Under the pieces are notes generated by a model, which saw only the letters and a list, made by a program, of their open reading frames with translations, made no database searches and was not told the DNA's origin. The translations under genes and the position numbers were made by a program. From Proteromonas lacertae (Eukaryota), in the NCBI GenBank assembly GCA_002245135.1, contig NGBS01001164.1:124001-188000 (forward strand): a stretch of 64,000 nucleotides of DNA. The letters are read 5' to 3'. Below are positions 1-64,000 of the stretch, piece after piece. Numbering within the stretch: position 1 is the stretch's first letter; each line of letters begins with the position of its first letter.

Positions 1-2
1 TT

Positions 3-1787
3 AAATTAGATGTTGTTACGATTACAGGAGGATATGCATTTTTAAACGATTTAGAACATACAGCTGATAAAACAGTTTATACATTTAAAGTATATTTCCA
101 AGATGTTGAGCCAACATATTTATCTATAGAAGAAGGAGTAATTCATGATATTCATAACAATAAAATATCTGAATCTGAATTGTTTTTATTACCAAGATAT
201 GATAATAATAAGTTAATATCATTTATTCCATCAACTGGTTTAAATGGAATTCCATTTTATGCAAATCCTTGGGAAGGAAAAGCTAGATCCAATATCTTTG
301 TTACATTTTCAGTCAAATGTGAATATAGTTCTGGTATTGGATTTAGTTCAAGTATGTATAACAGTAAAACTGATGACTTATATGAAATAGAATTAGGAGC
401 TCAACAAAACATGAAAACAACATTAAGGAAAGGTTTGAATCAGAAAGTGGTAGAAACTTCAGAAGGTGCAATTTGTGAGGGTTTTGAAAATGAAGTTAAA
501 TTGTGGGCTAAATATGAAAAAGGAGTAATACAGATAGGTAAAGGAGAAACAGTAGAAGAGAATACATTCTTAGAATATGTAGATAGATCTCCACTATCAA
601 TAAAATACATTTACTTTACCACTTATTTATATGAAGCTACTTTTTTAAACATTAATATTGGCCCAAATGATTTAATTGCCCCATCATTAGAAATATTAGA
701 TATTTGGGGAGTATTTGATTCAATAAGAGGTAGTTACAGATTATCAACAAATGGTAGTTTATGGTGTGCAAGTCTTATATTCCCTTCAAATAGACCAAAT
801 AGTGAATATATTATAGAAAAAGGAAATCGTACAAATATTGGTATTACACCAGTGGATATGGTATTAACAGGATTAATGACAGGATCAAAATATGATGTTT
901 GGTGTTATGCTGAAGATGATAAAGGTGTTTCAATAACAGTAGATAATGCAAATGAGGTAAGAAGAATTGTAACAATTCCAGGTGGAACTAAATATCCAAT
1001 AATAACAATATTATACATCAAAGGAAGAAAAGATTCAATTTATATTGATTTTAAATTAGACAGATCAGGATATTTCTACGCATTAGCAGTAAAAAGCGGA
1101 AGTAAAACTCCTACTATCGAACAGATTAAAGAGAAAGGTATAAACGTAATTTGCACGATATATGATGAATTAGCTGTGTCTATTTTGCATTTAGAAACAA
1201 TGACTTATTATGATGTATATTTCTACTCAGAAACAATGTTTGGTGATGGAGCTCCAATTGATTATGTTATTCAGAATATGAGAACTGTTAGAACTGATGG
1301 TAGTTGTCCATCTTATGATGGTAAAGAATGCAATGATCATGGTTTATGTGATGATGGTATATGTATGTGTGAATTTGGCTATCATAAAGCTGATTGTTCA
1401 GGAGTATGTCCAGGTTTGACTGAAGATAATGAATGTAGCGGAAATGGCTTTTGTATAGTAAGTGCAATTGGTTATGCAGAATGTGTTTGTAATCAATTTT
1501 ATTATGGAATGGACTGTACAATTCATTGTCCAAATGATGGAAAAAGTGAATGTGGAGGTACAACCAGAGGAACTTGTAATACAGAAACAGGTGAATGTAA
1601 ATGCAAAAAAGGATACAAAGGATATAATTGTGCTGATGAGACATTGAGTGTAGGAGCAATAGTAGGAATAGTTATTGGAGTTGTTGCAATTTTAATAATA
1701 GCATTAGTAGTGTTTTATTTATTCAAAACTCCAATTAGCATAAGATTAAAAGAGAAAAAAGAAAATGAATATTCAATGTTTGTTTAA
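3..1787 (+). CDS. Type I membrane/cell-surface protein, 5'-partial: farnesoic acid O-methyltransferase-like domain, two FN3-like repeats, EGF-like repeats, C-terminal TM helix
   Basis: Frame open from the window start; YEIELGAQQNMKTTLRK...TFLEYVDRSPLSIKYIYF resembles the FAMeT domain; Cys-rich EGF units (CNDHGLCDDGICMCEFGYHKADC); hydrophobic GAIVGIVIGVVAILIIALVVFYLF. Confidence 0.8.
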   Translation, partial: KLDVVTITGGYAFLNDLEHTADKTVYTFKVYFQDVEPTYLSIEEGVIHDIHNNKISESELFLLPRYDNNKLISFIPSTGLNGIPFYANPWEGKARSNIFVTFSVKCEYSSGIGFSSSMYNSKTDDLYEIELGAQQNMKTTLRKGLNQKVVETSEGAICEGFENEVKLWAKYEKGVIQIGKGETVEENTFLEYVDRSPLSIKYIYFTTYLYEATFLNINIGPNDLIAPSLEILDIWGVFDSIRGSYRLSTNGSLWCASLIFPSNRPNSEYIIEKGNRTNIGITPVDMVLTGLMTGSKYDVWCYAEDDKGVSITVDNANEVRRIVTIPGGTKYPIITILYIKGRKDSIYIDFKLDRSGYFYALAVKSGSKTPTIEQIKEKGINVICTIYDELAVSILHLETMTYYDVYFYSETMFGDGAPIDYVIQNMRTVRTDGSCPSYDGKECNDHGLCDDGICMCEFGYHKADCSGVCPGLTEDNECSGNGFCIVSAIGYAECVCNQFYYGMDCTIHCPNDGKSECGGTTRGTCNTETGECKCKKGYKGYNCADETLSVGAIVGIVIGVVAILIIALVVFYLFKTPISIRLKEKKENEYSMFV

Positions 1788-1839
1788 CTAATTATTATTG
1801 TTTTATTATAAATATATAAATATATATATATTATCTATC

Positions 1840-3168
1840 CTAATAGCTCTTGGTGGAAAAAATCAACGAATCTCTAACTAATTTATCTCCTTCTTCATTA
1901 GATATTGGTGTAATCTCATCTAAATAGCTATCGATAATAGCTATATCATGTAATCTAATAATTGGCATAAAATATTTCTGAATTTCTTTATGTTTTTCAT
2001 CATCATTTGAGGTTATAGAAATAACATCTCTTCTAATATAATTTCTACTTTCATCATCTCTAAAATCAAATTCATCTTCTGCTTCTATATAATATTCATT
2101 CTCTGGTACAATAATATAGCCAGGAGGAAACATAATTCCAGGACTTTCATAAAAGAAATAATTCTGAATTTTAAATAACTTCCCTTCATTATTTACAACA
2201 AATAAAATGTTATGATTTAAACTCCAAAATATTTTTCTTATTCCTCCTCCTTCTATATCTTTCATCATTATCTCTTTATTTAATTTTGTATTAAATATAT
2301 ATACTCTTGATTGTTCATTTTCAAACACACAAGCATGATAATCTGCTTTATAAGATAAACAACAATATTTTATAGTTACATTTAGCTTAGGCTCACTTTC
2401 GCTTATTTTAATATAACTACTGTTATCATTATTATCATTATATTCTTCTTCTTCTTCTTCTTTTAATGAATAATGAATGATTAAACTGTTTATGATAATT
2501 AAAAAATGATTCATGTTGGATGGATTAAAAACTACTAAAGGATAAGTATCATTTGTTTCTATTTCTAATAATTGAGATGATAATGTAATATGGTTAATTA
2601 GATTTATTATTTGCAATTCATTTGTACATGTAAGTGATATTACGTTATTTGTATCTTTAAAAAATTCTATGAATATTTGAATCATTTCATCGATTAAAAA
2701 GATAGTTGAATGTTCTTCCAAATTATATATTTCACTTGTATCTTTTGCTTTTAGAAAGCATAAAGATGGATTGTAATGATTTACTTGTATTGATGTGTAT
2801 TGTCGTGATAATCTAAAGGTAAATTAAAATATTATAAATAAATACTCAGACAATACGGCAACTGTTCTGTTTACTATATTATACTTCATTAATACAGTTT
2901 GACATAACAACAATATTGAATTATCATCTATAAAGTCAATATCAATTATTTCATCATTTGTAATGCTATATGTCGATATACTATATATCAGAAGAAATCT
3001 AATTCGTATATCGTAAATTTTTATATTATCTCCATCAAATACTAACATGGTTAGTGGATTAGGCTTTATTTTTGGTACAATTACACATTTACCTATTTCT
3101 TCTAAAGACATAAGCTGCCCGCCTTCTATATTTTCTTGAAAACAGTTCTGTGGAATGCACTGTGACAT
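1840..3168 (-). CDS. Divergent WD40 protein, RBBP5/Swd1 (COMPASS)-like
   Basis: Two ORFs joined by a GT-AG intron at ~2813-2845; C-terminal FPPGYIIVPENEYYIEAEDEFD resembles the RBBP5 post-WD motif FAPDFKELDENVEYEERESEFD. Confidence 0.55.
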
Positions 3169-3291
3169 TTTATAATTTCATAATGTTTGAAAGAAACAAG
3201 CCTTTTGACTTTTTTCTTTTTCGCTGTAAAATCGATCTAGAGAGTATTATTGGATTTTAGATATATATTTTTGTTAGAGTAAATAACTAAT

Positions 3292-4426
3292 ATGAGCAGT
3301 GATATTACTGATCAATTTTATAAAATCGATGAGAAAAAACTGCGAGATGTAAGAGATGGGAATAAATTAAACTATAAAAATAAGTATGATATTCATACAA
3401 TATATTAATAGACCAGAATTTATCCAAAAAGTCTACATTTCCGCTATTGCAGCAATGAAGATGGTATGTAGTTTATAATATAATGTTTTTAGCTTATTCA
3501 TGCACAAGAGGGTGTAGAGAATGGTATTAAGTCCAGTTCCACTCATCAACCAATTGAAGTTATGGGTTTGCTGATAGGTCAGCCAAATCTCAATAATCCA
3601 CGTGAATTAATTGTATCTGATGCATTTCCTCTTCCAATTACTGGCGCAGAGACAAGGGTAGTTGCAGATGATAATGAAGTAACTAATTATATGATTAACC
3701 TATCCAATCAAGTAACATCAATTCGTAAGCAGTTTATTATGGGATGGTACCACAGTCACCCCTTCGATTTGGATAAAGATAGTCATTGTTTCTTGAGTGG
3801 AACAGATGTAGGAACACAATTACGTTGGCAATTAACTGAAGATCACAATGGTAATCCATTTGTTGCATTAGTTGTATATGTTCTATTCTATTTCCTTAGA
3901 TTGATCCTCAAAGATCAAATTTCCTAAAGATTCCAGTAATTGAGGCATTTAGAGTTTATAGACCTGATTATAATGGTAGACCTGATGAATTAGTAGCACC
4001 TGATATGAAAAAGCACGAATCAAAAGAAACAATTGTACAAAGATGGGGTGAGAATTATAATAGATATTACACATTCCCAGTTCAGATATATTCCTCTAAT
4101 TTGAACCGTCAATTGTTAAAGTCAATGACAGAGAAATTTTTGTGGATGAGAGTGTTATGTTTTACTCCGTTAGTAGATGATCAAGTATTTTATAATTGAA
4201 TTATATTTTATTAATATAGTCACAAGATCGTTTAATTGAGAGAATAATGGGAGTAGAAACGAATTTAAAACCATTTGATGAAGGATCAACAGCTAGTGAT
4301 TATAAAGTTAAAACTGCATTACCTATAGCTCAAAATAACAGTCGTGGTTTATCAGAAGATTTATTAAAATTGAAAACTACAGAAAAATTGAAGGAATATA
4401 TCTTTAATGAGAGAATTGATGCTTAA
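3292..4426 (+). CDS. CSN5: COP9 signalosome subunit 5 (JAMM deneddylase), about 4 short GT-AG introns
   Basis: KVYISAIAAMKMLIHA...EVMGLLIG...DAFPLPITGAETRV...GWYHSHP...CFLSGTDVGTQ...PFVALVVIDP after splicing. Confidence 0.9.
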
Positions 4427-4549
4427 ACAATGATGTTATATCTATATTATTATTTTAGTATAAATTGAATTATTGTTTTTGGTAAAAGATGGTGTTAAAA
4501 AATATAATTCTTTCATAAATTTATAAATCTTTATATATAAATAAAATAA

Positions 4550-6982
4550 TTACAAGTTATTATCGTTATTAGAATCTAAATAATTTGAAGCCATATATCT
4601 TCTCTTTATATCCTCATTATTATTTCCATTCATCATCACATCATCAAGTTTTCGCTTGTGACTATAATTAATTTTACCACCTTTACCACTCATCCTTCTC
4701 ATTCCATTATTATTAATATCTTCATCTTCTTCATCATTAACTAATGCATTATTATTAACATCATCTTCATCATCATCAACACTTCCTCTTCCTACACCAT
4801 TTCCAATAACATCATCTTCATCATCTTCCTCCTCCTCTTCTTCTTCTCCTCCATCTCCACCATCTTCATCATCATCTTCTTCTTCTTCACCTCCTTCTTC
4901 AACTACTTGATTTACTATCTGTTGTACTTGTTGATATACTATTTGATCTTCTGATAATGGAGGTGGATGACTTATCAATGAATCACTCATTATTGGATCA
5001 TCCATTCCTATATTTATTAAATTATTATTATTATTATTATTATTATTTATCAACATGTTTGGATTATTCAAATACATCATCTTCTGCTGTTGATGTAGTT
5101 GTTGTCTTTGCTGTTGATGCTGCTGCTGTAATTGATATTGTTGTTGCTGTTGTTGTTGTAGAAGCATTGTAGCTTGATCATCATTTATTAATATCATTCC
5201 ACTTTGATCAGTAATAATTGGATTGTTATTACCATTATCTAACATACTATCTACAATCATAGGATTTGGATTATTAGATAGTAACATGCTATTGTTATTA
5301 TTAACCAAAATATCATCATTATTACTATATATATTATTCATTCCCAGACTTATATTATTATTATTATTGCTATTGGTATTTGAGGGAGTTAATCTAATAG
5401 GTGAAGGAGGTATCATTAACACTGATCCATTACCAATAGAATTTGAACCTGTTGGACTTAATAAATTATTTCTATCAAACGTAGCTTGATCACTTGCATG
5501 CAGTTTCATACCTTGAATAAATGAATTTTTAATGATTTCTTCTTGTTCTGGAGTTAATGGAATACCTTCTTTTATTGCTCTTCTTTTTTCTCTTCGTAAA
5601 TGTGAATTTACCATTTCTTGGATTATTTCATTATTATATTCATGTTCTGGTGCTGTCATTTGATGGGAAAATGTAAAATACTATTAAAATATGATTATAA
5701 AGTAATAATATACTTGTTGACTTGGTGTTACAGCAGGTGATGGATTAAATTCCATTGATATAATATTATCATTTGGATTATTCACAATTGGTAAACCAGT
5801 AACAGGATCAATTTGAGGAATATCAATAATAGGAGTAGTTGACCTTTGTTTTATTGTATTTACACTTCCTAGTAAAGATTCATTATTATCATTTAAATAT
5901 TGTTGTTGCTGCTGTTGTTGCTGTTGTTGCTGTTGCTGTTGTCGACGTTGTTGATGATTCATAGATAGTGAATATGAATTAGACATTGATGACCTTGTAT
6001 TGTGTGCTTTTTGAGAAGATGAAGATGATAAACTATTGGAATAATTACTATTGTTTGAATGAGATTTGAGTATTGATGAAGATACTTTCTGATTCAAACT
6101 TGGAACATTTGTAGATGAATTGGAAGTTGATGATGTTGATGATGAAGATGTAGCAGCATTCACGGTAGAAGATGATGCTACTGCTGCGCCGGCGGCAGCA
6201 ACGGCAGTAGCAGATGCAGTTAAAGATGCAGTATTGATATATACACTAGGAGTAGACTTTTCCATTTTTCTATTTTTCTTTCTCATTGTTGAATTCCATC
6301 TATTCTTAATCGCATTATCACTTCTACCAGGTAATAACTTCGCTATTTCTGTCCATTTATTACCTAATTGTTCATGTGCTGATAATAATATTCTATCTTC
6401 TTCTTCAGTCCAATCAGATCGTGTTAAAGTTGGATCTAATTGATTGTACCATCTATCTCTACATTGTTTACCTATTCTACCTGGTATTAGACTGGCTATT
6501 TCACTCCATTTGGTCATTCCGCTTTGAACACACTTTATAATTATCTCATCTTCTTCTTTTGTCCATCTTCCTTTGATTAAACCTGGTTTTAGGACTTTTT
6601 GCCATCTATGCAAACATTGAACATCAGTTCGTGTATTTTTTAAATATTCTTCGGCAATTCTTTTCCAGTTTCTATTTAAATTTAATTATTTAATAAAAAT
6701 CTAATACTTTACTCCCAAAGCGTTTACTCCTTCCTGCAACAAGCAATCTTCTTCAGCAGTCCATTTTCCTCCAAATGATTCTGCAAGGTTTCTTACATAT
6801 TCCCTTACACTATAATAGACATATATATACTTTGATGATTCATCTGGAACTATTGAACCTATTGTTCGTATTCCTCTCGTATATTTTGCTCTCCCAGCAG
6901 CTGCTCTTTTTAGATCCATCTCCTATTACTATTAGAATGATTAGATAAATACCTTGGATTTTAATAATGCGGATTCTGACAT
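4550..6982 (-). CDS. R1R2R3-type MYB transcription factor with Q/N/acidic low-complexity tail
   Basis: [68 protein letters not shown]; exons joined by short GT-AG introns. Confidence 0.9.
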
Positions 6983-7371
6983 ATATTAATATATACTATT
7001 TTTACAATACAATTAAAAATCTAAAAGAAATTTGATATTTATATTTGAGGTGTCAAGCTTTTATAAACGTTACACTTATTTTTTTGATAAATGTGTGTTT
7101 TAAGAGAAGCATTACTTCATAGAGAAGAAAGATTCGGTTATTATGTTTGTTTCTTTGATTTATATATGATAAAACACCACTAATTTTTAACCAAAAAATA
7201 ATTATGTCTTTTGATCTTGTTAAATGCTTATTATTGCGTTCTTCATCGCAAAAATAGTAAATTAACAGGTGTAAAACATCTCTATCACCAATATCAAGTT
7301 TTTTGTAAATTGGGCTTGAAGGTTTGACATTTTCATTTGAAATTTTTCCCAATTTCTCGTTATAGAAAAGG

Positions 7372-7913
7372 ATGCAAAACAGTTCACTAAGTTTTTATTT
7401 TTTATTATTTATTAGACTTTTTGTTGTAGCAAATGCTCAGCATAATTCTGCTGCTATTGCCAAAGTATAACCACTTTTTTTGTAATTACTTCCTTTAGCA
7501 AATTGCTCAGTTGAATATGACAATTGAATATTGGGGAAGTGACCCAGAACCAGTGTTTGTCAATTCTGTTCCACAAGAGTATTTATTTATTTACAAATAT
7601 TTAATAGAGGTTGGACAGGCGATCATCCAGGGATAGTTCCAGAAAATGACGATAGTGCCGAATTTAACTTTGAAATATTCCCTTACAATGACAATCCACC
7701 AACTATTGAAAATATCGCTGTATCTCAAGCTGAAAGTGCAGAAAATTACAGTGTAATTATTCAACCAAGAGTTACATTACATTACCCCATTAATAAACCT
7801 GGTAGAGAAGCGGATGATAAAGCGATATATGGTTCTCTTACAGTAGATTACTTATGTTATAGTGAAGGATCAGCAACAGTGTTAGTATCAATCTTCTTCA
7901 AATACAAAGCATT

Positions 7914-7975
<62 letters not shown>

Positions 7976-10054
7976 TGAATAGAAGTTCATATATCGCTAC
8001 TTTCAGTTGGAAAAAGAAGTGCGCACCTGGTCCAATCCCGGGATTAACAATCTATGAGAAAGGAAGTAACGGAAGAATGATTGTTCAAGATGGTTATGTT
8101 GATGCAATGTATGATGCAGGTAGTGATTTAAAAGCAAAAGAAGATAAAGGAACTATGAATTATTTCACTGTAGTAAGAGAAGGAGAATATCAATTTGTAC
8201 CAATTGAGTGGAGTTATGAAGTTGGAAATAAGAATTTATCTATTACTTTATCAGGAGACGCTACTGATGATCCAGTTCCAGATAGTATTTACATATATAT
8301 AATTATCAATATAAATAGAAGCTTCAACCGTATTAGAAATCTTATACGAAGGTAAAAACGATATTACAACAACAGTTACTATAATAGGAACAATAACAGT
8401 TGATGAAGAAGTTAGAAGTTTCTCATTCTCATGGAAGAAAACTTACAGTCAAGGTCCAGTTCCTGGTTTTGATATATTATCAGGTTCTCTACATTTTAGT
8501 GATAATTATGCAATTGTTAGTGATGGTATAGTACAGCCACTTTATTTACCAGATAATTCTCGTAAAGTTGTATTAAGTGGAAGTGAAGCATGTATTAATT
8601 TATATATAAGAGGAAGGTTTAATAGTGTCAATTATACTGAGATTAATTTCCAATCTGATTCTACAAGATTGACAATATTTAAATATGGTGATGCTCAAAG
8701 GGGAGGTGTTGGTAAGAGAAGTGAATTATTATCAGTATGTCATGAGTGTAAAGCATCTGGTAGACACAATGTGATTGGTACAGTTACAGGAATTGATAAT
8801 TTAATCAGTCCAATTACATTTGCTTATGAAAAAGAATGTAATGTTGGTAAATATTTAGTTGATATTACTCCAGGAATGTTTGTCCCACATAGAAGTGATT
8901 ATTATGCAGTTAAAAATGGTAAAACTCAACCAGCTTATGGATTTAAGAATCCAACAGTTAAAGCCAGATGGGATGAAGATAAGACTCGATTCTATATGAC
9001 TTCTATAAATAGTTTTGATATTCATCAACCAACTATATATGCATTATATCCTTTTTCTTTCTTTTCTTTCTATTTTTTTATGATTTTTTTTCTTTAACTG
9101 TTGTTGTGTTTTTTTACAGCTGAACAAACTGTATTAGATCCAACTGTATCTGTAATTGGTCATGATGTCACTGAGAATATAATACATGTAGATGCTGATG
9201 GTCCATCAATCGTATTAGAAGTTACTTATTCATGCATTCAAAAAGGTGAATTTCAAGTAATAATGGAAATAAAGTCTGATGGTGGTGAAGAAGGCAATAT
9301 AGTTTTCTCTTGGATTAAAGTGTGTAGACCACATAGCTTTTCTTTCTCTGTTGGTACTTCGTTAGATAGTATGCTTGCTATGATAAATGGAGATAATATA
9401 TCATTTTTTATTTATTTATTTTTTAATTATGTTTTTCTTAATGATTTTGTAAGTTGATCCTAGTATATTATCATTAGCTAAAAATGTAATTGAAGATGGT
9501 GAAGTAAAACCAGAATACTCTAATGAAAAACCATCTGCTGCTGTTACAAGACAAGAATTGGAATCTCGATTTTATATAGCAATATCATTTTTTTTAAATA
9601 ATAATAATATTTTTATGTATCTATTCCTTAATGATTAGTTTAATCAAGAGAAAATTCAACATTGTTATTACATCGTCCACCTACTGTTGTAGTTCAAAAT
9701 CATAAGATATTAGATGCACAATTATTAGGTGATGCTGATGTAAAGAATGGTGTGTCTTTAACAACTAATCCAAAAGAAATTATAGTGAATTATAAGTGCA
9801 AAAAGAGTGGTATATCTAAAGTCGATATTAACTTATTCATTGGTCCAAGTGGTTTACAATATATTCCCATTACATTTAGTGTGATGAAGAATTGTAGAGA
9901 TCCAACCCATTGGAACATTAGATTGCTGAAAGATGTGGTATTATGTGTTGCTATAGTAGTTATATTATTACTGTTATTCCCTTATATAAAATCTTATGGA
10001 AGAAAATGTTGTAAATTCCCTGCAAAGAAGCATGTCTTGGATAAAGATGTATAG
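7372..10054 (+). CDS. Secreted type I membrane protein with repeated Ig-like/beta-sandwich modules; contains three U12-type introns
   Basis: Signal peptide MQNSSLSFYFLLFIRLFVVANA; recurring VxYxC..G....FSWxKxC module; TM VVLCVAIVVILLLLFPYI; one continuous frame obtained with 4 GT-AG and 3 AT-AN introns. Confidence 0.75.
7915..7971. repeat. (TAT)n microsatellite filling a GT-AG intron (7914-7982)
   Basis: About 19 TAT units between GTATTA and GAATAG. Confidence 0.85.
9046..9117 (+). other. U12-type AT-AC intron (72 nt)
   Basis: 5' ATATCCTTTT, branch TTTCTTTAAC (9089-9098), 3' TTTTAC; splicing gives GCA TT|A GCT GAA CAA and joins ORFs 8669 and 9101. Confidence 0.85.
9398..9452 (+). other. U12-type intron with AT-AA termini (55 nt)
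   Basis: 5' ATATCATTTT, branch TTTTCTTAAT, frame restored only by GAT AAT|GTT GAT CCT (intron ends GTAA). Confidence 0.7.
9582..9643 (+). other. U12-type intron with AT-AA termini (62 nt)
   Basis: 5' ATATCATTTT, branch TTCCTTAAT (9624-9632), frame restored by ATA GCA|TCA AGA GAA, which removes the in-frame TAA at 9641-9643. Confidence 0.7.
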
Positions 10055-10299
10055 AGTAGTAAAAATCTAATTGAGTTTTGATATGATTATTTTTATTATT
10101 TTTGAAATTGTGTTTATATAGATTCATTTTTTAATTTAAAACGAATATATTATTTTGAAGTAAAAATCAGTAAGATAATTAAAATACTATTTAGAGATAT
10201 TTTCATATATTAGTAGAATAAAAATTAGTTGGGATTTTAGAAGAAGAAAATACATTTAAAAAATAGATATATTAATTAGGTTATAATAATAAATGTTAT

Positions 10300-13200
10300 T
10301 TATGTTCTTTTAACATCTTCTAAAGCAAGTGTTTGTGCTGAATGCTGTAAGAAATAATCAGTCGTTTCATTTCTAGACACGAACAAATCATGTTTTTGAT
10401 GTTTATATTGTCCCCATTCGGGATAATCTTCCAATATTTCTTGTGCTTTTTCTCCATATGTTTTATCTTTAGTAAATATCTTAATACTATCAATACACGA
10501 AACTTTAGCTTTGGATGGATCAATAACTTTCTTCATTTTATTCTCCAAACTTCCCATAAAGAACTCTATTAATCCATCTTCTATTGCTTTACCTACTAAT
10601 TTTGAATTCTTCTGTTTAAACATTTTATAGTAAGTTTCATAAGTCAAAGCAGCATCTGGTCCTGGTTTTTCTACTGTTAATCTCAAAGTAGATACAATTG
10701 CAGTTTCAGCCATTTGTTCAACACATAATTTACTCTCAGCACATTGATTCAATATTCTAACAATTGAAATACATAATTCTGATTGTGGATCATTCTTTGC
10801 AGCTTTCTTAAGTAAAGATACCATTTTACTAATATAACCCAACATTGCTATATGATCAGCTAATGAAGATTGAACTCTTAGTAAACATATAACTCCTGAT
10901 ACAATTAATGATAACATCTTATCTTTAAATTGATCTGGCTTTGTAGCATCAGTGTATTTGATTTCTTCATCTTCATCACCATCATCAACAGTATCACCTT
11001 TTGATTGTTTATATACCTTCTTACCTTCATCCATAAACATTTTCATTGCTCCTTCTAAGAATGCCTTTGGATTACGTAATGGGAACTTTGGATCTTTGAG
11101 ATATAATCTTAAATAAACACCACCAACTTGTAATTCATCTTGTAATTCAGGATATACCATCTTAAACTTATCATTAAATTCATACACTTTGTTGTTGTAA
11201 AATGCTTCTAATATATCATGATTGAAATCTTCTAATTGATTTCTTAATACTTCTCTCATTCCTTCAGACCATATAATTTCAGGTGTTTCTTGATTTCCAT
11301 CAAATCTTGTGGTACTTAATTCAGGTTGTTCTTTAATTGCAACAGTTAGCATTTGTGGTAAGAATCTTCTTAAGAATATCACCATTCTATGACCTTCTGT
11401 ATTATCACCCATCATTCTACACATTACATTAGCAGCAACACATCTTGCTTGTGAACCAACTGTTCTATCTGGTAATGCGAATATTCTTAAACATATAATT
11501 AAACCATTAAGACGATCTATTTCTATAACACCATCTGTACTTTCACATAATCCAACAAATATTTGTAATATTTCTAATCTGCATTCTTGAATATCAGCAC
11601 ATAGTAATTGTAATAATGGAATTATAAATCCATTCTTTATTATCACTTGTGAACATGGCGCTATTGGTGCTAATATCTGTAATATTGGAATAGTAAATGC
11701 TCTTAATCTGTCTGTAGTATTGAAATTATTATCCATTGGTAATAAGAATGAGAATAATAATGAAAAATAGGTTTGAGTAGCTAACTTAGAGGCTGGTTCT
11801 TTATCATTACCCAATAATATACTCAATGCTGTTAATATTTGTTGAACTCTGTTTTGATCATCACATACATAATGTGAAGTGTATAATTTGACTTTTTCTG
11901 TTGACACTACAGCAACTGATGAAGACTTCTTTTTCTTTTTATCTTTCTTTTTACTACTGCTTTCTTCAGATCCTTCTCCTTCATCTTCTTCATTATCATT
12001 TGCATTATCATTATCTGCATTAGTTGTTCCTTGATATTCATCAGCTAAATAATCCATTAAAGCAATAGCAAATTTAGTTGAATTCTTAATAGAAGTAGGT
12101 CTTTGTTCATTATAAACACGAATATAAATACCACCAACTATCAATTCCTCTCTCAATACTTTATATACAAAGTTATCTAATACACTCAAATCAGCTTTGC
12201 CAATCTCTAATTGATCATGATCCCATTTACCTACTTGATATAATAATTGATCTTTCATGTCAATGTTCCATATAATAAATGGAGTTTCAGCATGTGAATT
12301 CAATATAGTTAACATCTCACCTGGATCATCATTGATTAATAATTTAGCTACTGGTGGTGTAAAGAGATTACTTAATGCATTTCTAATAGTTGCATTGATT
12401 GGAGTTGCACCATTTCCACTTAAATATCCACCTAATCTTGCTAATGCTTTTACACCTAAGATTGCAATTGTATTGGCAGCTACTTGAAGATTTGCATCTA
12501 AATCAGCTTTTTCATCAACTTTAATAACATCTTTAGCTTTCTTTGGTGAAGAATGTTCTTTCTTCTTCTTGATTACTTTCTTAACTATCTTCTTTACAGT
12601 CTTCTTCTTCTTTTTATCTTTATTTTTCTTATCTTTCTTACTCTTCTTCTTGTCTTTATCTTTACTCTTTTTGTCTTTCTTACTCTTCTTCTTATCTTTA
12701 TCTTTACTCTTCTTTTTCTTTTTCTTTGATGAATCATCATCACTATCACTGTCACTATTGTCATCATTATAACTATCATCCTCATCTTCATCTTCAACAT
12801 CACTGCCTTTATCATTATCACTTCCATTATCTTCATCATCAGTTACTTCCACTTCCACTTCTTCTTCTACTTCTATTTCTTCTTCACTTTCACTTTCACT
12901 CTCATCTTCACTGCCACTACTAATCTCTTCATCTGTAGCATCAGCTGATGTTGGATCATATCTGAATAATAATGGAACTACACCCCAAATTGCACAGGTT
13001 GTACCATTTACTAACATTGTTTGTAGATTCTCTGATAATGACATTCTTATTATAGAACCAAGACAATATTTAACAGCGAATGGTGCTTGTGTATAACGTG
13101 TATATCTTGCTATTTCAGACACTAATAATGGACATTGTTCCATTTCTATTCTAGCTTTCTCAAACCCAGTCAATCCTTCGATTGTTCTTAATACATTCAA

Positions 13201-16200
13201 TACAACTTTAAACACTGGATCAGTTGGAGGAGTTTCAGTTAATACAATAGAACGTGATAATAAATCACTTAATATCTGAATACCATTATCTTTAACAAAT
13301 TCTTCAGCATTATAAGGTGATGCTTTACATGTCATAAATAACAATTGTGTACAACTCTCTAAGAATGGAGCTTTCTCTACAGTAACCATCTCTTCAGGTT
13401 TCAACTGTAATAATGGATCTAATAATTGATAACCAGCATATTTATATTGTCCTAATTCTGATGGGAATCTGGTGAATAGAATACTTTGTGTTTTAATAAT
13501 TAATGAGATATTCATTGGATCTGGTCCACCTACTGATGGTCTTAAAGCACTTAATATTTCATAAGCTTCTTGTATCTTTTCAAACATATCTCTTCCTTCA
13601 GGATTCTTATCAGGATGGTATTTTCTAGCTAATTTTCTATATTGTCTTCTAATTGCACTTTCATCATCTTCTGGTCTAAGTTCTAATAGTTCTCTAGCAT
13701 CATCCATTGATACACCACTTGCTTCTTTACTATTTTCTATTCTCCAGGCATCTAATACAGCTCTTAATAAATCAACTGGTGATCTTACAGGCCAACTACC
13801 AAATCTTTGTTCATCACATAAAGCAGCTAAGAAGTAATTATGACAGAATAATTCATCTTTCAATTCTTTATAGATTATAGTTGGTATAGGGCAATAATCA
13901 TATATTAATCTTGGATATTCCTTCAATCTCTTTGATAATTCTCCCAAGTGTTGATTAATCTGTTCTACCAAAGTGTTTTCTCATATCATATTTCCATATT
14001 ACTTCAGGTGTATCTAAATTACCTAAGAATGTCTTACTAAACTCATCAGGACCATAATTCTCTAACATACAGATCATTGATTCAGGTAACATTGTACCAA
14101 GTATACTTCTCTTTGATAATGATACATCTGTATTTAAAGCATCAGCATTGGTTCTGAAATTCTGTAATAAATGAGTCTTTGTTAATAAACTAGCAATTGT
14201 TTGGAAGTTTGAACCTGCATAACTTAATGCAAAATAATAAACACCAGTTAAATATAACTTGGATAATGCTAATGGATTATCTTCAATTAATAATAATAAG
14301 ATTTGAGCAACTTTTTCTATTACTTTTGGATCATTTATTAATAACATTTCACAGATGGATGTTAGTCTTTTATGTTCTGATAATAATCTCTTGGCTTTGG
14401 GAATTGGTCTAATTGGTTTACCTAAAATATCTTTACTTGATAACTTCTTAATCATATTTTCAAATATATTTAATATATTCAAGGCACATTCTATATTTGT
14501 CATTGATGATTGTCCTTCCATTAGGAATTGCCATTTCAACTGTGGAATATCTTTCATTTTAGTCCATTCTAATCCTTCAGCCATGAAGTATGTATTTTCA
14601 TTAATTGTATTCTCTTTATCCAATTGTCGTAACTTCACCATTGTTACTGGTCCTCGTGGAGCTCCAGTTTCACCTAATTTATAATACCATTCACTTACAC
14701 CTTCATCTATTTCTTCTTTCTTTTGTTGTTGTTGTTGTTGATTATCACCTCCTGATGGTGATGGTGATGGTATATCATATCCTTTATCACTAGAAGTACC
14801 TTGTGTTAATAGCAATGTATTAGCTGTTAAAGATGCTTGTAATATACTTGTAACATGCATTGTTTCTTCAGGTTGAGTATGAGCCATTGTCATTAAATCG
14901 ATTAATAATTGAATAGTATCTTCATTCAAACATATATCAATATTACGAGGATGTAATACTAATACACATAATAGCTGTATTAATGTATCTCTTTCTTCCA
15001 TATTTCTAGTTGTTTTGATTAAATATACAATATGTGATGTTTCAATAAATTCACCATATCTCTTCCAATTCTGTTTATACACTGTAGTCATTGCTTTTAT
15101 ACACATTATCTTCAAATCATGGTTTGGTTCTCTTAAATATCTCATATATAACGCATTGAATAATTCAGTAGGTTTAGCAACATTAAAACCATTATTATTA
15201 TCACCATTACTTGAAGAATTCATTAATAATCTAATGAAATGACCATCAACATACAATTCATTGGCTAAACTTGGATATTCAACTGTAAACTCTTGATGAT
15301 TCCATGCTATATTATTAACATCTTCAGTACTTGAACTATTCTGGTCTAATATAGCAATCTCTGATTCTAATGCTGTTCTTAACTCTGACAATGTGTTATG
15401 ATTCCATACATTATCAGGTGATTCATGATCTTCTAATATCATAAAGAAAAATAATGGGAAATTCTGTTGTTTAGTACTATCTTTCCTAATACTTTGTATT
15501 TTATTTCTAAATCTACTTTGAGTCATTGTTGAGACTTCTTCTGGACTTGATATACCTGTACCATCTTCATCATCTTCACCTTTCAATGTATTTCTCTCTT
15601 TCTCCATATATTTCTTTACTTCACTTTCTTTAAGTGGTGGTAAATCTAAATATCTTCTCATTCCTTCAGGTACCATTCTTCTTAATAAATCCATTCCTCC
15701 TTCATGTCCACTCATCCATATACTTACTAAATATCGTGATATAAACCTCTGATCTTCACTTGGAGAGAAGATTGCATAATAAAAGTGTCTTAATAATACA
15801 CCTTCAGATAAAGCTGCATTCTGCATTAATTGAGCTACTCTTGAATCACTCTCTTCTACTATTGTCTGCATTAATAAAGCAGTTGACATTGTAATTGCTG
15901 GACAAGGTGAATGGAATAATGATAACATCTTTTCATGTCTTTCAGATAGTAAGGTCAATAATAATTGCTTGTGACTTGGCTCGGTTTGATCTGGTTGTGT
16001 ACATAATACAGTCTCTAATAGTTCGACTAAAGCTTGAATAATTAAAGCACCATTACCCATTGGTGAGAATTTATCTAAACAATCAATAAATAATGTGTTT
16101 CTAAGTGTTTCATTTCCTAATAATTCAGATCTTACTGTTTTAATAAACTCTTCATTTGCACCTTCATAATTTGAACTACATAATGCATTAATAATTTCAA

Positions 16201-17675
16201 TATTCCAAAATACAATACCATCTTCTTTTCTTCTTAAACCTTGTAAGAATACATCAGCATAATCAGGGCAATGTTGTAATAATATATCCAATCCTCTACT
16301 ACGATAAATACTAAGATATAAAGTCTCATAATAGGTTGTAACTGTAGCTTCTGAGGTTGATAGATCATTTAATGCTTTCTTTAATTCACTGAAGAGTGTA
16401 GTGACGAATAATACATCTTGTTTCTTTTTAACTTCTAATTTGAAAGGTGGACCTGTTCTAATTGCATTTGAATTAAGATCTTGTAAACATCGGAAATATT
16501 CTGTATCATATCCTTCTTCAGTATCACCACCATTCTTGGCTTCAATACAAATAGCTTTTACAAATCTAATAATTTATATATATATTAATATACATCATTG
16601 TAACAGTTTCTCTTAATTCATCATTCATGTCAAATATCTTACAAGATAATGGTGTAGGGAATGATGATACAATGACGTCATATTGACCCAACGCTCTACA
16701 CGCATCTAATAGTGTTCCAATAAACGCATCTCTGATTGTACAAAGATAAGTTCTTTTATTACGATGATAGAATTCTATGGAAAATGACTGTGGTTCTTGG
16801 AATGAACGAATAATTGCACATACTTCACTGAGTGATACAATTGAACAAATTGCAAATCTAAATTAATAAAGGATATTATAATAAATACGTCTCTAAATCT
16901 CTTTCAATAATTGCTTTTTCTGTTAATTGAATTGTACGAGGTACAGGAGCAGTGTGTCTTGGAGTAATCTTATGCAATGAAAATGTTGATAAAACTGGAT
17001 CACTATTGTACAAATCACGAAGTTTCAATGCTTTTGAGAATGTCACTTCATTTCCTTCTTCTATTACTTCACCTACTACTTCACACTTCTTTCTAATTTC
17101 TTTAATGAATTTACTTAAAGCATCTAATATGTAAACACGCTTTCTACCTCTCATTGTAATCATCACACCTCCTGTTTTGTCTTTAATTGTATTAATTTCA
17201 TCTACATCACAGTAATAAACACAATCAATAACACGACCTGTACTGGCTATTTCTGTAATACCTGCATCTGATGCACATAATTGTATTTCTTTAGGCTCAC
17301 CTCCTCTTGTGTATTTTGTTGCAGAATAACTTGGTTTTAAAGGATCTTCACAGGCAAGGTTTTTATAGTAAAATAAAGTTGATAATAATCTTGATCTAGA
17401 TGTGGATGTAAATTTAAGATTATCTTTTCTATTAAAAGAGATTAGAACAAAGAAATATACCCACTGTTTCCTTTTTTAATAGTTATAATAAATTCATCAT
17501 CTTTTTCTGTTGCAGTAGCACCTAAAAAATCTTGCACATAAGTCCATTCATTTGTTATAGATTGTGTTGAGAGTTCACAAGTTGCAATACCATTTGATCC
17601 TATCACTAACAGTCTTTGGTATTTACCCCTCCATGTATGGATCTTAGTGGTTATATACTGAGCTTTAATATCCAT
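10300..17675 (-). CDS. DNAJC13: RME-8/DNAJC13 endosomal J-domain protein; apparent 1-nt frameshift at ~13971
   Basis: N-terminal ITTKIHTWRGKYQR; IWN repeats (PEVIWK, PFIIWN, PEIIWS); GYF-like EWYYK..RGPV; J-domain YRKLARKYHPDKNPEGRDMFEKIQEAYE; C-terminal WGQYKHQKHDLF. Confidence 0.92.
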
Positions 17676-17848
17676 TATTCAAGAAGAAGATAATCTTCTT
17701 GATAATCAAATATGTTTTTAATCACTAAATAGAAAAGAAACTTGGCTTGGCAATTTTGTTTTTTGTTAATTCATACTTATAACAGCCAAAACAGTTGAAA
17801 ATAAGATTTACATAGAATATATCAATAGTATAATAATAAATTTCAAAT

Positions 17849-18668
17849 TTAACAACAACCTTTACCATCCTTTTTATTATCTGCGATGGTTTCTTGGTTT
17901 ACATTTACTGTAGCAGAACCACCACCTCCTGATACTGCTGGTGTGTCACTAGACATTAATCTATTTTTACATTGTCTTGCTATACACAAATATGCCTAAT
18001 AATCAAAATTATAAATAATTTCATATATAAATAAATATATATACATCTTCTACATTAGATCCTGTTTTTGCTGATGTTTCGAAAAATTCCATACCATATT
18101 GATCTGCTAATGCTTTTCCTTCTTCATAAGTTACAGTCTATTTTATATAAAATAAAGACAGCTATATAATACTCTATTAGGATCATCTGCTTTGTTTCCG
18201 ACTAGGATTTTATTGATATTTGCATCAGCATGCTAATATATGAATAGAAAACAAGAATTAATACTTTTGCTATATCTTTAATCCAGTTTTCAATACTTCT
18301 GAAGGATTTTTCATCTGTCACATCATAAACCAATAAAATTCCATGAGCACCTCTGAAGTATGCAACTGTGATTGTTCTGAAACGTTCTTGACCAGCAGTA
18401 TCCCAAATCTAGACAGGAAAAAATTAAATAAATACCTGAAGCTTAACTTGTGTTCCATCAAGGTTAATGCTCTTCAATTTGAAATCAATACCAATGGTAG
18501 TTATAAAAGTACCAGCGAATGAGTCACTTGCGTATCGAAGAAGCAATGATGTTTTACCAACACCTATATAATAGAAAGGTCCGTTAAATTAAGTAATATA
18601 CCACTATCACCGATCATAAGTAATTTAATACGCATATCAAATGCTTTATCTCTTCTTGTTCCAGACAT
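17849..18668 (-). CDS. RAB8: Rab8/RabE/Sec4-family small GTPase, 5 short introns
   Basis: [50 protein letters not shown]-terminal GCC prenylation motif; missed by the ORF track because of introns. Confidence 0.9.
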
Positions 18669-19082
18669 TGAATATTATAATATAGTTGATATTGAGAAAT
18701 AAAGCAAAAGAAACCAAGAAAACAAAGTGTTTAGTGATTAAAAATCTAACTTGTTTATTAAGAAAAATTTTAGATAACAATACAAATATTTCTATCAAAA
18801 TTTTAAAAAACCCTTTTTTTGATGTTTTTGTTTTGTCGAGGCATTTGTACATATTGATAGTATATCAATATGTTTTGGCTAATAATAAATGAAACTAAGG
18901 TGAATTAGAGAGTATATTTTTTACACATAACAGACTTATATAGATGGACATTCTCTACAACTTGTGTTTTGCTTGCTTGATGTGGGAAGAATATTGCTAC
19001 ACTCTATATTCAGTTCAATGTGAAAATTCCAAAAATAACAAATAAAACTATAATAATAAGAGAATAAGACAAAAATGATTAT

Positions 19083-19885
19083 TTAAACTAACTTCTTCTT
19101 CATGAAGAATGATCTTAAATAAAACACTTGTGAAGTTGCTACAACTATCAATAAACAAATCTATTTCATAGATTATAGAGAGAGATAAATTTAAAATATA
19201 TATACTTGTGCTATAGACCACCATACAACATATGAATTAGTGGATTCACTGGTGTCTCTGAATGTTTCTTCAGCTTTCTTTTGTATTTTTTGAGTTCCAA
19301 TCATTTCAGTTGTTTTATCTCTTAAACTATTCACCTTATCTTCTAGTTTATTGACAGTTTTAGTGTCTGCAGCATTTTTTAGATCATCTTCTATTTCTTC
19401 TGATTTATGAAAGTGGATTGAAAATCTCTATTTTAATAGAAATGTGATTAATTATGGAAATACCATATCTGTATCTCTTGGGATGTTAGGAATTGTTACA
19501 TTACTCTTGACACATATGATAAATTCACCATCTTCATCAGCAGTAAAGGCAAATCTGCCATGTCTATGAACAGAACGTTTTACAACTTCTTTGCCCTGTG
19601 GAGATGTGACAATAATATCAAGTCCAGCTGCTGGAAATCCTTTGTTTTTTAGCATTGTATTATAAGAATCAAAATCTGGATTTTCATAGTCACCAAGAGT
19701 GACTTGCTTCTTTATTGCAGGTTCAACGAAACATCTTTGTTGACCCTATTATACAATAACAAAACAGTATTTATACTTCTGGTATTCTAAAGAACAATGA
19801 ATGACAAGATGAAACTATCATAATATAAGTAATTTGGCAAGAATATACAAATTGCAAAAAGAAGAATTATTCTATTTATATTCAT
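19083..19885 (-). CDS. p24/TMED (emp24/gp25L) GOLD-domain cargo receptor
   Basis: Signal peptide, QRCFVE, GRFAFTADEDGEFIICV, RDTSESTNSYVVWWSIAQ, C-terminal YLRSFFMKKKLV. Confidence 0.9.
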
Positions 19886-20031
19886 TTCCAAGAAAAAAAG
19901 AAAAATCAATTTAAAAATGAGGCTTGAATAGCTTGATTCAATTTTATTTTGAAAAAAATAAACAAAAAAGAAATAATAGTTATAGTTAAAATGTTTTTCA
20001 ATTATTATTCTTTATTTTTTCATAAAAAAAA

Positions 20032-22611
20032 CTAAAATTCATCAGCCCATGATAGATCAGCATCAGGGGGTATATTAATATTCTCAGGTTTTTCTAATGG
20101 TTTAATTTCATCACTAAAATTGGATGTATCTAGTAAACCTTTAACATTAGGAATATAAGGAGCTTTAATCTCTTGGTTAGCTAACTTCTCCCAATCAAAA
20201 TCAGTGAAAAACGGATGTTGTTTAATCTCTTCAGCGCCATTTCTTCTACTACCAATTCTTCTGAAAGGATTTGGATTCATTAGTTGAATCAATAAATTAT
20301 TCAGTGTATGTGGAAATACAGATGGGAATTGTACATGTGGAAACGCCATTGTATATCTACTAATTTCTACATAACAATCCCAAGGATTCTGTGAATTAAC
20401 ATGGAAAGGACTGAAACCACTTGCCATTTCATATAATAACACACCTAAAGCCCACCAATCAACAGAAACATTGTGACCACATCTTCTATATACTTCTGGA
20501 GCTGTATATTCGGGTGTACCACATAAACTATAAGTTCTAGCTTTATTAATCTGTTTAGCAAAACCAAAATCAGCTAATTTCAAATATCCTTCATTTGTTA
20601 ATAATAGATTCTCTGGTTTAAGATCTCTATGACATACACCTAATCCATGTAAGTATTCTAATGCTAAGACAATTATACCAGTGTAAAATATAACAGTATC
20701 TCGAGGGAAACAACCTGGAACTTCATCATTTTCATTCATTGTCTTGTTATTCACAGTGTCTCTCATTAATGTGTATAATTCACCTCCTAAACATAATTCC
20801 ATTACCATATAAACTGAATCATCATCTCTAAATGTGGAGACTAAATTGACTAAAAATGCATTATGCACTTTTTCTAAGATTCTCTTTTCATTTAATACAA
20901 ATGCTTGATGATCTGCACTAACTATAGTTGCTTTAAACATCTGTTTCAATGCATAAGTCATACCTGTTGTTTTATCTCTAACCAAAAATACAGTACCATA
21001 AGAACCAGCACCAATTATTCTAACAGTTTGTAAATCATTCTGGTCAATATGAGTAACTTGCTTTTGTGATCTTGCATTAAATATATCTTCTAAATGATGT
21101 TTCAATGATCCCAATACTGTATCAAATGACTCTTTATTCAATGCTAATACAGTTACATCACCAACTGCTATTACACTTACACGTCTAGTGGAATTAGTTA
21201 ATAAAGCGCCTTCACCAAAATGTTCACCTGCGACTAATTCACCAACATTCTCTTCTATACCACTATCATTGGTTTTAACACATTTTACATGTCCTTCTTT
21301 GATAATATAAAAGTTTTGTCCTTTTTTACCTTGTGTTACTATAATATCACCATCTTTATATTCTATAGGTTTTAATACACCAGCTAATCTATATAATCTC
21401 TCTACTGACAATGGCTTGAATAGTTCAATAGATTGTAATAATCTCATAGCTTCATTATGTTCTAATAGATCATGTAAATCACCTAATAATTCATGGAATT
21501 CATCACGAGATAGAGTTAAACAATCAGTCTCAGTAACTGCTACAACATCAGCAGATCGTGGTTCATCTTTTAATAAAGCTCTTTCACCAAAATAATCACC
21601 CTTTTTTCGATGTACCAAGTCAACGGTTATACATTCTGATGGTTGTGCTGGATTGGTTCTATGCTCTCTCACCACTACTTCACCATTTTCAATGATATAA
21701 AATGTACTGCCAATATCTCCTTGTTTAATAATCACTTCATCTGGTTTATAATGCATTGGTTTCAATGAATTAGCGACTAAAACACGTTGTTCTGGAGTTA
21801 ATGGTGCTAATATAGGAACACTGGATAAGAAATCTACATTACCTTGCTCAACGGACTTAGAATGCATCATTAAATTACGTTGGTAGTTAATACGACTGAG
21901 TGCAAATACAGAACTATCAGTAACTGATGTAATTGTGACTGAACTTTTTACTGGAAATACTAATGCACTTTCACCAAAATGTGAAAAGTCTTGTTTTCCA
22001 TCAGATGATTTGAATGATCCTTTTTCTACAACATAGAAATTATTGTTCATTTCCCCTTCCTTTATTACATCTGTACCTGCTTTAAATGTTATGTAAAACA
22101 TTGTTTCTACTACTGACCTTAAACCATCTTCATTATATGTATCAAATGGTGAACTATTTTAATATATATATAAATATTATAATTAATACATTTCTTTGAG
22201 TTTAGAGATTATATAATCCTCCTTATCTCTTTCTTTTACTCCTGGGGTTATATCGCCTTTATCAAAATCGCCAGTTTCCCAAAAACCCATTTTCTTTGTT
22301 CGAAATGTATCAGCTTTTGCTTTATAGAATTTTTCAACTTCGCTTGTATCTATTTCTGCTTCAGAGGGGTTCATCTTGACTGATTTTACTGTATCTGGAT
22401 TTTTAACATTGGATACATCTGGCGTTGTTTCAGTAGAATTTATTGCTATTGGTAAACTAGGTTGTTCATCTTTTGCAACTGGAGTTGGAACAGATCTTGT
22501 ATCTTGCTATTAAATATACACGAATTTAAATACAGGAGTAGGACACTGCACAACTGGAGCTTCAGTTTTATCGGGATTTACGTTTTCTTTTGAGGAACAA
22601 CCTCCCATCAT
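20032..22611 (-). CDS. PKG: cGMP-dependent protein kinase (three cNMP-binding domains plus AGC kinase)
   Basis: FGESAL, FGERALLKDEPRSADV, FGEGALL; GAGSYG, HRDLKPEN, DFG, LCGTPEY; N-terminus (M)MGGCSSK; two short coding introns. Confidence 0.88.
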
Positions 22612-23899
22612 CTACTACTGAGTTATTGTCTATGAAAATATATTAACAAATTTATGAAATAAAATAATAATATAGGATGGATAAAAAAGAGAAATAGCAT
22701 TGATAGTTTTAAAGATATAAATAATTTGATAAAAATTTAAAACCTACCTTTGAAACGGCTTAATTTTTGATTATGAAATAAAAAACATCATGACATATTC
22801 TATAGAATATAGAGTATTAAAAAATACTTTAATTAAGTTATATCTTGCTAATTTGTATATCATATTTATTTGGTTGATTAAGTTGTATTATTTTAAATTT
22901 AACAGAATCTGCACAAAGAGTATTGAAAATATATAATAGCGTGCATATACATTACAAATTAATGCTTTAAATTACAATTTCCTGTACTGCGCATAATCTT
23001 ATTTTTAATTTAATATTGTAACGGATTAATTTTTTAATTTTTAGAAAATATTCTATTCTGAAAGACACAAATAACTACGGGTATAACTATCACATCAAAT
23101 TGTCATACAAACATATCATTAAATGTTATTCAAGTGAATTAATACCACAGCGGTTAATCAAATAATAGTATGTTCAATATGAATCGGAAACCACTTCAGC
23201 TGTTCGACATATTTTTAGATAATCTCAGATTTGTAATGGCATCAATATATGTGTATTTTATAATATGGAACAAATACTCATAGTTACGATGCAAAATGAT
23301 AATCAATTGTCCAGTATCACATTATTTATTGTGTTGATACTATTATATCCATATATAATCCAGTAATTAAAATTCTGATTATTCAATTGCAATATTTGCA
23401 CAATATGACTACCCTATTTATAGTTAGTATGTATTATACATTACAAAGCTAAGAATGACTATGATGCAAAATCTAATATACAGTAATAATTCTCTGAACA
23501 AATTATTTTTTGATAGATTTATCCTTACTACATTCATCAAGCGCAGTATTTAATAAATGTAGTTGTATTCTACAGTATTTAGTTCCATTAAGAAAAATGT
23601 GTTTAAGTGAGAAAAGCACCTATTAAACAGCTAATATAAATCTATTTAATATCTATTACCTCGTGTATAATACACATTAGACTACAGAACCGCAATAATT
23701 TTAATAAACTACGAATATAAGAAAATACTCACTAATCTTCGTCGTAGTCTATGAGTACAGGTGGCATCTATTTCATACTTAAGGCATCCATCCAAATGTT
23801 AAATTTGATGATAATTGGATCCTTTTGAAACAGCCAACAAAAAAGTTTTTAAAAATATTTGTAACCGATTAATTCTTGGTTATTTTTTTTGTAATACTT

Positions 23900-24382
23900 A
23901 TGAAATCAAATAAAAAAAAGTATACCACTAGTGCACATAAGAACCTAACCCAGAAGGATTGGCTGGCTTTATTTGAGAGAGTTCAAGAAGTCCGAAACAT
24001 CACTGAAGTGGCAAATGATACAGGTATTAGACGTCAGATATTATCAGAAAAATATAACTTGTGGAAGAAATATGGCAATGAGTACCTATATTCTAAAACA
24101 TGGTCCAACCGTATATTTACTCAAGAAGAAGAATATGAGCTGTTTCTTCAGATCTGGAATTACGATTATACGGTAGATAAAACTCAAAAGTTTTGTGATT
24201 CAGTAATTGCGAAACTTGCAACAGAGTTTTATAAAAATATTTCTAAAGAGCGTGTTGTAAAGCCATTTAAAGTAAGTCTAGGATGGATTATAGACTTTAG
24301 ACACAGGTTTGGAATTAAATTTAGAGCTTCAAAAAGCTACTATTTACAATGGGAAATAATCCAAGCGAGAGGATGTGAATAG
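23900..24382 (+). CDS. pogo/Tc5/CENP-B-type double HTH DNA-binding protein, no DDE domain
   Basis: NITEVANDTGIRRQILS (psq-like HTH); RIFTQEEEYEL...FKVSLGWIIDFRHRFGI (HTH_Tnp_Tc5-like); intronless. Confidence 0.7.
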   Translation: MKSNKKKYTTSAHKNLTQKDWLALFERVQEVRNITEVANDTGIRRQILSEKYNLWKKYGNEYLYSKTWSNRIFTQEEEYELFLQIWNYDYTVDKTQKFCDSVIAKLATEFYKNISKERVVKPFKVSLGWIIDFRHRFGIKFRASKSYYLQWEIIQARGCE

Positions 24383-24899
24383 TAAATAGGGAAGTGTTGT
24401 AAGCAACATACAATTTAATTTAAGGCGAAAGTCTGTTTTTTTTGTTATTTTATTAAGTAATACTCTTATATTTGTTATATTATGTTTGTTAGTTGGAATA
24501 TAGTTGAAGTTGAATGTACTATTGTACACATTAACACTTTAGAGCTAAAAATATGTTTAAATATATGCTTATAGCTAATAAACAATAGAATAATATAATA
24601 CATTGTATTTATGTATTTATATGCTGTAAGCATTTAAGTTATGCATTGCTTGCATAAAGTGCAATATTATTACATATGCAAATGTCTAATGGCCTACATG
24701 GTATTATATAACCATAAAAAAACAATATATCTATTGATTTTAGAATTTAATTTAAACTGGTAATTGATGATTTAATTAAAAGGGGCCTTCTATTTAAAAA
24801 ACATAATATAAAATATAAAACATTAATATAACTGATAACAATGATAAATAGTAATTAATTTATATTATTACACAAATATTCATAATAACAACCTTCTTT

Positions 24900-25424
24900 T
24901 CATGATGAACCTAGACTATTTATTTGTTGTTCATCATTTAGATGAGATGGCTTTACAATTGACCACTTATAATATTGACCTCTTTTCATTTCTTCTATAA
25001 CATCATGTCTAAATCTAAAATCATGAAGCCAACCTGAACTTACTCGAAATTCTTTGACTTTTCTTCTTTCTGAGACATGTATAAATGCTTGTGATGCTGT
25101 TTCCTTAATAAGATTGTCGTGCACAGGGCCTCCACAACTATTTACAACGTAGCTATTCAGAATCTCTATAATAATTCTTGTTTCTTCCTCATTAGAAAAT
25201 ATCCTATTCCATTTACCCCTTGTCTCTGACGCTTCTTCTAAGAGACCACTATTTTTCCATATATGATACTTTTTGGCCAGTGTTTGCCTCCTGATGGAGT
25301 ACTTCTTAGAAACTTTTGAGAGATTTGATTTTTCTATTTCTTGAAACAGCTGTAGCCATTCGTTAGATGATATAAGGTAAGAATCTGTTGATCTTCGAAT
25401 TCTTTTTGGCTTATCTCCGCTCAT
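24900..25424 (-). CDS. Paralogous pogo/Tc5/CENP-B-type double HTH protein, no DDE domain
   Basis: NLSKVSKKYSIRRQTLA; RIFSNEEETRI...PVHDNLIKETA...FRVSSGWLHDFRFRH; colinear with 23900-24382. Confidence 0.7.
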   Translation of the reverse strand: MSGDKPKRIRRSTDSYLISSNEWLQLFQEIEKSNLSKVSKKYSIRRQTLAKKYHIWKNSGLLEEASETRGKWNRIFSNEEETRIIIEILNSYVVNSCGGPVHDNLIKETASQAFIHVSERRKVKEFRVSSGWLHDFRFRHDVIEEMKRGQYYKWSIVKPSHLNDEQQINSLGSS

Positions 25425-25857
25425 TCTTCAAAATTTATTGAACGAGATATTCTATTGGTTCATCAATATTTATTGACATCATGTTACGTCAATAAATCCA
25501 AAAAAGTGCCATGATAAAAGTAATGTACAGATAGCATCTAAAACATGATATTTGAAGAGACATTGTTATATAATAATGAACCATTCTATCAAATTCTCAA
25601 AATTATTTAAGATAACTGCATTGACTTAAAGATTTTTTCATTTCATCTCATTTCATCACTATATACAATTAAGAGAATTATTCATTGATCAGTCTAGCTT
25701 AATCTGTCTAACACACCTACTATTTTTAATTTCTATTCTATACGCTATACATCACATTAACTAACAGATATTCATTTTGATTTGATCGTATAGATGCTAA
25801 TAGAAGATAATAAATCAAAAATTTCAAAATAGAATTAAATTTTATTCTTTTTGTTTT

Positions 25858-27025
25858 ATGTCCTTTTTAGACATATATATAGATCCTGAAATAAGATGGA
25901 GTAGTTACTATCGTCGAAGTAACAAATCTAAAGATAAAAAACACATTTTATGCTTTCCAGATCACTTAATAAGTGGACATCGAGTATGAAAAGATGAATA
26001 ATATGTTATATGAATAGAATACTGGGTATTGTGGTAGACCAATAAAAGTTTACATAAATAGTTATTTAAGTGTTCCAACTTTAATAATTTGTAGTAGAAT
26101 ATACGAATATAATGGTTCAAAGACAGGATTGAATATAGATGATTTAATTCCTAAATCTCAATTTGAAGACAGAGATATTCCTTTCTATTTTGGAGTTTCA
26201 GTTGTATTTAAGATAATAATATAATTAAAATAGATTGATGGTAAAGAATATATAATAAATGATAAGTTACAATCCTGGAAATTTAATACATACCTTCAAA
26301 GAGTTGGTCCATTATACTGTTTAGTAATTTATGGATTGATATTATGTGATAATCAACATTACTACAAAGTGATGTGTAAAACAATCTCTCCTTTATTTCA
26401 TATCTATTCATCTCGTAGATCTTTCTCTGGTTTAAATTGTACAAATGAAAATTTGAATATGGAAGTATATAAAAACACACCAATTCCCCAATATTTAAAG
26501 ATTAAATTATCAGAGACTGATTCATTGATTCTATCTCCTCTTTTAATCAAAAATTTCCCATTTTTAAGATATAAGAATGCAACTAAACAGATGAAGTTGT
26601 ATGACTCACTTCCTGAAATATTACTTCGTTTATCGAATGATTGTAATAATAATGATGATCCTAATGCTATAATAAAAACAGAGAATAATCCTTATCCATT
26701 TCCAGATTCAGCACAAATCATCAAATATGTTGAGAGTTTTAATGATTTTCGAGAATATATGATGGATATTCTTAATTCTGAGCCTGTAGTAACACAATAT
26801 GTCTATTCTCAATATGGATATAATGTCAAACTAAGAAAACTTGGATTGACTAAAACTTCAAAAGAAAGAGAAGAAATATCCTATTTAGGTGGAAGTATGA
26901 ATCAAATGTATGAAAGAGCAACAAAAGGTATATATTATTTAGATAGATATGGAAATAAGATAATGTGTCATCCTCCAGATATTCTCCGTGAATACTATGT
27001 AAACCAAAATTTATCAAATGAATAA
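25858..27025 (+). CDS. Hypothetical protein (~367 aa), tandem copy 1; introns 25984-26017 and 26204-26233
   Basis: Spliced frame MSFLDIYIDPEIRWSSYYRRSNKSKDKKHILCFPDHLISGHRNTGYCGRP...KTISPLFHIYSSRR... Confidence 0.8.
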
Positions 27026-27281
27026 TTAGAATTAATATTGAATAATAATTTATTGGTTGTATTGTTTTTTATGAATGTATTTCATGTTATAATTGAGAGA
27101 ATTATTCATTGATCAGTCTAGCTTAATCTGTCTAACACACCTACTATTTTTAATTTCTATTCTATACGCTATACATCACATTAACTAACAGATATTCATT
27201 TTGATTTGATCGTATAGATGCTAATAGAAGATAATAAATCAAAAATTTCAAAATAGAATTAAATTTTATTCTTTTTGTTTT

Positions 27282-28449
27282 ATGTCCTTTTTAGACATAT
27301 ATATAGATCCTGAAATAAGATGGAGTAGTTACTATCGTCGAAGTAACAAATCTAAAGATAAAAAACACATTTTATGCTTTCCAGATCACTTAATAAGTGG
27401 ACATCGAGTATGAAAAGATGAATAATATGTTATATGAATAGAATACTGGGTATTGTGGTAGACCAATAAAAGTTTACATAAATAGTTATTTAAGTGTTCC
27501 AACTTTAATAATTTGTAGTAGAATATACGAATATAATGGTTCAAAGACAGGATTGAATATAGATGATTTAATTCCTAAATCTCAATTTGAAGACAGAGAT
27601 ATTCCTTTCTATTTTGGAGTTTCAGTTGTATTTAAGATAATAATATAATTAAAATAGATTGATGGTAAAGAATATATAATAAATGATAAGTTACAATCCT
27701 GGAAATTTAATACATACCTTCAAAGAGTTGGTCCATTATACTGTTTAGTAATTTATGGATTGATATTATGTGATAATCAACATTACTACAAAGTGATGTG
27801 TAAAACAATCTCTCCTTTATTTCATATCTATTCATCTCGTAGATCTTTCTCTGGTTTAAATTGTACAAATGAAAATTTGAATATGGAAGTATATAAAAAC
27901 ACACCAATTCCCCAATATTTAAAGATTAAATTATCAGAGACTGATTCATTGATTCTATCTCCTCTTTTAATCAAAAATTTCCCATTTTTAAGATATAAGA
28001 ATGCAACTAAACAGATGAAGTTGTATGACTCACTTCCTGAAATATTACTTCGTTTATCGAATGATTGTAATAATAATGATGATCCTAATGCTATAATAAA
28101 AACAGAGAATAATCCTTATCCATTTCCAGATTCAGCACAAATCATCAAATATGTTGAGAGTTTTAATGATTTTCGAGAATATATGATGGATATTCTTAAT
28201 TCTGAGCCTGTAGTAACACAATATGTCTATTCTCAATATGGATATAATGTCAAACTAAGAAAACTTGGATTGACTAAAACTTCAAAAGAAAGAGAAGAAA
28301 TATCCTATTTAGGTGGAAGTATGAATCAAATGTATGAAAGAGCAACAAAAGGTATATATTATTTAGATAGATATGGAAATAAGATAATGTGTCATCCTCC
28401 AGATATTCTCCGTGAATACTATGTAAACCAAAATTTATCAAATGAATAA
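27282..28449 (+). CDS. Hypothetical protein, tandem copy 2 (identical to copy 1)
   Basis: Duplicate at offset +1424. Confidence 0.8.
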
Positions 28450-28705
28450 TTAGAATTAATATTGAATAATAATTTATTGGTTGTATTGTTTTTTATGAAT
28501 GTATTTCATGTTATAATTGAGAGAATTATTCATTGATCAGTCTAGCTTAATCTGTCTAACACACCTACTATTTTTAATTTCTATTCTATACGCTATACAT
28601 CACATTAACTAACAGATATTCATTTTGATTTGATCGTATAGATGCTAATAGAAGATAATAAATCAAAAATTTCAAAATAGAATTAAATTTTATTCTTTTT
28701 GTTTT

Positions 28706-29864
28706 ATGTCCTTTTTAGACATATATATAGATCCTGAAATAAGATGGAGTAGTTACTATCGTCGAAGTAACAAATCTAAAGATAAAAAACACATTTTATG
28801 CTTTCCAGATCACTTAATAAGTGGACATCGAGTATGAAAAGATGAATAATATGTTATATGAATAGAATACTGGGTATTGTGGTAGACCAATAAAAGTTTA
28901 CATAAATAGTTATTTAAGTGTTCCAACTTTAATAATTTGTAGTAGAATATACGAATATAATGGTTCAAAGACAGGATTGAATATAGATGATTTAATTCCT
29001 AAATCTCAATTTGAAGACAGAGATATTCCTTTCTATTTTGGAGTTTCAGTTGTATTTAAGATAATAATATAATTAAAATAGATTGATGGTAAAGAATATA
29101 TAATAAATGATAAGTTACAATCCTGGAAATTTAATGGATACTTACATAAAGTTGGTCCATTATACTGTTTAGTAATTTATGGATTAATACAAAGTGATAT
29201 TGTGAATCACTACAAAGTGATGTGTAAAACTGTTTCACCTCCATTTCATATCTATTCATCTCGTCGATGTGTATCAGCTGGATGTGAAAGAGATCGAAAA
29301 TTAGATATTGAAATATACAACCCAACTACAATAATTCCAAAATACTTAAAAATCAAACTATCAGAAAATAATTCATTAATTTTATCTCCTCTTTTAATCA
29401 AAAATTTCCCATTTTTAAGATATAAGAATGATATTGAAATAAATCTAAATGATACACTTCCTACAATGTTTCTTCATTTATTAAAAGAAAATACTGATAA
29501 ATGTAATAGAATTGTAAATACCGAAATAAATCCTTATCCATTTCCAGAATCAGCGAAGATTATAAAATATGTAGAAAAATTTAATAATTTTCGAGAATAT
29601 ATATTGGATATTGTTAATTCAGAACCAATAGTAACACAATATGTTTATGCAAAATATGGAGATGATGTTAGAATAAGATCACTTGGATTGACTAAAACCT
29701 CAAAAGAAAGAGAAGAAATATCCTATTTAGGTGGAAGTATGAATCAATGGTTTGAAAGAGTTGCTGAAGGTATATATTATTTAGATAGATATGGAAATAA
29801 GATAAGGGCACAACTTCCAGATATATTAACAGGTTATGTAAATCAATCTTCTAGTAATAAATAA
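28706..29864 (+). CDS. Hypothetical protein, tandem copy 3 (5' identical, 3' diverged)
   Basis: Identical to copy 1 up to 29135, then a diverged paralogous sequence (VSPPFHIYSSRR...). Confidence 0.8.
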
Positions 29865-30029
29865 TTATTTATATATATGATTAAATTGAATATATTTATA
29901 TATATATATAATTAATGTTTTTGTAATTATTTAATAAATAATCATTAACTAGTGAGAGATGCTAAATGTAAACTATAAAACACAAATTATAACAAACAAA
30001 GAATTCAAGCCTGTTTATAAAAACGAGTA

Positions 30030-31292
30030 ATGAGTGAACTATACACTCTATCTCCATATGAAACTATGTGTCATATATTTTTTGTCACGTGGAGAATTAA
30101 ACTAAGCAAATATTTTACAAAAAATGAGATAGAACAAGCATTATATACTCTATCAAATGAATACGATTTTCTACACTCAGAGTTCAATGACACAAATAAA
30201 TTACTTGCAATAGAGAATTATCATCCAAAATTAATATATAATGAAAGAAATCTCACTGAAAAAGAATATTTTGATGTAATACGAGAAACAACAAAAGTAC
30301 AACAGAATTATACATCAAAATATTGTATTTATGCTGATAGAACAAGAAATGAAACAGTTGTACTTGCATTTTATTGTCATTCTCAAGTAGATGCAATTTC
30401 TTCATTAGTTTTATCTCATAAATTTTGTTTGTATTTATCAGATCCAACTATCCAACCATTACATCATCCATTTGCTTCTGTACAAAAACAAGTGAAAATT
30501 CCATCAAATTATATTTCTTCGAATTACTCTCAAATATTTTCAAATTCAGATTGTTTCAAATTTCCAAAATCACCACATGCATGTCCTGAAGGTACAGTTA
30601 TACAATATCAATCATATACAGGTTTAATAGAAAAAGATCAATTCAATAAAATAATAGATTATTGTCATAATAATTGTTTTACATTTCAATCATTATTATG
30701 GTTAACAACATATATATCACAATGTAAATTATATAATATAAAAGATTTGTCTAAGACTATAACATTCAATACTCCAGCTACAACAGTTGGTAGATGTGAT
30801 TTTGATCCAATAATAAATAAAGATGATATTGTATGTGGTGCTGCTTCTCTTTATGTTACAAAGATTATTAATTGTAATGATAAAATATTGGATATACTAA
30901 AAGATTTATCTGGAGATTTACATAAAGAGTTAAACTCAAAACAACAGATGTATGATTTTTTAACATTGAGTGATTTTTCAAAATTACCAACTCAAACATT
31001 AACATGCTCTACGCTTGGTAGAACTGATATTCAAAAGCATTATGAAGGAAGTAATCCATTCGATGTGATGGATATAAACATTTTACCAGTTTCAATACAA
31101 ATGCCAGGAATGTGTGGAACAAATCTTCATTCTTTTACTGTTGATTGTATTGGTTGTTATTTATGTTGTACTTATACTTCTCCATTGTTTGTAGAAAGTG
31201 AAATGAAGAAATATGTTGATGATATTATATCTATGATGAATTTCTTCTGTAGTGAAGAAAATAGAGATAAAACTATCAGAGAGATTAAATAA
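30030..31292 (+). CDS. CoA-dependent acyltransferase (condensation/alcohol acetyltransferase/PapA5-like), intronless
   Basis: IEQALYTLSNEYDFLHS and HxxxD motif YCHSQVDAISS; IIDYCHNNCFTFQSLL helix typical of this fold. Confidence 0.65.
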   Translation: MSELYTLSPYETMCHIFFVTWRIKLSKYFTKNEIEQALYTLSNEYDFLHSEFNDTNKLLAIENYHPKLIYNERNLTEKEYFDVIRETTKVQQNYTSKYCIYADRTRNETVVLAFYCHSQVDAISSLVLSHKFCLYLSDPTIQPLHHPFASVQKQVKIPSNYISSNYSQIFSNSDCFKFPKSPHACPEGTVIQYQSYTGLIEKDQFNKIIDYCHNNCFTFQSLLWLTTYISQCKLYNIKDLSKTITFNTPATTVGRCDFDPIINKDDIVCGAASLYVTKIINCNDKILDILKDLSGDLHKELNSKQQMYDFLTLSDFSKLPTQTLTCSTLGRTDIQKHYEGSNPFDVMDINILPVSIQMPGMCGTNLHSFTVDCIGCYLCCTYTSPLFVESEMKKYVDDIISMMNFFCSEENRDKTIREIK

Positions 31293-31390
31293 TTGTGTTT
31301 TTTACTGATTTTTATTTTTAATGAAACGACTATATTTTTTGTTGTTTCTTTTCTTTCTTTTTTTCTTTTTGATGAAGACAGTGTTATAAT

Positions 31391-32700
31391 ATGGACAAAA
31401 CTAGTGGTCTTACTGAAGAATCAAAATTATTAGCCAAATTATGTTATTGTATACTTATATTTTTATCCCTAGTTAATCAATGTGAAATAAATCGAATATA
31501 TGATGTTTTCACTAAATCTTTAGCTCCGTATTTTATTTTAGTAATACTCTATTCCTTAGAAAAAAAGATAAACTGTCTTTCACAGAATTTAATAAATTTT
31601 GTGATGGTAAACAATTTCATACTGTAGTCAGATTTTTTGAGAAATATAGTATAAGAATATATTAACACATACCTAGAATTCTTGAACTGGAACCATTTTT
31701 TTCAAATTATAGTAATTTTAGGGTTTCTTCGTTTAAATATTTCTCTTAACAGTATATAATATATAATATTAACTCTTAAATAGTGGTTACAATGATATTA
31801 AACATTCAAGATAACTCATCATTATCATCTGAAGATACTTCTCGCTTATTTATAGAAATTGGAGGAAGTGATGTTGCTACAACAATAGAAAGGAAGAAGC
31901 CATTTAATTATCCCTTAGCTTTTTCTAATTTATATGCTTATATAGTTAATCATCCAGAGTATTATTTGAAATTAACAAGATATCAAAATCAGTTGTGTCT
32001 TTTATTCTTTAATCAGCACCGTATTAATGAAATGCATCAACGGCCTAATAAAATGCAGTACTTAGAGCAATACCAATTAAAGAATGGTAAAAGCTATCCG
32101 ATAGATTCGTGTATAAATATTATAAAAAGATATTTAATAACGCATGATCCTTATCCTTACAGATATGATTATGAATGTAAACCTCACGATGAAACACAAT
32201 TAATGATTAAGTTGTTTCCTTATATTAAATTAATTAGTAGTAGATCAGAATCATTCAATAGAATAGAAAATCCAATGATACAGTCGATCAAAAGACATGG
32301 TGAAATGAATTCAGCAAGATATGGTAACTCAGCTTTATTGAAGCGAGGTAATGGTGCTGGTGGTAATGGAAATTGTAATGCAAAACGTAAAACAATGCAT
32401 CATGTGTATGGTGTTGAATCATTAAGTAGAAGTGAATTAGTGAATAATACATCCTCACCTAGATCATATGATGAAGGTGATAGTATTACTAATAATTGTG
32501 CTGTAAATAAAATATCCACTCATCCATCTGAAGAGAAGAGAAATGACGAAAATACTACTGATAGTGTTCCTCCTTTGAGATTGACTAATTCAATCTTACA
32601 TCGTTCTTCTTTATCATCTATGCATGGCAGATCCACCTGGAAGTCTTCATTGCAACAATCTTTTCTTCCAGGTGCAGTTCATGAGGATAATTGTGTGTAA
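31391..32700 (+). CDS. Degenerate EF-hand (NCS/calcineurin-B-like) family protein, paralogue A
   Basis: Spliced N-terminus LAKLCYFNQCEINRIYDVF..LSFTEF..LNWNHFFQ; 4 short introns; RYLITHDPYPYRYDY motif. Confidence 0.6.
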
Positions 32701-33142
32701 ATTATTTAATGTAAATTTAAATAAAAAGAATATATTGTTTAATTTGATTCATTTGCTGTGTGTTTGTGATAAAGGAAAAAGAGAATCTCAAACAGAAATC
32801 AAACTCTTTTTCATAATTTTTATTTTTGCCTTAATGAAGTTTATGAAATGCAATATATTATAAATACATATTTACTATTAACAAGCGCTTTAAAGAATTT
32901 ATTCATAGTTAAACAAAAAGATGAAAGTTAAGTAATTTGTCATTTATCAGTATATAAGGTTATCTAACATCAAAAAAATCCTTGTCTATACACTTTTTTT
33001 TCAATTCCACACTACTTGTTCCTTCAAGTATTCTCTAAACTTCAAAAAAATGAATTTAATAAAGAAAAAATATTCTAGGCTCGAAAAGCTCGACATTTTT
33101 GCTTTTAAAACCTTTTGCTTTTTCTCAGTGTCTTCAAGCTAA

Positions 33143-35717
33143 ATGGTATAACTTATTCATGTAATATATTTTTTATAGCCACTTCAATTGATTATCAAGG
33201 TATAAAAATATTATTTGAACTTTTTTTATATTTCTTTTTCTAGAAAAAAATCTGTGCCAGAAGTGAGAGAGTTAAATGTGTAGATATACATCCACAATTC
33301 CCATGGGTAATATCTTCACTCTACAATGGTACTGTTGTAATTTGGGATATAAGTAAGGAAGAGATGGTCAAATCATTTGAAATGTGTAAAGAACCTGTTC
33401 GTTGTGTAAAATTCGTTCCAAGAAAGCAATGGATCGTAGCAGGAGGAGATGATTTCAATATGAGAGTATACAACTACAACACAATGGAAAAAGTATATAA
33501 ATATTAATTTACTTATTGTATATAGATAAAAGTTTGGAAAGCACATAAAGATTATATCCGATCAGTTGATGTTCATCCTTCAGAACCACTTATGTTATCC
33601 TGTTCAGATGATTTCTTGATCAAATTATGGAACTGGGAACAAGATTTCACATGTGTAAGAGAATATGAATCACATAGTCACTTTGTGATGCAAGTACAGT
33701 TTAATCCAAAAGATCCAACAATATTTGCCTCTTGCTCATTGGATAAAACTATTAAAATATGGGATATTAACACAAATGCACCTCACTTCACTATGTCTGG
33801 TCATAGTAAAGGTGTAAATTGTCTTAATTTTTACCCAGCTGGTGATAAACCATATTTAGTTACAGGTGCTGATGATAGAGTATAATATATTATATTATCT
33901 ATATATTTCATTAATAATTAGACTGCTAAAATATGGGATTATCAAACCAAAACTTGTGTTCAAACATTAGAAGGTCATTCTGATAATGTAGTAACAGCTG
34001 TATTTCATCCCAAATTACCATTACTTCTAACAGGCAGTGAAGATGGAACTGTAAGAATATGGCATAGTACAACTTTTAGATTAGAAACTACATTGAATTA
34101 TGGTATGAATCGTGTATGGACTATTTCAGTACATCCAACCAGTAGTTTAACTGCAATTGGTTATGATGATGGCACTGTGGTGGTTAAACTAGGAAATGAT
34201 AATCCAATTATAAGTATGGATAAATCTGGTAAGTTATTATGGGCTGAAAATACTGATATTATTTCTGGAAATGTGAAAGGTGTTGTTGCTGAAAGTGGAA
34301 CTGGTGAAGGTGATAAATTACCTATTAATACTAAAGAAATATCTTTTTTTATTATTTTTAAATACATTATAATTTTCCATTAACTCTATTTGTTTTTTAC
34401 TTAGGAAAATGTGAATTATATCCTCAATATTTAGCTCACAATAGCAATGGCCATTTCTTCTTAGTTTATGGTGATGGTGAATATACAATCTATACAGGCA
34501 GAGTATTGAGAAGTAAATGTTATGGTCCAGCTGTAGAAGCAGTATGGTGTAGTAATGGTACTGGTGATTATGCAATTAGAGAATCATCAACACAAATCAG
34601 AATATATCAAGACTTTAAGGAAATTAATAGTTTCCAATCACCAACATCAATAGAGAAATTATTTGGAGGAGTTTGCTTAGGTGTTCAATGTGATGGTTTT
34701 ATATTATTTTATGATTGGTATACATGTAAATTAATAAGAAGAATCGATGTACAATGTAAGAATATATTCTGGTCTGAAGCTGGTGATATGGTCAGTTTAG
34801 TTTGCCAAGATACATTTTTCATTTTACACTATGATAAAGATGTAGTAGCATCAGCAGTAAAAGGTGAAGTTAGTAATGAAGGAATAGAAGGATCTTTTGA
34901 ATTATTATATGAAATAGCTGATAATGTAAAGAGTGGATTATGGGTAGGAGATTGCTTTTTATTCACTAATAAGAAATCATTGAATTATTGTGTTGGTGAT
35001 AATGTTATTAATGTTAATCATTTACAAAGTTCAATGACTATTTTAGGTTATTTAGCAAAAGAAAACAGAATATTCTTAGTTGATAAAGAGAAGAATATTA
35101 TTTCCTATGAAATATTGAGTAATTTCTTAGATTATCAAACATATGTATATCGTAAGGAGTTTGATGCAGCTAATGAATTATTAGGTGAAATCCCAGAAAC
35201 ACATTATGACAAAATAGCTAGATTTTTAGAAGGTCAAGGTTATAAAGAAGAAGCATATGCTGTAGTAAGAGATTATGATCATAAGTTCTCTTTAGCTATC
35301 GAATTGAATAAATTAGAAGATGCACAGAAAATGATTGAAAGTAATGTGTTTGATGATGAAGGTACAGAAGAATCTATTATGAGATGGAAACAGTTGAGTG
35401 ATTTAGCTTTAAGTAGAGCTAATTTGAATTTAAGTGTGTATTGTGCTGAAAAGGCTGATGATTTGAGTGGATTGTTGTTGATTTATAGTTGTACTGGTAA
35501 TAGAGAAGGTTTAAGAGGAGTGGCTGAAAGAGCATTGAAAGCTAAAGAGTTTAATACTGCATTTGTTAGTTATTATACAATTGGAGATTGTAATGGATGT
35601 ATAGAAACATTATTAGCTAATAATAAAGTTGCTGAAGCAGCTATTTTTGCCAGAAGTCACTTGCCTGAGCGTGTTGATGAATTAGTGAAGTTATGGAAAG
35701 AGTCTATTACAAAGTAA
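33143..35717 (+). CDS. COPB2: Coatomer beta' subunit (Sec27/COPB2); first exon is only the ATG; one U12 intron; 3' end uncertain
   Basis: MPLQLIIKKKICARSERVKCVDIHP..WD40 repeats..LNYGMNRVW..KELGKCELYPQ..WKQLSDLAL..EAAIFARSHLP. Confidence 0.93.
34339..34400 (+). other. U12-type AT-AC intron (62 nt) in beta'-COP
   Basis: 5' ATATCTTTTT, branch TTCCATTAAC, 3' TTTTAC; splicing gives conserved KE|LGKCELYPQ. Confidence 0.9.
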
Positions 35718-35870
35718 GGAAGCATAGAAAATTTTATTATTACAATTATTATTATTTCATTATTTTATTCATTTTATGTTCTTTAATCCAAAATAATAAT
35801 GACAAGCCAAGCAAATAGTTCGGTTACACATTAAATTTTTGTTTTTTTCTTTTTTTTATAAAGTAGATGA

Positions 35871-37182
35871 ATGTCTAAAGCGGAGTTTGACCCTTTAGAT
35901 GAGGTTTCAGTAACACTGGCTCAGCTGTGTTTTTGTATAATCCTCATATTCTATGTTCAATGTAGTTAACAACAAAGAGGTTGAACAAGTGTTTGAAACC
36001 TTCAAGAAATTTTCAGATGCGTATAAATATTTTTATTTTATCGTTATTTTCTGGATAGAGAAACAAAAGAAATGGATATAGAAAGATTTCAAAGATTGAT
36101 AGGTATTAACAACAAAGCTATTGCGAAATATTTCGAATGTTATAGTATAATACTATTCTTTCATCATAATATCCACTAGTTCACCTTAAATGGAATAATT
36201 TTTTTCAATTTTTCTTAATAAACACATATGCACCATCAGAAATCATGGTAAAATGTATTTTTATCTGTTTAATATGGTAGGTTACTTTTTATATTTGGGT
36301 GTAAACTATGATAATCCAATAGAAGAATGTCAATTAACTACTCTTCTTGAAGTAACTTCAAAAATAGGCTATTTACAAGATCCAGTATTCAAAAAAGAGA
36401 TGTATTATAGCATATTTATATTGATTTGTTTTAGATCTTTTCCTACTGACTTCACCACGGTCATGCAATACTTAGAAACACATAGAGATTGTGTATTATC
36501 GTTATTATGGTTCAGAGACCATGTAAAGCATTGTGTTTTTACAGATGATCTTTCATACGATATCTCCTCAAGAAGACAAAGAATGTCTAATTATATGAAA
36601 TACAGAAATGAACATTTAGGTAAAATCCCAACTGAAAATTGTTGTGATCAACTAAAACGTACAATGAAGAAATTACCTCCTTTATATCAACATGATTATG
36701 AAATTCATTACTCCTCAATAAAAGATCAAGTTGATTCACTTCTCAACAAATACAAAATGATGTTTTTATTACAACCAATTCAAAAACATGAAATTCCAAT
36801 ATTTGAATCTCTGAAAAGAGATGGTGATACTCTTTCAATGAATAAATATCGAGTTGAATTATCTGCAAAATGTCAACCAGCAAATAGACCTTCCAGACCT
36901 CGTTCTTTAGTGGCATCTCATTTAAGTTCTGAAGAAGGCTCGATTGTTCAAACTGTCATTTCAACCAATTCAGTATCTAAACCTTCCAGAAATAATAGTC
37001 TTCAATGTGTATATAAGCCATTATTAGTTACAAATATCTCATTTACTAATAATATCAATTTAAATAAAAATATATTCCCAACTAGACCTTTATATTCTCC
37101 TTCTACTATAACTGAATCGAATGTATCTCATTCATATATTCCAATACCTGGAGCGATAGATGAATTTAGTCCAAAATCGTAA
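35871..37182 (+). CDS. Degenerate EF-hand family protein, paralogue B
   Basis: LAQLCFFNNKEVEQVFETF..MDIERF..LKWNNFFQ; first four intron positions match paralogue A; CDQLKRTMKKLPPLYQHDY. Confidence 0.6.
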
Positions 37183-37771
37183 AATGAAAAAGTATTCGTG
37201 TAATATTATTGTAGTTTATATTGTAATTTATATTTATTTTTTTTTTTTTTTTGAAATTTATGTGTTTTTGTGATATTGAAGTCATTTTTAAAATTACTTT
37301 TAATTTAAGTAAAGAAAGTCCATATTTATACTTTATTCCCCATTAAATGTGATTTTCATAGCTCAGTAAAAAACAACAACAACATATAAAAATAATAATA
37401 ATATTTAAAAAAAATTAACGATTATATATTTAAGAATTCTTTAATAAATCTATCTTTTTTAATGGCGAGTAATGCTTTAATCTTTCTATTATAGTCTTTA
37501 AGCCTAATAAGTATTTCAATACAGATGAAGATAATCCCGTTTCTATTCATTATTAAAATAAAAATATCAATACTTGAAAGACTTAATCTATCATAATCAT
37601 CTATTAATAAATCTAAATGTGAAGCTAACTATATATTTATAAATAACTCTTTTATTTTTAGATGCTTAAGATTTTGAAACATTGATTTATTAATTAGAAG
37701 ATCTATGATTTAGGAACTATAAAAAATCAATATAATATCATTGTATTTTAATAAATATTCGTTTTGTAAAT

Positions 37772-38613
37772 ATGTCTTGTTTAGAGTCATTTATGAATAA
37801 TCTAATTAATTCATTGCTATCAACTGAGGTAGAAGTAATGTAATTCATTTTTATTTACTTGAAATAGATAAAAAGAACAATCGAAAAAAGTAATGATGAA
37901 GTATCTTTAACAGTCGAACATCAAAATAATATGAAGGTGATAAAGCTTTTCAATGTAGAAAATATTAAAGTGAGTAACAGAGAATCATACGTAGATAATA
38001 CCACATATTTGTCGGAATGTTATTGTAATGTAACTTATTCATCGATTTGTCGAATAATAAATAGTAATATGATAATATATGAGAGAGACTATTATTTGAT
38101 GGATTTAGAAGAGATAATTCAGAATAAATCTCTTAAGTGATGATATTTGTAATATAATATGTTCATTATGTGAAATTTTGATGATAATGAGTGAATATGG
38201 TTTAATAATAGATAATTTAAAGAGCAGTAATGTGATATATGAAGAGAAACACTGTTTAATAATGATTATGTAATAGAAATATCATCATATATTACCCCTC
38301 AAACAGAATACTATATTAAAAGTGAGAAATTCAAAAGAATTCTAAAAGATATGATAGAATTATATAATGATAAACCGAATGAAAGAATGCTGTCAATTCT
38401 ATTATTATGAATGAAATCATACTAAAATATAAATCAATTAAAGAAGTATTTGAAAATTTGAATGAATTATCAATAACATTAAAAAAGAATACAGATAAAT
38501 CAGAACTAAAATCATTCTTAAAAACATTTTCAGCAATTAAAAGAATAAAATTGAATGGATTTTCAGTAGAAGAAAAAAAAGAAATACTACAAGAATTTTG
38601 GAATATTAAATGA
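37772..38613 (+). pseudogene. Internally deleted, frameshifted copy of the pseudokinase-LRR gene
   Basis: Matches three separate blocks of 53635-56940 (IYERDYYLMDLEEIIQ..NLKSSN; YNDKPNERMLSILL; KEVFENLNELSIT..KRIKLNGFS); frameshift near 38133 and two large deletions. Confidence 0.8.
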
Positions 38614-38699
38614 ATAGTTAAATAATAATAATTTCATTGATATATTTTGTTTCTGACTAAATTACATTACAACAAAACAAAAAGTAATATTATTCATAA

Positions 38700-40900
38700 T
38701 TAAAATGGTGTTGGAGGAGTTGGTGGCTGAATTATCCTTTTTTTCTTACCAAACAAACTTTGAGGTAAATCTGAAGTGACAGAAGAATCTGAAGTAACTT
38801 CCAAAGATAACTTCAGTTTCTTTACTGATTTTATACTGTAATCTAAATGACGTTTTACATGTTCTATCATTATTTTCTCTGATATTTCTTTTTCTAATAA
38901 TCCATAATTCAACAAAGTGTATTTACAAAGTGCAACTGTTGAATCTATTAAGTTATTATTTGCTCCAATTAAATAAGGATCTTTTGTTGCATTATGAACT
39001 AATGGATGTAATAATCGTTTTATCTTTTCTGTGTTTTTATTTTCATAGAAGTTGGCATTTTGAATTTCTCCTGAATATGTATTTGTTGTGGATTTTCCAA
39101 CTGTGATCGAAGAAGATGATGATGATGATTTTGCTGAAACAACTGAAGATAATAAAGATGATGTTGAAGATAGATTAAATTTCATTCGTTTACTTTTTGG
39201 AGCAGCATAATGATGTATAAATGGATGTTTTAGAAATGAATCATTGATATTAAAATTAATTGGATTTTGGGATGTATAATCTGGCATTTGACTTGTATCT
39301 TCTTTTGAAAAGTAGTTATATTCACCTAATTTCATTTCATTTAATAAATTCTTTGTTTTTGAATGTATTCTATGGTATTTGAACAGTTGTTTGTCTTTCT
39401 TTGTTGTTCCATCTTGATTGAATGTGTTGGTTAAGTATTTTGTTATTACAGCTGGATCTAATGTTGTTTGGCTTGACATATCTGTCAACTATTGAATTAT
39501 ATATTATAACTAATAAAATATACAAATGAATTCTTTCTTTTTGTTCCTTTGCTTCCTACCTTTTGAAATTGACTTTGCCATTTATTCATTTGTTCTTCCT
39601 ATATATATATATATAGTAATTAATAAAATAGAAATAATACAGTTGGATTTGAATAGTTATTCTTCTCATAAATAAATAATAACTTCTTCTCATATTCATT
39701 TTGAATGGAATAGGACAATAAGTTTGGAGTTTTCTTTGGTATTTTTTCTAACTCTGTTTCAATAGAAAACTTATCATTCTTCTTACTCTCTTTATTATAC
39801 AACTGAATCTCTATATTCTTATCATTATTATTATATTCTAATGAATCAAATGAATTGAAATATGTGTATAATTCATCATTCTTTGGAGATAAGATGGAAA
39901 TATATACACTATCATTTGCATATAATATACCAATTAAAGAGTTATTCATATCATTTGTTTTTGTTGTGATCCTACACAAATAAAGTAAATTCCTATTTAT
40001 ATATTGCAATAACTGTTGTTGATAAGACATTATTTTATACTGTTCAATTACAGAATAAAGTAGTATCGTATGAAAAACTGATTTCATTTGCATTGATTGA
40101 TATATCATTATATGCGTATATTTATCATCTAATATTCTCTCTTTTGTAGTAATATAAGGTATTAGTGACTGTAAATATATCTTCACTGTTTTAGTAATAA
40201 TTGACATATTATTGCTAGTTATTATCCCTGACCAATCAGCATCCCAAGGATAAATGCATAATTTATCAATTTCCTTATGCCATTTCATTATTGAGCAATT
40301 ATTTCTGAATAAATCACTAAGACTGTTTATAAAAGATTCATTTAAATGATTATCACATTCTGGTGTTAGAAGAGTAATATGCATATGTGAAAAAATTGAT
40401 AGAAAACTAACTAAACATCCTAATATGGGATATATTTCTTTATTCATTTGATAATGTAATGTTACATGATCTCCACTTGGTATTAGCCATATTAAATGTA
40501 TAGCTTCATCTGATGATATCGTTGATAACAATGTGTTTAAATTCAAGTACATTTTCTTTATTACATCTTTTGTAGGTATTCTCTATAACTATTAACAATT
40601 AAAAAATACATTTTTGTTAGGCTCAGCCTTTCTATTTAACTTATTAGTTAAATAATTCACATATTCTGTCCAACTATTAACATTTTGGAAGTTACAATCC
40701 GAGCCTTTTAAGTTAGGATGTATATATGAATATAATCCATCTATTTATTTATAATTATACAATATACCTTCTTTTGACAGATTGGAATTTATAACGGATA
40801 AAAACATTTCAATAAACGACTTATTGCAATCGCATCCCAATTCTTTATCATAAAAATCGATTTCTTCTATATCTTCAGAGAAATAAATAAAATGAGTCAT
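38700..40900 (-). CDS. Hypothetical protein, about 4 short GT-AG introns
   Basis: Long minus-strand ORFs 39620-40552 and 38700-39488 joinable by GT-AG introns; ATG at 40900; no family recognised. Confidence 0.6.
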
Positions 40901-40964
40901 TCTAAAAATATATTCGTTTCATTATTTTATTCTTCCATTTTTTTCAATACACAGATACAAAATA

Positions 40965-42031
40965 ATGTCTAAAAATCGTCGATTCTATATATCAAACGCT
41001 GCAATATCAGGATGTATCAGTGGTATGCAAAAGCAAACAATATATTATATAGGTGCTGCTCAAACTATCATTCTACAACCATTAGATATGATAAAAACAT
41101 CATTTCAAGTATATACTGGTAAATTCAAATCAAAAACTATTTTGTCTACTTTTAAAGATGTAGTGAAACAAGAAGGCTTTTTAAGATTGTGGAAAGGTTT
41201 GACACCAGCATTAGTAGGAAATACAGCCTCCTGGGGTTTATATTTTGCATTTTATAACAAAGGCAAATCTCTGTTATTACAATACAAACACAAGTACAAT
41301 ATGACCTATTATATCTAATAGAGACAAGCTAACCACTATGGAACATCTTATAACTGCATATTGTGTAGGTTCAGTATGCTTATTATTCACAAATCCAATA
41401 TGGTTAATAAAGACAAGAATGGAAATACAATCGTGATATCATTTTAATATATTAATATATATGCATATACAATTCCTTAATAATATTTACTGCTTTACCC
41501 AAATCGCATCATTTTTACACAGGTTTAGTTGATGCAATAACGAAAGTATATAGTCAAGAAGGGATAAAAGGTTTTTATAAAGGAATAATTCCATCACTAA
41601 TATTAGTATCAAATGGAGCAATACAATTTATGACTTATGAATTTTTAAGAGTTCGAGCAGTGAATAAACATAACGAAATAGTATATATATAACATAAATT
41701 TTCTTTTTTTAAATATATATATTTTGTATAGACTTACTTAGATTCATTATATATGGGTGGAATATCCAAGGTTATTGCCTCTACCACTACATATCCATAC
41801 CAAGTAGTTCGTTCTAGATTACAACAGATAGGTGGAATTGAGAGATATGGAGGAACTTTAAAGTGTATAATGAAGATAGTTAATACAGAAGGTTTTTTGT
41901 CTTTATATAATGGAATACTCACTAATTTACTGAGAGTTATTCCTAGTTCGTGTATTTTATTTATGTCTTATGAGATGATAAACAAACATTTGTTGAAGAA
42001 TAGAAATGAGAAATATCATGAAGGTTTATAA
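40965..42031 (+). CDS. Mitochondrial carrier, folate/FAD transporter (SLC25A32/Flx1)-like; one U12 intron
   Basis: Three PxDxxK-type repeats: QPLDMIKT, NPIWLIKTRM, YPYQVVRSRLQ; SWGLYFAFY; SNGAIQFMTYE. Confidence 0.85.
41436..41490 (+). other. U12-type AT-AC intron (55 nt)
   Basis: 5' ATATCATTTT, branch TTCCTTAAT (41473-41481), 3' TTTAC; TCG TG|T GCT TTA removes a TGA and restores ...YTGLVDAITKVYSQEGIKGFYKG. Confidence 0.88.
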
Positions 42032-42202
42032 GCTAAATCTTTTATTTTTGTTTGAATGTTGTGTTATGTTATTTCTTATTCGTTGGTAATGTTTTTAAAC
42101 CATGCCAATAATGTCAAAACATTGTTTAAGTTGGCTGTTTGAGGTTGGTTTTCTAGACAAAAATAATGTCCGTTTCACGTGATTCATCACAACACTTTTG
42201 AA

Positions 42203-45200
42203 ATGAGAGGAGGATATAGCAAATTAACTGACTCTATCACACCAGGGATGAGTATAACCATCAATGAACACTCATCAGTACCAAAGTCTTTTGCCCAAAA
42301 TCCACAGACTGATGGATATGACTTAATTATGTCTCATGTCTCCTATACAATCACTGATATACCGGACATAGAAGATACTCATATCCCTAACTTGTTTAAC
42401 GACCTTATTTATGCAAGTAAGTTAATAGCTAGACAACAGAAGATGAAAGCAAAACCTGTTTTAACTGATCTTAATCTTATATTTTCAGCAGGTACTTCTA
42501 CGCTTGTATAACAATTATTTGTATATTCTATAATTTAGATTGTCGGTACTCCAGGATGTGGATCTACATCACTTTTAAATGCATTATATGATAATTTGAA
42601 TAACAAATATCTATCTGGTAAAATAATGTATAATGGCAAACAAATATCAGATTATAAGAATTGGAAGAGTATTGCCTCATATTGTAGTCAATTCGATTAT
42701 CACAATGCATTATTAACAGTGAAAGAAACGTTAGAATTCGCTAGACAATGTCAATGTGGAAATGATACAAAAATTGATTTAGTATATTTATGTATTATAT
42801 ACTGTAGACTTCTCTTGCAGAAAAAGTGGATGATTTATGTAAAACTATTGGTTTAGAGAGATGCAAAGACACTTATATAGGTGGAATGTTGGTAAAAGGA
42901 TGTAGTGGTGGTGAAAAGCGAAGAGTTACAGTTGGTGAAATGTTATTAGGTTTTCACAAGATATTATTATTAGATAAATTCAGCACAGGTTTAGATAGTG
43001 CAATAACAAAAGATATAATTAAATTCCTGACTAGTTATGCAAGAGAAATGAACAATATTGTTATTACTGCATTATTACAACCAGATCCTGAGATTATTCA
43101 ATACTTTGATCAATTGATTATATTAGAAGAAGGTTCTATTATTTATTGTGGTACTCCCTTTGACGCTGTTACTTATTTTGAGAGTATTGGATATAAACTA
43201 AATGGAGAGTCTGATATTGGAAGTTTTATAAGTAATATTGGAAATGAAGGATTTAGAACATTAATGAAGAAAGTATTATTATTATTATTATTATTACATA
43301 GAGGGAAGCATTATTGAAATCAAGTTCATCTACAAAAATGACTGAAAGTACTACCAGTATGGAATCAAAGTCAATATTTGCAAGGAAGAAGAATAAATCC
43401 AAGTCAGTCTTATACAGTAGTTATCAATCTTGTAGAGGTTTGAAATATGATAGAGTATATATATATATATCATCTTTATAGAATTTAGTAAAAAAACATG
43501 AAATTGTCCATAATTATGAAGTATCAAAGTATTATTTAACAGAAGAAAGAGAGATTGATATGTCGTTAAAGAATAAATTACAACCCTTAGAAGAAGGTCC
43601 AAATAAAGATGCTTATAGTAAACAATATTCACTTTCATTCTTCTCAATGTTATATACAATATTCAAAAGACAAACAAGATTGACACTTCGTAACAAATTA
43701 TATATTATTGGAATATTGATTGGTTATATAATTGCTGGTGTATTTCTTGGATTTGTATTTTATGATATTACTAAAAACACTAATAAATTGACAATATTTG
43801 GAGTGTTTTTGTTTTATTTGGTTCTTATTGCTGTTGGACCAGCTGCTGAATTTGGTACAATCATGGAACAAAGGAAGGTATTGGCAAAACAAATAACTGG
43901 TAAATATTTCTCCATTTCTACATTCATTATTTCATCATTAATAGCTCAATTACCATTTATGATATTATTACCTCTATTTGGTGGTATTCCAATATACTTT
44001 ATATCTTCATTATCAAAGGCAAATCATTATAAACATCTCTTAATCTATTGTCTTGGTGGTATTGCTACTTCATTAGCTGTTACACCATTATTTAGATTGT
44101 TTATGTTTGGTTTCTCGAGTGAATTTGTAGCTTTAGGATGTTTACCATTTGCTGTGTTTATTATGACTAATTTCACTGGTTATTCTGTTCCTTATGATAA
44201 AATATCATGGATATTAAGATGGATTTATTATCTTAATCCATTAAGTTATGGACATAAAATATTAGCTGTTAATGAATTCTTAAGTGGTGATTATGGCCTT
44301 GAAGGTAAAGCAGATTTAGCTGCAATGTCATTTCCAACTGATGATAAGAATATGTGGCAATGGTTTGTCAGTTTAATTGTAATGCATATCATATGTATAT
44401 ATTATTAGTTATAATTTATATATTATTATGTTTGAAATAGATACTGCTTTAACAATATTTGTATTACAGTGTCGTAGATGGGCTGCTGAATATTCAGTTA
44501 TTGCTTCTGATAAAGAAATCGATGTTGATGAAGCAGAAGATATCAGTTATTCAATACCGCCAGGACAAGAAGTATCACTAGTATGGAAGGATTTAAATGT
44601 GTATGTAAATACAGATAAAGGTGAAAAACAGTTGTTATATAATATTAGTGGATATGCAAAACCAGGTACATTAACAGCTTTAATGGGAGCAAGTGGTGCT
44701 GGTAAGAGTACATTATTAGATGCATTATCACATACATCCACAAAGACAAAAGTAACTGGTGATATATTATTCAATGGACAAAAATTATCATTAAATACAC
44801 AAAGTCATGTATTAGGTTATGTTGAACAAGCTGATAATTTACCAACTAAAGAGACTGTTGAAGAAGTATTGTTTTTCAATGCAAGATTGAGATTAAGTAG
44901 TAAATTGAGTGATGATGAAGTTAGAGCAAAAGTTGATGAAATGATAAAAGTATTATCATTAGAAGATTATCGTAAGATTATTATTGGTAATCCAGGAAGT
45001 GGTATTTCAATGGCAATTCGTAAATTGATAATGACAGGTATTGAACTAGTAGCAGATCCAGCAATACTATTCTTAGATGAGCCAACTACAGGTTTAGATA
45101 GTAAAAGTGCATTAATGGTAGTAAAAGTATTGAACAGAATTGCTGTTTATGGAAAATGTGTAGTTTGTACAATCCATCAACCATCTTATGAGATATTTCA

Positions 45201-46424
45201 ATATTTTAGTAATATTTTGTTATTAGAAAGTGGTGGTAAAACTGTTTATTTAGGTGATACAGGTGTTAATGCTGAAGATGTTATAGAATATTTTCACAGT
45301 ATTGATGGTATTCCAAAGTTAAAAGAAGGTCAAAACCCTGCAAGTTGGATATTAGAAGTAACTGGAGCTGGTACAAGTGTAGAGTTTAAGAGTTATGCTG
45401 AGAATTACATCAATAGTGAATTAAAGAAAATGAATGATGAAGAAATCGAAGATTTAATTGAAGAAGGTAGAAATCATCAACAATTAGATTATCCAAAATA
45501 CATGACATCTTTAGGAACACAAATTTATTATTATACTAAGAAAATCACCAAATTCTATTGGAGATCAAGTTCTTACAGTTTATCCAGATTAATAGTGACA
45601 ATATTCATTAGTTTAGTGTTGGGAGGTTTGTATTATCAAACTATACCAGACACAATATCTGGTGTCAATTCCTTAATGTCTTCTTTATTCTCCTGTTCAT
45701 TATTTATTGGAATCTTTTCAGCTATTGCTGCTTTACCATCATTTACAGCTGAAAGAAACTCTATTTATAGAGATATGGATAAACATTTAGTTTCTCCATT
45801 TTCTGTATTATTTTCTCTTACAATCAGTGAAATTCCATATTCTTTATTATGTTGTGTTGTTGGTACTTTGATTATATATCCAATGGTTGGATTATCATCT
45901 GATGCTGGTAAGCTATTTCAGTTTTTACTGTTTTACTTTACATTCTTATTATTTACTGCTTATTTGGGTCAATGGATTGCATTTACTTCACCATCTTTAC
46001 AAGTATTTATTATTTATTTATTTTATATATTTATTTAATAGATTTCATTATTTGGATCTATGGCATTCTTATTATTGATGAATTGCATTGCTGGTTTTAT
46101 TATTCCAAACAAAGATTTAGTTATGTTCTTCCAGGTATTGAATTACGTAAATCCAATTAATTTCTTCTTCGCTGATGTAAGTGCAACACAGCTTCATTGT
46201 GAAGGTAAAGATTGTACTTTAATCATCTTACCAAATGGAATTGTATATATATTGTTTTTTATGACTATTTTTAATAGGTTGTTGATATAAATACTTATAT
46301 AACCAACGTATTAGACTTACATTACGATAGAAGAATGTATTACTTTTTAGGAACAGTTGCTTATATATTTGTAAGTAGAATTGCTATGGCATTTTCATTA
46401 CACTATATAAGATATCTACCTTAA
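42203..46424 (+). CDS. Full-size ABCG/PDR-type ABC transporter (NBD-TMD-NBD-TMD)
   Basis: NBD1 GTPGCGSTS, CSGGEKRRV, LDKFSTGLDS; NBD2 GASGAGKSTLL, GYVEQ, FLDEPTTGLDS, CTIHQPS; two TM blocks; about 7 short introns. Confidence 0.92.
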
Positions 46425-46766
46425 ACTTTTAGAGATTATTCTTAATTCTATTATTTTGATTAAATATGTTATGTTAAAATATATAAAATGTCATAAATAT
46501 TTTTGAAAACTTACATAATGTTGTAATGCAACAATATTAGGGCTATATTTGAATTAATAATTCAATCAATTCAGTTATACACTTATTTTCTATCTATATA
46601 TGATTTTGATCTTTTTTTAGCTGCATTATAGATAATAAAGATACTTCTAATATGTTTTAATATAAAAACAAGCACGTGGAGAGCTACACAGCATACAATT
46701 TAATAGAAAAGCAATGTCTATTCAAATTAAGATCATTTTTAATATAAATTAATTCCTCACGCTGTA

Positions 46767-47956
46767 ATGTCTTTTTCTATTAGAATATCAAAAATCTCAT
46801 ATGCTCCTCAGGTAAATGAACCAGTATTTCTCTATCCAACTATAAACGAACTTGTATCAAAGACAGTTTTATAATCTTAGACATATGCTTATGAAAATCG
46901 GTTAAAACTTCAAAAGAAAAAACCACCAGATTTATTTTTTCCTTTATCTAACCCCAGTTTTATAATAGCACAAACTTTCATGTGTATTGTTATTATGCGA
47001 TATTAAACTTAGTAAATATATTTGAAATTAATTGTATATATGAGGCGTATTTAATGTTATGGTCACATAATCCTAATAAAGAATATATTTCCATTCATCA
47101 GCTTAGTGCTAGTATTGTAACTTTAAGTGAAGATCTTTTATCGTGTTTCTTTGCGTCTAGTATAGATATACATATTTATACTTAATAGGTGATGTGTATT
47201 ATGATTCATATTTTCAATTTGTGTGTATATTCTTGTTTTTAAATCCCAAACAAATCATTTCATTAGTTTTATCATGGTTGGGAATTCATAGCAATGTAGT
47301 TATAACTAGAGTATATATTTGATTGTTTTTTAATCTGAACATATATATAGAGTCAAATCAATAAAGTAGTTAGTTTGTTTAATTTCGTATATAACCAGAC
47401 AGAATTGGATGAATTCTTCTTTACCTATGAAATGGATTGTCATGAGTATATATATGTGTTAAACATAATAATATTATTTTATAGTTATAATGAACCAGTA
47501 TATCCAATCAAAACCTTCACAGATTTTTTGAATAATTCAATATCTCTACAATCTACATTCTTTTCTGTGAGAATGAATTTAATAGATAGTACTTTATCTC
47601 CAAAGATCTATTCGAATATCGTAAAAAGACAAATATATTATACAGAAGATCCTCAAAGAATATTATACCGAAGAAGTGAACCGTTTTGCGATAAACTGCA
47701 AAGACTTTTATTCACTCACGAACCTCCTCCTTATCATTATGATTTTATGTTACAAAAACCGAATGATCAATCAAAAGATACATTAGTCTATACATTGAAG
47801 CAAGGTAGAGGTTATGGGTATAGACAACCGTCTAGTGTAAAAAGAACACTAAATGGAAGTCATAATGGAAGTATATGTTCTCCAAAAAGATCACTCTTAT
47901 CCCCTCATGCCAGAGGTTCAAAGAATAAGATATCTCCTGTAATTAACTGTAATTAA
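46767..47956 (+). CDS. Degenerate EF-hand family protein, paralogue C
   Basis: IAQTFMLNIFEINCIYEAY; shares two intron positions with A and B; CDKLQRLLFTHEPPPYHYDF motif. Confidence 0.55.
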
Positions 47957-48043
47957 GTAATTTATGAATATTAAACATCATTTTATCATGAATATGGTTG
48001 TATTTTTCTGGGATATGTTTAATTTCTGCTTTATATTGATATA

Positions 48044-48702
48044 TTAGTAATAAAACATTGTAATACATGTTATGTGAAGTATAAAAAATAAAAATACATT
48101 TTTTAATGAAATTTTGTTTATTATTTCTAATCCATTCAATTCTTCTGGGGATTTGAAGCAGATATCATAAATTCTATTATCTTCTTCTTTTCTCAATAAA
48201 TCCAAACATAAATCACATAACTTTATATTATTATCTCCTTCAATTACTACATTAGAACTCTTCAAATTATTTATCATTACATCATATTCATTTAATTTTA
48301 TCAATATACCACATACTGAACAAAATACACTACAAATCACGCTTTCTGACAAGAATTTACTTTGAATTACCTCTTCTAAATCCATGGAATAATATTCTCT
48401 TTCGTATATCATATAGATACTTTTATTATTCAGCTGATACATTTTAGAATGACAGAGAAAGAATGAACAACTTTCTAACAAAAATGAGTTAATCTCATGG
48501 AATTTTAATATTTTAATCTCTTTTACTCCTACAATATTCAGTATTTTCATCTTTTTCGCATTGTTTTGATTTTTGATAACATAATCTACTTCACTATCAC
48601 TTTTTTCTACCCTTTCTTTTATCTATACAATAGAAATATTTATAATACTTGAGAATTAGGTGATAATATTGAGGATAGCTTATTATCTACGTTAGAATTC
48701 AT
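48044..48702 (-). pseudogene. 3'-truncated copy of the pseudokinase-LRR gene
   Basis: Colinear with the 53635 gene through RIYDICFKSPEELNGLE, then homology stops; same first intron. Confidence 0.75.
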
Positions 48703-48847
48703 TCTTTTCTGTTTTAATATGAAAATAGAGTCGTTTCGAAAAAATTTCTATTCAAAAAAACATAATAGATATTAACAATATAATCAAATAATCATTACAA
48801 TAACGAATAAGAAAATAGACAAATTGAAAAATTTTAACATTTACATA

Positions 48848-49492
48848 CTATTCAGCATCTTCAACCATCTGTACTAACGGTCTAATTGCAGACATTATAT
48901 TACCAGCAGCAGTATGCATCAATCCCATATTGACATCCAGCTAAAGGAGATTAGATAATACATTTATATCTAATACATTGCAGATTAATGTAACAATAAC
49001 ATGATCCATATTCAAATGAAAATAGATGTATTTGTCTGTGTATGTATAAGTGCTTTCAAGTTTACCAAAATGTAAATGTTGTGACTTATTATAATATATA
49101 CAATAATATAATCTATTTATACTTGATTAGCAATTGCAGCAAATGTTGCACATAATGCACTTTCTATTGTTTGTGAAACTGGAGCAAATTGTTTTCTATA
49201 TACTACACATGAATATAAAATTATAAAAATACCTCTCATAAGTGGTACACCATCAGCTACTGCTACTAGTATAGCGTTAAAGCCATTAATTCTACACATA
49301 TTAGAAAAAGTATAATAATACTCATTCAAAATTGATGTTAAAATATTTTGTGCTTGTTTATTCTATATTTAACAATAATACTCTAATACTATTGATAATT
49401 GTTTGTCTCTTGAAATATTAGGCTATGAAAATATATAATAAAGACAATACTGCTGTATCAGCAAAATTAAAATACAGCTCTTGAGTTGCCAT
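48848..49492 (-). CDS. LAMTOR3: Ragulator subunit LAMTOR3 (MP1), about 6 micro-introns
   Basis: GFNAILVAVADGVPLMR..LCATFAAIANQSQQLHFGK..VIVTLICNLDVNMGLM resembles LAMTOR3 GLHAIVVSDRDGVP..FLSTFALATDQGSKLGLSK..NTGLI. Confidence 0.75.
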
Positions 49493-50024
49493 TACTTCAA
49501 AAAAAGCAAAAAACAAAAATTGAAAAAAGGTGAGGCTTATTAATGAAAAAACAAAAAATAGAGTCTGTGTGCCATTGATTAGCATTATTGTGATCAAAAC
49601 AAGTTAGTTATGCATATCATGTAAATAAAATCATGAATTAGTCACTATTAAAAATTCAATCATTCGCTTTATGTCTGTTTCTATCATCAGAATTTTTGTT
49701 AATTACAACAAATGCAAAATATTAATATTTTTCTATTTAATAATTCATAGATTCTTCAATATTTAAAATATAAAAAAGCAAGAGAAGGTTTTGGCGCTTA
49801 AAAAGTGGCCTGAGGCCAGCCAACAAAATTCTAAAATTTTGAATTTACGAAATTTTATTGGTTAGAATTTTGTTAGAAATCCCACATTGCCCATTCTTTT
49901 TTTGCTTTTTATTTATTTTTCTTAATGAAAGGATTATTTTAAATTCTAGCAAGGTCTTTTACATACTAGAGCTATTTTATACATACTACGACCAATAATA
50001 TAACATTATAAACCAAGGTTTGCA

Positions 50025-52039
50025 ATGAAGAGAAAGTCAATAAACCGTCCACTTGGCCTTCACAAGAGAATAACAATTTACAAACATGACAGTGATAATT
50101 TACCTCAACCAATACCTCTTATATCACAAGACAATAAGGACGGGAATGGATTGATAAACGTATGAATATATTTATGTAAATTATTTATATAATCAACTCT
50201 CTTCTCTATTTATTATCAAAATAACATTTTTATTAATTTTTAATATAGAGTCCTCCTCGTCATAAGAAGATAATTAACATACCAACACCAGAAATCATTA
50301 CAATTAGTGATTATGATGAATTATTTCCATCCAATTACGATATGCCTACGTGTTACATCCGATACATTGCACCATCTAGTGAAGAAGAGGAAGAATTCAT
50401 GGAATATGAAGCAGATCAAGACGATATTGTATATTAATTATCATATCATCAATAGGATTGGTTAGAAAATCATCCAATATATGGTAAAAATGGTAAAGAA
50501 AACTCACAAATCTCAGTAGACACATTTGAAAAAATAATCAACACATTAGAAATATTAACAGCCAGAAATGGTGATATAATCCCTTCTAACGATGCAGAAG
50601 TAGGATGTTATGGCTGTTTTACATCTCCGCACCCTGATTATTCAAAATTAATAAGTGATATTCGTACACATTGGCTAAATAAAAGGCATAAGATCCATAA
50701 GCCATTATGTCGAAGATACTGGCCTCAGACACCTGTAACAGATACAAATCCACATTTAGTGTTTAGGCCAAGAGAAAAAGAGAGATATAAATTAAGAAAA
50801 CAAAGGAAAAGTGATGAAGAAGCATATAATAAGTTGAAAGAATTACAAACCAATTTAGATGAAGCAAAACAGATTATTGAGTTAATATTAAAGAAAGAAA
50901 AGATTAAATTAAATTCACTTGAATTTATGTGTGAAGAATATCAACAAAGACTATTTGATATAGATCCAAGTAATACGACTAAGGAAAGAAAACGAACAGT
51001 TTCATTAATAGAAGGATTGAAAGATATAACAAGTAATAATTATTCAATACTTAGACCAAAAATATCATTATCATCATCATCAAATGCATATTTAGACGAA
51101 ACTACTCGAAGAAGAATGAAATTATTTGGAAACAATAACAATAACATTAATAATAATAATAATAATGATATGTTAGGAAGGAATAAAAGAATGTGTTTAT
51201 CACTATCCAGTGTTAGTAATAGTAATATAAATAATAATATGGATATAATCAGTAGAAATAATAAACTAATCTGTTCTTATTTGAATCATATAGCTATCGA
51301 TGGTGATCATAATAATGATTGTATTCCAATTATTGGCTTAGGACAATCGTTAGATAAATCAACAGGAATGGTTCCTCCATTGTTATTACCTAAGAATTAT
51401 AATCATATTCCTTCTGATATTGGTAATCCATTCCCTATATTTATACCAACTGATAAATATTATGGCAAATTAGAAGAAGAGAATGAAGATGATGATGAAG
51501 AAGATGAAGAAGGAGAAAGTAATTACGATAATAATAATACAAACACAACAACAACAACAACAACAACAATAAATACATATAATGGTTATAAGAATGTAAA
51601 AAAGAGACGAAAACAAAGTTATTTATTAAGACCACGGATAGGAAGAGGAGGAAGAATTATACTAAGCAGAATACCAGTAGATGATAATAATCGATGGTAT
51701 AATAAAACAGAGAAATATGTAACAAGACCTCCATTATTTACAGCAGAGAGAGATCAACCAAATAAATCATTAACATCTCAAGCAACCTCTGTTACTGAAC
51801 TTGCACCTAATAATCCATTATATGGTGAAGAAAGTATTGTACCATTTCATCCATTACCTGATATATATGGAACACCTTATACTGCTTATAATTTACCTGA
51901 AACTGATTATAGTTGGGAGAAAATATATTCATCTGTTAAGACTATGACTTTGCCAAGTGATGCACTTAAAGTGAGATGTCCAACTGCTGGAAATTCACAG
52001 AATAATAATTCATCAGAATTATTTCGATTCAATATATAA
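50025..52039 (+). CDS. Enhancer of polycomb-like (EPC/Epl1, NuA4 subunit)
   Basis: IPTPEI..YD..P..YIRY; EYEADQDDIDWL; FEKII..LE; HWLNKR; DTNPHLVFRPRE; RPRIGRGGRIILSR. Confidence 0.85.
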
Positions 52040-52111
52040 ACCAAAAAATACTACTTTTTCTTTTTTTCTTAGCAATTTTGTATATTCATTCTTTAGCTCC
52101 TTATTATTTTG
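51844..52111. repeat. 268-bp direct repeat, copy 1 (EPC 3' CDS end and 3' UTR)
   Basis: Matches 57003-57270 by eye (offset 5159). Confidence 0.95.
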
Positions 52112-52209
52112 ACAATTTTATATCTGTTTGTTTGGTTTATTGTTTCTATAACATATACACTCTCAGTTCCATGTTAAAAAGCTTTGTTTTAAAGAAAGAA
52201 TAAAGAATA

Positions 52210-52296
52210 AAACGACTATTTATTTTGAGATATCAAACAAGTTTGAAAATGTTTTTCTTAAAATCTCTTGTAGACGATATATTGTCCGCAATATAA
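52210..52296 (+). pseudogene. Orphan promoter and exon 1 remnant of the pseudokinase-LRR family
   Basis: AAACGACT..GAGATATCAAACAAGTTTGAAAATGTTTTTC aligns with 53596-53643; ATG at 52249, TAA at 52294. Confidence 0.65.
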
Positions 52297-52538
52297 CTAT
52301 CTGATACTCAATATATTATCAGAATAATTACATAAATACCCAAATCTTAGTTAAATATGTCCAAAAAGTATTAAAATTCACTTAGAAATTGGAAATATTA
52401 TTCTCAAAATTATCAAAATCAAATATAGAATTTGATAATTGAAATTTTAAATTACATATATAGATGAGTTTATTTATTTATGTTATTTTATTGATTTACA
52501 TTAATAAATATATTGAAATCAGAATAAAAATGAATTTC

Positions 52539-53267
52539 TTAATTCTTTATAGCAGAATCAAATAACCAACCTTCATCTACATCATATTCTAATACACTAA
52601 GCTCATTTCCACCAATTTTACTATAAGCTAAAGGAGCTGATTTCCATTTCAAACCATTTGATACTAAATACTTATCCATACTATCAAATCTATTTAACAT
52701 TTATTAATACATCATAAAATATACAATCTTCCTATATTCATTACATAAGTAAATATCGATCTACATGGAATTCTTACTCTTATTACTTTGGCTTTAGGTA
52801 ATTTTACTACTTTTAAACCGATTTCTTCTAATTTTTCTTTTTGTTCATATGCATCTTTTATTGCTATTCCTACACTCCATACTTGCTCAGATGCAGGGGT
52901 TTTATCTGTATGATATACATCAATATATGCTTCATATTTACGATTATCGCTTAAACCAGCTTTTCTCAAAAGAACATCAAGTTCATTATATGCATAACTC
53001 ATTGATTCGAATGTTCCAGTTCGAGTTATAAATCTATTAAACCATTATAATATCAATATTATACACATAATCCATTTCTTTCATCTCAATAACATCTCCA
53101 ACTGCTTCTGTTCATTTATTAAGGATTCAAATTTAACAATACATTGGTAAATGCAAAAAAGGATATGAAAAATAACTCAAATACCATAAACTACTCACTC
53201 CAACAATTGAAATCACTGCACATACAACAGTTATGATTGGTAAGAAGTAAATAATAATCATCAACAT
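52539..53267 (-). CDS. N-terminally anchored GyrI-like (TEX264-like) small-molecule-binding protein; one U12 intron
   Basis: Hydrophobic N-terminus; VYHTDKTPASEQVWSVGIAI..GLKVVKLPKAKVIRVRIPCRS; first intron AT-AC. Confidence 0.6.
53110..53166 (-). other. U12-type AT-AC intron (57 nt)
   Basis: Minus strand 5' ATATCCTTTT, branch TCCTTAAT, 3' GAAC; TTT TC|A GAA GCA GTT; the nested GT-AG alternative gives a stop. Confidence 0.88.
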
Positions 53268-53634
53268 CTTCAATGATTGATTTGAATAATGAAAAGTAAT
53301 GCAAATTGGCGCGATTTAGCTCCAAAACTAACCAATAAAAATTGAATAATAATAATGATAAAGGCGCCATTTCCCTCCATCAAAAATTGTTTGTAATGCT
53401 ATTTGATAATAAATTTGTTGTATCTGGAAAATATTGGTATTTGTTTAACACAATAAAACATAAAACACAAATCCAGTAGAATCAGCTAAGATTTATTCAT
53501 AAATTATATCGAATATAATTTTAAAAAATAAAATAAAATATATTTCTTTACATAAGCAATGTTTTAGAAGGTTTTTAAAAAATATAAGAAAATAGAAACG
53601 ACTAAATATTTTGAAATATCAAACAAGTTCGAAA

Positions 53635-56600
53635 TTGTTTTTCTTCAATTCTATCTTCATTGATATTGTATCATCCAATGGAGGAGTATTTAGAATAATA
53701 TATATTAATAGATAAAAGAAAGAATAGAAAAAAGTATTAATGAAGTGGATTTTGTGTTACATGATAAAACTAATGCTAAAACAATGAAAATATTCAATAT
53801 TAGTGGGATAAAAGAAAAGAAGATATTAAAATTGTGTGAAAATACCTCTTTATTGTTAGATTATTTTTTATCTTTTGTCATTTATATTCAAATACAGTTT
53901 ATCGGATGTAATGTAATGATATATGAGAGATACCATTATATAGAAGATTTAGAACAGATAATTCAAAGTAACTCATTATCAGATGATATTGTTTATTGTG
54001 TGATATATTCAATATGTGATATACTAATGATATTAAGTGAATATGATATAGTGATAAGTAATCTAAAGAGTTCAAATATTGCAATTGATAGTACTAACAA
54101 TATAAAATTTTGTGATTTATTTTTGAATGTATTGAGAAATGATGATGATTTGAGAGTGTATGATATATGCTTCAAAAGCCCTGAAGAGTTAAGTGGATTA
54201 GAATGTAATGAGATAAGTGTGATATGGTCAATTGGATGTATTTTATATGAGATGATTTGTAAGAAATTACCATTTTCTGAAGATAATAATATCATCAAAA
54301 CATTGAATAATATTCATAGATGTAGATATAATATTGGTATAGAATGTAATAATATGATGAAAGAAATGATAGAGAGAATGTTAAAAATGAAAAATAAAGA
54401 TATAATGAGTATAAAAGAGTTGAGAAAAGAGATGATGAAAATGAATGAAATATTAAAAGATGATGAAGATTGTTTAATGATATGTAAAGAAGGAAAAGAG
54501 ATGTTATATAAAAATGATGAATTTATTATTACACTGCCAATAATTTATCCATCAGAATATTATCTTGAAAATAAGAAATGGAAAGAAATTCGAGATGGTT
54601 TTATAGAATCTTATAAGAATAAACCTAATGAAAAAATACTATCAATATTATTGATGATAAAATTAAGCAAAAGAGATAATACAATAGAAGATAATCTGAT
54701 ATTTCAAATCCGCCATAAATGTAAAGAAGGGGGGAAATGTTATTTAGATGAAAAGGTTTTTAATATTTGTAAGCATAATAAAGGGAGTTTATCAATTAAT
54801 TCCAAATGTATTTGTAAATGTATAAGTGGGTTGGATTATTTGTTTAGAATATTGAGTTTGATCAATCCAATAATGCTATCATTTTGTATAATTCTTATGT
54901 ATTTTACTGTATTAGTTGATATTGATATTCCAATCCAATTCCAATCATTTTTTGGACTTTTTTTTAATCGATTATCAAATCTACAAGAATTATATTTATG
55001 CAATTGTAGACTTACTTTTTCTTTCATTGAATCATTTGTTAAATCAATTCCATTTATGAAATTAAATAGATTAAATCTTTGGAGTATTTATTTTCCTCTC
55101 TTATTTATTATAAAAATATAGCTAATCCAATTGACCCAAAATCCTTTAAGTTATTACTTCCATATTTGCATCTATTAATTAATAAAGAAAATGAATTGCA
55201 TTTATCAAGAATGAGATTAAATGATGAATCAATGGTATTATTATCAGAAGAATTGCATAAATATCCAACTTTAGAGATAGTTAATATTAGAGATAATAAA
55301 AATATTCAATCAAAAGGATTAAAAGCATTATTCTCCAAATTTCCAATTTCACAAATATGGTTTGATTTTAATGGAAGTAAAGAATTACTGATTGATAAAG
55401 ACATTCCAGAATTCATTAAATACATCCAATTTTTTAATGTATTATATCTGAAGGATTTAGAAATTGATGATGATTTTTTCACATCATTCATTTCATTAAA
55501 ATCAAATGAATTAGGAAGAATAAAAGAATTAGATTTGAATAGTATAATTTGATATTTTTATAAGTATTTAGATAATAAACTAACCAATAAAAGTATTGAG
55601 ACATTCATCAACAATTTATCTTCTTTTTCAGAACTAAAAATACTTCAATTATATGGAAATAGAATTGGAGATGAAGGAATGAAATTATTATCTCCTCATT
55701 TACATTTATTAAAAGATGAATATAAAATAAATTGCTCAAGTATAGATTTTTATTTACCACTGAATAGAAATGGGATTATCTTCAGTTGGATTCAAATGTT
55801 TAGTCAATGGTTTAAAGAATATTCATGAAAAGATCAAGCTTGATATAAGTGATAATAATATAGATTCGGAAGGAATAGAGTATCTTATGAATTATGTGAA
55901 AGGAAATGATAATATTGATAGATTAATTATTCATAGTATATTATTAATAGTAATTAATAACAATATATTAGACAATCCAATTAATAATGGATTTAAGTTA
56001 TTCTTAAATCATTTAGATATGTTAATGGAAGAATATGAATTGAATTTGAGAAATATATTAAATGATGATGAAAGTATAAAAATGTTAGAGAATTTGGTTC
56101 ATCATATTAGGTGTTCTAAAAGTAATTTAAATGGAAATAATATAAGAATTAAAGGTTTGAAATTAATATGTTCAAAATCATTAGAAAATGAAAATTATCC
56201 ATTTATTGAAATGAAATGTACATCATGGACAAATGAAGAATTCGAGTATTATTTGAATTATTGTAGTTGCAAAAATAGATATACGATTTATGATTTTTCA
56301 AGTATATAACCTTATTTCTAATGAAATAGATATGAATGTAAAAGATTCTCATATTTCATTAATTAAACAGATAAACTATAAAATACTAGATTTATCGAAT
56401 AATCAGATTACTTCTAAAGGATTAATAGAATTAACACATTCTTTACAAAAGAATGTAGAATACATATCAATATTTAATAATAAAATTGGAGATGAAGGAA
56501 TGCAAGTAATTTGTAAGTATATAGAGAAATTTATTAAGAGAGAATATGATTATTATCCAATACATTCTGCTAAAAAATATATTTTATATTTGAATCTTTC

Positions 56601-56940
56601 AGGTATTATATGAATATAATAATTCATAATTTGAATAGACATTGGGATAAGCGAAAAGGGATTAAAAATGTTAATTGAAAGATTAAAAGATTATGAACTA
56701 TTAGAAAAGATAAATGTGGAAGGAAATGAATTGAATGAAGAAGAATTAAGATTAATGGAAGAAAACAAAGAAGTATTTGATTGTTTAAATGAATTATCAA
56801 TAACAGTAAAAGATAATATAGATAAATCAGAATTAAAATCATTTTTACAAACATTTTCAACAATTAAAAGAATTAATTTGAATGGATTTTCAGAAGAAGA
56901 AAAAAAAGAATTATCAAAAGAATATTATAATGTTGAATAA
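53635..56940 (+). CDS. Pseudokinase plus leucine-rich-repeat (RI-like) protein; homologous start is TTG
   Basis: Kinase fold with ISNLKSSN (for HRDLKxxN), CDLFL (for DFG), FKSPE, IWSIGCILYEM; LRRs such as LDLSNNQITSKG, FNNKIGDEG; repeated phase-1 GT-AG introns. Confidence 0.75.
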
Positions 56941-57002
56941 CTTCAAATATTAAATTCTTTTTATTACATAATCAACATAAGTCTATCCTAAATATCTACA
57001 TA

Positions 57003-57270
57003 ATTTCATCCATTACCTGATATATATGGAACACCTTATACTGCTTATAATTTACCTGAAACTGATTATAGTTGGGAGAAAATATATTCATCTGTTAAGA
57101 CTATGACTTTGCCAAGTGATGCACTTAAAGTGAGATGTCCAACTGCTGGAAATTCACAGAATAATAATTCATCAGAATTATTTCGATTCAATATATAAAC
57201 CAAAAAATACTACTTTTTCTTTTTTTCTTAGCAATTTTGTATATTCATTCTTTAGCTCCTTATTATTTTG
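57003..57270. repeat. 268-bp direct repeat, copy 2 (orphan duplicate of the EPC 3' end)
   Basis: Matches 51844-52111. Confidence 0.95.
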
Positions 57271-57610
57271 GTATAATCTGTTTAGTTCAGTATGTTGTAG
57301 TATATCCACTCAGAAAATAGCATCCATGATACGATGATTAAAGTAAAATAAAATACTGCCAAGAATTGAACATAAAACAAAAAATCAGAAAACCGAATTC
57401 CGCTCTCACTTCGTGTCCATTATAGATGGATTTTATAGAATTTTAAGTATGAAAATTTAAATCGTTGATATTTGACGTGAACATTTATTTTTAGTTTCAT
57501 TCTATCAGGATAATGTATGTATATAATACTAATTCAACATAAAACATAAATTTTGTTTCTATATAAACCCATTCCTTTAATATTCATACCATACTATATT
57601 TAATAGAAAA

Positions 57611-58399
57611 ATGTCTGGAGACAGTATAGAGAATAATGTATTTATGGCAAGATTAGCCGAGCAGGCTGAAAGATATCAAGAAATGGTTGATTACATGAGA
57701 AAAGTAGCCACCACAAAGAAGAATAACGAAGATGGTGTCCGTTTAACCCTTGAAGAAAGAAACTTATTGTCTGTTGCATATAAGAATGTCGTAGGTTCTC
57801 GTCGTGCATCATGGAGAGTGTTATCTTCATTAGAACAAAAAGAAGAAGCTAAAGGCTCAGAAGATCGTGCAGCTAAAATTAAGAAGTTCCGTCAAGTAGT
57901 AGAAAAAGAATTAAACGATATATGCAGAGATATATTAGGTATTTTGAAAGATACTCTAATTCCAGCCAGTGAATCTGTAGAAGATAAAGTATTCTACTTA
58001 AAAATGGCAGGAGATTACTACAGATATTTAGCTGAATTCTTACAAGGAGCTGATGGTGAAAAAGTAATAAAAGATGCTAAAGAAGCTTATGAAACAGCAA
58101 TGAATGAAGCTAAGAATGGAAAAACACCATTACCACCAACCAGTCCAATATTATTAGGTTTAGCATTGAACTATTCCGTATTCTACTATGAAATATTAAA
58201 TGGACCAACTGAAGCATGTCAATTAGCTAAAAAAGCCTTTGATCAAGCTGTTGCTGAATTAGATACCTTATCTGAAGAAGATTATAAAGATGCAACTCTT
58301 ATTCTTCAATTATTAAGAGATAATTTGACATTATGGACTACTGACACTGAAGAGAATGAAGGTCATCTTGAAAATGATTTAGAAGTAACTGATCCATAA
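57611..58399 (+). CDS. 14-3-3 protein (intronless CDS; probable 5' UTR intron ~57515-57606)
   Basis: [47 protein letters not shown]. Confidence 0.98.
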
Positions 58400-58530
58400 A
58401 TTATTTTTTAATAAATTTATATATTCTAAAATAATACTTGAGTTTTGTTTGTTAATGAAATTGAAAAACATACACAAAGAACAAATAAAAAAAAGACAGA
58501 AAAAAGTGAATAAATAAAATAATATTAAAT

Positions 58531-59526
58531 CTATAATAATGGTTGTTGATTGTTTGTGTTTTGCTTTGTATAAGTCTTTAGGGGAGTTAATGTGTCTCTT
58601 CTAAACATAAATATAATAAACAAATAGATAAATATACACTGGGATGTGCCTAAAAAGAATAATAAAACAAACAGATGGAGCAATTTCACATATAACATAA
58701 ATAAGAAAAAGTAAAATTCCAGCAACTAATGTACTAAAACTAACAAATTCCCAAGTAAATAAAGACACTACAATTCTAAAAAATAGCACTATAGTACACA
58801 GCCATAAAGTTATATTCATTTCTCTTAATTTATCTTTTCTCATCTTTAGATCGATTGGAACATTTCCAATTACTATTTTTAATTGATGGCCTAAATAGAG
58901 AAAGACTAGAATAATGACAATTATAGTACAGGATAATATAACAGAAGCAAATTTATCTAGAATAAACCTTGTTTGTTCTATTATAAAATATAAATATAAA
59001 TATATATATATTTATATACGATTATCAACAACACCAAACTGAGAGAAATAAAAACAATTCAAAGCTAAAAAAACAGTTACTGTTATTGATATTGTTGCAT
59101 TCCTTACTGTATCATATACTGACTTTTCTATAGCACGAGATAATACAAAAACTCTTATCCAATGTAACATAACAGGTAAAAACAAAAATGGATAGAGTGT
59201 GAAAGGAATATTTTCTATAATGTACCAACTAGGATGTTGATCAAAATAATTTATTGGAAATAATGATTTACTATTGGTTTCATTGTATCGATCATCCGGC
59301 AACCACATTGCTGATGTAGAAAACAAAATACATCTCACTATATATAAAATATATATCATCTATTGTTCATACAAATGGCAATCAATGCAACACACAAATA
59401 TACAACTAAATGCCTTGATAAACTACATTTTGCTCGAATAAACTTAAAAACAAACAAAAGTGCACCTAATGTCAACATTCCATACAACACCGATAAAACA
59501 AGGAACAAAACATTGATAGTACTCAT
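58531..59526 (-). CDS. Multi-pass membrane protein, GPR137/TOM1 (DUF1084)-like, 3 introns
   Basis: About 7 hydrophobic segments; NIPFTLY..LHW, CTIVLFFR, YVICEIAPS; C-terminal QQPLL dileucine-like signal. Confidence 0.6.
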
Positions 59527-59647
59527 TGTTTTAAAGATATTCTTTCTAAGAAAGCTTGAAGTTGATTTGATTTGAGAGTTTGAAGTTTCTATTTTTATAT
59601 TTTCAGTTATATCTTCATATTTAAATATTCCGTAAATTAATTTGTAT

Positions 59648-62600
59648 ATGGATGATCGAATAGATGAATATGATATAGGTAACCCTATAGGTATGTTATA
59701 TCTCGATCTATTGTTAGGAAAGGGCAAGTTTGCTGTTGTTTATAAAGCTACACGTAAAAGTGATAATGAGACAGTTGCTTTGAAGAAGATATCTTTTCAT
59801 GATATGGTTGATGAAAAATCAAGTATAAGCAGTTTGTTATTTTAATAGGAGAAAAATGTTTGAAAGAAGTAAGACTATTACAATCATTACACCATCCGAA
59901 TATAGTTAATTATATAGATAGTTTTATACATGAAGATCATTTAGTGATTGTAGTTGAATGGGCTGGAGCTGGTGATTTAAAAAGACAAATAAAGAGGGCA
60001 CAAAAGAAAAATGCTAGATTCAGTGAAAGGGTGATTTGGAAGTATTTCAGTCAAATGGCTGAAGCAGTAAGGTATATGCATTCTAAAAGAGTTATGCATA
60101 GAGACTTAAAACCAGCCAATGTATTTTTAACAGAGGATGCCACTATAAAAGTAGGTGATTTAGGTTTAGGTAGAATGTTAAGTGATAAGACAATGGAAGC
60201 ATATTCCAAAGTTGGTACACCATTATATATGGCTCCTGAAGTATTACAAGGCAGTGGATATGACTTTTCTTCAGATATCTGGTCATTAGGTTGTATCTTG
60301 TATGAATTAGCAGTATTAAAATCTCCATTTAAAGAAGACAATATAAATTTATATGAACTATTCCAAAAGATAAGTAAAGGCGAATTTAAAGCATTACCTG
60401 ATTATTTTGGTAAAGAATTAAAAGGTTTAGTAATTGACATATTACAATTAGATCCAAAGAAAAGACCAACCATCGAACATGTTTGTGATGTTGCAAACCA
60501 ACAGTTTGAGTTTCATAGTCAGCATCGTCAAGTAAATCCTGAAGAACACAATGATAGTCATATGATGTCTGAAACTAAAAGAGATGATAGTAACAATGAA
60601 GAAGAAAAGAAACAAGAACAACCTCCTCCTCTTTCTCAACCAAGACAAGAACAAGAACAACAACAACAACAGAAACCTGTTGAACAACTACCTCCACAAA
60701 CCAAATCAGAAGAAACAAAGGCAGAGACTAAATCTGAATCTATTCAACAACATCCTATTCAGCAAAAACCATCTCCTACTCAGCAGCAACAACAACAACA
60801 ACAACAAGAGCCATTGAAATCAGAACCAATTCTACAGCCACAACAGCCAATACAACGACAACAACCAAAACAATCACAAAACCCCTTAAAATCAGAACCA
60901 TTACCTCCAAATTCAGAAACAAAAGACAATGAAAGACCAACATCTGAAGAAAAGAAGATAAGTCCAATAGAACTAAGAAGAATTAGTGAATTGAAGAATA
61001 TTGATTCATCACCTCCCTTATCTGCTACACCTGGTAGTGCAAATAGCAATGGAAGTGATGGTAATAATAGCGAAAGAGATGATAATACTGTAATAGTAAA
61101 ACCATCACCACGATCTGATATTGACGCAATCCCACCACAATTAATCAAAGATATTCCTACTCATATAGAAAAAGAAGAACCTGAAGTTATTCTTAAACGA
61201 CAGTCTTCATCAAGAATGAGGAAATCTTCATTACTTGCTGAAGAAATCAAAGTAGGAGAAACTGATAAAGTGGTAGTAGATGAAAATAACAATAATTACA
61301 ATAGTAAAATATCACCTAATTATAGTGGTAATGAAAAAGACATTCCATCATCCTCAGGTTCATCATCTCATAGGAACTCTGTCAAACATCATAAATCTCA
61401 TCGTCATTCTACTAAACATAATAGTACAGATAAAGACGATAATAATAATAATAATAATAATAATAATCCATCTGATTTACCAATAGCCAGTGATAAAGAA
61501 GAAGTAAAATTAGAAAGTGGTAGAAGTAGTGTAATTAGCAATAATAATAATAATAATAATAATAGTAACAGAGGTTCAATTGTTGAACCAAAAATAAGTA
61601 ATAGTACTAGATCAAGTGTGATTGAAGAAAAACCAAGATTATCACAAATAAAACAACAACAACAACCAATTATATCTAAAATTGAGAGTGTTAAAAATGT
61701 AAAAGAAGAAGAAGAAGAGGAAAAGAAAAAAGAAGAATTAATAAAAGAATCACATAGTATTCCTACTAAACCATCCATTAATATTACTCCATCAGTTGAA
61801 TCTAAACCAGTATTAAAGGCAAGTGTAAATATCCCAAGTCCAAAGAAATTACCATCTGGAGATGATAGTATTAATATAATTGAATTATCAGAGAAATGTA
61901 TTCAAGAATTAAAGATATTAAATTATGAATTTCAATATTGTGCTGCTAAGTATATATTATTATTATTATTGTATAGAAATATTCAACCATTTCGTCATGA
62001 ATACTTTCAAGGTGTTTTCTTAGATGAAACAGAAAAACGAAGTGCAGCTGATCAATTTCTATCATTATGTAAATGGTTATTTTCAATATTAGAAGTGAAT
62101 TTCGATATAAGAGAAAATACTTCAACTGTTGATAAAATGACTCAACTCTGTATAAATATGCAGAATATTGGCATTTCCAGAGAATTAATTAGTTCAATAT
62201 CTCCAGCTTCCTTATGTAAAGGATATGGAGAATCAGTTGTTACTGTATTATATTATATTTTAGAACAATGTTTATATAAACAAAATATAAAGTATATTAT
62301 TATTACTTACATTTATTTATTTATTGTCTTATAGATTTGGAGTGCAATTGGAATATCCTGATGAGGAAGATGAAAGAAGAGTCTGTGAAATATTAGAAGA
62401 AGAAGATAATGAAGGTGATATATTCCCTGATTATATAGAATATGATGATTATGGAAATGATAGTGAAGATGAAGAATTTGATAGTATGGAATTTTCCAAA
62501 AATTATACTGAAATTGATCCAAAGTTGTGGAAAGAAGAATGTGAAAAAGTATATCCCAAATTAGAGCAAAGGATGTTGCAATCAAGAGTAATAAGATCTG

Positions 62601-63185
62601 AATGGAGTAATAGATTAGAAGATTGGAGAAATAATAATAAAATAATCAAAAAGAGTGAACCATATTGCAGTGAGTTTTTAGATAAATTATTATCTAATTT
62701 GAGATCTGAATTAGATCAAATAGAACAAAAAGAAAATACACTTTCTATCTCATTACAAAGACAGTGTGAGAATTTTAATGCAATAACTTCCTCTACTAAA
62801 GAAAAGCAAGAATTATTAGTTGCTTTACAGAGTGAAATCGATGATATTTCAAGTCAATATAACTCAATGAAAGATAGAGTAAAAGCAATGAAAGATGAGA
62901 TAGATTCGAGATTTAAGACTGGTAGTGATGCTGTTCCCATTGTGAAGATTAAACAAGCAATGAAACAGCTGGAAAAAGAAAATGAGAAGATGGATATTCA
63001 ATTAACGTATATTTTGTATGATTTCTATTTTTATTAGTATTACAACTGCTATGTTGAATAGATTTTCCAATAAATATGGTGAAGTGGTTAGTGATGATGA
63101 GGATGACTATGACAATAGCAAAATAAATGAGAACTCTGACAGCGAAAGTGAAGATACTCTCTCGTATAGTGCATATACTAAGTGA
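59648..63185 (+). CDS. NEK6/7-like kinase fused via a low-complexity linker to a C-terminal IFT57 domain
   Basis: GKGKFAVVY..HRDLKPANVF..GDLGLGR..VGTPLYMAPE; C-terminal ELKILNYE..PASLCKGYGESV..WKEECEKVYPKL..DAVPIVKIKQAMKQL..MDIQ. Confidence 0.85.
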
Positions 63186-63330
63186 CATTATTTATAAATT
63201 TTCAAATTGTTTCTTGTTGTAATTGAGGATTTAAATCGATTTTTATTAAAAAGCTTGATAAAAGATTTGAGCTATTTTGTTTTTGATCTTTCTGTTATAC
63301 CAGTAGTTTTTGAAATAGAATACATTTCTT

Positions 63331-64000
63331 ATGGAAGATCGAATTGATGAATACGATATTGGGCATGCTATAGGTATATCTTTTTGTCTAATGGATTTAG
63401 GTAAAGGTCAGTATGCCGTTGTTTATAAAGCTGTGAGAAAATGTGATGGAAGTGTAGTTGCATTGAAGAAGATATCTCTTTTAGATATGATTGATGAAAA
63501 ATCAAGTATTTGCTAGTCTTTATATTTTCTTAGAACAAGCATGTTTAAAAGAAGTAAATCTATTAAAAAATATGCATCATCCAAATATAGTAAATTATAT
63601 TGATAGTTTTATTCATAAGAAACGTTTAGTGATAGTTGTTGAATGGGCAGGAGCTGGTGATTTAAGAAAACAAATAACATATGCTATAAAGAAGAAAGCA
63701 AGATTCAGTGAAAGAGTAATTTGGAAGTATTTCAAACAAATTGCAGATTCAGTTAGATATATGCATTCTAAACGAATAATGCATAGAGATTTAAAACCAG
63801 CCAATATATTTCTAAAAGAAGATGGAACAATAAAAGTAGGTGATTTTGGTTTGGGAAGAACGTTAAGTGAAAAGACATTAGCAGCGTATTCGAAGGTAGG
63901 TACTCCCTTATATATGGCTCCTGAATTACTATTAGAAAAAGGATATGATTTCTCATCCGATGTTTGGTCTTTAGGCTGTATATTATACGAATTAGCAGCT
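63331..64000 (+). CDS. Second NEK6/7-like kinase, tandem paralogue, 3'-partial
   Basis: Same two intron positions as the 59648 gene; HRDLKPANIF, GDFGLGR, VGTPLYMAPE. Confidence 0.9.

Follow-up and report, generated by a model that had tools for sequence, protein, structure and literature searches.

The closest described minor-intron system is that of Blastocystis. According to the covered parts of the report on its ST1 genome, this organism contains 346 U12 introns, typically AT-AC, in 319 of 6544 genes and among 35,412 introns in total, together with all four minor snRNAs and seven specific proteins (PMC5608401). The statement of the initial annotation that U12 introns have been reported in Blastocystis is therefore correct. 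In the covered portion of the ST1 intron table at least 339 rows begin with ATATC, and among the rows listed 336 read ATATCC, three read ATATCT and none reads ATATCA (PMC5608401). The 73 ATATC introns examined from this source are 37-53 nt long (median 39 nt, compared to ~30 nt for the major introns), they end in AC (38), AG (30), AA (3) or AT (2) and occur up to three per gene, while the 13 shown of 75 GTATCCTT rows measure 29-33 nt, which is the major length (PMC5608401). The sections covered of the work by Larue and Roy describe the Blastocystis minor introns as 77% AT-AC and 49% phase 0 with a median of 39 bp, name AT-AA as the commonest non-canonical minor end and give about 26% AT-AC for human minor introns (PMC10639083). 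A recent gain of the AT-AC-rich and phase-0-rich Blastocystis introns is suggested there and left open, and more genomes of the clade are requested (PMC10639083).

Here we compare this system with a 64-kb stretch of AT-rich DNA (27.7% GC, 72% AT), to which we refer as the window. A 14-3-3 gene at 57581..58399 on the plus strand, found by homology, was used for placement: its best named match is Blastocystis (77%), and in a tree of 50 rows, which represents one gene and carries a long-branch warning, the window groups with Blastocystis (100/99) in a sister subclade (97/83). The window also encodes a full IFT57 domain, recognized by Pfam in a ciliary gene at 61765..63004 (plus strand, start approximate). 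Flagellar genes have been lost in Blastocystis isolates, and in the covered text the tortoise Blastocystis combines this loss with a GC content of 21-23% (PMC12129017). In view of the 27.7% GC and the IFT57 gene observed here, a tortoise Blastocystis was rejected as the source. The DNA thus likely comes from a flagellated opalinate that is not Blastocystis but its sister. Our literature search brought up no paper that deals with minor introns of either Proteromonas or opalinids, the 2023 Proteromonas genome paper lying outside its coverage, and U12 introns are not mentioned in the covered portions of Lind et al. (PMC12129017; preprint PMC10690189).

Six interruptions of reading frames in the window start with AT, and we consider it highly probable, judging from the sequence, that they are genuine U12-type introns of a Blastocystis-kind minor spliceosome in what is likely a flagellated sister lineage of that genus. 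All six were found where the initial annotation had placed them. Three of them lie in one plus-strand gene (7372..10054), outlined by the gene finder and homologues, for an uncharacterised protein with repeated domains: 9046..9117 (AT-AC, 72 nt, phase 2), 9398..9452 (AT-AA, 55 nt, phase 0) and 9582..9643 (AT-AA, 62 nt, phase 0). The others are 34339..34400 in the gene of COPB2, the coatomer beta' subunit (plus strand, AT-AC, 62 nt, phase 0), 41436..41490 in a mitochondrial carrier (SLC25) gene (plus strand, AT-AC, 55 nt, phase 2) and 53110..53166 in a small gene on the minus strand (AT-AC, 57 nt, phase 2). The reported ATATC(C/A/T)TTTT start is present in every one of them, with ATATCC twice, ATATCA three times and ATATCT once, and TTT follows at +7 to +9 in each case. 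Compared to the extended donor RTATCCTTT, ATATC and TTT are therefore kept in 6/6, and C at +6 in 2/6 only. TTCCTTAAY is the consensus of the U12-type branch site. In agreement with the initial annotation, sites of this kind lie 19, 10, 11, 16, 9 and 8 nt from the 3' ends, in intron order, with 1, 1, 0, 2, 0 and 1 mismatches, and each AC or AA terminus is in frame and at the usual distance past the branch site. The AA ends of the introns at 9398 and 9582 had not been named before. Retention of any of the six introns leads to a stop, in line with the initial statement that each is needed to restore a reading frame, and their interiors are low-complexity T/A runs.

The motifs were compared with 200 dinucleotide shuffles. 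Donor-like words alone occur at the chance level (18 in the window, shuffled mean 16). When a donor, a branch site with at most one mismatch and an acceptor are combined, six matches are left among the 18 donors of the window, compared to 0.68 on average and 5 at most in the shuffles; these six comprise five of the introns and one chance match antisense to an ORF at 32133. With two branch mismatches allowed, the window contains 11 matches and the shuffles 5.7, which is not distinctive.

The ordinary introns of the window were cataloged by an ab initio gene finder, which was seeded on 30 short introns, penalizes lengths above 55 nt and makes some false calls. It returned 27 genes and 105 raw GT/GC-AG introns, and its strict U12 option, which is built from the same motif as the six introns, added exactly these six. 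A filter for obligate, non-duplicate, AT-rich introns of the form GT..TAG reduced the 105 introns to 65. Their median length is 33 nt, and 54/65 measure 21-45 nt, just as the initial annotation had described most GT-AG introns here. The AT-start introns are longer than this set (Mann-Whitney p=6e-4), though the finder penalized long introns. The proposal of a separate length class is thus upheld as far as the shift in length is concerned, but the ranges overlap, because 7/65 filtered (13/105 raw) GT-AG introns reach 55 nt or more. No GT-type U12 intron was noticed in the initial annotation, and none is present among the GTATC matches in the window or among the raw GT-AG calls of the finder (0/105 start with GTATC). 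The warning that GT-AG predictors would mis-annotate these genes also proved justified: without U12 sites the finder settled on incorrect or longer GT-AG introns at 6/6 sites (108, 85, 32, 95, 151 and 87 nt, in site order), and 4 of about 27 genes of the window are mis-spliced under GT-AG-only prediction.

One could argue that the major spliceosome removes these AT-AC and AT-AA introns, and that ATAT is simply the local GTAT donor with a changed first base. Indeed, 63/65 major donors begin with GTAT, which makes the first base the sole difference over four positions, the +6 position of the six introns is degenerate, and major-type AT-AC introns are known in animals. However, C is found at +5 in 6/6 AT-start introns and in 0/65 major introns, a branch site with at most two mismatches is found in 6/6 and 6/65 of them, respectively, and the lengths differ. 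Additionally, the minor machinery is retained in Blastocystis, as described in the covered part of that report (PMC5608401). Removal by the major spliceosome is thus quite improbable, and U12-type introns are the reading that we follow.

The exact borders of the introns were investigated by comparison with homologous proteins, which are restored by removal of the introns at 34339, 9046, 9582 and 41436; the result is mixed for 9398, and 53110-53166 is without homologues. The COPB2 gene (33143..35717, plus strand, found by homology and the gene finder) contains four GT-AG introns besides the U12 intron. We scored 2228 frame-keeping, stop-free deletions on an HMM of 120 homologues, and the best were 62-nt deletions at the 34339 site: 193.0 bits are reached in the AT-AC register and 160.6 bits by the best GT-AG intron, while the top score of 195.3 bits belongs to a deletion shifted by one to two bases, which has no splice dinucleotides. 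The intron region is reached by 23/109 homologue matches. In the carrier gene (40965..42003, plus strand, found by Pfam Mito_carr and the gene finder; the SLC25A32 label is that of the initial annotation), positions 2-37 of Mito_carr match ahead of the intron and positions 46-91 match from residue 9 after it, so the domain is continuous within one residue, and 37/37 GT/GC-AG alternatives delete part of the matched domain.

The repeat-domain protein, a presumed membrane protein, likely carries a signal peptide and a C-terminal hydrophobic segment, as read by eye. It has no Pfam match and no usable atlas match, and a distant homologue occurs in Diacronema lutheri. A profile search with the exon ahead of 9046 gave 12 proteins, the clusters being mostly Logan predictions, and a metagenome scan with the alignment of the protein gave 317 pattern matches, none of which was confirmed. 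After splicing of 9046-9117 the junction aligns without gaps to P0124, P0126, P0127 and P0154, all of which are without the intron, and on these four the AT-AC intron outscores the top five among nine GT-AG alternatives. For 9582-9643, the best of 23 GT/GC-AG alternatives is 9617-9648 (32 nt, GTAT..AAG), which is beaten by 1-15 points; 17 homologues were compared, the score changes on 11 of them and the AT-AA intron is ahead on all 11. At 9398 the Ile-Ser codons of the donor read-through are kept in P0133, P0134, P0140, P0124, P0127 and P0154, which makes the donor secure. Among the 46 alternatives at this site several gain 8 to 16 points on distant haptophyte-like homologues but lose 42 to 50 points on the nearest relatives; the GT-AG rival 9369-9453, in particular, gains 8 to 9 points on distant homologues and loses 49 on near relatives. 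On these alignments the COPB2, 9046 and carrier junctions can be taken as fixed by homology and the 9582 junction as favoured.

The small gene (52539..53267, minus strand, called by the gene finder) contains two GT-AG introns besides the U12 intron, and its product has an N-terminal hydrophobic segment. An atlas match of high score offers a GyrI-like protein as a lead. Here the intron is indicated by motif and frame only, with a perfect donor and a near-perfect branch site; the nearest of 27 GT/GC-AG alternatives (69 nt, GTTATT..ACAG) has a non-consensus donor.

It could be that some of the six introns are mis-drawn, with true GT-AG bounds at 9369-9453, 9617-9648 and 53108-53176, which would leave three or four true AT-AC introns. 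In-frame GT-AG options do exist at 9398, 9582 and 53110-53166, and the distant homologues prefer 9369-9453 by the 8-9 points given above. Nevertheless, the ten residues removed by 9369-9453 are 9-10/10 identical in P0133, P0134 and P0140, while the read-through past the donor diverges. The rivals end in AAG or CAG, whereas almost all plausible short introns of the gene finder end in TAG, and none of them accounts for the U12 branch site at its locus, which is perfect or nearly so. We regard such a redrawing as unlikely, though less so than removal by the major spliceosome, and retain all six as U12-type introns. A looser U12 setting of the finder produced five further candidates. Four of them (2488-2640, 31932-32024, 39966-40103 and 42381-42416) were rejected, as each lies within an open frame and has a length divisible by three. 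The fifth, 36169-36233 (65 nt, AT-AC), is unlikely to be a seventh intron, because an ordinary GT-AG intron of 35 nt at 36145-36179 also yields an open frame.

Peptide read-throughs indicate that three of the six introns occupy the same codon in close relatives, where their lengths and interiors differ. In the P0121 cluster (84% identical, 15 members), 13 members cover the 9046 site and 13/13 enter the intron at the same codon, after which the read-throughs vary in length and frame. Read by hand, they appear to represent introns of 55, 57, 61 and 62 nt that contain a stretch encoding the branch site and end in AC. In the P0122 and P0129 clusters the break falls at the same position, with codons that fit ATATCT, and the P0150 read-through would imply an intron of about 41 nt. 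The 9046 intron occurs in three related clusters and is missing from three others, so one intron position is occupied in some relatives and empty in others. The P0295 cluster (96% identical), which includes P0387 and P0388, is interrupted at the codon of the 34339 donor, and its peptides point to COPB2 introns of 46 and 52 nt. Given the low-complexity T/A interiors, one might suspect a pseudogene with frameshifts, or errors of assembly in AT-rich runs. However, the same genes are interrupted at identical codons, but with other lengths, in independent public assemblies from relatives, and removal of the introns restores intact COPB2 and carrier domains. Position and signals are conserved while the interiors diverge, a pattern typical of introns and foreign to assembly errors; the error hypothesis is already largely refuted and we assign it next to no probability. 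The same data limit the claim of a higher minimum length: a longer class is supported, but the 55-nt floor is not valid for the whole clade, since read-through peptides point to introns of about 46 and 41 nt in relatives.

If established U12 biology is applied to these introns, the donor would be paired first with U11 and then with U6atac, the branch site would be paired with U12, and the G-G end pair would give way to the terminal A together with C or A. As both long motifs would be required at once, the minimum length would exceed that of the ~30-nt major introns. The major donors of the window have the form GTAT(A/T/G) and differ from a GT-type minor donor by a single base; through this resemblance a minor intron of the GT type would readily become a major one, while only the AT-start introns would persist. 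The AT mutation pressure (72% AT) would additionally loosen the C at +6 and turn AC ends into AA. An Rfam search gave no match of any kind in the 64-kb window, minor snRNAs included, which has no bearing on the genome beyond it.

The initial annotation further proposed an expanded and AT-biased complement of minor introns. The AT bias is supported, and the local share is high: 6/71 filtered introns (8.5%, 95% interval 3-17%) or 6/111 raw ones (5.4%), i.e. 5-8%, compared to 0.98% in ST1 (binomial p=7e-5 to 8e-4). The expansion itself is only suggested. At the level of genes the difference is smaller (4/27 here, 4.9% in ST1, p=0.04); three of the six introns share one gene. In roughly 6,800 rows of the ST1 table, whose row order was taken as gene order, 0.85% of the sliding 111-intron stretches hold six or more minor introns (maximum seven), and 1/60 non-overlapping stretches holds six, while no 71-row stretch reaches six within the rows examined. 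Six minor introns are thus also reached in about 1% of ST1 stretches of this size, which leaves expansion unproven, and since the window was selected for this very feature, it can come from a genome with a share of 1%. The share in the whole genome likely exceeds that of animals and equals, or somewhat exceeds, the 1% of ST1, and the window is probably a rich one.

A genome-wide expansion, in which about 5-8% of introns would be AT-start minor introns gained at new sites, is nevertheless a possibility, although we lean against it. Besides the local share and the 71-row stretches, the patchy occurrence of the 9046 intron and phase 0 in 3/6 introns speak for it, and so do two observations on COPB2. 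In the human/mouse tables of minor-intron genes, as far as these were covered, COPB2 is missing, as are SLC25A32 and TEX264, while the controls PTEN, E2F1 and AP4E1 were found; SLC25A14 and SLC25A30 are listed there (PMC6717393). SLC25A32 is the putative assignment of the window's carrier, and the likeness to TEX264 is presumed. In a metagenome scan for COPB2, 80 loci were kept out of 577, none of which is a close relative, and 79/80 are continuous at the 34339 site (73 by regular expression and six by eye), the remaining one being a contig edge. The absence from the tables and the 79 continuous loci hint weakly at lineage-specific intron positions. However, many of the 80 loci resemble transcripts or algae and hence say little about intron age; together with the gene-level result, the ST1 stretches of up to seven and the choice of the window, this stands against new gain. 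It is a tentative prospect, then, that the flagellated sister of Blastocystis represents the second known large minor-intron expansion, with 5-8% of introns, all of them AT-start, a relaxed ATATC(A/T/C)TTT donor, frequent AT-AA ends, new sites, turnover among relatives and matching changes of U11 and U6atac. If so, annotators limited to GT-AG would miss these introns, and standard U12 models would score them too low. Should the local density hold genome-wide, the lineage would serve as a test bed for the gain of minor introns.

The six introns can be viewed against three known systems. The introns share with those of animals and plants the ATATCCTT-type donor, the TTCCTTAAY-type branch site and the AT-AC and AT-AA ends. 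However, animal and plant U12 introns are mostly GT-AG, make up <0.5% of introns and are biased away from phase 0, whereas here all start with AT and 3/6 are in phase 0. Physarum polycephalum, in the covered text, shows a high density of minor introns, which the window matches locally, and also a C/T wobble at +6 and non-canonical ends missed by GY-AG annotation (bioRxiv 10.1101/2020.10.12.336362). In contrast to the present introns with AT donors and a canonical branch site, its perfect donors are mostly GT (3021 GT and 627 AT), and the branch site has changed to TTTGA (bioRxiv 10.1101/2020.10.12.336362). Expansion, as stated, is unproven here.

Blastocystis ST1 shares with the window AT starts (6/6 here), a class longer than the major introns, clustering of up to three introns per gene, many phase-0 introns and occasional AT-AA ends. 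The U12-type identity and AT bias proposed initially are supported, but AT-only starts, a class of greater length, phase-0 introns and clustering have all been published for ST1 and are not new. The invariant ATATCC donor of Blastocystis, however, is not found: 4/6 introns differ from C at +6, compared to 3/339 among the ST1 rows listed (p=9e-7). AA ends are more frequent (2/6 and 3/73, p=0.04), AG ends are missing (0/6 and 30/73, p=0.08), the lengths of 55-72 nt exceed the 37-53 nt of the ST1 introns examined (p=2e-5), and the branch motif at 8-19 nt lies farther from the 3' end than in the ST1 rows covered. The local share of 5-8% also differs from 0.98%, and IFT57 is kept in this lineage, which is not Blastocystis. 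The same kind of intron in the window and its relatives, a sister lineage, makes it likely that the AT-only minor system predates Blastocystis. What we describe is a genuine variation on the Blastocystis system, from a lineage for which the literature searched contains no earlier record; it differs from ST1 in the loose +6 position, the AT-AA ends and the greater length, and possibly in a higher density.

The major (GT-AG) introns retained from the ab initio gene finder carry an unusually fixed donor across the whole window: GTAT opens 63 of the 65, the +5 position is mostly not G, and the 3' end reads ATAG in 48. An ordinary GT-AG intron of 35 nt (36145-36179) overlaps a 65-nt AT-AC candidate with a weaker donor at 36169-36233 (+), and an open frame results from either choice; the candidate is a possible, though unlikely, seventh AT-AC intron.

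The plus-strand gene at 59648-63100 apparently represents a fusion of a protein kinase with IFT57, as a single open frame (59815-62334) leads from the kinase across a long low-complexity linker into the IFT57 domain. The IFT57 domain is full (Pfam positions 2-352) and spread across two exons, and the kinase looks NEK-like by eye. A second, near-identical kinase gene begins at about 63330.

Three tandem copies of an uncharacterised gene, spaced 1424 bp apart, occupy 25858-29864 (+); their introns are identical, and the array represents a recent duplication or an assembly repeat. At 23873-25427, a divergent pair of ORFs, each encoding a DNA-binding (HTH) domain of Tc5 transposase, likely represents transposon remnants. 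On the minus strand, one sequence of about 90 or more bases occurs both within 51850-51990 and within 57010-57150 (seen at 51941 and 57100).

The uncharacterised repeat-domain family member at 7372-10054 (+), likely a membrane-anchored protein, gave zero matches in Pfam and the atlas. Its distant homologues are patchy, comprising one haptophyte and unnamed eukaryotes. The closest relatives, Logan predicted proteins P0121 and P0133-P0146, lie on Logan contigs of 3.65-3.76 kb in 13 of 15 members, a uniformity that could reflect assembly breaks or gene-sized chromosomes.

Follow-up and report, generated by a model that had tools for sequence, protein, structure and literature searches.

Two short segments of one Proteromonas lacertae gene, each opening with an ATATC donor and closing in AA, are probably (we would put this at about 0.7, judging from sequence) minor-spliceosome (U12, A-type) introns, with 3' ends that would be set by ordinary minor-spliceosome rules. 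They are further cases of an already published class of AT-AA introns, from a little-studied stramenopile lineage. Both were found in a 64,000-nucleotide stretch of contig NGBS01001164.1, referred to here as the window, and the coordinates of the host gene and of the other minor-type introns of the window are collected in Table 1.

The window is about 28% GC and its genes are compact. Its 14-3-3 protein is 87% identical to a Logan protein and 76% identical to one from Blastocystis sp., the nearest named match of plain length. All six minor-type introns of the window start with A, and no convincing U12 intron starting with GT was seen there. Forty major introns from the same window, picked by hand for low GC (which makes comparisons with them partly circular), have a GTAT donor in 39 cases, a median length of 33 nt, and ends in TAG (38) or GAG (1); a CTTRAY word occurs in only one of the forty. 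Also present are three tandem copies of one ORF on the plus strand (26234-27025, 27658-28449 and 29082-29864, the first two sharing their first 110 residues) and two neighbouring, closely similar protein kinase genes (59815-62334 and 63491-64000, plus strand), which we take to be NEK-like. Two similar ORFs that face each other (23873-24382, plus strand; 24900-25427, minus strand) presumably have a helix-turn-helix-like start and are possibly transposon remnants.

The host gene has an open frame of 743 codons in the script model, from about 7499 to 10054; the script models gave no solution for its start. The predicted protein contains about five repeats, each 130-150 residues long, followed by a putative membrane helix and then a short tail. 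Pfam assigns no family to pieces of the host gene or to three homologues, atlas matches are all below 0.9, and a homologue search with the exon 8315-9043, restricted to longer proteins, accepted none of 1383 candidates. A HMMER search yields 12 relatives, many of which are ORF calls on genomic contigs that run into introns. A structural model of one homologue, P0010 (pLDDT 69, pTM 0.34), suggests tandem beta-sandwich repeats; Foldseek matches to that model have TM scores of 0.10-0.22 and name no family. At 7914-7982 (plus strand) the gene carries a 69-nt in-frame GT-AG intron that is mostly a TAT repeat, and reading through it produces a poly-Tyr run that ORF callers would keep.

The last three introns of the host gene are all U12-like, an AT-AC intron (intron 0) being followed by the two AT-AA introns (introns 1 and 2). 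The three stand in a row at 9046-9643 on the plus strand, at differing positions of the repeats. P0008 and P0009 have intron 0, and P0016 probably does; P0011, P0013 and P0014/P0038 lack it. The distribution of intron 0 takes two changes on a tree of 12 orthologue pieces, a single clade is not rejected (p-AU 0.34), and gain versus loss of the intron is not polarised by this tree.

Table 1. Exons and introns of the host gene, with the comparison introns (positions in the window)
Feature	Position	Strand	Length, phase	Basis and remarks
Upstream exons of host gene	7499-7578, 7608-7913, 7983-8284, 8319-9045	+		GT-AG introns between; script model, homologues
Intron 0 of host gene, putative U12-type, AT-AC	9046..9117	+	72 nt, phase 2	Predicted branch A 9097, 20 nt to end; orthologous intron read through in P0008/26/27
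Exon separating introns 0 and 1 (9369-9397 disputed)	9118..9397	+		Codon identity in close relative, exon-like composition
Intron 1, putative U12-type, AT-AA	9398..9452	+	55 nt, phase 0	Branch word 9437-9442, predicted branch A 9441, 11 nt to end
Exon between the two AT-AA introns	9453..9581	+	129 nt	Aligns to family repeat profile
Intron 2, putative U12-type, AT-AA	9582..9643	+	62 nt, phase 0	Branch word 9627-9632, predicted branch A 9631, 12 nt to end
Last exon	9644..10054	+		End of repeat 5, predicted membrane helix, short tail; 87% identical to P0046; translation
Comparison AT-AC intron in beta'-COP	34339..34400	+	62 nt	Spacing 17; joins without a gap to solved beta'-COP sequences; Pfam
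Comparison AT-AC intron, mitochondrial carrier gene	41436..41490	+	55 nt	Spacing 10; frame; PF00153
Comparison AT-AC intron	53110..53166	-	57 nt	Spacing 9; AA at 8 and AG at 11 out of frame (three ends frame-tested)

The splice signals of introns 1 and 2 are those described in the sequence-only reading of the window. The donor ATATCATTTT stands at both 9398 and 9582, with a single mismatch, at +6, to the extended U12 donor RTATCCTT(T) as the sequence is read, and it differs from the GTAT[ATG] donors of the 39 correctly placed major introns. The branch words TTTCTTAAT and TTCCTTAAT both fit TTCCTTRAY near the 3' end. After CTTAAT, intron 1 runs for 10 nt and closes in AA at 9451-9452, and intron 2 runs for 11 nt and closes in AA at 9642-9643, which puts the ends 11 and 12 nt from the putative branch adenosines, within the usual U12 spacing of about 11-13 (the range for U12 introns in general is about 10-20 nt). 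Base composition falls to intron level from 9398 and again from 9582. The donor followed by CTTAAY 30-60 nt downstream occurs four times in the window against a mean of 0.19 in shuffled sequence, and with a looser branch word seven times against 0.28; in neither case does any of 100 shuffles reach the observed number. The loose match at 32133 (minus strand) was dropped as antisense within ORF 31780-32700, leaving the six introns that had been named from the sequence. A search for Rfam matches found no snRNA genes in the 64-kb window, and two metagenome contig scans for a related locus returned 194 and 38 pattern matches, none of them confirmed.

The reading frame limits where these introns can end. 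TAA is in frame at 9450-9452 in intron 1 and at 9641-9643 in intron 2. From the ATATC donors, use of an AG at 9453, 9638, 9648 or 9650 leads to a stop in 4-18 codons, so that the AG at 9452-9453 is indeed out of phase with the donor at 9398, and the nearest in-frame AC or AG ends, 9518 (AC) and 9706 (AG), would both cut out conserved repeat sequence. The earlier assertion that no AC or AG at a suitable position restores the frame holds for the ATATC donors, but it overlooked two other solutions: enumeration of frame-keeping joins shows that the AG at 9452-9453 can also pair in frame with a GT at 9369 or 9354.

For intron 2, orthologues support the position of the junction itself. P0046, the sole homologue found for the last exon (the identity in Table 1 is over the query), and its cluster mate P0047 have, at the protein level, a Tyr immediately before the residues that start at 9644; in P0047 four Phe, with A-free codons, precede that Tyr. 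The relative's intron would thus end in TAC or TAT at the place of the window's TAA; this anchors the position of the intron 2 junction and indicates that the last base varies. The alignment of these proteins supports a difference between window and relative in the class of the last base only (A versus C/T), at one conserved junction. A repeat profile made from 17 family repeats, built without repeat 5, gives the AA end of intron 2 the best score among six ends whichever option is used for intron 1, by 0.7 bits over the next (CA at 15) and by 19 bits over the first in-frame AG.

For intron 1 it is the donor that is well supported, again by conservation of the encoded protein. In a close relative (P0020/P0021/P0027), at about 84% identity, 19-20 of the last 21 codons ahead of 9398 agree with the window, and the ten just before it are identical at 9-10 positions; next comes I-S, and then only 1 of 12 positions is matched. 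More distant orthologues (P0011, P0014 and P0038, 34-41%) also close in I-S-F plus low-complexity residues at the position equivalent to 9398. I-S or I-S-F at this position in three lineages (ATA TCN) is what an ATATC donor in phase 0 is expected to give, and with the exon conserved up to 9397 this recurrence argues well for the donor at 9398. Conservation of position is thereby seen at the protein level for the donor of intron 1 (P0020/21/27, P0011, P0014/38) as it is for the acceptor of intron 2 (P0046/47). The 3' end of intron 1 is presumably at 9452, where the frame alone places it. The repeat profile does not separate this AA end (64.5 bits) from a GT-AG intron (65.8) or from an AT end at 9458, 17 nt from the branch (64.0).

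Intron 1 might be something other than AT-AA, either a major GT-AG intron at 9369-9453 (or 9354-9453) or a minor intron that ends in AT at 9458. These readings all keep the frame, GTATG donors are present in 4 of the 40 hand-picked major introns, the profile gives the GT-AG reading 1.3 bits more than AA and the AT reading 0.5 bits less, and the end assigned to intron 1 comes from frame. A GT-AG intron would, however, cost the protein ten codons of which 9-10 are conserved in the relative, against 1 of 12 within intron 1, and it would leave the recurrence of the ATATC donor position in distant orthologues to one side. It would also be a strange major intron, 85 nt long, ending in AAG, with its first 29 nt exon-like and conserved in protein. 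Its disputed 24 bases are exon-like by 7.4 bits, a value that none of 26 major introns attains, and among the 40 none ends in AAG and only two exceed 60 nt (these sets having been chosen for low GC, the comparisons are partly circular). As for the AT end at 17 nt, it would bypass an in-frame AA at the optimum spacing. We consider both forms of this alternative unlikely, while mixed products from intron 1 are possible, since the spliceosome must skip an AG that lies one base past the AA.

Another explanation for the AA ends, and a very improbable one, is that one or both are assembly errors, as from a lost or miscalled C, or from a collapsed GG that would otherwise give AT-AG in intron 1. At least one single-base error seems to be present in the assembly: a long DnaJ-domain gene on the minus strand, which we take to be RME-8/DNAJC13-like, has a one-base frame break without an intron near 13970 (about 13955-13980), likely a homopolymer error and the one case in 18 ORF pairs examined, though a homologue search gave no confirmation of this break. 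An indel within an intron would leave the frame intact, and the relative does have TAC or TAT at intron 2. Against this, two independent errors are needed to clear both AA ends, and since the coding sequence, which runs to tens of kb, shows just one such break, a wrong call at any specified position should be far rarer than the share of AT-AA among human A-type introns, which is about 3% (6 of 204, in the part of PMC13602164 available). Two AT-AA introns among six has a probability of 0.012 at that human share and of 0.11-0.18 at a share of 10-13%, a rough estimate for plants and Physarum; with both introns in one gene and the window selected for oddness, these figures do not amount to a raised AT-AA rate.

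How the AA ends come to be selected can be approached through the spacing from branch adenosine to 3' end, which, for the six A-type introns in the order of Table 1, is 20, 11, 12, 17, 10 and 9 nt (the 17 is fixed by the beta'-COP alignment; the 9 and the 10 rest on frame). Eight rules were scored on these introns. A fixed distance of 11 predicts one of the six ends, and so does a fixed distance of 12; the A-N (A followed by any base) nearest to 11.5 predicts four, the first AC or AG from 9 also four, and the first A-N from 8 or from 10 five each. Two rules predict 6/6, "first A-N from at least 9 nt" and "AC within 9-20, else first AA"; both were framed after seeing the data, the six introns do not separate them, and the end of intron 1 had itself been picked as the first in-frame A-N. 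None of the six introns has an A between 8 nt past the branch and its terminal A (post hoc, joint p about 7e-4 given the A content of each intron). An AG is bypassed in three of them, at 12, 17 and 11 nt, consistent with AT-AG being disfavoured, as stated in the available part of a review of U12 introns (PMC3584512). In relatives, read-throughs suggest 11, 12 and 13 nt for the intron that has 20 here (P0008, P0026, P0027) and 20 for intron 2, which has 12 here (P0047); these spacers, back-translated from protein with codons assumed, run over A-free Phe codons. The pattern suggests that distance, acting along with the A at -2, sets a minimum and a window and is not a fixed measure. In the mechanism we propose, U11 and U6atac would read the ATATC donor, U12 would pair with CTTAAT, and the 3' end would fall at an A-N no closer than about 9 nt to the branch adenosine; the last base of an A-starting intron would, on a light check, be left nearly free.

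The sequence-only reading had proposed relaxed choice of the 3' dinucleotide combined with a branch-distance ruler. A free last base agrees with TAC or TAT in the relative where the window has TAA. A fixed ruler, by which the cut falls 11-12 nt past the branch adenosine whatever the sequence, is a far poorer description and we give it hardly any credence: it does fit both AA ends, which lie at the published optimum, and non-AC ends may be tolerated solely at that optimum, but the other spacings are 9, 10, 17 and 20, the intron at 53110-53166 has an out-of-frame AG at 11 and requires the AC at 9, and the protein-derived spacings of relatives move between 11-13 and 20 in both directions. The beta'-COP intron at 17 nt goes far toward refuting it, assuming the branch to be at the consensus word. 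It is also quite improbable, if marginally less so, that ends are heterogeneous, with several nearby A-N sites in use (AA at 11 and AG at 12 in one intron, AA at 12 and AT at 13 in the other), one product making protein and the rest being degraded, so that the apparent rule reflects frame and not chemistry. Competitor sites do lie one base off in both introns, and U12 3' site choice is described as error-prone in the available parts of PMC3584512 and PMC1874599. The A-free spacers that precede the used A in all six introns, on the other hand, suggest selection against upstream competitors, and such selection implies that the first A is the one used.

One candidate with a bearing on a first-A rule was set aside. 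A minor intron at 44386-44467 (ATATCATATG...AC) was tried as AT-AC and rejected in favour of a GT-AG reading, 44395-44440, which keeps a membrane helix (hydropathy 2.35 versus 0.86). The gene there is an ABCG-type transporter on the plus strand, in which ATATCATATG lies nine bases upstream of the GT-AG intron and a CTTTAAC word and the in-frame AC at 44467 lie in the next exon. The arrangement may be a decoy, the relic of a minor intron, or an alternative one; if genuine, the AT-AC intron would pass over an AT at 12 and use the AC at 15, contradicting the first-A rule. Weak donor look-alikes occur at 2255, 56020, 54483, 29455, 7038 and 1073.

Much of what is seen here has precedent. Dietrich et al. 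(2001 and 2005) reportedly found a constraint on the distance from branch to 3' site, with other last bases tolerated after a 5' A. Tolerance of AT-AA ends, noted in the sequence-only reading, is on record in a published AT-AN class of A-starting minor introns (PMC8280824, PMC10639083), and AT-AA is more frequent in animals and plants than any other non-canonical minor end (PMC10639083); MSH3 shows a switch between AT-AA and AT-AC from human to mouse (PMC1557818), all of this according to the parts of those papers available. The introns described here resemble animal and plant AT-AA introns in their ATATC donor, CTTAAY-type branch, AA at 11-12 nt and last-base switch between orthologues. They differ in having A at +6 of the donor in both, in their share (2/6 versus 6/204 in human), in being short (55-72 nt), and in that two are adjacent in one gene. 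The U12 review, in its available part, gives an optimum of 11-13 nt, tolerance of the last base after a 5' A and disfavour of AT-AG, with all of which the window agrees; the window differs in suggesting a reach of 17-20 nt over A-free T runs, while the review describes U12 introns as having no distinct polypyrimidine tract (PMC3584512).

Two lineages invite closer comparison. In Physarum polycephalum, with its transformed U12 system, non-canonical ends are likewise frequent and AT-AA makes up 27% of them (bioRxiv 10.1101/2020.10.12.336362, available part). The branch there is TTTGA in a narrow window of 9-12 nt, whereas the window has the canonical branch word and spacings of 9-20, so that its introns are not of the Physarum type. 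Blastocystis ST1 has 253-346 minor introns, mostly AT-AC (77%), according to the accessible parts of PMC5608401 and PMC10639083; ST1 has all four minor snRNAs, and U11, U12, U4atac and U6atac are reported for both ST1 and ST7 (PMC5608401, same part). The likeness lies in mostly A-type introns (A-starting in 6/6 here) that are short and often in phase 0 (49% there, 3/6 here); unlike it, the window is about 28% GC and has major introns of median 33 nt. The available portions of PMC5608401 and PMC10639083 mention no AT-AA ends or spacing rule for Blastocystis, and those of PMC12129017, PMC2831892, PMC1874599 and PMC11347168 hold no AT-AA data for the lineage. The literature listings searched and the papers named here hold no report of AT-AA in Blastocystis-like protists or of a first-A rule.

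A broader picture can be drawn, though only tentatively, and as a whole we think it rather doubtful. The minor spliceosome of this organism would handle almost only A-type introns, would begin scanning about 9 nt beyond the branch, stop at the first A and cut one base on, with any last base accepted. This would create an "A-exclusion zone", the counterpart of the AG-exclusion zone in major introns, together with a genome rich in AT-AA and AT-AT introns, spacers free to drift between 9 and 20 nt, and a fast turnover of minor introns (this gene has three in succession, one of which three orthologous lineages lack).

In practice, annotation will misplace introns of this kind, as the in-frame GT-AG decoy of intron 1 illustrates. 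Relaxation of the last base is already known, so that any novelty would lie in a rule of minimum distance plus first A, and in the three adjacent minor introns. Should "first A past 9 nt" prove true throughout a genome in which short A-type introns number in the hundreds, that genome would be a data set for telling scanning from a window plus preference. The patchy distribution of adjacent minor introns among orthologues is relevant, too, to whether Blastocystis has gained minor introns recently, a question raised in the available part of PMC10639083.
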